From Dimorphilus gyrociliatus (taxonomy: Eukaryota > Animalia > Annelida), in the NCBI GenBank assembly GCA_904063045.1, contig CAJFCJ010000014.1:248001-312000 (forward strand): 64,000 nt of DNA, given 5' to 3'. Below the pieces are notes generated by a model. The model worked only from the letters and a program-made list of their open reading frames with translations, did not search any database and had not been told where the DNA came from. This document shows, piece after piece, positions 1 through 64,000 of this stretch (position 1 is its first letter; each line of letters opens with the position of its first letter). Made by a program: the position numbers and the translations under genes.

Positions 1-1333
1 TTCCTCCAGGTTCATTTATCGTTTAGAGACGACGCCGCCGAAGGACTTCACTTGAATACAATTACAATTATAAGAAAGTATTGTTTAAGACTTGAAAGTA
101 TCTCCATCGTTCTTCGGAGATGCCATCCGCGCACTATCCTTTTACCTTGCCTCTGTCCAAACTTGGTCTCTTTTAAAATGAATCCTTATATGAAAAGTAC
201 CATTAACTTTGAGAATCTCTTATCGATATCTTCAAAATTAAAGGTAAATGTAGAGAAGATAAATAGTAATTGTCTAATGACTTTTGATCGTTATATAAAC
301 CAATTAGACGCTTCATCTAAGATCGGTAAGAATTCTTCGAGATGATTCTAACGAAGAGGAAAGAAATTACGAAAGGATGACCATTGAAAGTCTTTCATTA
401 TACGCAGTGTCCTTTCCGAATGCTAGAGTTGCAATGAAATTCGTGTCTTCTTTGATATCTTTAAAAGAGTTATACATGAAAAATTCACCGCAATTCGACG
501 AACCATCCTTAGAGATGATTTTCTCAAAGATAGGTTCAAACCTAAATCATTTAAAAATCTTTGGAGACTGCTCTGATTTTGTTTGTAAATTAATTGGTTT
601 ACATTGTTGTAAACTTGCCAAACTGGAATTGAATTTTGAAGAAAATTCAAGAGAATTCCATTCAATAACCGAGAATGAAAACTTTAAAAGTAAACTAATA
701 CTTTTACATCTAACTTCAAACGTAAATAGATATTTGTTTCTTTTTCATCTTTTCATCATTTCTCTTTTTTCCAACCAGCTTTTGCCAACAACTTTATATT
801 CGATAACCAATTTTACAAGACTTATTAGACTCTACTTGACCGACTTTATCGATAATGATTTTTTAATTCTATTAAGCGAAAGATGTCGTCAATTGCAGGA
901 TGCTTATTTCGAAAACTGCGATAAAGTAACATTCTTTACTTTTAAATGTTTGTTTTAAATCTTTTATATACATATCTCTCTCTTTATATTTCTTCTTCTT
1001 CTTCTTCTTCTTCTCCTCCTTCTTCCTCTTCCCAACATTTAGATCAATGATTTTGGAATTTTTAGTTTTACTTCCGGTTGTATTGAATTAGAAACATTGA
1101 AAATGAATAAACTAGAGAATATTAGCGAAAATTCTATAAGACAAATATGTAAATTGATGAATCTAAAGCATCTGTCATTGTACGGCGTTCCAGACCACGT
1201 GGCTAAATTTGGTGTAACATATTTAAAGGTTAGTCGAAATAAAGTCCTCTTTTCTTATCTTATCTAATTACTAATTTTTTCTTATTTAATATAGAACTAT
1301 TCAGAAATTGATAGCTTTCGTATCTCCACGTAA
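1..1333 (+). CDS. Leucine-rich-repeat protein (RNI-like/FBXL-like LRRs), multi-exon, 5' end outside window
   Basis: The open frame from base 1 joins ORF 377-958 and exons ~1042-1228 and 1295-1333 via GT-AG introns (~244-306, ~722-778, ~928-1041, 1229-1294). Repeated LxxLxL motifs with Cys: NLNHLKIFGDC, CCKLAKLELN, RLIRLYLTD, CRQLQDAYFENC, CIELETLKMN, NLKHLSLYG. No F-box is visible inside the window. Confidence 0.7.
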
Positions 1334-1751
1334 CCCATGTGTGTGTGGGGGGGCTACTTTCTTATATTCGAACAGGCCTATTGGTAAATTATTTCTGGAA
1401 TTTTTAAACACTATTGTATAGTGTACTGGTTGTGTTTATTTAAGCCTAGTATTTAGTAAATATACAGTAAGATTACGAAAGTATGCTCTATTAGAGTTGT
1501 TAGATGGTATTTTTATTAAATAACGTAGTACAATGGTTATATTCACGAAACATAAAATAAACCCAGCCGTCTTCTTTCATTTTTTTATATGAAAAAACCA
1601 TATAAATGTATATATTCTATATATTATGAATATTACTGTATACATTTATACAACATCATTATTAGCCATTTTATACTTTGTTGATAAATCTAGTATCATT
1701 CTAACTATTGAACATTCAGAAATGTAGCAATTTCTTCTTTTAGACGATATA

Positions 1752-3844
1752 TCAAGAAATATATGGGCAGTTTCCTTCTGTTACCTTAACATTGTCCAAT
1801 GCTATATCTCCTTTACCAGCTCCTCTAGACCTGGCTGTAATGATTATTTGATCAATGTCATCGGTAGATTTTAAAGGAATATATATATTGTTCCATTTAT
1901 TTCCCATATTCTCGCTCTTTCTGTAGAGTGATGCTTTCAAAAGTCCTCGTCTCGATGATAGTATTTCGAATTCTCCTATTTCGTTTTGAGATCCAGACAT
2001 ATACAAAGACGTTTCTAGACAATAATCTTTGTTATTCAAATTAAAAATTGGCGATTTCAATTGCGTAGAATATCCAAATTGATTATATCTCGCGTCTACG
2101 TATATATACCAGCCGTTTCCTCCCTGTGAATCGCTCTTAGGTCCCAGAGACGGCGTTGAACCATAATGCCTGGTCCATTCGAATTTATTTGATGGACTGT
2201 TTGGATTTTTTAAGACAGACCACAATCCAAAATCCCTTTCAAAGTTACACGTCAATTGTTCTAAAAATAGACAAGATAGCATAAGATGGAGAATTGTTTG
2301 AGATATGAATATGCAATAATGATATTTTGTATAATAAACTTACCTGGAGAAGATGCAACCTGCGAGTTATCTTTACACGAACCGGAATGAACGGATATAT
2401 CATCTATAGCAATATCCCCTCTATAATCTCCTTGAGACGTTGCTCTAATGACAATTTGATGAACATTGTGAAATGGTTTTAAATCAAAGGCGAGTTTGTG
2501 CCATTCATTTCCGAGATTAGCGGACGTTTCGTAATATTTGATTGTATCTAAACCGTCGTAATAGCCGAAAATTTGAAGTTTACCAATTGAATTCGAAGAG
2601 CCAAACATATGATAGTACAACTTAACGCAGTAATTATTATTGTTCAAGCTGAAATACGGAGATACCAATTCCGCAAAGTGACCTTTCTTACTCAGGGATG
2701 CTTCGACGTATGCGTACTTTCCAGTTTTATTACCGTAGGTATGATCGTTAGTGGGTCCTGTGAACAATGAATGTGTGCTTCCTTGATGAAGTCCCCATTC
2801 ATACGAGTTGTATTCCGACTCGGGATATTTCAAACGGTTCCAGGTGCAGAAACCAGGTTCAAAATTACAATTCAAGTATTCTAATGATTGAAAAATGCGT
2901 TTTAATATTAAAATTCTAAAGAGTAAAAAAGAAAAGAAGAAGAAGACGACGAAGAGAAAGAAAAGCTTACGTGGAGGATAATAGACCGGAATTTCAGTTG
3001 GCTTTATAGTTCCAAAATCTCCTTTTAAATACAAAGAGAGTTATTATATAGATATAATTGAATAAACAAGTAAACTATTTACCACGGCAATCGTTTATTT
3101 GGATATCGTCGATTGCGGTAATTCCAAGGATACCTTTCAATCTTCGTACTTGAAAGATAACCTATAAAAATATGCCTATGTAGACAAATAGTTCGTATCC
3201 TTTAAAACTGTTTATATTGAGTTACCTGATCAAATTTTTTGAATGTTTCTAAAGTAGACTTTGTCCATTGTTTGTTAGGATTCTGCCTTCCTACAATTAA
3301 TGTCTTTTCAACAATACGCCCTTTGTTAAGTAGGATTACGAAGAGGTTATTATCAGCGTGATCAATCATATGATGGAATTGAAGACAGAGTCTTAGCGGT
3401 TTGTTCGAGTCAAAGTTAATTTTTGGAGAAGTAATAAAAGTTTCTCGAAAGTCGTGTCCCAAATTCGCAGTATACATATAAGCACCTGAAAGAGAGTAAA
3501 CAAGCTATTTTCCTCTTCAATCTAATTACACCACCGTTTTACCTTTTCTTCCACTGTGTTGGGGAAAATTCAATAAACCCCTTTGGAATTTGAATATTTC
3601 AAGTTCATTAGAGACACTCGGCACGAAGGAACAATTAGAATATTCAAAATCGCATTGCCAATAAATTTTTTGTCCTGTGTTTAAAATTGAAAAGAATTCT
3701 TTTAATTAGTTTTTTCATTCATTCGTTCTTTTATCTAGCAATATAATAAAACAACAAATAAAAACATTTACCAAAATTCGATGGGAACTTGAGAAAGGAT
3801 AGAAAAAATACAAAGTAAAGATAACTCTGTCTCATGTTGTTCAT
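1752..3844 (-). CDS. Secreted protein with 3 MAM domains (MAM gene 0), multi-exon
   Basis: Signal-peptide exon MNNMRQSYLYFVFFLSFLKFPSNF at 3844-3772, then WQCDFEYSNCSF. MAM motifs CNFEPGFCTW...TGPTNDHT...YAYVEAS...GDIAIDDI and CNFERDFGLW...GDIALDNVKVTEGNC in ORFs 2261-3034 and 1752-2282. Confidence 0.85.
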
Positions 3845-4440
3845 GTAAGATTGTGAGGTGGGCATCTATAAATCGTTATATATATATATATATACTTTAT
3901 ATATTCAATTATTTGTAATCGTTATTTAAAAACGAGAGGGAAGTTCTTATCGAGGATATTTCGCAATACGGAAAGTATGAACATTTTCTAGGGTGTTTAC
4001 CCTGGTATTACGGAAGAAATAAAGGTTTAATAGGCATTTGTGAATGGGTTAATTATATATTCGGCTTTATTGATCACTATATTACGTATTTGTTAAAAAA
4101 GAATTTTTGTATTCTAATATAGTTTTCGTACTATTGAAAGAGATAACAATAGAGTGTGACTGAGTGGGCAAACTTACTCATTTAAACCTATTTCAACTGA
4201 TTAACAACTCGTATCTTATATCGAATATAATTAATCGGCCTAGAAAAGGAAAATAGATTTTCGTATCTTTGAACAGTTAAAGATAAATAGGCCTAAAAAG
4301 GTTATCGTGTTTTTTTAATTAACAATTACAAGGTTATTTCTTTTGGTTATTCCACAAAAACCATCTATTTCACACAAACCGACAATGCTTAAAACGGCTT
4401 AGAAAACTCTCCATTAACCACTTACCATCTATGCACTCAA

Positions 4441-4662
4441 ATGGCAAACTCGTCTGCTATCGATATAGAATCTTTCACATGTAAAATATGCTACAAGAGG
4501 CCGTCAAATATTCTCAATTTACCCTGCTCTCATATTATTGCCTGCGAAGCTTGTTTTATAAGCCTAACTCAACCTCATTGTCCAATATGCAGAGATAAAA
4601 TATACGGATTCGTTCGGATAAAATCTGACCTATTCGACTACGAGACTCAATTCTTTGTGTGA
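4441..4662 (+). CDS. Small C3HC4 RING-finger protein (IAP/Mdm2/MUL1-type RING-HC), 73 aa
   Basis: CKIC-x10-PCSH-x2-ACEAC-x7-CPICR has all 8 zinc ligands and the hydrophobic C-terminal tail typical of IAP-class RINGs. Upstream exons cannot be excluded. Confidence 0.75.
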   Translation: MANSSAIDIESFTCKICYKRPSNILNLPCSHIIACEACFISLTQPHCPICRDKIYGFVRIKSDLFDYETQFFV

Positions 4663-4873
4663 AGAAAAGGAAAATAAAAAATATGTTAACTGCCATTAGA
4701 GAAAGTGAAAATCTATAATCTGCCGTTTGCATGTATTCTGTAATCAATTGTCTTATTCTAAAAATACTGATAATAAGAAACATTTCCACTATCGCTTTCA
4801 CCCTTTTAACTATATAGAATACAAGCGTCGAAGAAAACATTAACGTTCCTTAACAACGAGGTGAATATCTTTT

Positions 4874-5890
4874 CTATATTACCATAACATCACAAATAAC
4901 CAATTGATCATTGTCAATTTTCTTAAATATTTGAATGTCAACCATCTTGGTATCGTCACAGTGAAAAATACAATTAGCGATTTCATTACATACTCTTCCA
5001 TTGTTTGAATAAGCAGTAATAGAATATTCGCAATCTTTTATCTCTTTTCCAATAATTTGAAATGATGAAAATGGCGAAGAATTTTCAATTCTTAAAACTA
5101 AAGGATTTGTAGTAGAATATAGACAAGATTCCAATTTATTATCCATTAAATCGTATATTATAGGCTGCTTTTGACTATTGTTTTCTTTGCATTTTGTACT
5201 AAGATCAGGAATTGTAATTGTGTATAGAGGATAAAGACATTCCAATTTCCATACTTGATATTTTAACTTTTCACTTTCATGATCAACATCTCCAAAAAGC
5301 AATGTTTTGATTGGTAATCTCGATGACTTAACCGAAAAATATCCCTCGTCCGTAAACCATTGCTGACCTCCTCCAGTCATATAACATCCCGCTGCGATAT
5401 TGGATTCATCTATACATCTTTTACTGATGAAGCAATTGCATACTCCATCAATAGACGCTTCAGTTGGTTCTATTTGTAAGCCATCCCAAAAAACGAAACT
5501 TTGATCATAAACTGACGTTTCAAAAGTTTCGATTTTCATTCCTTGTCTACAAAATGTTGTTGTCTTTAGAAAGCTATTCAATTCATTTTCATTGAAATCT
5601 TCGTAAATGATATCCTTGACGAACGATTTACCTGCTGCATATCTAGAATCGCTTAGGAGAGTTAAATCTTCAGAGTTGTTATCGAGAAAAGCAATTCCAA
5701 AAGTATCATTTTCTTTTCTGCAACGAATACTCGAAATGTTTCCGCTTTCTAAAGGTTGAATTTGAAAAATTTCATCATTCTTTCCCTTCTGATAATAGAA
5801 GGCCTCTGTACAAGATTCAAAAACATCAGAACCTCCATTAAAACATAGTCTATCAAAGAGGAAAGTAACGATAATGCAGAATGCTATCAT
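4874..5890 (-). CDS. Probably secreted protein with a Caspr/neurexin-IV-type fibrinogen-like domain plus a C-terminal six-Cys domain; single exon
   Basis: 338-aa ORF with a hydrophobic N-terminus. SCTEA...IQPLESG...IRC...LDNNSE...FCRQ...CNCFISKRCID...WFTDEGYF...LPIKTLLFGD...YQVWKLEC follows the pattern I recall for the CNTNAP fibrinogen-like segment (SCEAY..IDPDGSG..YC..HCEQ..CTCGLEGNCID..WTNDTGLL..LPVTKIVITD..YKLGPLLC). Confidence 0.7.
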   Translation of the reverse strand: MIAFCIIVTFLFDRLCFNGGSDVFESCTEAFYYQKGKNDEIFQIQPLESGNISSIRCRKENDTFGIAFLDNNSEDLTLLSDSRYAAGKSFVKDIIYEDFNENELNSFLKTTTFCRQGMKIETFETSVYDQSFVFWDGLQIEPTEASIDGVCNCFISKRCIDESNIAAGCYMTGGGQQWFTDEGYFSVKSSRLPIKTLLFGDVDHESEKLKYQVWKLECLYPLYTITIPDLSTKCKENNSQKQPIIYDLMDNKLESCLYSTTNPLVLRIENSSPFSSFQIIGKEIKDCEYSITAYSNNGRVCNEIANCIFHCDDTKMVDIQIFKKIDNDQLVICDVMVI

Positions 5891-7663
5891 CGTCGTTATC
5901 TAGTCTAGAAGAGACAAGAGCAAGTGAGAGCAACGCCAAGGAAACAATGCGGGGAACATAAAATAATAAAAAGAACTTAATGGAATAATGGATAATTGAT
6001 GACATTTATGTAAATGAGGATAAATTGAGAACGTTTCAAAAGATAAAAAACAATGACTATCTTATGCTTCCTAAGAAAAATGATAAAATAGCAAACAGAA
6101 ATTCTTTGTTGTCTTTTTTCGATATGTTAGCTTTCTGTCAATGTTTTTCGCTTAGCAATTTTAATAAATAAGGAGCGTCAATTAATCACTTTATTCTCTT
6201 CAACTTGATTTATAATATTCGTTTGGATTCTTAATCTTCTAACCCTGGAATTTTAAGAATGTTCAATAATTTCCATCTATATAATATATTACTTTTTAAC
6301 TGGAAAGAGACGGTATTTATGGTTTTTGGATGCAAATTGCATTTTTGCATTACTGCACTGAGTATCCTTCAATAAATATCTTTATGTAAATTGTGTGGTT
6401 TATGAGGAGTACCGAAACAATTTTACCGTTTTCTCTGCTTCTTGACTATTCTTCTACTTCTTGAATTCGTAGGATCTTCAAATGGGAAAAAAGAGGAAGA
6501 GGTGAAGGAGGATAGGTAACCATTTAGTTCGTAAAAATGCTTAGTCATGGTTTGTGCCATTCGCATTTATCTAAAAGGGTTAGGTTTACACACGTAAATT
6601 AAAGTCAAGGAATGATATGTATGGTCGACAATGGCTGAAGATAGATAAGAAACATCTACCAAAATTTGATGGATTTCTATTAGCAACCGTGTAAAATATA
6701 CTGCTGGAAATCATAGAGTAAACGTAAGGGATTCGGTATAAAAGTAACATAGAATAGAAAAATATTCAATAAAAAATTGGTAGTAGACAAAGGTTTCATG
6801 AGATATTTAAAAAAATGCTTGAATATATGATAATCAATTATTTCTTGTTCATTGTTCATTATTGTCATAGCGATGTCTCCAAAGTCGGTATTCATTAAAT
6901 AATAAAGCTCTTCTTTTCTATGTCAATTCGTAATCATTCGAAAAACCTTCAATTGTTGTAAATAAATTTATATGCTTTCCATTTTTAGCAAAAAGATGAT
7001 ATTTTACGAAAAGTATCTCTCTCAAAAGGCTGCAGGTCAAGATCTAAATATATCGTTTGAAGCCAAACTTAAAGTTATATAAAACAAAATTAAACTAAAT
7101 GAATGAAATTTCATGATAACTGTAATATTACGCAATATAGAATCTCTTCAAATAATTCTACCATAAGCAATGGAATTATATAGTAACTTAATAACGTTCG
7201 TTTCCAAAATAGATAACCTGACATTTGCAAGGAAAATATCACAATATGTGAATCGAATAAAACACAATAATTATATGAGAATGCTATGAATTATGCATGT
7301 TTTCATATTCTTTAGATACTTTTTGATCACATTGACCGAATCATTTAATGACATCTGACTTTATTTATTAACAAATCAATAAGCAAAATGGCTGTAAAAA
7401 GTTATGCATAGATTTAAACTTTTCAAATCACTGATATGTTCAAAGAATCTACAAGATACACCATTTTGTTGTTCAAATAAAGCAATTTTACAGTTCACAG
7501 TGTAACAAGAATATGGCTTTATTTACCGAAAAAAGACCCCTTCTATAATCAAATCAGTGCAATTTAACAAGGGGTCCATATGAAAGGACATAACTTGAAT
7601 ACTACATAGTAGATACAGTAATACTATTAGCATATACAGTATATAAAACAATCCCATGAATTG

Positions 7664-10600
7664 CTAATAAAATTGAACTCCAAGACACATAAATCCATTC
7701 AAACTTTTCAAGTCACTACTCAGATCGATTCCTTCAAAAATGTTATCAAACACAATTTGTTGAAGATGACTACAAGATAGAATTATCTCTTTAAGCAATG
7801 CTTTATCCTTTGAGTAGTTTTCAAGACTACAATCCGATATGTCCAATTTCCTAAGAATCTTTTGAAATCCAATGAATTTTTGAATAGCACGCAGACAACT
7901 TTCGTCTAATTTACATTTCCGAAATACAATCTCTTCAATATTGTTGCAGACATTTGGAATGCTGTTTAGGAGATTGCCAAATCTATTCTCCATATCTCCA
8001 TTCATTAGATGCAGAGATGCGAGTTTCGTTTGACATCCAATAACTATGGCCATGTTTTCGTGAAGACTATTGGAGAAATTCGATATATCCAGCTTTAATT
8101 CTCTTATATTCGAGTATCTGGGTAGAATATATTGAAAGATGTCGGATTTTTTATGACTTTCCCAACTGCTATTCGAATAAAACAGCTTTTGAAGACGAGT
8201 TTGATTGTCGATGAATTTTCCTAGATGCTCGTTCATATCTTCTTTATATGCGATATTTAACAAATCCAAATGTTCAACTGTGCAACACGACTCTAAAATA
8301 CACTGAAATAAGTTTCTTCCACTTTCTTCTTCGAACTTGGCCGATGATAGACTAAGAGTGTTCAGATTCTTTTGTCGTTGTATTAATCTTCCAATATCCT
8401 CACTCAGATTATTTGAAAAGTGTACTTTATCGAGATAAAGTTTAGAAATGTTGCAACAAAACTCGGGATTATCCGGAAACATAGAATCGTCTATATTGAT
8501 AGGCATTTCTGTGCAGGTAATTCCGCTAAGATCAAGGTAGTTAAGTTGAGTCTGGCAAGCGATGAATGCTCCAAAGTCTTGCCGATTTTGTCGAGACAAT
8601 TCGTAATTGGGTACAGATAGTTCGGTTAGATTGAAAGATGGCGAAGGTATGTGTTTAAATATATTTGCTATAGAGACTCCATCAATATCGGTGTAGGAGA
8701 GACAGAGTTTGTTTAGTCGCGTTTGCCGTCCTAAAAACTGAGCGAGATGTTTGTCAGTATCGTTTAAACAGCATTCGCTACAATCGAGAAAGATTTGTTC
8801 AATATTGCAGCACAACGGAGATATATGCTGAAAGAGATTAGTATCGAATAAATTGAGAATAATTCTTCCAGTAATGTTTAAATGTTTCAGATCCTTTTGT
8901 CGTCCTATTAAACTTCCGGCAGCTTCTAAGTATTCTTCTTGAATTGGAGATTTAATTAATGATATAGATTTCAACGTTGATACGGACTCCATTACCGAGA
9001 AAAAATCCTGAGCAAAGGATTCTCTAATATATGTAGATTGAACTGTAAAAGTTTGAATGTTTGGAGATCGTTTAATGATGCCACTTCTGTCAGTAACATC
9101 AAGATATTCTAAGGCTTCATTACTGATAACAATATCAGTAATTTCCAATTGTTTAAAGTAGTTTGCAATAGTGAAATATTGATTAGGTTGGACAAACTTT
9201 TGTCTACCAATGATTAAGGTTTTAAATCTTTTAAGACGGAAAAATTCAAAGTATATCATATCTGCTAATTCTAAATTGAAGTCTCTTGAATCCAGGACAC
9301 TTTTAATGTTGTTAAAATTATAATTAAGATTATCTGTTGGTGAGTTTAGAGACATTAAGGTAGTATTCTCTTTGATAAGAATTACTAAATCCAAGAGAAT
9401 TTCAATATCAAGATTTGGACCGTAAAATGTCAAAATTTTGATTTTGTTTTTCTCCTTGGCAATCTTTTCGAAAAATTCCAATGCAGCGTCATTTTCGAAG
9501 GGATTAGAGGATAAATCCAGATCGAATAATGACTGAAATCTATATAGATTACGGGTAAACCAACTTAGAAAATTCGAATCCAAGTTGCAATTGTTCATGT
9601 AGAGTTTTTGAAGTTTAGGCATATTTAACACTATAGAATAGTCCCATTTTAGAATTCCTTTAAAGTTATTATCACTAACGTTAAGAACGGTTATATTATC
9701 GTATTTGAAAAGATAACATAACATCATTTGATCTAATTTACATTCACTAACATCCAATTCCAAATCTGGATACTTTTGAAGATAATTTAATTTCAAAAGA
9801 CGTTCCATATTCTCTCTATCGTGATCACCGTCGGAAAAGTCAATTTTCTTTATAACTTTCAATATATCAAATAAGTAGACGTAGTCGTTAAAATTCACCT
9901 TTTGACCATTCACACCAATAGTATTGATACTTTGAGATGAATTGATCATTTTCTCAACAAAGTTCCTTATAATTCGGTCATCGAGTTCATTTTTTCCAAG
10001 ATACAAACTTGTCACGTGTATTTCGGTCTTTAATGTTTCAGCCTTCTTTTTCAAATGTTCTATTTGATACGTATTGATGTTAGGAAGCTTAAGCGTTTTC
10101 ATACTTTTCATCATTAGTATTGTCTCCATAAACGAGAAATCGGCCGATTCATTTAGTTCGTTATTTAATAATTCCAGTTGCGATAAGTGTTTACTTTTCT
10201 TCAATAAACGACAAAGACCGTCGTTGGATAATTGCGAATCGCAATGGTTAAGAATTAGAACTTTTAACTTTGTTAGATTTTCACTTATGCAATTGAACAA
10301 GTATTTTGATGATTCCTCATCAAATTCATTTCCGGAAAAGTCCAACTTTTCCAATGGACTGTTCATACTAAACATATGTCCCATTTGCATAAAATGTTCG
10401 CTATTCAATGAACAATATATAGATGAAACAGTAGTAATTACGGTTGATTTCCCCAATCTTTTACTTATATTTCTAATATCAACAACTGAAAAAGGCAAAC
10501 AAGTGAGTATTCTCTTCAAAAGTCTTATTATATTCTATTTATAATAAAAGAAAGAAAAGACTTACCACTAACATCTCTGTCTTGAATATGAAATTTATCA

Positions 10601-12324
10601 ATACTCTTATAATCTATCATTCGAAACTTGCATGTTATATAATCCGTATCTTCACTTTCCCTTCTTCTTAGATTAAGCTTTGTTTCACTCCTAGTAGTAC
10701 TTTCAATACTGTATTTCAGGATTATTTCATTTGTTTCAATTTCCGAATGCTGGAGAAAAGGTTGAATATTTGCTACTTTTAATGAATTATCCGGTTTTGA
10801 AAGTTCATTGAATATCATATTTATCTTCTCTTCTTTTTCTTCCATTACTCTATCCTTCTCTAAACACAGATTAATATATTCAACAACAAAATAATCACGG
10901 AATAAAGAATGATAGAATTTAAAAAGTTTCTTTCCATTTTCAACGTAAGGTATCAACAAATCTGCAACATTCTGACAACTTTCGAGAAGATCCGACAATT
11001 CCATCGGTGTTCCGTAGAAGTAGTTATTAAATGCTTTTCTGCAACATTCCATCATTACTCCGTCGAAATCAAAATTCCCTTTGAAAGTATAAATGTGATC
11101 TTTCATATTATTAAAAAGTGACTTAAATATTTTCAGTTTAGGGCAATTATTCCATTTATCCATATTCTTCCAAGTAAATAGTAGTAATAAAGCATTTAAG
11201 GGATTGTAACATATGTGATGCATGGAATTAATCAATACCGATATATTTCTCTCAAGACTAATTGCTTTCTTATTATCCGTTTTTAGATTAAGATTAGCGT
11301 CGAAATACAACAAGTTTTTGTTGGAAAAGTGGATCAGATTTTCATCTGATATACATCTTTCAGGTTGATTATCATCGAAATAATCTGGGTTAATACAAAA
11401 TCTCAATACGAAGAGAGTCATATGATAAAAACTAAAACCCGTGATTTCAAAAATATGATCGTATTCCTTCCCTAGATCTTCCATTCTCCAATATCTCGAC
11501 CACGAAATCATAGCAAACTTTTTGTGAAGATTTGTAGCTTTTATATCGAGAATTCGATTACGATTTCGATTTGTATTATCATTTTCATCAAAGAAGAACA
11601 CGATATTTCTACGACGATTATCTTGTAGATCGTTCAAATAATAGTTGAGTAATTGTTTTGTTACTTTTGAATTAGGAGAGAAATTTTGTCTGAGCAGAAT
11701 ATCGAGAAAATCTTCATCATCCGAAATTTCGTCCATTTTCACTAAAATGACCAAATAATTGGAAAATATGTTGTAATTGGTCGCCCAAAGATTCAAAAGC
11801 TTTAGACAATGATACGTTTTACCAATTCCCGCCTCGCCTCCGAAAAGAATAGACTGGTCATTATTCATTCCATTTAAATGATTAATTAGGTCAATAGTAA
11901 GACCTTCGCTAGAATAAACGTTCGATTTACTTCTGGAAATGATTTGAATAGGAATGATATAATCTAAAAATGATTTATTCATTTTTCCTCTTTTCAAGAA
12001 TGGAGATTTTTGAATATTTGAAATTTCTTCCAGAACGAATTCTCTTCTTTCTTCAATCAAACTTTTCCATGTATTTTGTAAGCGAATTATTAAATCTGTA
12101 TATTTTGATTCGGATATTTCGCTGAGTAATGAAATTATCCGATCAGTAGGTTGGAATAGAATGAAATTATTGAATAAATATTCAAAATCATTCTTCAATC
12201 TCTTCTTCTCTCCATCTTCATCAGTAGTATTTTGTTGTATAATATAATTGCAGAATTCGTCGTCATCCTTTAGCGTTTGCCAGAGGATATTTTGATGATA
12301 AAGCAAAAGTGGATTTCTCTCCAT
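7664..12324 (-). CDS. NLR-type protein: N-terminal helical domain + NACHT NTPase + long LRR array (~1520 aa, two exons)
   Basis: Walker A GEAGIGKT, Walker B IVFFFDEND, sensor-1 ISWSR, FEITGFS, CYNPL and the winged-helix motif FKFYHSLFRDYF lie in ORF 10528-12324. A single in-frame intron at ~10565-10488 (GTAAGT...TTTCAG) joins the LRR ORF 7664-10519. Confidence 0.88.
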
Positions 12325-13458
12325 GATTCAACAAACGTGATTGTCAAAGGCCGAAATGGATAACAGGAAATTTTGAAGGGTCATTTACCGCTGATTGACA
12401 ATTATCTAAATGATTCTGATTATTTCTTGTCTTAATCAATTAATTAGACAATTTTAATCTAATCGAATTGCTTAATAAACATTAGTACGATCCTATAAAA
12501 TATAGAGAAAATGTAATATTACTAAATATTGTGAAGATTTCCATCGGCATTACTCCTATATTCATTGTACTATATGATCTGGTTTGTTTAAAAAAGCAAT
12601 ACTGTTGTCAAGATCACATCGATTTTGTATTGTAAAGCCAATAGTTACATAGGCTTTATTTTGATTAAATAGGCCAATTTTTCTTTATTTGCAAAGTTAT
12701 CATAAAATGTGCTGATTTTTCAATATTTATAAAAAGGCTTTTAAGAATTAGTGACCCATAATGAAAAAGAGATAAACTCTCTTAACTGAAAAGTTGATTA
12801 TTATTCAATGCTGGCATTACTCAAAGCTTAAACTGATGATTGAAGATGGAGAGGAATTTGTTGTAAAAGTCTTTTAAAGAGATGGGATAATAAGAGAGAA
12901 TTCTTTACCTTTCTCTATTAATTCTGTCTATTAACTATGAAAATCATAAGTTTACTACTTTTCTAAATTTTTCCTTTCTTTTCCTCATTAAACGAATAAC
13001 GGGCTGACTGATTATCCGAAATTGAAATGTTCAAACGTTCCTCTAAAGCCTCGTTTTGAAGTATAGATGAATTTTTTCGCCAGTTATTAAATTATAAAGA
13101 AGACGTCATTTAGCATTCTTTTATTTGGAGTTGTTTCACCTTGAATTCAACCTTTTGTTAGATTATAGTTAATAATGAATTATATCTTGAATGCATCGAC
13201 TGTGAAGGTTGACCTGCGTATAACGGAATATGAAAGAATTTCTTTCATTATAAAGTAATTCGAAGGGCGAACACATTTTTTTCTATATGAAATATGTATA
13301 TAACAACAAAATGTTGTCGTTGTAGCCACAGTAGCGCTATTATCTAATCGGTATCATTGAAAAACGCTAACAAGGAAGTAGAACAAAGTTTTTTGAAAGT
13401 TTATTGAATTGAAAAGAAGCATTTCACATTGAAAGTTTGTCATTAGTATTTTATTAAT

Positions 13459-14590
13459 TCAAGCGCAAACGTTTGCAAGTCTGCTTGACGATGATAGTTG
13501 AATCTCGCAAATTTGAATATTCAGTGAATAGTTTGTTATTTTAATCATTCTCCAGTTCTTTCCCGAACAGGAGAATTTACATAAGTTATCTTCATCTTCT
13601 ATTAGGTCGCACATTTTTAGTTTGTCGTTTGGATCGTTGACGACCATAATATCATCGCATTTGTTCGCTTTATCAACCTTGTGGATAGTTACATATATAG
13701 TTGTTTGTGGTAACATTTTAACAGTAGCTCTGAATGTAATTATTGAGCCAATAGATAACTTTGGAGGGTTACTTTGGCAATCTTGAAGACCATCTCCTAG
13801 AGATTTCAGGAAATTATTAGTCGACAAACCAGACAAACAATTCGTCGACGCAGAAATATTGAACAACGCTAAAAAGAGAACTATTTTCACAAAATGATAA
13901 AATTGAATGTAAGACTTACAAACGCATTGAGGTTTAATGTATAAAGTACTACTCGGGTTTGAAGTAAGGGAATCACCCAGGGATGAAATATCAAGCAGAT
14001 CGCAGTTGTTTGTATTCATATTAAATGAAGTACAATTCGTTCTTTGATTACACTCTGCTTTACAAACATCCACATCAGTTGTAGAAATTGGAGTTTTATG
14101 ACATTTACTGCATTTTAGCATTTTGTTATCAAACTTTCTCCAGTTGTTACAATCTATAAGAGAATTGAATATGTAAAAGAGACGCTTAAATCATAGAAAT
14201 CCTATATTTACCATAGACTGTAATCTTCCCATAATAGAAGATATCGTCATCCATAAGTATATTCGGACCGTATGAAATAAACTTTTGAAGATAGCAATTT
14301 TTTGAAACTTGGTTATATGACAAACTTCCGCAGTTTACGTTATCAGTACATTTTACAATACAATACTCCAAGTTTGGAATTGAAAGTGTCTGTATTACAT
14401 CATCGTTATTCAAAGTGCCTTTAAACTTGACGTATGAGTGGCAAACTAGAATTATTCGTTAGGGTAATAAGAAAATACTAGTTAGTTTGTTAATAATTGT
14501 GTTTTTACCAGATTTTTCAACGTAAAGACTGTCAATTTCCGACGTAAAGCCAAAGAGAAGGAAGATGAAACTTTGTAAAACAACCATCAT
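13459..14590 (-). CDS. Secreted protein with two PAN/Apple domains and a C-terminal six-Cys domain, 4 exons
   Basis: Signal peptide MMVVLQSFIFLLFGFTS at 14590. PAN motifs CIVKCTDNVNCGSLSYNQVSKNCYL and CKAECNQRTNCTSFNMNTNNCDL. GT-AG introns keep the reading frame. Confidence 0.8.
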
Positions 14591-14901
14591 TATGCCGCGA
14601 TTGAGTGAGTTTAGTTATCGTTACTGTATTTATACTAATATTAAATTTACTTATTCATATTTAATATAGTACTTGAAGGAAAACGGTCATTCTTCTAACC
14701 CTTTGAAAAGGAGAACAAAAATAAATGCACAATAGTCTCAAGGATAATCACCTGAAATATTCATAGGAATGTTTCATTAATTATCTCTTCAGTGCCTAGT
14801 TACTTTTTTTATATTTCCCTATTCTACTTTAATTAAAATTACGCAATTGAATAGGATTTGGTATGAATATATTAAAAGATTTGGTTGTTTTCAATATAGG
14901 T

Positions 14902-16826
14902 CTATTTGCAGCGTCTATAAGTTATAAAGAATTCGGGATAGTAGTGATCCTTATCGTAAATGACAAATTCTCGAAAATTTAATTTTCTGCCATCCTCCCT
15001 GTGAGTGCCAAGTACACTTTCGTAAAGTCTTTGATGACTTCCCTTGGAGGATCTTGTCGGTGGTCTTCTCTTACCTTTCATTGTACTTTTTGTATGAAAT
15101 ACACTTCCTAATAAAACTCTTGCCATAATGATTTGATGCTCAGTTCCACCACCTACATATTGATCAGCTTTCGTTGGACTTTCGCTGAAGTATACTCCAC
15201 ACCCAAACATAGCTCCATCACCAGTCCATTTTGGATCGACACTTTGTTCTTTTACTATTTCAATTGTTTCGGACTTTGTTCCGTGGAAGAGATAGTGTTC
15301 GTTGACCTCCTGAATTAACGTTCTTTTGACATCATCATGAGCGACGGTATATGTTTCAACTTCTTCTTCAGGGAATGGTTGAATATCATCTTTCATAGCC
15401 ATTCTTATAAGATTATTTCTATTGGATGCATACTGAAAGAAGGATTTTAATAAAAAAAACAATGAAAATCATTAAAATATAAAATGAAAACTGCTTTTAA
15501 ACTTTTTCATAAATTGAGGGATGTTCTAATCTTTCAATTTTGATTATTTCAATATTTTTTATTGACGAATCTTGTTCTCTTGAATCTTTTCCGTGGCCAA
15601 CGAATTTTGGTTTCCATGTATCCAAACAGATTTTCTTTAATTTTCTATTAACGAATAACAACAGAACAATGAAAATATTATGGATAATGGATAAAGAATA
15701 ATAACTCGAATAGTTGTTCATCGGTGTCCTTCAAATTGATGAGGTCACTTTCCCCTCCAGCTGCAGTTGCATCATTTAAATATGTTGAATTTAATGACCA
15801 ATTTCTAGGCACACGATAGCTCAAATTAATAATTTTCTAATAAGAACAAGGAAATGGTTAAAAGAATGGTAAAACAATTGAATTTGTTCAATTCACCTGC
15901 AATCTGTCTGCTTTTGATTTGGCTTTATCTAGATCACCCCAATCAAGTAACTTTTTAGATGAGAGACTTTTAGAGTGTTGTAAATCGCAAGCTAATTCTA
16001 AATCGTAGGCTTTTTCTAAACATTCCAGATTATATTTCATGAAATCACCAACAGTTTTTGCTTCTTTAAATGTCTGCTTCATAATCTCATTCAATTCAGT
16101 CTCGAAGGAAACAATGATAATTTTCTGGAATTAATCTATTGTTTCATTGTCACGGAGAGAGGTATTAAGATGATTACAATACCTTGATTGAAGTATTAAC
16201 GTGAAAGATAAAGTAGCTATTTATTTCTTCGTTGAGGACCTTGGCAACTGCGTTTGGTTCGTATTGGCACGCTTTACCACAACCAATTGGAGTTAAAGCT
16301 ATAACCTCTTGTTCAAAGTGATCAGCCCATTTTAAAAGACATCGTATAACCTTTCTTAAATTCTATTAATAGCAAAGTAAATAATTACAGTATATTCTAG
16401 ATCTTGAAACCGAAAATACAAACGCTGTAGCCTATAGCATATGAATATCTGGTTAATTTCGTATGAAAGATGTATTTGTTTTCCAAATAAGAACATCTTA
16501 TTTCCAGTTCCAGTGGGATCGCTCTTGAAAAATCATCTTCCAAAGCAGGAAATTCTTCGCAAAATCTTTTTGATATAATACCGCATTCAGATAATTTCGA
16601 TTTCGTTAGAGGAAGATTATTTACAAGAATGTTGGCCTATAATAAATAAAATATTGTACGATTTTCATCGTCGAAACAAGTATAAAAAACTACCAACTTC
16701 ATCCTTGCTTTCCATGATATCTCCTTCTCTAAAAATGACTCTACTCCCTGCTGCCGAAGGTATTTTAATTCGACCAGCATCGGCAGCCTCCAAAAGACTC
16801 CTCTCAATTTTCCTTCTTCTAGTCAT
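14902..16826 (-). CDS. Macro domain + PARP (ART) catalytic domain protein, multi-exon; start codon uncertain
   Basis: The catalytic exon has LFHGT, GAMFGCGVYFSESPTKADQY and FREFVIYDKDHYYPEFFITY. Upstream exons not fully in the ORF track encode a Macro fold: VIFREGDIMESK..ANILVNN..LENKYIFHT..VIALTPIGCGKACQYEPNAVAKVL..IKKIIIVSF. Confidence 0.8.
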
Positions 16827-17382
16827 CCTCTCTGGAAGTATTTTGAAGAATGTCTAAATAATCTTATCTATAAACACTAATATAAATCTTGTTAAGACGA
16901 TCAACTTCAAAGAGAAAATAAAAGTAGAACAAGGAGACAGTAGAATTTCTTATTGGCCATATTTCTTTTTTTATGATCAATACTAAACTTAATCGATGTT
17001 TATAAATAAATGTATCGCAGCTACAATACATAGTATAAAGAACAAATTCTTTAGGATACCATTAACAACTTACATATTTAAAATTAACAAAAGTTGATAA
17101 TTTTGCGATGGTTATTAGTGGTTTTAATATCTGTATTTCGTTTCGTAGTTGATATTCTAAAGTAGGGCGTTTAACTATTTCCTAGAGGAGTATCTTTTCA
17201 AATATTTTCATAGTTTATACTTATAACCATTAGTTATAGATTAAGCGATCAAGTTTTGTATTCAAATGTAAATGGTCGTCATACGTTTTAACTTTTATAA
17301 ACACGCTAAAAACCATATAGATATGTATTTACTGTAAATGGAGTGTTAATAGTTCTCATTCATCCTATTGACATCTATTCAT

Positions 17383-20300
17383 TCATATGTTTTCTTCTTC
17401 CTCAATTACTTTTTTAATAAAGTCATATTGACTTGCAGTTTGGGTAAAAATAGATTTGCCATATTTACATCCTCTAATACCCCAGCTAACTACTCCACTT
17501 GCTGTCCATTTCCCCCCGATTTTACAGGATAGAGGACCACCAGAATCGCCCTGAAAGAAAAACATTAAAAAACTTATAACAAATGATATACTTTTAAAAG
17601 ATAATTTCATTTACCTGGCAAGATTGAGACTGTGGAGTTTCAACACCTTTTCCACAGATTGTTTGTGGATAATTTAACATGAATAATCCTTTAGTTTTAT
17701 TTGCCATGTCACTGGCGCAACTCTCCTGTGTTTCCAACTGAATTTTAGTTTTCATTAGAAAATCAGACAGTTGTTTATCTAAAATAGAAAATATACTAAT
17801 ATAAATTGATGGTCTTTTCTCTTTAAATATTTTAATTAGCCTACTCTGTCCATTTAAATATCCAAAACCGGAGACGTAACAATCGTAATCTTCATTACCA
17901 GTTAGAGGTTGATTATTCAAACAAGCAGTGTTGATTGAATCAGACATTATAACAGCTTTATTCAATTTTAATATGGCTAAGTCATTCTCTATAAAAACAC
18001 TTTTATAGTCCGGATGGATAAAGGCTTTAGAGACTTTATAAGTCTTTCCACCATAGATGTAAACAGAGCCCAAACTTATGGATATTTTTTCGTTTCTAAT
18101 AAAAAGATTTCTTAATTACTACAACATTCTATTGGCTATTCTCATTAATTCAAATAGAAAAACTAACGGTTTTATGCAATGAGCAGCTGTAAGTATAAAT
18201 CGTTCATGAATAAGAATTCCACCACATTTAATAAACGTAAAATACGTAAAATATGTATCGAGTGATAGTCGCACCTGATTGTAAGATATGTAATTATATA
18301 TGAACTTTAACTTTGAAATATTTATTAAAGAGTTTAGATTACCTGCCATGGAAATTCACTAGCGTCAGTAACCCTTTTTCCTCCAACAATGAACGAACTA
18401 CTACTTCTTACGCCGCAATTTTTGTGATTGAGACCAACAGTAACCTGAATTTTATCTGAAAGATGAAAAACACATTTATTCGTTTTATAAACATCAATAG
18501 AAAGTGTTTTACGAGGTTTTCGAGTGGTAAGTGAAGGTGGAGCAGTTGGTTTTGTTAATATATTTCTTAAGTTATTTTTTATAGTATCCTCTATCCATCT
18601 ATAATATTTGCCAGTTTGTGTATATAATATTAGATTCTTTCTATATAATTCGTTCGATTTCTGCAGGATACCTCCCACAAACCATTTTCCGTTAACTTTA
18701 CAAGTTAGAGGAGATCCTGTATCGTACTGGAAAAAAGGATAATGCACAGATAATAAGTTTTTATCTTAACATAATACTATTTTAAGAACTTTACAAAGAT
18801 AGTTTGGCTTTGACGAGTATTAAGAGTTTTTCCGCAAAGTATTTCTGGATAAGAACGATAATAACTATAGAAAGCGTTCTTGCATATCAATTCAGTTACA
18901 AGGTCTTGTTGCAGTTTTTGAAGTTGGTGAGTATAACCTTTTGGCTCTGTAATTAAAGGATTGCGATTAAAATATCTACAATTCTCTTTCATAATCCTTA
19001 CGCAATTTTCCAAAACTTGAAACGTAGCATTCGTAATCTTCTTTTCCATCAAGATTCTCTTCAATTAAGCAAGCGGGTTTAATCTTATCGCTCATTGTAA
19101 TCTTCTTTTCCAACTTTAAGAGAGCTATATTATTCTTATAGTATAAACTGCTATATTGTGGGTGTTGTATAAATTTTACGCCTCTGTAAATTTTTCCCCT
19201 ATATCTCTTAGAAGATCCAACAACAATTTCGTATTCTGAATTTCTAGGATTGAACGAATAGAACACATAGACTAAAGTGTAAAGATTGAGAATAACTTAC
19301 AAGTCAGCTTGACATTCCGCAGCAGTTAGGATAAATTCTTCATGAACAATTATTCCTTCGCATGTACTGCTTTTCGTGTCACTTTCCCCTATAAACCATA
19401 CCTTTAAATGCGTTTATTATAGTATTTTATACTATTTTTGAAGTAGTGCATAGAAATTTATCAAACCTGCCATGGAAAATCAGTTATAGAAGTATTTACT
19501 CCTTTAATATTACCGCTCCTACCGCAATTCTGTTTATTGATGCCTGAAAAGAAGCCGAAAGAATACATTTTTATAGTATAGTCGTTTAAATAAAAATGGT
19601 AAACAGCGTTCACCTATTGCTGGTGTACTGCAAGGTCCTTCGGTTATTTTAATCTCATCGAAAGCGATATCTCCAGTATATCCTTTATAAAAAAATCCAT
19701 AGAACAGCAATTTTTGAATCTGTTTACAACAATCACAACACAATAAAGTATGTTTGTAATGTTCTGTACTTACAACTATTTCAGAGGAAGTGCCATTGAT
19801 TGTATGTGAAAATATCATCCATTCTAATCCTTGATTTCCTTGTTTTTCGAGAAGAGTTTCATTTTTAACTATTGTCCTTTTATCTTTATCTAAACTGATC
19901 AAAGAGACAAGAAATCGACCCATATCCTCTCCATACATATTATATATAAATGATAGGCAAACTTTTCTATTGAAATAAACAATTGGAGATTCTAGAATAG
20001 CGAATGCTGACGTATCAGCATAGGTAGCTTCGAAATAGACAAAAGGACCATAATATGTCTCTTGCGGCCCAGTATTAAGTGAAGGTGTTTTTGTACCAAT
20101 CAACCATTGAAAAGCTTTCTTTCCATGTGAATAATTACAAAATCCTTTGTCAAATGAACATTCCAATTTTTCAGGAGAATATTCTATTGTTCAATCAATC
20201 AATCAATGGAAAATTAGGAGAGAAAAAGTGAGAAATTACTTCTAATACTTACTATTAACTATAGGTTTTGCAGTTGAAATTGAATCAGTTTTTGTGCTCG

Positions 20301-21821
20301 ATCTACCTGATAAAATCGTTTATGTTATTATTTCAACATGTAGAAGAGTATCAAACGCGAAATTATTTACTGTCCGCTGTAGGTCTTATAGGTGGTATTG
20401 TTCGTTCTGGTCTTGAATAACAGTTTACCAGTCGAAGTTCATCGATGGCGAATGAGTAAATACTGAACCATTTACATTCTTGTTCAAAAACGATCTATAA
20501 ACAATTTTTCATACATTTAATCCTTTGTAAATCTGTTTTAATATAAAGATTACACTATAGTTTCCAACAGGTAGATCAACTATTCTCTTAATCCATCCAC
20601 TTCCACTTGAGCTAGGATTATCCAACAGCAGGTTTTCTTCATTCCCCTTACCTTTCGTATAGATTTTTATACCGTTTGCAACATTATTGCCACTTATAGA
20701 GTAAAAGAATGAAAATGTACATCCTGTCATATCGATTGTTAATAGAGAACTCTGGAAGCTCCTAATGTCTCCATTCTTACAAAAATACGAGCTAATTTGT
20801 GCAAAATGTCCTTTAAATGATATACAATATATTAATTTGAGTGAGCGATGGAAATTATATAACTACCTGTTTTGCTTACATCCTGATAAGGTGGCAAATA
20901 GTGTATAGTAGGATCGTTTATTTTCCAGCCACTTCCGTTACTTTGCAAAGCATATTGACAGAAATTTTTCGAATCAAAGTTACAATCCAACTTTTGTTGT
21001 AGCAGCAGTTTCCAAGGAGCTACAGTTACTTTATCATGTAGAACTACGACGAATAGAAGAAATTAATCTCTTTCATTTAAATAAATTATATTGGAAACAT
21101 ACCAGAACAATTGTTTATTTCAATGTTGTCAATAGCCACTATCGAATCATTTTGAGCGACTTTTTCAGCTTTGATAATGAACTATGAAAGGTATAGTACA
21201 GTATAGTATATATAAATTTATATATTCTTCAAACCTGATCGAGATCCTTGGGAAACGTCAGTATCCGTGTAGTCCATTTGTTGTAATCTGAATAACTTAC
21301 TGAAAAGACTTGAACGTTTGAAACACGGTTATTCTTCATTTTATAAATGTATAGTTTGTCAACGAAAGAAGATATGAGAAGATTGAATTTTAAACATAGA
21401 GTATTCCATTTAAAGCTTTTAAAATTGAATTTCCTTGAATATATATAAGTTTCTTTGATAATTGAACTATTTAGTTTAGCGTACATGCATTTTCCTGAAA
21501 GAATTGTTATTATTATTACTATCGTCATTAAAGAGCGTTAATTCATTGAGTAAGAATGTAACCTGTATTGTTTACAGGCGATGGCTTTAGCTCTCCTCTA
21601 CGAAATTTGTAAATCATTAAATCATTTGGTACAAATGATTTGAATGAACAATCATTGCTCTCAAAGTTACAGCGCCAAGAAACATCCGAATCTGCCAATA
21701 ACCCTGAAAGATAATGACTCATCAATAATATAATAATTAGATAAGCAAATAACAACTAACCTTCGGCGATGGAAAGCAGATATATAAAATATAGAAGAAA
21801 AAGCGCTAATCTTCCATTCAT
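17383..21821 (-). CDS. Secreted 3xMAM + inactive serine-protease-like domain + active S1 serine protease (MAM gene A)
   Basis: Signal peptide [21 protein letters not shown] and three MAM domains (~21700-19610). Protease domain 1 has TAAEC/NNIALL/YDTGSP (triad lost). Domain 2 has [25 protein letters not shown] and VSWG (triad intact). Confidence 0.85.
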
Positions 21822-22552
21822 TTCAAAAAGAAGCTGTTTTATGCTTTTGAAGGAGAAAAAGTAAATTTTCTTTAAAGATACTCTCCTATCAGCAGTTTTA
21901 TAAAAAATGTAAAATATCTACTTTCTTTTTTAAGAATGAGCTTTCTAATATGAATAAATTAGCATAATAATATGAATATTTAAATGAGTCATAAAAACCA
22001 AAAAAGGAAAGTAAAAACAATTAGCTCTAGTAAGTGCAACGTCAATGACTTTGAAGAAGCTGTTTAAGATTGTCCTTGATTTAAGGCTTAAACGAATGAT
22101 CACCAATGAAAAAACGGTAATGTAATGATACGAGGGATGAGTTTCCAATTAAGGGAGAACTTAATAACATTCCTAGCAGTCATTAAACCCTTATTACTAT
22201 TATTCAACATTATTAATAGTAGTATATACTTGTCAATGAACTGTAATACAGTCAGGAAAAACTAAATAATCGCAAATATCTACTGTGATCGCAGTTCTTC
22301 TACTCATAGAATAGTTGACGATTTCGCAATATACAGCATTCAACCATTTCGTAGGCTACATAGAACATTCTCACTATTCAAAGATTTATATATCATTGTA
22401 ATTCAAATATTGTATTTCTTAGCTGAATTTTTTTTCAAATATGTGTCACATCAAAGAACAGTGAAGCGCATCGATTTGTGATATGATTAACCAAGCCGAG
22501 TAAAATAGAAAAAAAAGAAAATGTCCTCTTTAAATGCCAAGGTAAAACTACT

Positions 22553-25343
22553 TTAGACGAGACATGACCCGTCGTTAATTTGAATTCCATCAAAAGAAAT
22601 ATCACCTCTGTAACCTCTGCCATAGAGACCCATGAAATTCAATTTTATGTGCTGTATCAACAAAAAATAGTTCTTTATCAGTTTCTTTTAAGGAAAACAA
22701 CAAATGTTTAATACTTACAGCTATTTGTGGAGAATTACGTATAGTATATGAAAATCTAATCCATTCCATTCCTTTATTTCCAATTTCGTTCAGAATTGTT
22801 TCATTTCTAATTATTCTACTATCAGTTTGATCAAAAGTGATAAGGGAGACGAGAAATCGACCGGTATGACTTCCATACATATTATACATAAATGATAAGC
22901 AAGTCTCTTTATCGAAATAGACAATGGGAGACTCGAGTAGGGAAAAATAGCCTCTAGTTGCCGTAGTTGCTTCAAAATACACAAAATTTCCAGAATATGG
23001 TGCTTGCGGACCAGTGTCTCTAGAAGGAGTTTCTCTGCCAATTAACCATTGATAGTTTGTAGAATTTTGGTAATAATTACAAAAGTCTTGCTCGAATTGA
23101 CACTCCAATAACTTTGGAGAAGGTCCTGAACAAGATAACAGTTGAACAAGTGTAAATTTTACATTCTCTTGAATATCATCAACAATACTATACCTGGTCT
23201 TACTGTTACACTAGACGTTTCTCTGGTTGACCTAGCAGACCCAGGACAGGAACCATAAGAAATGGTAACTTCATCAAACGAAACATCACCTTTATATCCT
23301 CTTCCGTAGAAAGCATAAAAATTTAATTTTCTAGGCTATATCAGTAATTAAAAAACAAAGTCCTAGTTCTTTCATTAGTCTCAATGCTTTAAACTTACTC
23401 TTATTTGTGGATAATCATTAATTGTATGTGAAAATCGAATCCAATCAGTTCCTTTATTTCCAATTTCGTTAAGAATTGTTTCATTTCCGATTATTCTATT
23501 TTCATTTTGATCAAGAGTGATAAGAGAAACGAGAAATCGACCAATATGACTTCCATGCATATTATACATAAATGATAAGCAAGTCTCTTTATCGAAATAG
23601 ACAACGGGAGACTCTAGTAGGGAAAAATAGCCTCTAGTTGCCGTAGTTGCTTCAAAATACACAAAATTTCCAGAATATGGTACTTGTGGACCAGTATTGC
23701 TAGAGGGAGTTTCTCTGCCGATTACCCATTGATGAGTTTGAGTACTTTGATAATAATTACAAAAGTCTTGCTCGAATCGACACTCTAAGAGTGTTGGTGA
23801 ATTTCCTGTTGTAAGCAATCAAAATTATAAGGAATAGAAAATATCTAAAAGGTAAATTCTAACTGTTTGGAGTTGGTCTTGGAGTTGAGAGAGAAGGTGA
23901 TTGGCAGTTATGTGTAGTTATTTCATCAACAGCAATATGAGATAACGAAAGAATAGTACATTTCCCTTCGAAAATCAACTGAAAAAAGCATCAGAACAAG
24001 TTCAATTTATCTAAGAATGTAATTAATTAATGAGATGAATTTACCTCATATTCTCCAATTGGTAGGCTAATGTCTTCGGTAAGCCAACTTTCTCCTTGAG
24101 GACCACGCTTTTCTACTAATACTTGTTGTAGATTTTCTTTATTGTTTGTATAAACTGTTAAAGTTCCAACATTTTCGCCAGACATGTGATAGTAGAATGA
24201 AAGTTTGCATCTAGGGTTGGTTACTATTATTGAAGAACTTTTTAAATAAACCCTATCTCCTTCCCAACAAACGAATGGTCCAGAATGCAAATAATATCCT
24301 ATAATCATTACTTCTCTATCAGATTTATGTTATTAAAATTGATACTGATATATATATCTTACCATTTTTGCTTACATCTTGCTCAGGCAATCCGTAGAAA
24401 GAGTGTTGTGGGTTGCTTACTGTCCAAGCGTAATTATCAATTCGATTCTGAGAGCTTCTTAGCAATTCATACTGGCAAGTAGTGCTCGAGTCGAAATTAC
24501 ATTGTAATATTGAATCTATATTCGTTGACGATGGAGGTGTTGAAGATGAATCAGCTGTTAAAAGAAAGCTTATGCATGAATGCTATTAGATGAAAATATC
24601 TATATAATTAACCATAACAATCATTAAATTCCATATTATCGATAGCTATTATTGAAGTCGCCGAATTTTTACGAGAGCTCTTAATCATGATCTAAAGAAT
24701 TTTAGTATTTTCATTCAAAAGTCTTTGTTTAACTGATTACAATATTGAATTTTATAATCAAACCTCGTCTACACTCTGCGAAAGATAATCCGTCTTTTCT
24801 ATCCATTTAAATATTTCATGTGAATATTTCATTGAAAAAGCTCTTTGCTTAACAATTTGATAATCCTTTAGGAAGAAGACAAACAATTCATCTTGACCAT
24901 TACTCATGAGAATATTGAATTTGAAGCATAATTTCCCAATATTTCTTGGAATATTCAATTTACTCGAAAACAAGTAGGCCTCTTCCAGATGAGAATTAGT
25001 CTTGCGTGCGTACATACAATTTTCTAAAACAGGAATAAATGAATAATGCTTTCACCCTACAATAGAATCTTTTTTAAGATAAATCGTCTACTTACCAGCC
25101 CTTTCTGGTGTTTTTAGATTTCCTCTTTCAAACTTGTAAACCTGGAATTGATCTGGTACATTTGATTGAAATGAACAATCATCATTTTCAAAAGTACACT
25201 TCCAATAGATCCTCTGACCTAATTTTTCAATATCAAATGAATGTACATATTAAATAAATGGATATGTCATTAAACTAACCAAAGACAATTGAAAGTATAG
25301 TCGTGATGAATATGAAAATGGTCAATTTAGTCTTTTCACTCAT
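22553..25343 (-). CDS. Secreted 4xMAM protein without protease domain (MAM gene B)
   Basis: Signal peptide MSEKTKLTIFIFITTILSIVFG at 25343 and four MAM domains. The last exon, HIKLNFMGLYGRGYRGDISFDGIQINDGSCLV-stop, ends at 22553. Confidence 0.82.
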
Positions 25344-25951
25344 AATCCTTTCAAAAGTATGAAATAACTATGAAGCTTTATGATATAAGGAAAGATATAC
25401 GTAGAGTATCTGTGAAGTTCTCTTGAAATGAAGGCTAATTTCGTTAAAAATAGCTTTTTATAGCTAACAAAAGAACTCTTTCATTCCTTACGGTTAACTA
25501 TTAAAAAACAGGAAGATTAACCATTGAATATAATAATCATTCGTACTTTCGTTTTCTTAAATTATATTTAGAAAGCCGCTGGTTAATTGCTTCATTGAAT
25601 CTATCAAAACGGTTAGACCGTGACAGTCCTTTTAAATAATTGTCAAAAACATATGTTGAAACCAACTCATTTTAAAGTATTCATCTCAGGGAATTTCCCT
25701 ACTATCAGCCAACCAATTTAATACTATATCACTAAGGCACATTCGTATCAATCGTAATCAGCTTAAAAAACATCCTACAATAGACTATTGTTAGTATTCT
25801 ATCCATTATTCCCTATTACCTTCTTATAGATGTTTGTGAATGTGATTTATGAATGTTTTAATAAAAATATAGTGTATTCAAAATTTTTGAATTATTACAG
25901 AATTTTCTTTTCCGATAATACAAATATTACTTTTGCAAATGATAATGTCTA

Positions 25952-28900
25952 TCAATAACACTGCTCTTCTCTTTTAATTATATCAGTTATCCATTTATAG
26001 TGAGGTGCAGCCTGTGCAAAAACTGTAATACCACCTTTACATCCGGCCAAACCCCAACTTACAACTCCGAATGAGTGCCATTTATCATTTCGTTTACAGG
26101 ACAAAGGACCACCGGAATCGCCCTAGAAGTAAAAACAAATGATGCTATGTATAAAACGGCTAAAGAACCAAGGAGATTTCTACCTTGCAAGCCTGTGAAC
26201 TGCTGGAGGCAACTCCTATTCCGCATACCATTTCAGGATATGTTGCAGTTGTAAAGGTGTATTGCATTAAGGTAGACTTGCAGCTTCTTTCAGTAACAAT
26301 ATTTTGCTTAGTCTTCATTAAAACAGAACTTGTTGGAGATCCATCTAATAATTGTCAATATTTATTTTGTCTTCATATTAGAAAGATGCTACTGCTTACC
26401 TGCTCCACTTGTCCTGCCGAATCCAGAAACGTGACATTCGTAGCCCTCGCTACCATCTAAAATCTTGTCGGGGAGACATGCGGTGTTGATTTTATCTGTC
26501 ATTTTGACCGTAGAATTCAACTTAATGATTGCAATATCATTAAGATGTCTTGTAGGTTTGTTATATTGCTCATGTTTGAATGCGACAGAGCTTTTGTAAA
26601 CTGTTCCTTTGTATTTATTTAAAGATCCCAAGAAAATGCTATAATCTGCAGAGCTAGGAACAATTCACATATATTACTCCAAAAATTATATAAGAATATA
26701 AAAAAAACCATCTTACTCTTTGATACAATGAGCTGCTGTTAAGATGAATCTTTCGTGGATTAAAACTCCACCGCATAGATAATAATCCCCAGCAACAGCA
26801 ATGGAAACACTTGCCTAGATTTTAAAAAGAGAATAAATAGTAAAATGATCAATGGATCTTTTAGTATTAATTCATATATGCCGCTTTTCCTCTAAATTTA
26901 CCTGCCAAGGAAATTCGCCATCTAAAGCTCTCTCTCCTTGAATTATAAAGGACGAACTGAGTCTCTTGCCACAATTTGCATGATTTACACCAACTTTTAC
27001 AAATGCAGTTTCTATAGTGAAATTTTCGGTTTAAATTCAAAGATATCTATTTTTGAATATAAGAAAGACATACCATTCTTAACCTTATGGCATTCACCGT
27101 TCTTCAAGACGAAATCATCAAGTGTAATTACAGATACATTCATCCTTTTGGTAGTTGAAAGTTCAATACGGAATTGTTCAACATCACTTTCCAAATCGAT
27201 ATTTACTGGCAGATTTGAATTTTGATTCATGCATAATTTACTACTTTCCTCCATCAATTCCGAGATTTTCCTGCATGCGTAAAAATCACTATAGAACATG
27301 TTTTACATTGAAAGAAACATGTCTACCTGAAAGAACTCGATCCTCTCTTCTTTACGTGGAAATTCAGCAGTGGATCTCCTTGACTCTGGATCATATTTGA
27401 TTTCGTTTTCTTTGCTAGTTTTAGCGATAAACACTTTTTCGAATTGAATGATGTGATTAGAGGAGACTGAATCGATATTGCAGATGTTGCCGATTTGGCT
27501 TCAACACCTCCGATGTGCATAACTTTATCTGTAGGAAATCAGAGTCACGGGTATTAATGGAAAAGAGACAAAGTCGTCTATGAACTGTCCTACTTGAGGA
27601 TTCGTCATCCCGTCTAGTCCACTCCAGGGGACTCATTAAGTCTTGAACAAGCGTATAGCCACACATATGATTCTGGAAATTGCAGTTGACCGATGAGGCT
27701 AATTTTGAAAATGACGTTTAAATGAGAAAAACGAGTTTAGATTCGTTCAATTCGTATAAATTGCATAGAATACTGACTTTGGCTGGCAACTGGAAATATC
27801 ACTCTATCGTTTGATTTGCAAGTTCCCGAGCTAATTATCAAATTATCAATTGCTACATCACTTTCAAACGTATAACCTCTAACTGCCTTGAATACTATTT
27901 TATAGCTAGTGAATGATGTTTGAATTTCTTGATTTATCCAAGAATATCCTTTATTTCCTTTTTCGCTTTTTACGTGATGTAAGACACCATTATTCTCTAA
28001 ATAAATGAGCAGTGAACCTCCTGTGTCATCATGCGAAGTTAACATGTGATAGTGGAATGAGATACAGCTGACTCCATTCATTTTAAAAAGGCTAGACTTC
28101 ATAACTGCAACACTGGAAACTGGTGCGCTGGTAGCTTCAGTATAGATGTAATAATCTAGCCAAAAAAGAAGTCACATTAAAGATTTGACGCTTTTTAGGT
28201 ATAAAAACGAAAATCTCGGTAATTATCTTACTTCCTTCAAAAGCGTATTCAGGTCCAGTTCCAATTGATGGGGTTCTAGTATTTATTCTTTTAAAAGCCC
28301 ATATTGAATTGTCGGAAGTCATAGAAAATCCACAATCGTCATTTTCAAATGTACACTTATTTACGGCACTATCGTTGCATTTTCCTTGTAATAATGATAT
28401 GTCATCAATTGCAATATCTCCTCTATAATCCCCATCAGAGGTTGCTTTAAGAATGATCTTTAAATAAATATACATTATGGATTGTTTGTAAATTTTCCAA
28501 AAGATGAACTTATGTAAATCTTACTTGATTGATATTATCAGAGGACTTTAGCGTCATAAGAAGACGATTCCAGCGGTCTCCTATGCTGGTATCTTGATTA
28601 AATAATAACTTTCTACCAGACGATTTAGTATTTACAAAAATCTCGAATATTCCAATTGATAAAGAGGATCCATACATATGATAATAAAGTTCCATACAAT
28701 AATCTTTATTATTTAGGTTCACGAGTGGAGATTTCAATTCAGAATAATCATTGCTCTTACTGCCGGTTGCTTCGACGTATATATAGTAACCTTGAATACC
28801 TTTCGTATGATCCACGCTTGGTCCAGTGTTGATTGATGGTGTTGATCCAGTCTCTCGCTTCCAAATGTACGTATTTGATGAGATAGACGCAGTTGCTTTC

Positions 28901-31900
28901 CACAAACACATATTTGTCTCAAAATCACATTTTAGATTATCTATTGAACGTAGAATTATGAAGATTAACGAAAATTAGACGAAAGATATGAAAGATTACA
29001 AACCAACAGAAACGCTCGAAGACGTTGGCCTAACTGTTGGGGAAGTTAACAAATTCGCTTGCGTTGAAGTTGAATGTGGCAATTTATCATTACAAGATTG
29101 AAATCGAACGCGAACTTCATCAAACGATATATCTCCTCTGTATCCGCTTCCATAGAAACCGGTAAAGAACAACTTTCTGAACTGCGTAATAATGGAAAAT
29201 GATTAATAATTAACTCTTTATCTTCACTTTTTACAATAGAATATGGAAAATAAACAAACCGTTTGTTTGTTTTCATTATGTATTGTATAAGAAACAATTT
29301 TCCATACGTTTCCCTTATTTCCACTTTCGTCAAGAATTGTTTCATTCTTTAATACTGTTCTTTCATCTTGGCCATAAGTAACTAGAGATACTACAAAACG
29401 ACCCATATCTTTTCCATACATATGATAAGCAAACGACAAACAACACGTTGAATTGAAATTAATTATAGCAGATTCCAAAATGGCTATATTGGATCGAGAT
29501 GAGGATGTTGCCTCGTAGTAGACAAATTTTCCTGAATGTGGGGCTTGAGGACCAGTTGAACTAGACAGGGTGTAATCTGCAATCCTCCACGAATATGTTG
29601 CTTTTGGACTTGTATAATATTCGCAAAAATCTCGCTCAAAGCTACATTCCAGCATTTTTGGTGACATCGCTTTAGGTTTTTAAGGAGAGAAAATAGATTC
29701 AAAATAAGGTTTTAAGCAATAAAATATATAATATAATATTTAATTCATTACGTGACATAGTAGGCTTTAACGTAGAAGAAGGCGAACGGCAAAAATCAAC
29801 AGAGATATTATCAATAGCCATGTCTCCTTTGAAGGATCTTTTGCATATTCCGCTAAAAATGAGCTTTAAAGATATTCTTTTATTACTGGTAACAAATTAA
29901 TTTTTAATAAAACCATTTATTACTTGATATTGTCCAGGTGGAAGTAACATTGTCTTTTTTATCCATTGGAGACCTTGATTGCCACTTTTCGTCATTAAAG
30001 TAGAAAATGTCTTGGACGTTATATGATAAATGCCAACATTAAACATCCCCATATCGGATCCATACATATGATAATAGAACGATAGTTGGCAAGTTAAGTG
30101 TTTCAGTGTTATAACAGGACTAGTAAAGTTAGTTACATCCCCTTGTTTACAAAAGGAAGCTTCGGTATATAGAAAGTATCCTAGAAAATTCAATTATTCT
30201 ATTAGAACGGAATATTTTCTAATGGGAAAAGTGATTTTTACCAGTTTTGCTTACATCTTCTCTTGGTCCAGTATCTATTGATATCCTCCGATTACTTAGA
30301 GACCAAACAAAAGTATTACTCGACAATGATTTAGTTATCTTGTATTGTCCATAATCAAATGAGTCGAAATTCGTATTTAATATCTTAGCCAAGTTTGACT
30401 TGTTGGTTATTGCTGTTTGAGTTGTAGAGGTAGTTGACCGAGTTGTAAAGGCAGCTGGCACAGTTGTAGAACTAGGCATAGTTGGTGTGGTCATTCGGGT
30501 TTTAGTAGTAGATGAATGAAAACAATCGTGAACAGTTATTTTATCAATTGCAACGTCTCCACGATATCCAGTTCCACAAGTTGCAATAAAAGTTAACTAG
30601 AAACATAATAGAGTTTCATTGAGAAGTAAAATTATAGTAATTCATTGATAATTAACAAATATTATCTAACCTGGTAATAGCCAGCATTTTGAATTATAAG
30701 CGTCTCTTTTATCCAACGATCCGTTAGTAAATCGTCTTTTAGGATAGATTTGGACTTAAAAAGTCCAAAAATATCGCTTGCAAGCACCTCCAAACCTCCA
30801 ATTTGACTTCCGTACATATTATAAAAGAATGAAATACACGTTGAAGGGGTAAAAAAAAAAGGGCTCGTTAAATTGGTTACATCATTCCTGTTGCATGACG
30901 ACGCTTCAGCAAATGCAAATTTACCTGTAGTTCATTATATAAAACGTCTATAGTTTGTAATTGTTGAATATATGTAAATAATGTTGAACCTATTCCATCA
31001 ACAGGTTTGGACGGTCCTGTGTTCCATGACGGTGTCTCACTACCAGTTGTCCAAAAATAACTTCTGGCGCTGGTGGAAGAATTTGTAAATGAACAAAAGT
31101 CTCCTTTATCGAATGAACAAGGTATATTTTCTATTTTTGTTGTATGTGGAGTAGTAGGCTTCAATGTAGGAGTGGGAGTAGCAACTAAGAAAAACACGAT
31201 GATTAATATAGAAAGTTCTGTATACAGTATATTTCCACGTACAAAAACAATCGTACAACTCTATATCGTCTATAGCTAACGTATCCTGACTTCCAATATA
31301 TCTTTCGGCTTTTATAACTAACTATTAAATGAATAAATTAAAAATGGTTGAATTATTTTTTTTTAAAAAAAAAAAGGAAAGAAAACCTGATCGATAGGAT
31401 CGTTGAAGGTAATGGAATGTTGTTGCCATTTTTGTGTTTGGGAAGGATTTGCGTAAGAACCATCTCTCGATACAACACTTCCATTTATAAGACCATAAAT
31501 TTGAATTTGATCTGCATTATCACCTATCCAAGTGTAATATCTTAAACATAATGTTCCCATTTCCTTTGGTTTGTTGAATGTAGGCGAAAATAAAAAGGCT
31601 TCCTGATCGTATAGATAACGGGGCTTAGCGTACATGTATTTACCTATAGGGAATACATAATAGAACCGAATAGCTTATATCTTAAGGTTTGTTTCTTATA
31701 CTACCATTTGGTCCTGTTCTATCTGAAATATTTGTTGAACCTCTTTGAAATTTGTACAAAGAGATACCTTGATGAATATTTGAAGTAAATCGACAATCAT
31801 CCTTGTTAAAATCGCATTTCCACAAATGACTTTTACCTTAATTTCAATAAGATATTAATTACATAATACATGATAATAAAAAAAAATAAGACAAACCAGA

Positions 31901-31966
31901 TATCAACGAAGGAGCGAGGAAGGATAAGATAAGGATAAAGTAACAGTTGACTTGAAATTTGATCAT
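25952..31966 (-). CDS. Secreted 7xMAM + active S1 serine protease (MAM gene C)
   Basis: Signal peptide MIKFQVNCYFILILSFLAPSLISG and seven MAM domains (the 7th degenerate) with Thr/Ser/Pro-rich linkers. Protease CGKRLSSSF-IIQG, TAAHC, LNDIAIIKL, GDSGGP, VSWG. Confidence 0.85.
27091..27967. repeat. 877-bp near-identical direct repeat, copy 1 (in MAM gene C)
   Basis: Line-by-line comparison with 40591-41467 shows 3 mismatches (27110, 27551, 27732). Confidence 0.95.
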
Positions 31967-32618
31967 TGTATTTCAAGAGTCGAGATTATTTTTAGTATAA
32001 CTATGGTAAACTTGAATTTTCAACAATTTAAAGTAAATAGTTGAAATTTCTCTCTTCTGGAAAGGTCAAAAATTAGATCATTCTAGGAAAACAGTATGGA
32101 CTTTTTTTCAAAGTTGATATGTGAATTTCAAACGAGAGGAACAAATTTCAATTTGGAGAAGCGGAGACAGTAATGCGGGAGAGAAAGTGTCCACAGTGAC
32201 GTAGAGAGAGATTGATACTACGAAAATATGTTATAGCTTTGTGTACTTGCTTTTAGGCAGGCCGAAGTTGGTCAGATTATACCTAAGATCATGATTCATA
32301 AAAGCCCATAGGAACGTGTGTCATCAGTCTACTTCGATCAACCAACCAATCGACCAGCTAAGCGACCGACCGAGCAACCACCTATTCATATACTCATTCC
32401 ATTCATTCATTCGTTTACTCTTTCAATTCGTTCATTCGTTCCTCGATAGTTCAATCTATTCAATTTTATTTTCATTAAAATCTTTAATATTTTCGTCTTT
32501 GTTTACAAAAACGAAAATTACTTTTTTAATTAAATAATTTATTTTCTATTCAATTTTTTCTTTCATCTCTTCCTTTTATTCATTCGTTTATTCATTCATC
32601 CTTTCAATCATTCATCCA

Positions 32619-32621
<3 letters not shown>

Positions 32622-32654
<33 letters not shown>
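32622..32654. repeat. (TC)n microsatellite, downstream of a degenerate (TTCA)n tract at ~32390-32615
   Basis: Directly visible. Confidence 0.95.
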
Positions 32655-32657
<3 letters not shown>

Positions 32658-33213
32658 CCCTTTTGTATTCATTTTTCTTATCATTCAATTTTCTGAATTT
32701 TTTGTCTATTGAAGATTTATTCCTTTGTCTTCCCCTCCTGCTCAATCTCTTAAACCGGTCTTTTCTCTATTGATAATATCACGAGAATTGTGGCCTATCG
32801 TTTTTCTAGGAGAAAGAAACTATGTTTTACCTTTCTATTTGATATCTAGGCTTAAAAAACCTACGTTTCATAAAATAAATACAAAGTCTATGGTAATCTT
32901 AAAGAAACTAAAGTAACAAGAAAACGTAGTGCGTGAATAACGATTTTTTAAAAGATTCTCTAAGTGCACTTTGCCGCTATTTCATTTATCAAATATCGTT
33001 ATTTAATTTAACCAGAATTCATATTAAACGAATAGTATAACAAGTTCTACTTAAATCGAAAAGTATATAGCTTCCCACGTGTTTTAATATTACAAAAAGT
33101 TGAATGAAAATAATATCCATTTTTATTTCAGTGCTTTTTTAATGAAAGATAGAAAAAAGAAAGCCTGCTTGAATACATTTCATACGTAAACATAAGAAAT
33201 CATTAGAGATATA

Positions 33214-33860
33214 TATTAGGATCAACCTGAAAGTTTTAACCGTTTCCCTGTAATTTTAAAATAGTACATTGTAGGCCTATGTTATCATTATTAATAAAAA
33301 GTGAATTCATTAATGCAAGTTATTTCAATCGATATTCACAGGCAACTGAAAGCTTTTTTTGGAAACATGGGTATTCTATCATGAACCATTGACTAAAAGA
33401 GCTTCTTTAGAGTATCATACAAAGTTTTCTCCACTACCAAAAAAGGTTAAGACAGGTAAGTCTGCAGACAAACTGATGGCATGTGTGTTTTGGGACAGGG
33501 GATATCTTAAAACAACTGGATGGGTAGTCTTGCCTCATCCAGCCTACAGCCCAGACCTGGTGCCATCAGACTATTATCTTTTCTGGAAATTAAAGGACCA
33601 TCTTCGGGGTGAAATATATGAGAATGATGAGGAATTGCAAAATGCAGTAAAAGCATTTTTCATTTTTCGCTTGAATACTTCGCCAAAGGAATTGATATGC
33701 TTCCCGCCAGGTGGCAAACATGCACTGACAATAATGGGGAATTCAAAGCTATATAGATATATCTAAGACATTAATTAATATTTATGACTAAACATATTAT
33801 GTAATTTTCTTTGTTAGCAGTAAGACACAAACGGGTAAAACTTTCAGGTTGATCCTAATA
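33214..33860 (+). mobile_element. Internally deleted, non-autonomous mariner (Tc1/mariner DD34D) element
   Basis: 32-bp TIRs TATTAGGATCAACCTGAAAGTTTTA(A/C)CCGTTT with 1 mismatch and TA target duplications at 33212-13 and 33861-62. Transposase remnants ETWVFYHEP, LMACVFWD and HPAYSPDLVPSDYYLFWKLKDHLRG. The HTH region and the second catalytic Asp region are missing. Confidence 0.92.
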
Positions 33861-35020
33861 TATACAGTATATATGAATTTTATACGATTATTAACATACA
33901 TTTCTTTTCTACTCCCAAAGTTTATTCAACTCTTTGTTTATTTATTTATTTCTAGTATTTACCTCCGTCACGATGGCACACTTTTATGACAAAATATCTA
34001 TTAAATATGTAACTACTTTTTTTTATTACAAAATAGCTGCTTTTCCGTTTTTTAGTCACTGGTTTTCGTATCCTATCCTTTTATATTGTTTGTAAAATTT
34101 TCAGCTAGAACGTCCTCCAGTCATTATCACTGACAACTGTAACATAATAAGCCAATAAGGAGTATATGGTAAATAGTCAGAAATCATTGAATGGTTTCGT
34201 TAAGCGTGAAATATGAACGAATGATAGTAATTATTCCCCCTGTAGATAAAATGAGGAAGTCATTTTTAGATGCAAATTCTTCCTGGTAAACAGTGGGGGG
34301 AAACTATGCATATTTGTATAGTAAAGGATTGTGAAATAAATGTTAGCTTAATACTTTATAAGACATGGTTGTTTTCTCCAATTTCTCATGCTCAAAGTCG
34401 CCTACAGTCCACAGATATTTCTGATTCTAAATACAATGGAAAAAGTCTGGGAAGATAAAGTCTTTCTCCTACTGTTAGCTTCCAACCGCAAAAATATCAT
34501 ATTCTTCTATCATTCAAAACAACTTCCCTTCGCCTTTTTGTTTTCATTTCCAGATCTTGTGTCAACTTCTGAGGAAGTTTTTCATAAATATCTCAAAATG
34601 CAGCAATCGCAAGAATCTGATAGATGGCATTACTGCGCAGAATTGAGCCGACTTTTATAAGATTATTGAGTATATGATAAAAGACGAAGAGAGAGAGAGA
34701 GATCAGCACGATTTTCTTTTTTTAATAGAATAATACAAAATTTTATCATGTCTCTAATAGCAACCATAAAAAAGTCATTACATTTATTTAAAAATACAGT
34801 TTGGACATGTTCAAGGGAAGTAGGAGGGCCTTGTTTACATAAAATAACATTTGAAAAAGGTATATAGAACATGCTTAGGAAGCAATAAAGTTCTAATCAT
34901 TCAGCCTTTATTTTTTCTGAGTCATACATACCATAGATTTTTTTAACAATGATAAATAAACGGGAAAAAAAGAACAACCTTCGTTTCAAAAATATGAATG
35001 TTATTGTCTCTTCTCCTCTT

Positions 35021-38000
35021 TCAAAGTTCTCTCTTACTACTCATTGCTTTGATAGTTGCAATTATAAAATTCAAATAGCTGCCTCTTAGTTGATTAAATG
35101 TTGATATGTTTCTTTTGCTTTTTCTATAATTCAATAATAATCCGGAAATTGTCCATTTTTCATTGATTTTGCAAGATAGAATAGCTTTGTTGGAATCCTA
35201 GTATAAAATAAGATGACTCAATATTACTGTTATAGAAGAGAATCTTTATTAAAATACCTTTTGTGAGTCTTCTGAACTGTTAAGAGGTAAGGAGCAAATC
35301 TTTGGAAAATGATTACTACTCTTTGTAGTTCCATTCAAGGTCAAGTTCAATAATGATAAGCAATACTTTTCATCTAATAATTGAACTTTTTCCACACTTG
35401 GTATATCTTTACTTGAATTGCTAATACCAAAACTAGAAGTAATGCAATTATAACTTGTACCATTAGTGATTGTTGCTCCATTCAAACAAATAGTATTTAT
35501 TTTATCATCTATTGATACCTTATTATCTAATTTAATTAGAGCAATACTCTCGTTAGAAATTTGGGGATAATTGGGATGAAAGAATACAGATTTCCCATTA
35601 AATCGTTTATAAGAAACTGAACGATTCAAGCCCAAGATAACTTGAAAATGATTTTGTCTAGGAATAAAAAACAACAACAATTCAAAGACTTTCTTTCTTA
35701 TTTCGTAACGATAATAGAGAAAGAAAGATTTTCTCCAGACTTACTTATCAATACATTTTGCGTCTGTTAGAACAAAACTTGAATGAATTAGAATTCCTTC
35801 GCAATGATTCTCTGAACGTCTATTTTTAGAATAAATATTCACCTGAAAGGGAATAGAGAACTAATTAGAAATACATAAAGTGTTTATTAAAGTGTTCTTT
35901 TTATTTAACCTGCCATGGAAATTCCTCTATGGCGGAAGATGATGATGATGCTACTGTTGAGGAGGAGAAAAATGAAAAAGCTGCAGAAGAATTATAAAAG
36001 ATTTTCCCACAGTCGGGTTGATTTAGACCTATTTTATTCAAGTCTGTATAATAATAAAAGGGTATGATTATAGTTTTTATAGTTAAAAAATGCTTAAAGT
36101 GTAGTATATATAGATATATTTTACTGGGCGATCATAAAGTCACATCACTTTTTTTTACAACAGATATAAAAAAATAAATACACAACACACAGCAATAGAT
36201 TTCCTGTTGTTGTTATTCTTTTCAATTTCCTTATTGAAAGAAGAACAGAGGAGCTTTTTTTCAACATTTTTTTTAAATTATATTGTATATTGAACATGCT
36301 TAAATCTAGATCTATTGTGCGAAATCTGTAAAGTTTTTTAAAGAGTTTTAACCTAAGTCATCGAAGGAGGATGTAGAACTTTTTTCGTATTTAAATGGAT
36401 TATTCTCGAAGGGCGATTCGCATTGACTATCGTTATTATTACAACCAATTCCATTATCTATAAATGATATTTTGTTATTAAAATTTCCATTCCTTATTCA
36501 CTTACCTCTTAGTGGATAATATATAAACTTTTCCCTACAATTGCCCAGCTGTTCGTTAATGAAATCTAAACCAATTCGATTTTGATTAGATAATCCTTCT
36601 ACTGCTTTAAAAGTTATCTGAAATATTTCCTTGTCTTTATTATTAATTGTTAATCGGTAATCGTTATCAATTTAGCTTTTAAACCTCGTAGAATGGTACC
36701 GATATCTCGATCTGTTGTTTTTTCCATTCGTTACTTGTAGACTTTAACATAGTAACCAATTGATAAGTACCGGTAATACTTTCTCTTAAGTAAACATTCA
36801 ATTTACTACTACTAGCAGTAGGTGTAGAAGGTTTTTGAATGAAATAATAGAATGAAATACACGCAATTCCTCTTAGAGTTCGAAATCCTGCTGATAATAC
36901 AGCAATTCGAGAGAATGACGATTGCGGTGAAGGAACTATTCCTAGGTAATAATCTGTTGACCCGATATAAATTTGAACGTATGAACCTCTATTCAGAGAG
37001 TTTAATTAGTTTAATTACCCCCGTGATAAGGTTGAATAGGTCCACCTCTATCACTTTGAATCCTTGCAAATTCCCACGATTTATGGTAGGAGAATAGTTG
37101 ATAATTACACAAATCTACCTCGAAAGAACATCGTTGAAGAAGACTAACATCTTGACAATTGCCTTCTTCAACATATATATTATCGATAGCTATATCTCCT
37201 TTATAAAATCCTTCCGAAGTTGCCTTGATAACAATCTGGTCAATTTGTTTGTTAGATTTTAAATCTATTGTACGTTGAATCCAAAAATTTCCCATACTTT
37301 TATTGTTTTTAAAGAGAATATCCTTTAAAGTACCTTCTTTAAAAGTCATAATTTCCAATTGTCCAATTCTCTCTAAAGATCCAAACATATGATAGGAAAA
37401 TATTAGGCAATAATCCCTCCTATTCATATTAAATATTGGCGATTTTAGCTCGGAATAGAAACCTCGTTGACTATTTGACGATTCGACGAATATATAATAT
37501 CTGTTGCCATACAGAGAATCTTTAGTTGGTCCTGTACCTTGAGAAGGGGTTTCCTCGTTCAATCTGGTCCATATGTAGTTATTGAAAAAGTAATCTGGAC
37601 TTTTATTTACGGTCCAACGACAGAAATCCACCTCAAAATTGCAATTTAATTGTTCATCTATAGGGTAGAGGAAAAAGGAAAAGAGGATCAGGAACAGAAG
37701 AGAAAGAAACGTTTAGTTCAATACTTACTTGGGCTTTTTGTTTGTTCTAAACAACGTCCTTTAACAACTGATACATCATCAAGAGCTATATCACCCTTAT
37801 AACAACCAGCCGATATTGCCTGAATTACAATCTATAGAGAAAGGAACGATAATCTTTCTTTTTAATAATCTTTAATCATGTTAAACTTGCTTGATCGATA
37901 TTATCTTTTGGTTTTAAATTAATTGAAATTTCATTCCAACTATCTCCGATATTTGACGAATTTGAATAGAAAAGTATACGCTTTTCTTCATTACTATAAC

Positions 38001-39239
38001 CGGAAATTGATAATTTACCAATTGAAATATTCGAACCAAACATATAAATGTATAATCTTAAGCAATAGTTAAAGTTATTCATTTTGAATATAGGCGATTT
38101 TAATTCGGCTATATGATTTCTTTTACTAAATGACGCTTCAACGAAAACGTATTTTCCGGTTTTATTATTAAAAGTATGATCATTACTCGGTCCAGTATTT
38201 AACGAAGGTGTTTTCCCACTATTTAACATCCATTTATAATCATTATCAATCGACTTTGGATAATGAGTTGTCATCCAATAACAAAAGTCCTTTTCGAAAG
38301 TACAATTCAGATATTCTAGGAAGAATATTGAGACATATATGTCAGATAAAGAAGGAATATAATAGACTGACCGTCGGGTGGTTTCAACGGTAAAGCAAAC
38401 GGAGGTTTAGTACCTTCGATCTCTCCTTTGGATATGATAAAGATATCAATTGTATATATATATATATATGTATATATATATAAATACAAAAGATGGAAAT
38501 ACCTTCACAATCATTTATTTCAATATCATCAATTGCGATTACACCCACATTTGTTTTGGATTTCTTTATATAAAACATCACCTAAAAGAGGAGGATAGTG
38601 AGAGATTGAATTCATCTCATTTTTGCTCTTTATAGCCTACTTGATCAAATTCTTTTGTCGCTTCAATAATTGAACTTTTCCAAATCTTCTTACGATTATT
38701 CGAACCATATATTAACTTACTTTGAGTAATATGTCCGTGTCGCAATAGAAAAACAAATAACTCACTCTTATACTGATCAATCATATGATAGTGTTGAACG
38801 CATACTCTGTTCATTTTGTTTCCATTTAGAAAGATGATTGGTGAAATAATAAAAGTTTCATGAATATCATTAACTGTATTAACAGTATGCATATAATTTC
38901 CTGAAAGTTATTCAATTTAATTAGCCAATCATCTAATTGCAATAAAAAGATATTACAATTACCATTATTATTATTCCGATCGTCTAGAGAGCTTAACGAA
39001 CCTCTCGTTAATTTGAATATATGAACTCTCGCCGGAATATTGGAATTGAACGAACAATCGTTCAATTCAAAATCACATTTCCAAAATGTATCTTTACCTT
39101 TTGAAAATGAAATTCTTACATTTAATAAGTTATATATAACTTCTTTAAACTTACAAACAACTCCTAGAAATAGGAAATAAGTAGAGAAAAGTAACAGTGA
39201 TTTCAGATATAAACACATAACCGGAGAGAAGCATACCAT
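35021..39239 (-). CDS. Secreted 4xMAM + inactive serine-protease-like domain (MAM gene D)
   Basis: Signal peptide MVCFSPVMCLYLKSLLLFSTYFLFLGVVC and four MAM domains (~39110-36540), linked through a phase-1 intron (~36356-36043) to DLNKIGLNQPDCGK...EFPWQ. The triad positions read TDAKC, ESIALIKL and DSNKAILSC (all lost). Confidence 0.78.
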
Positions 39240-39602
39240 AAATCGCTTGGATATAAAGTGTCAAGTGTACGACCTCCCCCGTAGGTACTATAAAAAATTT
39301 AATGACTTCCTAATTCTTCTTTTTTCTACTTTCATATAGAGTGTGTTACAATGTTTTTCTCGTTATAACAAACATTGTCTACTGTTCAGGTTTTAACCAT
39401 TAACCATTCAGTAAGTGTAAATACTATTTAGTAACACTGTACTTTCCATTCATTTATATTCTTCCTTTATCCTTTAAGCTATTATTGGCTAATTGATAAT
39501 TTATTTTACTACATGATTCATTGTATTTTATAGTTAAATGGTTATATTTAAAAATTGTTATGAAACAATGAAGAATTCGTAAAAATGCCGACGTTGTTCT
39601 TT

Positions 39603-42600
39603 TTAATCTTTTGAATTTATTATCTTCTTTATCCATTCGTAATTTGATCCAATTTCATTGTAGAATGTCATACCAGTTGTACAATTTTCTAGGTCAGTCG
39701 TTTTAATTCCTACCGTTAGCCATCTACCATTAATTCTACACGATAGAGGACTACCAGAATCAATCTGAATATATTTAGTCTTAGGTTTATGTTCCATTTA
39801 ATCAATTCAATCCATTTACATTACCTTGCAAGCTTCAATACTTTTACCGCAAATTAAATTTGAATATTTCCTTATAGAGTCGTCTCTATCGTTTGTACAT
39901 TGCTCTTTTGTATTTAATTTTAACTTTCTTCTCTTAAATAATAGAGATTTCCTTGATTTTCCTGAAAATACCACGTATTAATCATACTATTACAGTATTA
40001 CGATTAATCATATTCTACTTGTTTCAAAACTGGTAGTAAAACATTCCAAATATTCGACATTTAATAGACTTTGTTGGCTCAGATAATCTAGGTCTATTGT
40101 ATTTATCATTTCTACGATTTCGTCCAATTTTATAATGGCAATACTTTTCAAATTTTTTAGGAACTTGGGATAATTTGAACTGGTTTTAAAAACCCTAATC
40201 CCTTTTCTAGATTCTCCTCCAATACTTCCTAAACTACCAAAAGTGATAAGGTAGTCTGCATTTCTATAATTAAACAAATCTATACATAATTATACGGTTA
40301 TTTTTGTTCTATAAAGTATTAACTCTTTTAGACAAACGGCCGACGTTAATACGTATCTCTCATTAACGACGATTCCATTACAAGTTGTATTGATATTGTC
40401 CGCTGAAATTAGTATTGAAACCTGCCAACTAGGTATTTCATCCTCTAAATTCATTTTATCTTTAACCAAACCAAATAGAGTTTTATCAACTTTACCGCAA
40501 TTAGGATCATCTTTACCTGTAGATTGTATCATTATATCAATTAATCTTTATTCTAAAACGCTACTTTAAATATCACCTGGTTCATTAGAACATTCACCGT
40601 TCTTCAAGATGAAATCATCAAGTGTAATTACAGATACATTCATCCTTTTGGTAGTTGAAAGTTCAATACGGAATTGTTCAACATCACTTTCCAAATCGAT
40701 ATTTACTGGCAGATTTGAATTTTGATTCATGCATAATTTACTACTTTCCTCCATCAATTCCGAGATTTTCCTGCATGCGTAAAAATCACTATAGAACATG
40801 TTTTACATTGAAAGAAACATGTCTACCTGAAAGAACTCGATCCTCTCTTCTTTACGTGGAAATTCAGCAGTGGATCTCCTTGACTCTGGATCATATTTGA
40901 TTTCGTTTTCTTTGCTAGTTTTAGCGATAAACACTTTTTCGAATTGAATGATGTGATTAGAGGAGACTGAATCGATATTGCAGATGTTGCCGATTTGGCT
41001 TCAACACCTCCGATGTGCATAACTTTATCTGTAGGAAATCAGAGTCACGGTTATTAATGGAAAAGAGACAAAGTCGTCTATGAACTGTCCTACTTGAGGA
41101 TTCGTCATCCCGTCTAGTCCACTCCAGGGGACTCATTAAGTCTTGAACAAGCGTATAGCCACACATATGATTCTGGAAATTGCAGTTGACCGATGAGGCT
41201 AATTTTGAAAATGACGTTTAAATGAGAAAAAAGAGTTTAGATTCGTTCAATTCGTATAAATTGCATAGAATACTGACTTTGGCTGGCAACTGGAAATATC
41301 ACTCTATCGTTTGATTTGCAAGTTCCCGAGCTAATTATCAAATTATCAATTGCTACATCACTTTCAAACGTATAACCTCTAACTGCCTTGAATACTATTT
41401 TATAGCTAGTGAATGATGTTTGAATTTCTTGATTTATCCAAGAATATCCTTTATTTCCTTTTTCGCTCATTACTTGATTAAATTGTCCGTTTGAATCAAG
41501 ATATACAATGAATGTGCTACCCAACTCATCTTCAGAAGTTAGCATATGATAATTGATCGATACGCAACTTACTTCATTTACTGTTATCAGTGTTGAAGAA
41601 AGAATGGCTACGCTTGATACAGGCGCCCTTGTTGCTTCAGTAAACATGTAGAATCCTTTAGAATTATAAAATATTAATATTTTTCATTATAGAGAAGAAT
41701 GACTTCATATTTATCTTACTTCCTTCATATGCATTTTGAGGACCAGTTCCAGTGGATAACGTCTTTCCACTCCATCGTGCAAAATTCCAAATTGAATTAT
41801 CGAAGGATTTTACAAAGTTACAATCATCCAATTCAAATGAACAACCACCTGAAAGTTTTAATCCAGCGTCCTTGCAGTCTCCTTTAAAGATGTATACGTC
41901 ATCCAGAGCGATATCTCCTCTATAATGCCCATAAGACGTTGCTTTTAAAATAAGCTGTAATTGAAAAATAGCACGTCCATTTAGATAAGACTTAAAGTAA
42001 AATTAAAATAAATCGTCTATTCTTTGTTACTTGATAATAATTTTCAGACTTTTTCAATTGAATTCTTAAACGATTCCAATTATCTCCCCGACTATGTTCA
42101 ATCTTAGAAAGTACTTTTAACATGGAAGTTTTATGAAGGCCTATTATCTCAAGTTTTCCAATTGAAGAATTTGATCCAAACATATGATAGTATAATTCCA
42201 GACAAAAATCTTTATTATTCATATTTAATAAGGGAGATTTTAATTCAGTATAGTAATTTCGTTCGCTTAAAGTCGCTTCTACATATGTATAAAAGCCTTG
42301 AGCATTACCCATTGTACGGTCTACGTTTGGTCCTGTCGAACTCGACGGAGTTGATCCAGAATGTCGGGTCCAGATGTAAGAATTATTTTCATTTGCAGGA
42401 TACTTAGTTGTCGTCCACATACAAGTATCAGATTCAAAATCACAAGTTAGTTTATCTGGTAATATTTCATAATTAAATAATGATAATTGATTGAAAAGGA
42501 AAGAAGATTACAAACCAGGCGATATGGCTGTACCCGAAGGTCTTGTTTGCATAGTTGAAGGCATTGCCGGTATTTCTGTTGTCGTTGTTGTTGATAACGT

Positions 42601-45377
42601 TTGATAACAAGGTTGAAATTGAATATCAACTTGATCAAAAGCAATATCGCCCCTATAACCATTTCCATAGAAACCGGTAAAGAACAATTTTCTCAACTGC
42701 ATAGATTAACATCCATTATGTTATTTCTTTACAATATTAAAAAGATGAACTAACCGTCGGCCTACTTGAATTTTCATTTTGTATTGTATAAGAAAAGTTA
42801 TTCCAGATGTTTCCCTTATTTCCACTTTCGTCAAGAATTGTTTCATTCTTTAGTATTGTTCTTTCATCGTTGTCATAGATAACTAGGGACACTACGAAAC
42901 GACCCATATTGGTTCCGAACATGTGATAGACAAATGATAAGCAACATGTTTCTTCGAAATAAACCATTGGAGATTCGAGGCTAGTTACTCTACTGGAATT
43001 AGCTTTCGAAGACTCGTAGTAAGCAAAATTTCCAGAATATCGAATTTGAGGACCAGTTCCCGTAGAAGGTGTTTTTGAAGCTATATACCATGGGAAAGTC
43101 GATTGTAAGCTTGGATAATAGGCGCAAAAGTCACTTTCAAAATCACAATTTAACTTTTTAGGAGATGTTCCTTCAGAGAAGAAAGTCATAATATTTCTAT
43201 TATAATAACGAAACAATGCCTACTAATCGGTTTATCTTCTGGAGATCTTTGGCAATTTATAACTTTAATATCATCAATAGCAATATCACCTTGGTAACTG
43301 GTTAAACAAACTCCGCTAAAAACAACCTAAATTGACATTTCAAAATTGTGGTTTGTTTAGTTGCCAAATACAGCAAAGAGAAAGTAAAGAGTTACTCGAT
43401 ATTGTCCAATTGGTAGGCTAACGACGTTCTTCATCCAGCTATCACCTTGCGAACCACTCTTTGAAAATAAAATGGAATATCTTCCAGTTTTTTCGAGAGT
43501 TGCAATTGTAAAAGTTCCTATATCTTTACCAAACATGTGATAAGAGAATGATAATTGGCAATCTAAATTATCATTTGTAAAAATAGGGCTTGTAAAATTA
43601 GTGAAATCTCCACTTTTGCAACCGGAAGCTTCAGTATATAAAAAGTAACCTAAAAGAAATGAGTATTAAAGAGAGAGAGAGAGAGAGAGAATGAGTTTGA
43701 TTTAGAAAATACTATTACCGTTCTTAGAAACATCTTCAATTGGTCCTGTGCCAGAAGATAATCGTCTATTTTGTAAAGTCCATATATAGAAACTATCAAA
43801 TCGAGATTTAATTGTTTCGTATAGGCAAATTGTTTGTAAATCAAAATTGCAATTTAATAATGAGTTGTATGGTAAATTTACTGGTAATTTTGTAGAAGTT
43901 GTAGGTAAAGGTATTGTAGTTGCGTCTGCTGCTTCTGTTGTTATTTCAATTGGATTAGTTTCCGTTGTATACGATTCGGAAGAACAGTAATTGAAAGCTA
44001 TTTCATCAATTGCAATATCTCCTCGGAATCCTCCTCCGCAAGTTGCTAAAAAAATCAACTAATTTTCCCTTCGTTAATCCTACTCTTTACTCATTCTATG
44101 TGGTGATAATGGATAATTGATTAAGATACTTACTTGATAAGTCCCTTGAACATTCAATTGAACTGTATGTTTTTTCCATTCATCTTTATTTAAATTATTG
44201 ACACGGAAAACAAGATTTTCATTCGTCTCTTCAAAATTCCTCACATAGACTTCCAATTTTCCTATATCTCTTCCATACAAAAGATAATAGAATGATACAC
44301 AGCCAGGAATGGTAATTTTAAAAGTAGAACTAGTAAGATTAGTTATAGAATTTCCAATACATTTCGAAGATTCGGTAAAAGCAAACTTTCCTTTTGAAGT
44401 AGGGGGGTTAAAAAGAACATTATTAAACTACTAAACCTGTTACCTGTTCCGTTAAAAGGTTTCGATGGTCCTGTTAAGGATGACGGAGTCTTAGAATCAA
44501 TTGTCCAATAGTAGCCACTCTTTTCATTCGAAGTATTTTTATAATAGCAAAAATCATTGGAATCGAATGAACAGCTAATTAAATTCGTAATGTCGTTCTC
44601 TTGTTCATCTGTTGACATTAATAATAGAAACAAAACTAATTCAATTCCAACGTACCATCGCAATAGTATAGTCTTATATCGTCGATAGCAATGATGTCTC
44701 TACTGGTCGGTGATCTTTTGGCTTTAACCGCGATCTATTCAGTTTTTAAAAGAGTAATTTCTATATAAAATATCATCTTTGAAGCTACTTTCAGTTTCTT
44801 ACTTGATCAATAGACACATTGAAAATCTTAACCTTCTTTTGCCATTTATTAATGGTTGATGATAAATGCCCCAACGTTTCATCTCTGAATTGAACAATTC
44901 CCTTATCTATACCGTAAAATTGTATAAGGTCTTTATCGCCGCCAATCCAATAATGAAATTCAAGACATTTCCTTTTGAATTTCGTGTCAAATTTAATAAT
45001 AGGTGAATAAATGTAAGTTTCAAGGTCATTTGAATGATCAAATTTCGCATAAAGGAACTTTCCTAGAAGAGATTTTTTTTATTGTTATTGTTAAGAATTA
45101 AAGAGATTCTGGTAAAGGAATAAAATTACCATTACGGCCTTGAAGATGAGAACTATGCAGAGAGCCTCTTTGAAATTTATAAAGAGAGATACCTTGGGGA
45201 ACGCTAGTTGAAAAGGAACAGTAATCTTCCTCGAAATTACACTCCCAAATAGGATTTTCAACTAATATTTACAGAGATAAAGATTATTTTAATACAGAGA
45301 TAAGTCAACAGGAACAAACCTGAGATTATAGGGCGAATAAGAATCGACAAAATAGATAATCCAATAAGCATTCTCAT
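39603..45377 (-). CDS. Secreted 7xMAM + inactive serine-protease-like domain (MAM gene E)
   Basis: Signal peptide MRMLIGLSILSILIRPIISG and seven MAM domains colinear with gene C at ~13.5 kb offset. The protease-like domain has TSAVC (His lost), KSIAIIKL (Asp lost) and IDSGSP. Confidence 0.83.
40591..41467. repeat. 877-bp near-identical direct repeat, copy 2 (in MAM gene E)
   Basis: Matches 27091-27967 with 3 mismatches, introns included. Confidence 0.95.
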
Positions 45378-47258
45378 TCGTCATTAATTAACCAATTCTA
45401 CTAGAACAGAGACAAGAAGTTCTTGAAAGGGATAGATTGTAGAGAAGAATTCAAAATGACTAAAAAGAGGACGGAAAAGGGTTGTTAAGTGAAACGACTT
45501 TTGTGTACGTACCCCTTTATCTTTTCAACTTGTATATACTTTGTATTGTGTTCAAGTCGTGATTATTGCAGGCCTATAGAGACTCGTGTCTTTACAAATA
45601 TTCCAACCTCTAAAAAAAACATAATTGAAAACATTTTATTGCAGATCTATACATCAGTAACAATAGAATAATATCATCGTTTTCATTTTACTGCTATTCC
45701 TTTACTACTAATTGTTTGAATATATTAGTATAAACTGTATATACTGTATATATTATATCTAACGTTTCTCCTCTCTCCACGCAACTTTCCTTCCCCTTCT
45801 AATCATTTCTGCTCGTTGACTTTCTTTATTTAAACTTTAATATCGTTCTTATAAATTTTATACAAATATATTCTGGAGTTTAATTGAAATTTGACAAAAA
45901 CCTCACTTCTTTTCATTAAATATTGTATGTTTATATAAAAAAGGTAAATAAATTATATTACACAATATGTGTAATCTCTCTCTTCAGGATAATGAGGTCA
46001 ATTCAAGCTTATTTTATATAGGGACATCAGCTCCGGTAGTTTTACACTTTTTGTTTGAATATACTCTAATATATTTATTTCATCACAGACAATCACAAGG
46101 TACATTCATTCAGTATTTTGATCTTTTATTTGATTAAAAGTGTGAATAAAAAGATAATACAGTTGTATCGGTGTTTTGCTTTTCTTTGTTCAAACATTTT
46201 CTCGTTTGCAGATGGCGTTTCATTCTAATTTAATGAAGAAAATAGAAGAGAAAAGTGAGTATTGTGTTATCTTCCAATAGGAATTTTCTTCTATTTTAAT
46301 GCATTGAGAAGAGAAAAGTCTAACCGATTTTCGGTACATTTGTCACTTTTCCTTGAAAATTGATGAATAATAAAACTCGATCGGGTGAGAATTTTGGCTG
46401 TATATTTGAATTTTGCGGTAGGGCCTGAATCTGGAAAATATTAAAATATGAAAAGGATTTATATCTACGGTATATACAGTATATTTATATAATAGATAGA
46501 AAGGGAAATCTTACAGTGATGCCAGGAAATTGTTTGCGTATTTTCTTTTGAGCTTCGAACCAAGACTAAGAAGATGATGTTGCAAAGGGAGAAAAATGCA
46601 ATAAGTGCATTGCAATTATCATATATTGTATATGTCATTGTTTAATTCTCTCTCTTTTTTTTTCATATTTATCTCTATCATCCCCATTCCGCTTCCCTCA
46701 TTCTTCTTCCTGTTCTTTTTTTATATATAATAAAGGCAAACAAGCAGAAAGAAGACCAAGGGAGTAGAAGGGAAAGAAGAAAATAAAGAATATGACAAAC
46801 AACTTACCTGCCCTACTAAATCGGGCCAACAGCCGGCTTCAACATTCGTTAATTTGGTAGCCATATATATTGAATTTTATTTACCACAGATATAACATTT
46901 GCAAATAGAATAGTTTACTAGTTAAAAGCATCTTTACTTAAACTATTACAATTTACAAACCAAGGCAAACTGGTGTATAGTTATAGAAATATTATATACA
47001 TAGAAATAATATCAATCGATTCTCCTGCTATGCTTTTTTTTTTCATTTACGCAACTAGCCCCCTCTATAGGAGGACGATGACTTGAGTATTATACGGACA
47101 TTTTTCTTTTTCAATACATATCTAAACAATAGTACCGATGAGCATAGGCCAAAAAAATCTAGCGTAACCGGTCACGAAAACATTTTCCAACCAACGGTAA
47201 TCATACAAATGTTTAAAAAATCAATAATAAGATAAGCCTAGGACTGAAGAAAAAGAGA

Positions 47259-47260
<2 letters not shown>

Positions 47261-47294
<34 letters not shown>
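47261..47294. repeat. (AT)n microsatellite; similar tracts at ~47965-47992, ~48041-48060, ~49235-49258, ~56498-56517, ~57490-57517, ~63791-63821
   Basis: Directly visible. Confidence 0.95.
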
Positions 47295-47300
<6 letters not shown>

Positions 47301-47859
47301 GCATATGGAGAAAAATACCAATGATAGACAGACCTATAGACAGATTGGGGAATAAAAACAGAAAGAAGATAGAAAGGCTTTTAAAACGGTTAAAGAAATA
47401 TTAATAGACTTTGATAAGTAAGATTAATCTAAAAAAGAAGTTATATAAGAAAAAAATTACCATAATCCCTTTTTTCATAGAGTTTCTTTTTGTCGTCTTA
47501 CACTTTGAATTTCCTGTAAATATATAAATAAAACAACGATTGTCCTATATAAATTAGTCAACAGAGCGGATGACTTATTGAAATGAGTAAGATCTAATAG
47601 AATCACAAATAATGAGCAAACGTCTGTGTGACAAAGAAAGAGATAGAGGGATAGACAGGGAAAGAGAGAGATAGAAGGATAGATAGACAGATAGATAAAA
47701 AAAAGGACAAAATTGTAGATTCATAGGCCAAATATATGTTTTTTAGTTATCTTTTTCCATATTGAATCAAACGGCCATAAGACCATTGAAGAGTTTAGGC
47801 TAAAAGTTCTCAGCATATCCGGAAATCCTCAAATCTAATACGGATTTTTCTTCCAGAAT

Positions 47860-47961
47860 ATGCCTTCCCTAAGTGATATTGAATTAAACAAAGAATATCT
47901 TCGGACTAAACCCGCAATATTGAAATTAGCTGAAGTGGTAAATATAAAATGAAATCATAAA

Positions 47962-47997
<36 letters not shown>

Positions 47998-49044
47998 AAA
48001 ATACATAATATCTTCCTTTATTACTAATAGATTACTATACATATATATATATATATATATAGTCAGGATAGATGTAATATGATAGATAGCCCATCTATAC
48101 TTTAATTCTATTCTATTTTAATTTCTTCTATTTTCGTATTGAGGCAACAAATTTCTAAATATTATCAATAAACAAAGGTCTTCTCCTAATCCTACTGCAA
48201 ATTTCTTGATATCTTAATTTTTTTTTTTTTTGCAGTTTATATCACTTTGCTGTTTTATTTCGGCAGTTGTTAAATATGCCTTATGGAATGAATTTGGTAC
48301 TGGAGCATCATTTGTAGCGTTTGCTTCATTCCTTAGCTTCGTTGGTAGTGTTGCCCTGTTCCTATTGAATTTATTTGGAGCTATTGCAGTTATACGTAGA
48401 AAATTTGCCTTTTATACTGTTCTATGCGAACTTGGATACTATGTCGTTCTACTTATATTTGTGTTTGTGGCAGCCATTTTAAGTTCCAAAAATGCCAAAC
48501 TGCATTCAGCTATTGGAGCGGCTACTTTCTTTTCGTGGGTTCTGTTTGTTCTAGTTGCGGCTCAATTAGCATTTCAAGCAATCCTCTTTAAAGGTATTTA
48601 TAAAGATTTATTCATTCTTTCGCAACAAGTCACTATAATTTTTCCTTTCAAACTTTTACGTAACACTCAAGATCTTGACAATTCAAGATAGTTAATCTGT
48701 TTTTTTTTTGTTCTAATCAAATCGCTAGATCCGTTCTAATGTTCAAAAAGTATTCATTACTCATTTAAAAAAAATATTCATTCAATCAATCAGCTATCTA
48801 CGAAGAAAGAAAGAAAAAACCGACCGGTGACGGTGAGGCGAACAATGAAAATAGGGAAGACGCTAAAAAATTAAAACCTTCTTCAAATCAAACGTCTTCC
48901 GCCAATACCCAAATGTCAGCTGGTGAAAGTACATCAGTGCCTTTGGAAGCGGTTCCTGAAAAACCGAAAGAAGAGAGGGTTATACAATATAGCGTTGCGG
49001 ACAATTTGGATGTAGGGGGAGACGGAAATTGGGAAGTCTTATAA
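47860..49044 (+). CDS. MARVEL-domain tetraspan membrane protein (CMTM/plasmolipin-like), 3 exons
   Basis: Exon 1 (47860-47937) MPSLSDIELNKEYLRTKPAILKLAEV is the typical MARVEL N-terminus. Exon 2 (48236-48593) has four hydrophobic segments. Exon 3 (~48792-49044) is a hydrophilic tail ending GNWEVL. Confidence 0.8.
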
Positions 49045-49228
49045 GTCAAAGTTGTTTACAATAATCAAAAGTAATATTAGATATCTTTTTCTCTTCCAAC
49101 CTCTTTGCCTTCCCAACGAAAAAAGAACTGAAAAAGATTCCTTGATTATTTCCTCCCTCGATAGCCATTCTTCGCTCCCCCTCTAACTTTTCTGCAAGCA
49201 GGAGGAAGTCGACTAATATATATATCTA

Positions 49229-49263
<35 letters not shown>

Positions 49264-49432
49264 AAATATTTATACTTTGATGCAGTTTGTTCTTAGTTCT
49301 ATTTTCTTTTTAGATTATTGCTCTAACGAGTATCTTTCTATCTTGAAGATAAATAAAGTAAATATATTGAAAACAGATATTTACTGACAAGAAAGTCTCT
49401 GTTAAGTAAAGAACAATTATAAAAAAGACCAT

Positions 49433-51323
<1,891 letters not shown>

Positions 51324-51420
51324 CTTACTCGATGATCTCTCTATAAACTTAGTAATTTCGAAAATTTCACTTGCGTAATTTTTATATAACAAATGACATT
51401 CACTAGTCTGCATCAAGGTT

Positions 51421-51432
51421 AGTCACGTGACT
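51421..51432. promoter_or_regulatory. Palindromic E-box (CLEAR/USF-type) AGTCACGTGACT about 100 bp upstream of the ETNPPL start codon
   Basis: Perfect 12-bp palindrome containing GTCACGTGAC. Function is inferred only from motif and position. Confidence 0.4.
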
Positions 51433-52131
51433 TCGACATTTTTTGCAGTGGTGGCGCCTGACTACTGCCTTTTGCCTTGATAGCTGGAATATTCAAAAAT
51501 ATATTTGGAAATTATCTAGGGAATAGTAGAGAAACATATTATATGTATTAGATATCAAATGAACATCTAGGCATAAGTTGGCAACCTCAGCAACTCTTCA
51601 GGAATTAATTTGAGATTGCTTGTATGGTAAAATGATTTATCTTGAGAAGCTAATAAATTATGTAGTATTTACTATTGAGCTAATAATTAAAATGATAGAC
51701 TTAAACATTATAGTTTTGCCTTAAAAGAAGCGACTTTCTGATGCAAGTGTCTAAAAATATTTTCAGCCGGATCAATATTTTTTTTTCTATATTTTTAACC
51801 AACGCCACCTTGAGGATAAGGGATTTGACCCTTATTTTTATTTTGGTAAATCGATGTATTTCAGATCTTATTCAATTGTATAGGAGTGTGTATACAATAA
51901 TATGCAATTTATACCTTATATTCTTATAAACAAAACCTTTTCCAAGTCCCAAATTCAACATGCAAAGAACGAAAAGAAAAAAATCTCTAAAAACTAAGTT
52001 GGATTTTAGAAATTTGATCAGTCCAAGTTTCACATAACATTAATATCGAAAAAATAAGAGTAAACTGAGTCTTTATAATCAAAAATCCAACGAAAGATCA
52101 ATAGGCCTAAAAAGAAGCAATATGTTTTTCC

Positions 52132-54041
<1,910 letters not shown>

Positions 54042-54101
54042 CTGGGTGTTATCTAATTTGAAGAGAGAGAAAATATGTTAATTGACGCATTTCGATAAGC
54101 C

Positions 54102-54356
54102 GGCAGCCATCTTGGATGTGTTCCTAAGAATGTGTGTCTCAAATCCTTTGTTCTATTTAGAATCGATATTTACGCGTCAAAAAACACACGAAGAAAAACT
54201 ATAAAATTACCCATTACTTCCACAAAAAGTCTCAGAGCAGTCAAATCGACTGAATATTAGATTAGAATGAAAATCAACTTCTTTATCAGAATCAACGTTA
54301 CAGACCGTTCCCGACGCGTTTACAATGAACAAACCGGAAGTTGCGAACCACGTGAC
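54102..54356. promoter_or_regulatory. Putative promoter motifs between GATAD2 and CRTC: YY1-like CAAGATGGCTGCC (minus, 54102-54114), ETS CCGGAAGT (54334-54341), E-box CACGTGAC (54349-54356)
   Basis: Motif matches clustered in a locally GC-richer patch upstream of GATAD2, inside the divergent intergenic gap. Confidence 0.4.
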
Positions 54357-55421
54357 ATAGTTTTTTTTTTTTTAAATAAATTTTTTAATTAGAGTTTTTT
54401 TTAAGATACTGACTAAAGCAATTCGATGAAATAATTTCTAATAAATAGTCTTTAAGGAAAAAATAACTTTGCGTGATATGGTGTTATATATATATTTCAA
54501 AATTACTTTAGCGACATCTACTGGTTAGATGTTTTAATACCTCGAAGTATCACTAAGACGGTATGTTACCAAGAAAAAGGAATGTTCTAAAAAGAATATT
54601 CTCTTTTCCATTGAGAAATCTTTTATTATAAAAGATATATATATATATATATATCTACGTATTTAACATATGAATTAAATTATAAACCAACGTAAGGGAG
54701 ATAAAAACACGATTAAATAGTTAATTTAACGAAAAATTGAGAGAAAAATATTAAAATTATAAATAAATATAAATAAATACGGAACGTTAAACCAATGAAC
54801 TAATAGCAAGAATGTTGCTATAAAGACAACGTAAGGATGTACATAATATATATAATTGAATAAATGCATATGTATGTATATATATAGATATATGTAGATA
54901 TCTAAGAATAACAAAATTTACATTGAAAACCCATTTTGGAGAGTATAGAAAAGCGGGAAACCCGTATGGTAAAATCATTAATGAATTGAATGTTGGATCA
55001 ACATCTGTTTTACATGAAAAAAACCAAGTAACATAATTTAAACGTCAACAGAATGTTGAGTACTACAACATGCATATGGAATAATAACACGATGCTTGGC
55101 TGGTATTTAATTGAAAAATAACGGTTCTTAATTAATACTAATTAATTGAGTATTTTAAATACTACAAATATATGCATATATATGTAAATATATTTAAATT
55201 TTTCATTATAATTGAATAATAAAAACATTTTAGCTTGCTAATTATTGTTTTATGGCAAATTTGCATTTCCTGGAAGTCTAGATTCTCTTCAAGGGATAGA
55301 CGACAGAAGACTATCTTTTCGTAGTACCTTCATTGTCAATGGCGGTTTTGTACCACGTGATTGTGTAAAGAATTGTGATTGGCTACCAATTTGTGCAGGA
55401 CTAGCAAACATCCGCTACATC

Positions 55422-57483
55422 ATGGCTAACCAGGCGAACCCTCGTAAATTTAGTGAGAAAATCGCCCTTCATAACCAAAAACAAGCTGAAGAAACAGCGG
55501 CCTTTAACGCAATTATGAATGAAGTTAAGAATAGCAAGGTTTGTAGATGTTGTCTTGATCGGAAATGCTGAAAAAACTTGCTAGAATTTCGAGGCGCGCC
55601 GCGATTGTTTATTTATTTACAGTACGTTTTAAAAGGAATTAAAGAGTGTTATTTTACAGAACCAGAGTATGAAAAATCAACAGTTACAACATATTGATGT
55701 TATTCAAAATGTTGGTCTAAGGCCAGGAGGTAGCTTACCCAATGTCAATCAGATGGCTAGTAATAATTCTATTGATTTAAAGGTATGAGTAAAAACAGGC
55801 CTACGTTTAATTATCACGACTAACCTAAATCTTTTCAATACATAGAGTGCATTGAATACTCTGAAGGATGTAAAGCAACAGCCGAAAACAACAAGACAAA
55901 CTCTTATGGATAGAATACAGAATAGAGAAAGGTTGAACGGTTTTTCTTTCCTTTTCAACAGATACTTTTACCTTGAGAGGATATCGTTAGATAACTTTCT
56001 TGGAAGTCATATTCTGTACATTATAACGAGTCTTAGAGTATGAATTACATTTACTACTTGTATTCTATTATAATTGACCGTTGAAGAGAGATTTAGAGGT
56101 AGTACGTCGTTCACTGAGAGTAAAGTAAAAGAAGAAAAATAGTCAAGTAGTCAGAGGTTATTCTATCTTATAAATGAGATAATAGTTATTTTCTTGTCAC
56201 TATTTAGTACAGTTCTACCTTTTACCTGTTTATATATTAAAAGTCAAGCTAATTGTCTACTAAGTATTTCTTACTCTTTTTTTAAATTATATCAATATTA
56301 ATAGATTAATGAAAAGGTGTAGACTGTTTGGCATGCAAGAAAGTAATAAAAAAATTCCTAGGTAATGTTTGCTTTAAAAGGTCAATTTTCAGCTATATAA
56401 AGTTTTCCCAAGAATAGTATTTTATTTATTCATATACAGATGGATCTACTCGTAAACATTTATATATATATATTAGGATATAAATATATAAATTTATATA
56501 TATATATATATATATATTGTATATTTACAGTATGAATGCATGTGTACGCTTATGAAATATAGACTAAGATATTTTCCTCCTCCACTAATTTGATAACTCT
56601 GTATTATTTGCAGAGCCAAGAACTCGGGTATGTCGACTCATCTTAGACGTCAAGGGGGTAACTCAAGGGTAAGTTAGAAGGAAGCAAGGACTGGGATATT
56701 AAAGGTCTTGATGTTAATTTCCTCTCGCTTTTTTCTCCTCTTTTAGCACGATGTTTCTCCATACGCAAGTCCTTCTTCGTATCTCTCACCGCCATCTGAT
56801 TCTAATTGGCGGAGGTATGTATTATATAAATGTTCAAATTGTGTTTCTATAATGAATAATTGATTGACACAGTAACCTAATTAAATAGGCAAGCTACAGT
56901 AGGTTATTTAGATGATTTTAGCTTGTGATTAGGATGACATAATTATAACTTTGATACTGTTTTCATTGGACAAGGTCACTAATTTTATAAATAGATGACA
57001 CTTAGTATTGGTAAAGGGTGTATATAGATTTTGTAACCTATCCCTTCTGAAGCAATATGCATGTAACGAAATACAAAACAGAGCTGGATAGGGACTGGAG
57101 GGAGAGGGAGAGAGAAAGAGACTAAAGAAAAGAAAAGGAGAGGAAAAGATGTAGATGTGGGAAGACTACCAACACATATAATAAGTGTAATGATAATAAG
57201 AGTAATAATAAGAATAACAAATAAAAGATGGTATAAAATAATTATATTTAGGGTATACAATTACATTTAAGCAATTGTTGGTATATACAAACCATAGGAT
57301 ATGTACCTGTTGGATACATCATATATAGTTAAACATTATACTGTGAATTATATAGTATATCTATTATAAATATTTATTGCTACTATTTTATATATGTAAA
57401 ACGTTCCCTATATAAAAGATGTATCTAGCGACGTATAGTAAAATATTTCTATTGATTTCTTTACATGACAAGATTATACGTAG

Positions 57484-57520
<37 letters not shown>

Positions 57521-60500
57521 TGTGGAGAGAAGGGAAAAAGATTCGACCCGTCCATCTGTTTCTCTCTCTCTCTCTCCCTCCCCGTCCCTCCCTCTTTCTC
57601 TGTTCAATAGTGTATATAATTATTTAATACGTCTATTCTTTTATTCAATATTACATAAACCATTTATTTTTCGATTGTTGCTGCTAATAATATCACTTTT
57701 ACATAAAGAATTATTAATAATATGATAATATGTCAATATTACATTTTTTATTTAGTAAGATTATTACTTGACAGTGTTTTCTTTTTTTTTATTTCTCTAT
57801 TGTCTCTATCACTCATTCTCTCTCTTTCTGTCTAACCATCTGTTTCTTTATCTGTTCTTTTTTCAATATAGACTATGAATAGTTTAGTATAAGAGCGTAG
57901 AAGAAGATTATACAACATAAGTAAAAGGTAGCAGCACCTGATCAATATTATAAACCAATATAAACAATTATAACTGTATTATCATGGTTGTCTTTTAACT
58001 GTTAGTAGATACAAAAGGTAGGCGATCAGTTGATTCTATAGTATATAAAATTCTACAAAGTTACTCATTATTAGTCGACAATTTTATAAAAGGGTTAGAG
58101 AGAAAGAGAGAGAATAGAGTATGTATTTGTGTAAAAAAAGGGGGAATATACCTCAAGGATGTCTTTGAAAAAAATAGAAGGTCGAATCGTTTTCATGTAT
58201 TCTCTTCTGTTTAAGTAGAGAGAAATCATAAATAAAAGAGGAAAGGCGGGGTGAGCGACAAAGAAAGGGAGGAAAGTTAGATTATACATTAGACAACTTT
58301 TAGCTCAAATATATTTTTTTATATAGTTTTTTAGGCTAAAGAAAAAAATTATAAAATAAAAAGACAGTGTTCAGAACAGTTCTATCGATTAATGTCCAAA
58401 GGTTAATGCGTACTTCTTTGATTCATTCTAAATTTGCATACATTTTATTCAATAAGTATATTCTCTCTTGATTATTTCCACGTTTATACACAAACAGCTT
58501 TCCCTACGCATTATAATGAATTTCACTCAATTATCTCTTAGCATTTAATATACAGTATATATAATAATATATTTAAGTTTTAATAGTTGTAGCGCCATCT
58601 ATTGTTCATTTCTAAAAGTCATATTTTTTTTACGTTTTTCTCAAATTAAATGAATGAAAAATGTATTAAATAATACATTCGTCCTTTTATTTCTTTTAGA
58701 ACAAACTCCGATTCGGCAATACACCAAGCCCATCAAGTGTTGGCACCGTCAAATTTGCAGAGTGACATGTTGCCACTTGGTATTGACAATTTGAATTTTA
58801 CAGATAACTTGACTGCTTCACTATTCCTTCATGAAATACATCAAGTAAACAAATATACTTTGACGTCTTCTTTCCATAAAAAATTGTACTATTTATTGTT
58901 CTTTTTCCATAGCAACGCGTACAACAAACCACCGAACAAAATTCATGCGGCGATGTCCCAGGAATCAATATAATAAGCGATGGAACAGATTCAGGCGTTA
59001 ATATACCAATATCGAATTCAACCGGCTCATTACCTGACTTGACAAACCTCCATATACCTTCACCCCTTAGTACGCCCATCGACCAAGAAAACCAACAGCA
59101 AGAGAATTATGCCTCTTCGGTGCCGACTCAAAGTCCAATAGCCCTAATACAACAACAATTAGAATTTAATCGTAAATCTCCAGCGTTGACTATCCCAACC
59201 GTTCAGGTACTATTTAAAATTATACAGTATATAATTAAAAAGTATGCATAACAAGCAAAAAGGCCGATTATGTTGAATGTCGTTTTTTTTTTGTTTTTGT
59301 ATCTTTTATCTGTTGTGAAAGCATGAACCAAAAAGAATCCCTTCCTTGAACAGGCTTCACCCCGCGTTCAACTTCGTCAAATGCTAGAATCGAAAAAAAA
59401 TCAACATCTATCAGTACCCAATGGTCGTTCACCCTGTCCATCACCTACGTTACCTTCCAGAGATACGTCACCTGTTGTAAGTTTGTTGTCATTAACAATT
59501 TTTATAGCTCTTCAAAACTTCTCTCTTGACAAGTATTAATGTCTTTCTCTCTTAATTTACAACTAGATATTATATATATATATATATATGTATGTGTGTA
59601 TATATGTCTTCAGCTTTCTTTAATTTCCTCAACCTTCTTAGAAACCTTATACTTAAATCTCCTTAATTTTAACCCATGTCAATCTTATTTTGGCTTCCTA
59701 TCTTTCAACAAAAACTCTTTAGCTAAAGAATCCTCTTCTGTTTGTTTGTTAATTGGAAATAGCTTTAACCTAATTCTAGAAAATATAAGAGATCTATTTA
59801 TATTTCTTTTATAAACAGTTTAAGTAAATTGTCTTTCTGCAAATTTCATAATATATTGTTCTTATTTTCACTTTGCTCTTCTCCACAGAATATAAACACT
59901 ACGTACAGAACTAGTCATGAAACTGGCATTGCCACATCACCTACTTCTCCGTTGTCACCTGCTTCTTATTCCCCATCTCAGTCGCCAGTTTTACCCGTAA
60001 CAACAGGAAACTATTTTGCACAAGATCAACTACACCAGCAGTTCAGCCAAGTCCGTATGGACCAGCAAGAAACAGATTCTCAGCAATTAGCTCAAATTCT
60101 CGCTTATATGCAACAGAGTAATGGTGTACAGGGAAATTTTTACGTTTCTTCTCCAACAACTCCCTCGAGCCCCCATCAAAACCACTCTCATAGTAGCCCT
60201 CTCAGCCCAGAAACTCCTTTTTCGCTTCAACAAACGAGTCCAGGGTCAGTGCAGCAACAAAACTCACCTGGGGACAGTAGCATTCCGGATATAATACTAA
60301 CAGGTATTAAAAGAATACCTGTATTTTTTATTAGCTTGATAAACAGTAATTAATATGAATACTATTTATTTTTTTCTATATAACAGCTGTTGACGAGTTT
60401 AACCAGTCTCATATAAATAATGGAAGAGACTTAAATTTTCCATGCGATTTAGAACTGCTCTCCGAAGGATTAGATCCAGTGAATATGCAAGATTTGGATT

Positions 60501-60565
60501 TATTGAACTCCTGTCAACCATTTACCGACGAAGATCAAATTGAAAAAGATTTAAGGACATCTTAA
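55422..60565 (+). CDS. CRTC: CREB-regulated transcription coactivator (TORC), multi-exon
   Basis: [35 protein letters not shown] (TORC_N), [30 protein letters not shown] (SIK site, split by an intron), [10 protein letters not shown], and C-terminal IPDIILT...[12 protein letters not shown] ending at TAA 60565. Confidence 0.93.
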
Positions 60566-60618
60566 GGGAGAATCTTTTTTCGTTATTTTTTTGCCTTGTA
60601 AAAATTATCAAAAAGACA

Positions 60619-60768
60619 TAAGAAAGAAAGAAAGAAAGAAAGAAAGACAGACAGACAGATAGAAAATGAAAGAAAGAAAGAAAGAAAGAAGAAAGAAGAA
60701 AAGAGAACAGAATAGGAAGGAAAAAGCAAGACTCTTTCCCAAAGTTTTTTCTTTTTGGGAAAAAGATT

Positions 60769-60800
<32 letters not shown>
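60619..60800. repeat. (GAAA)n/(GACA)n and (TC)n microsatellites just downstream of the CRTC stop codon
   Basis: Directly visible. Confidence 0.9.
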
Positions 60801-60803
<3 letters not shown>

Positions 60804-62050
60804 TTCTCGTCTTTCTCTCTCTTTCTCGTCTTTCGTCTCTCTCTCTCGTCTTCTTCCTTCTTCTTGCTCTTCTCTTTCTATACTTAACTCTTTTTTCTAC
60901 TGCAATCTTGTTCTCTCGTGTTTTTAGCCTACTTCTCTTCAATATTGTATAGTTTGTTTCCTTGTTTTTTAAATACCTTTTTCGTCATTGTACAAATGAA
61001 AAAAAAACCGTTTAATATCAAAAAAGCCAAATGAATTGAAAACTAAAAAATATAAAAATCAACTAAAACAATATCTAAGAAATTAAGTTAACAAATTGTC
61101 CTCTTTATTTTGTTTTTGATAGAGAAGTTGTATCCTCTCTCTCTCTCTCTTCTCCTTTTTTAATTGAAAGTAATTGATTCTTTCCCCGCCCTCTCCCATT
61201 TTTTTTTCATTTTTCTTTACTTGATACTTAACATTGTCTTTTTTTGTTTAGCAGTGACTATTTTCGATATCATAGATGGCGTTTTTGAAGGAAAAAAAAT
61301 CCCATTTAATTGCTAACCATTTAGCCATCTAACGGGTTATAAGTCAGTAACCATTTTCGAATTGAAATATTCTATTTTTTTATTTTTACAAGAGATTTCA
61401 TATGAATATACAGTATACATATATATTCATTCTTGGTATAAAGTTTCCGTTGCATCTATACTAAAGAGTCTATGTATTTTTATACATATTAATATATACT
61501 GTATATATGTCTATATGTATACTGTAAACCCAAAAAATTATATATAGAATGAATTGACTGTTCATAAAAATGTCAAGTCTGAGTGTGCCATCTTTACTTG
61601 TAAATATTGTATGAATATATAAATATGCAAATACGTCTTTCTCCTCTAATACTTGTTACCAGTTAGTCAGCTGGTCACATTTTACCCAGTCGTGTTTTTT
61701 GTTCTTTTTTATACTTTGGTAAATATTTGTACATAGAATTTTCTGTTTATTTTAATTGTAAAGAAATATTTCAAATACAAAAAAGAAATGCTTACCTGAG
61801 TAAAGAACATTCGAAGAGGGATTTAATAGTTTTAGTAGTAGTAACCAATGAATGCAATTGGGACTTATAAAAAGAAATTTTGCAGTTGAGAGACGATGAA
61901 TACTGCAAATTTATGTAGTTTATATATTTTATGTAGTATATGTTCCTATAATTTTAGTAACACCTAAAAGTCAAGACTTTATTAATTTTCTTTTTATTTC
62001 GTCCATGTTTACTCAACACTTGTTCCAGTTTATATCTTTTTCCTTAATCA

Positions 62051-62053
<3 letters not shown>

Positions 62054-62106
<53 letters not shown>
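62054..62106. repeat. (TC)n microsatellite
   Basis: About 26 TC units, directly visible. Confidence 0.95.
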
Positions 62107-62109
<3 letters not shown>

Positions 62110-63789
62110 AATCTGTCTGTCTCTTTGACATGTTTATAATATAGAAAATTGCATAAATCCCTTGTAAAGCGAGTGTTTCTTGAAGGGGTGACATGAGATC
62201 TTTGATCGCTTACTAACCCTTTCCATTATCAGAAATATTTATTTTCCTTTATTTTTTCCATAGTTAGACTTTAAAGGTGTAATTTAAACGCCTCCATTCG
62301 TCCTCTTTCCCCTATCGAATCAATTGAGGTATTTTCGAGTGCAGTTGTAATTGAAACTAGATTATTATTTTCTTTCTCTTTGCTATTCTACTAGTTCGAA
62401 TGAAAGTAATTTAAAAATAAGAAATGCAGTTGTTGGCATCGATTAGAGAAAGGGTGGATGGGATGGAAATGAGGGGGTGAAAAAAAAAAGAAGGAAGGAG
62501 CATGTTAAAAATAAAATTGAAGGCCTATAATTAAACGCCAACGCACGTGGAAGAATGTAAGCTTTTTTTTAGTTTGAAATGTATTTGCATTAAATCGTGA
62601 AATGTAAAAAAGAAATTAGCAGTTTAATTCTCTTTTCTTAACAAGTTGAAAGCCAAAACTTGCTTTTTGTTAATATTGTTTAGCAAGAGAAATTCGAATG
62701 CATACGATAATTCAAAAATTTATTATAATCTTTTGAACAGGCAATGCAATATGTTTTACTTGAACATTTTCTTAGAAATTGTATAAAATTCCTTGTCAAT
62801 AATAGAATTCTTAATAAATCATTATAAATCTTATATATACAGTATATATATATATTATTCTATTAAGATTAATAATAAAAGATATTAAAGACGGTAACGG
62901 CAAGTTGCTTTGAAAAAAGCAACAGTAAAAATTTTCTCTTACATAACAGGTAAAGTGTATGTTATTCTTAGTATAGGCCTTCCTCCCTATAAAAATCTAA
63001 TGTTAATGTAACGCCTATTGACGACCAGCTATTTATATACATCAATAAATAATTATTCACTCTTATTTTTTTCTGCCTACGCACTTAAAAAAAAAACTGT
63101 AGATAATCAATTGGTCAATGTCCCTCCTATTGAACGCATGTTAACTTGGCGAATCACGTGATCAAGTGCATCCTTTAAGTTTAATTAGTAAGTTAAAATC
63201 ATTGCTTTTTCGATATTTTAGTGTCTTTTTTAATGGATTGTTAAATTATATATCTGCCCTATATTTTGCTTTTTGAGGAAAAGAAAGGTAAAAATTGAAG
63301 AAAAGCTGTTGAAATATTTAATGTTCCTTTATTTATCTTGTGTTTGTCAAATGAGAGATTTATAAAAAGGAAAGGAAGACAAAGATAAAATCAAAGAGAA
63401 AAGAAGGAAAATAAAAATGTTTTATATAATCAAAGAATTATTGAAATTATTTGAGTGTGTAAGGAATATTTAATGCTGTATACAGTATATTCCAGTTTTG
63501 CCTCTCATCTACTATTTTTGAAATGTCTATCTCTCCTCTCTCTCTCTGAATAGAATTGCTATAGTCTCTCATAAGAATGCTTTTTCATGCAAATTTTGCA
63601 TACTGTCTACTCATCACATCATTCTTATGGTTAACATGACTAAAACCTCCACCCATAACTATTATATAAATCAATAGGTGTGGTAAAAGAGACGTTACAC
63701 AATGCGTTAATTCGCTCCAGTTTCAGGTCTGTTTATGAATCAGTAAAATGCCGAGTCAACCAAAAGGGTGCATATATACAGTCTATACA

Positions 63790-63824
<35 letters not shown>

Positions 63825-64000
63825 GTTATATGTATAGAGAATATATTTAGATTTGCACACTTGTATCTACACGCAACAAATCTAGCTCGAGGAGACATGA
63901 TAATGAATGAAATAACGATTACTTTGCAATCAAAGAATGTAGGAAAGAGACTGGGAAAAGGGAATAGAATAGGAATAATGTTCCGCTCGTTAAAAAAATA

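Follow-up and report, generated by a model that had tools for sequence, protein, structure and literature searches.

A tandem cluster of MAM-array serine proteases and pseudoproteases in the annelid Dimorphilus gyrociliatus

What is the role of a row of genes that join arrays of MAM domains to serine protease (S1) domains, some of them catalytically intact and others dead? We analysed a stretch of 64,000 nucleotides from Dimorphilus gyrociliatus (contig CAJFCJ010000014.1, positions 248,001 to 312,000; hereafter the window), in which five intact, intron-rich genes (A-E) lie head to tail on the minus strand at 17383-45377, with gene F further off at 1752-3835.

Gene models and domain composition

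Genes A-F were modelled by a dynamic programme over splice sites and codons, plus manual fixes. These are our own models; only the paralogue P0151 is annotated. The six models are:

17383..21821, minus strand: gene A, 3 MAM, dead S1, linker and active S1; 1085 aa, 20 exons
22553..25343, minus strand: gene B, 4 MAM, without protease; 713 aa
25952..31966, minus strand: gene C, 6 clear MAM, a degenerate 7th and active S1; 1544 aa, 22 exons
35021..39239, minus strand: gene D, 4 MAM, short linker and dead S1; about 1083 aa
39603..45377, minus strand: gene E, 6 MAM, a 7th MAM-like domain and dead S1; 1512 aa, 21 exons
1752..3835, minus strand: gene F, 3 MAM, without protease; 543 aa

The spliced models gave complete ORFs with short introns (38-97 nt). 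Each of the six starts with a signal-like peptide, judged by eye, directly followed by MAM domains. A single giant gene was rejected because a start, a signal peptide and a stop recur in every unit. The models thus confirmed an earlier note on this DNA, which had described five head-to-tail genes with a signal peptide each (the ends of A and E match its coordinates exactly) and a sixth gene with three MAM domains, placed there at 1752-3844. For an ORF at 33350-33763, putatively mariner-like by a sequence motif, Pfam returned nothing at E <= 0.001.

Stop-free exon pieces were scanned with Pfam, and the genes carrying MAM (PF00629) or Trypsin (PF00089) domains all gave matches to them, for MAM at up to 100 bits. 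On these pieces Trypsin scored 22-50 bits in A, C, D and E (cut-off 20.6) and most MAM domains 28-100 bits; those in first position scored 13-25 bits, below or near the Pfam cut-off. A local MAM HMM counted 3, 4, 7, 4, 7 and 3 domains in A to F, respectively, in agreement with the earlier counts for all genes. In C and E, however, the 7th domain is degenerate, and its exon pieces gave no Pfam match. By hhalign its N-terminal half aligned with MAM at 90% probability, and its homologue on contig C305 scored 30.3 bits for Pfam MAM, which together support the following feature:

26998..27799, minus strand: 7th domain of C, MAM-derived and strongly diverged

Gene D carries one GC-AG intron (37832-37890) and is poorly modelled, hence uncertain, between 35.9 and 36.5 kb. 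Its MAM2 and MAM4 at first seemed broken, a candidate defect that was dismissed when this intron and a weak GTTTAA donor restored both. A 7th domain was searched for in D and left no trace. In B, MAM3 and MAM4 represent a recent internal duplication (89% nucleotide identity).

Every residue of C and E belongs to a MAM domain, an S1 domain or a short Ser/Thr/Pro linker, leaving no room for another domain. For full-length P0151, Pfam found Trypsin in two stretches (194 bits) and otherwise MAM only. By these two lines of evidence the MAM-S1 family lacks LDLa, CUB and SRCR domains, as the earlier note had stated, and also SEA and a membrane anchor. The proteins stop just past the S1 domain or the last MAM, with no C-terminal hydrophobic tail. 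Astacin was not matched in any Pfam scan of exon pieces or annotated paralogues. No protein identical to C was found in an exhaustive phmmer search with its protease exon. Word-index protein searches for public models of the window genes returned only the paralogue or unrelated proteins, and a word search for transcript-derived protein fragments of these genes returned only a Pomacea MAM protein.

Catalytic and zymogen features of the S1 domains

The catalytic residues agreed with the active and dead assignments previously made for A, C, D and E. The readable domains and array of A and C are:

19630..21671, minus strand: MAM1-3 of A (local HMM; Pfam MAM 78 and 28 bits on exon pieces)
18553..19535, minus strand: first S1 of A, dead (H57E at 19326, D102N at 19134, S195T at 18726)
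17386..18405, minus strand: second S1 of A, triad intact (H at 18190, D at 17986, S at 17550)
25955..26970, minus strand: S1 of C, triad intact (H at 26739, D at 26541, S at 26122)

Within the window, only C and the second S1 of A have the full triad; these two also keep the oxyanion-hole glycine and Asp194, and they alone offer a new N-terminus of the I(V/I)GG type (IIQG and IVGG, respectively), in each case preceded by Phe. Residue 189 is Gln in both, as it is family-wide with the sole exception of E (Glu). Judged from these residues, C and A would be zymogens cut after the Phe just ahead of IIQG or IVGG. Once cut, they are predicted to stay tethered to the MAM chain through a disulfide between the Cys of a Cys-Gly just upstream of the site and Cys122, which is present in C. 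Their pocket would be non-tryptic, because residue 189 is Gln.

The three dead S1 domains of the window have lost the canonical activation site. In D the triad reads H57K (35767), D102S (35551) and S195N (near 35260). In E it reads H57V (40346) and D102S (40148) with Ser195 retained (39764); its activation site is degenerate and Cys122 is lost. The first S1 of A is without IVGG.

Active enzymes alongside dead homologues that are retained and functional are a feature of arthropod clip-domain proteases. By analogy, the cluster might form a cascade or multi-subunit complex: C and A would activate one another, and the dead paralogues too, by cleavage, and these paralogues would serve as cofactors or decoys docked through MAM. 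Several features are consistent with this. The active and several dead members have Phe, Leu or Tyr ahead of the cleavage site, and in enzymes lacking Asp189 this makes self- or cross-activation within the family chemically plausible. Outside the window, five dead domains (the second S1 of P0151, those on contigs C305, C229 and C90, and P0071) have retained an II/IVGG-type site together with Asp194. The genes are spaced 0.4-0.7 kb apart in a single orientation, save for a 3-kb gap between C and D. Finally, C and E have in common a protease-adjacent domain with 99.7% DNA identity, so that enzyme and dead twin could bind the same partner. The tract concerned is:

27091..27967, no strand assigned: gene-conversion tract, C copy, spanning the last part of MAM6, the 7th domain and their introns
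40591..41467, no strand assigned: gene-conversion tract, E copy, near-identical to the C copy

It covers 877 bp with 3 mismatches, introns too, and has sharp edges beyond which the flanks are only about 60-75% identical; dS between C and E is 0.009 inside it versus about 1 elsewhere. Nevertheless, recent gene conversion is neutral evidence on function. The in-window dead domains are without the canonical activation site, and Pfam found no clip domain on full-length P0151, P0072 and P0071 (only MAM, Trypsin and DUF1986). Dead S1 domains also outnumber active ones by about 9 to 2, unlike a stepwise cascade. We regard such a cascade or complex as unlikely. The resemblance to clip-domain proteases and their homologues lies in the coexistence of active enzymes with retained dead ones; the worm family differs in having no clip domain, other activation sites and a majority of dead domains.

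Family relationships and selection on the dead domains

The family is larger than the cluster. The Dimorphilus gyrociliatus genome has at least six further MAM-S1 loci, at which all readable S1 domains are dead, and MAM and Trypsin matches are co-located on contigs C37, C47, C90, C118, C229 and C305 besides the window. For the annotated paralogue P0151 (CAD5126263.1, DgyrCDS14425), an exact match in 18 exons lies on contig C37 of the same assembly; the protein is 64% identical to A, and most exon lengths match between the two.

We built a tree of the ten modelled S1 domains that are linked to MAM, the 24 database S1 domains nearest to them and a gene on contig C13 of conventional enteropeptidase type (two MAM, LDLa, SRCR and an active S1). 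All ten MAM-linked domains formed one clade (support 100/100), with the database domains and the contig C13 gene outside it. The fully dead domains made up one subclade (96/96). The two S1 domains of A fell in different subclades, so they are not recent duplicates of each other. The domains, the intact ORFs and the single S1 clade all support a coherent family, secreted by appearance, in which active proteases stand beside pseudoproteases and MAM-only genes, as had been proposed.

In the MAM tree the first-position domains of all genes grouped together (99). The types run 1-3-4 in A and B, 1-5-5-6 in D, F and the contig C305 gene, and 1 to 7 in C and E; the MAM domains of F are of the same positional types as the first three of D. 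The genes are intact and arose through tandem duplication, gain or loss of whole MAM modules, and gene conversion.

Among the best 150 phmmer hits, MAM was carried only by two Dimorphilus proteins and one nemertean mosaic, P0055 (SRCR, 14 LDLa, three MAM, three Trypsin). The nearest ESM Atlas clusters, which serve as a lead only, contained no family of MAM and Trypsin alone; the sole MAM-bearing one was enteropeptidase, with CUB. The family appears specific so far to Dimorphilus gyrociliatus or its close kin, with the window as its main genomic cluster.

The dead S1 domains are under purifying selection. Between A and P0151 (dS about 0.5-0.7), dN/dS was 0.42 for the dead S1 (CI 0.27-0.66), 0.41 for the MAM domains and about 0.9 for the linkers; between the contig C305 and C90 genes it was 0.29 for the dead S1 (CI 0.17-0.44). 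Both dead-domain values are well below 1, and the loss of purifying selection that the earlier note had named as grounds for abandoning its proposal was not seen. The constraint is only moderate, since a dN/dS of 0.3-0.6 is fairly high.

These values bear on a second alternative, namely that the genes arose by duplication of ordinary digestive or gland proteases, the dead copies being decaying, functionless leftovers. The branches of the D and E domains in the S1 tree are very long (2.7 and 2.3) and the amino-acid compositions of D and E are odd, so the two may be partly relaxed, and the loss of Cys122 in E and the lack of the 7th domain in D point the same way. A gland setting would also fit the single-cell table for Nematostella, in which one trypsin-MAM gene is tied to gland cell clusters (PMC6767649). 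However, every dead gene has a complete ORF over 16-21 exons, and the dead domains evolve under stronger constraint than the linkers. Disulfide partners disappear in pairs: Cys191 with Cys220 in D and in the first S1 domains of A and P0151, and Cys42 with Cys58 in P0071. The dead first S1 of A is common to its paralogue and has therefore been kept since that duplication. Mere decay is likewise improbable as an account of the dead genes.

Possible functions and known systems

The number of loci beyond the cluster and the dominance of dead domains suggest binding rather than proteolysis as the main business of the family. In most members the protease is dead but nevertheless retained under selection, and these members probably act mainly as binders. 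Taken as a whole, the locus is on balance best explained by a family of soluble, secreted proteins, a few of them zymogens and most of them non-catalytic binders, in which positionally distinct N-terminal MAM domains, connected through linkers rich in Ser, Thr and Pro, precede a C-terminal S1 domain of chymotrypsin fold. D, E and the first S1 of A, together with the MAM-only B and F, would then be non-catalytic binding proteins. Their MAM chains may serve recognition or self-association, and a dead S1 could itself be a surface for binding, a role it has in other serine-protease homologues. The proteins would act outside the cell, most likely in gland or gut secretions or in humoral defence.

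A bolder, quite improbable version would make the locus a self-contained extracellular switch. In this scheme C and the second S1 of A would cut their own and the dead paralogues' Phe/Leu/Tyr-Ile-Ile/Val-Gly-Gly sites, and the cut would flip the pseudoproteases into an 'activated' binding shape, by analogy with clip-domain homologues or HGF. Ordered MAM chains would gather the enzyme, its dead twin E and the adaptors B and F on a target surface. Humoral immune recognition, with fast-evolving MAM chains binding patterns or glycans and the protease or pseudoprotease as effector or signal part, is very doubtful as a separate account: it could draw on tandem duplication, gene conversion, the moderately high dN/dS and immune-type neighbours (a NACHT gene at 10.5-12.3 kb, a PAN-domain gene and a PARP catalytic domain at 14.9-15.5 kb), but gene neighbourhood is weak evidence in animals, and this account is compatible with the secreted-binder explanation and in part coincides with it.

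Among solved structures, TMPRSS6 matched the worm S1 domain best. As in enteropeptidase and related TTSPs (TMPRSS15, TMPRSS6), a MAM-bearing heavy chain is predicted to be disulfide-tied to a cleavage-activated C-terminal S1. The worm family differs from these proteases in lacking the membrane anchor, SEA, LDLa, CUB and SRCR, in having Phe rather than Arg or Lys before the cleavage site of its active members, and in having Gln instead of Asp at 189. Polyserases and ovochymases, which carry several S1 domains per chain, some inactive, were among the nearest ESM Atlas clusters. A and P0151 resemble them in having two tandem S1 domains, one or both inactive, but the family is without CUB or a membrane anchor, and the tandem pair in A does not stem from a recent duplication. 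MAM domains mediate adhesion or oligomerisation. MAM arrays are also found in zonadhesin (with mucin-like linkers), MAMDC4/MALRD1 and meprin, where they accompany VWD, LDLa or astacin domains rather than S1; unlike these known multi-MAM proteins, B and F are MAM-only relatives of protease-bearing genes.

No new kind of molecular system emerges from this locus. It offers a natural example of a protease family turned mostly pseudoenzyme under selection, in which an enzyme and its dead twin are adjacent and still exchange sequence and the ordered shuffling of MAM modules (types 1 to 7) can be seen. The set numbers roughly a dozen genes and belongs to a laboratory annelid with a 78-Mb genome, which makes it tractable for studying the roles of dead proteases and MAM chains beyond vertebrates and arthropods.

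The earlier note knew of no characterised family of S1 proteases fused to MAM arrays. Babonis et al. 2019 (PMC6767649) describe a trypsin-MAM clade in cnidarians, expanded in anthozoans, so the fusion itself is already known; what stands is that the worm's form, with 3-7 MAM and mostly dead proteases, is lineage-specific. Among mosaic S1 proteases and pseudoproteases, the worm family is hence a lineage-specific variant. By that description, both groups have secreted S1 domains fused only or mainly to MAM and expanded in one lineage, and the worm proteins differ in their 3-7 ordered MAM before the protease and in the death of most proteases. Because the nearest database proteases fall outside the clade of worm S1 domains, the worm fusion probably arose independently, the cnidarian clade being judged from its description. 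Non-catalytic trypsin domains are also recorded in the Nematostella 'tryptome' in the same paper (PMC6767649).

Gene models and layout of the cluster

The window is AT-rich (~31% GC) animal DNA with short introns, and stop-free pieces of its minus strand matched the Pfam families MAM (PF00629, up to 100 bits) and Trypsin (PF00089) at 17.4-45.4 kb and at 1.7-3.8 kb. Gene models came from an in-house dynamic programme that scored codons and splice sites, and were hand-corrected against paralogous domains. Database, family and fold tools were run on single exons, the joined spliced models being used only in local scripts. Six genes (A to F) were modelled, in which S1 denotes a chymotrypsin-fold protease domain, dead the loss of its catalytic residues, and the 7th domain a MAM-like domain ahead of S1.

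MAM-bearing genes modelled in the window
17383-21821, minus strand: gene A, 1085 aa, three MAM, a dead S1 and a predicted active S1
22553-25343, minus strand: gene B, 713 aa, four MAM
25952-31966, minus strand: gene C, 1544 aa, six MAM, a degenerate 7th domain and a predicted active S1
35021-39239, minus strand: gene D, about 1083 aa, four MAM and a dead S1
39603-45377, minus strand: gene E, 1512 aa, six MAM, a degenerate 7th domain and a dead S1
1752-3835, minus strand: gene F, 543 aa, three MAM

All six models are complete open reading frames with introns of 38-97 nt, and each protein starts with a hydrophobic signal-like peptide only a few residues ahead of the first MAM. The Pfam matches and complete reading frames confirm the row of MAM/S1 genes that an earlier note on this DNA had described, and the outer limits of A and E are those it had given for the cluster. 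Intergenic gaps in the cluster measure 364-732 bp, except for the 3-kb gap between C and D. In gene D, whole MAM2 and MAM4 domains require both a GC-AG intron in the former (37832-37890, minus strand, donor GCAAGT) and a weak GTTTAA donor in the latter (36683-36684).

An annotated paralogue of gene A, CAD5126263.1 (DgyrCDS14425, P0151), matches contig C37 of the same assembly letter for letter in 18 exons (C37:87656-92439), which confirms the species as Dimorphilus gyrociliatus. It has an architecture identical to that of A at 64% identity. Its exon lengths mostly equal those of our A model, which supports the modelling method. DgyrCDS14426 is the same locus, with the reading continued into the intron after exon 14.

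Catalytic residues and selection on the dead domains

Two of the S1 domains in the cluster keep the complete catalytic triad.

Catalytic residues of the S1 domains
Gene C: His57, Asp102 and Ser195 kept; Gly193, Asp194 and Ser214-Trp215-Gly216 present; new N-terminus IIQG after Phe
Gene A, second S1: His57, Asp102 and Ser195 kept; other features as in C, but IVGG after Phe
Gene A, first S1: His57 to Glu, Asp102 to Asn, Ser195 to Thr; no activation site
Gene D: His57 to Lys, Asp102 to Ser, Ser195 to Asn
Gene E: His57 to Val, Asp102 to Ser, Ser195 kept
P0151, second S1: His57 to Tyr, Asp102 kept, Ser195 to Gly

Both S1 domains of P0151 are dead, and since these include the second one (H57Y, S195G), activity appears to have been lost repeatedly in the family. 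Residue 189, at the floor of the specificity pocket and aligned in solved structures with TMPRSS6 Asp189 and chymotrypsin C Ser189, is Gln across the MAM-S1 family and differs only in E (Glu), so the specificity of these enzymes is predicted not to be trypsin-like. The Phe, Leu or Tyr ahead of the cleavage site would fit a chymotrypsin-like activator, possibly members of the same family. A Cys-Gly pair lies immediately before that site, and its Cys, with Cys122 as the likely partner, would keep the MAM chain disulfide-linked to the cleaved S1.

The earlier note had cast the dead S1 domains as possible cofactors or decoys, a reading that a lack of purifying selection on them would have refuted; in the two gene pairs compared, they do evolve under purifying selection. 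We estimated dN/dS by the Nei-Gojobori method with bootstrap 95% confidence intervals. Between A and P0151 (dS about 0.5), the ratio was 0.42 (0.27-0.66) for the dead first S1, 0.41 (0.32-0.54) for the MAMs, 0.61 (0.41-0.87) for the second S1 and about 0.9 for the linkers; between the dead S1 domains of the paralogues on contigs C305 and C90, it was 0.29 (0.17-0.44). Disulfide partners were also lost in pairs, Cys191 with Cys220 in D and in the first S1 of both A and P0151, and Cys42 with Cys58 in the paralogue P0071, which is the behaviour that would be expected of a fold under constraint.

A common modular plan and exchange between C and E

In a maximum-likelihood tree, the ten MAM-linked S1 domains formed a single clade (100/100), separate from the 24 closest S1 domains in the database as well as from a Dimorphilus gene on contig C13. 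Within it, C branches first, followed by the second S1 of A and P0151, after which a 96/96 subclade holds all the fully dead domains; the branches of D and E are very long. The MAM domains sorted into positional types, with every first MAM in one cluster (99). Types 1-3-4 are found in A and B (type 4 twice in B), 1-5-5-6 in D, F and the C305 paralogue, and 1 to 7 in C and E. The genes thus follow a single modular plan, varied by losing or duplicating whole modules. Within gene B, MAM3 and MAM4 (22703-23002 and 23383-23682) share 89% DNA identity, and therefore reflect a recent one-module duplication.

The exon pieces of the 7th domain of C and E gave no match in Pfam. Aligned against our own MAM alignment (hhalign), this domain type reached 90% probability over its N-terminal half, and the homologous domain of the C305 paralogue matched Pfam MAM at 30.3 bits, over the cut-off. 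We read the 7th domain as a strongly diverged MAM. Positions 27091-27967 of C and 40591-41467 of E, spanning the end of MAM6 and the entire 7th domain, are identical at all but 3 of 877 positions, introns counted. The edges of this tract are sharp and its flanks only about 60-75% identical, with dS of 0.009 within the tract against about 1 over the remainder of the pair; it ends about 17 bp before the end of the last exon of the 7th domain, ahead of the protease. The 877-bp tract is a gene conversion.

Relatives and genomic surroundings

Six-frame scans of the whole assembly found co-located MAM and Trypsin matches on C37, C47 (DgyrCDS14558, P0071), C90, C118, C229 and C305. Draft models of the loci outside the window comprise four MAM, a 7th-type domain and S1, or two MAM and S1 in P0071; every S1 readable there is dead, the C118 model being too broken and left out. 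C90, C118, C229 and C305 are small contigs with closely related copies of the four-MAM, 7th-type and dead S1 arrangement. C118 and C229 look almost the same, with C90 similar to both; the three may represent haplotigs or else have duplicated very recently. The C13 gene (C13:652300-655252) is conventional and enteropeptidase-like, with two MAM, LDLa repeats, SRCR and a predicted active S1. The MAM-S1 family itself does lack LDLa, CUB and SRCR, as had been claimed, and likewise lacks clip domains.

The protease exon of C was searched against 1.8 billion representative proteins. Among the best 150 matches, MAM occurred only in two Dimorphilus paralogues and in one nemertean mosaic (SRCR, 14 LDLa, three MAM and three Trypsin). 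Three short fragments from public sequencing runs, 46-64% identical to the C protease, are nearest to the MAM-S1 family, so other samples probably contain relatives. The ESM Atlas, which serves as a lead only, showed no large cluster limited to MAM and Trypsin, and our literature search turned up no publication on the Dimorphilus genes. The trypsin and MAM pairing is common to the worm family and cnidarians, in which a trypsin-MAM clade, expanded in anthozoans, is described (PMC6767649); in the single-cell table of that paper, one such gene of Nematostella is linked with clusters of gland cells. The earlier interpretation is borne out in part: MAM chains carrying active or dead S1 domains do form a real family under selection, the cascade or complex proposed there is a hypothesis, and the pairing as such was already known. 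The family is best read, from its sequences, as putative lineage-specific secreted binding proteins on a protease scaffold, two of them predicted to be still-active, non-tryptic zymogens.

Other reading frames were noted around these genes. The C-D gap holds a 138-aa ORF (33350-33763, plus strand) with no Pfam match at E <= 0.001; its motif, …SPDL.PSDY.LF…, is one we take to be that of mariner/Tc1 transposase C-termini, and the ORF may be what is left of a transposon. Two adjoining long ORFs of 599 and 956 aa (7667-12327, minus strand) lie a few kb away from A, the upstream one with a NACHT domain (10531-12327, minus strand, 30 bits) and the downstream one (7667-10534, minus strand) leucine-rich-repeat-like by eye, with no Pfam match. 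Two further domain matches fall between this NACHT gene and gene A (13462-16826, minus strand): PAN/apple in an ORF, at 39.5 bits, and the catalytic domain of PARP, at 52.7 bits. Downstream of the cluster are housekeeping genes for a class-III aminotransferase (49436-51227, minus strand), a p66/GATA zinc-finger protein (52135-53490, minus strand) and CRTC (TORC_N; 55242-55568, plus strand).
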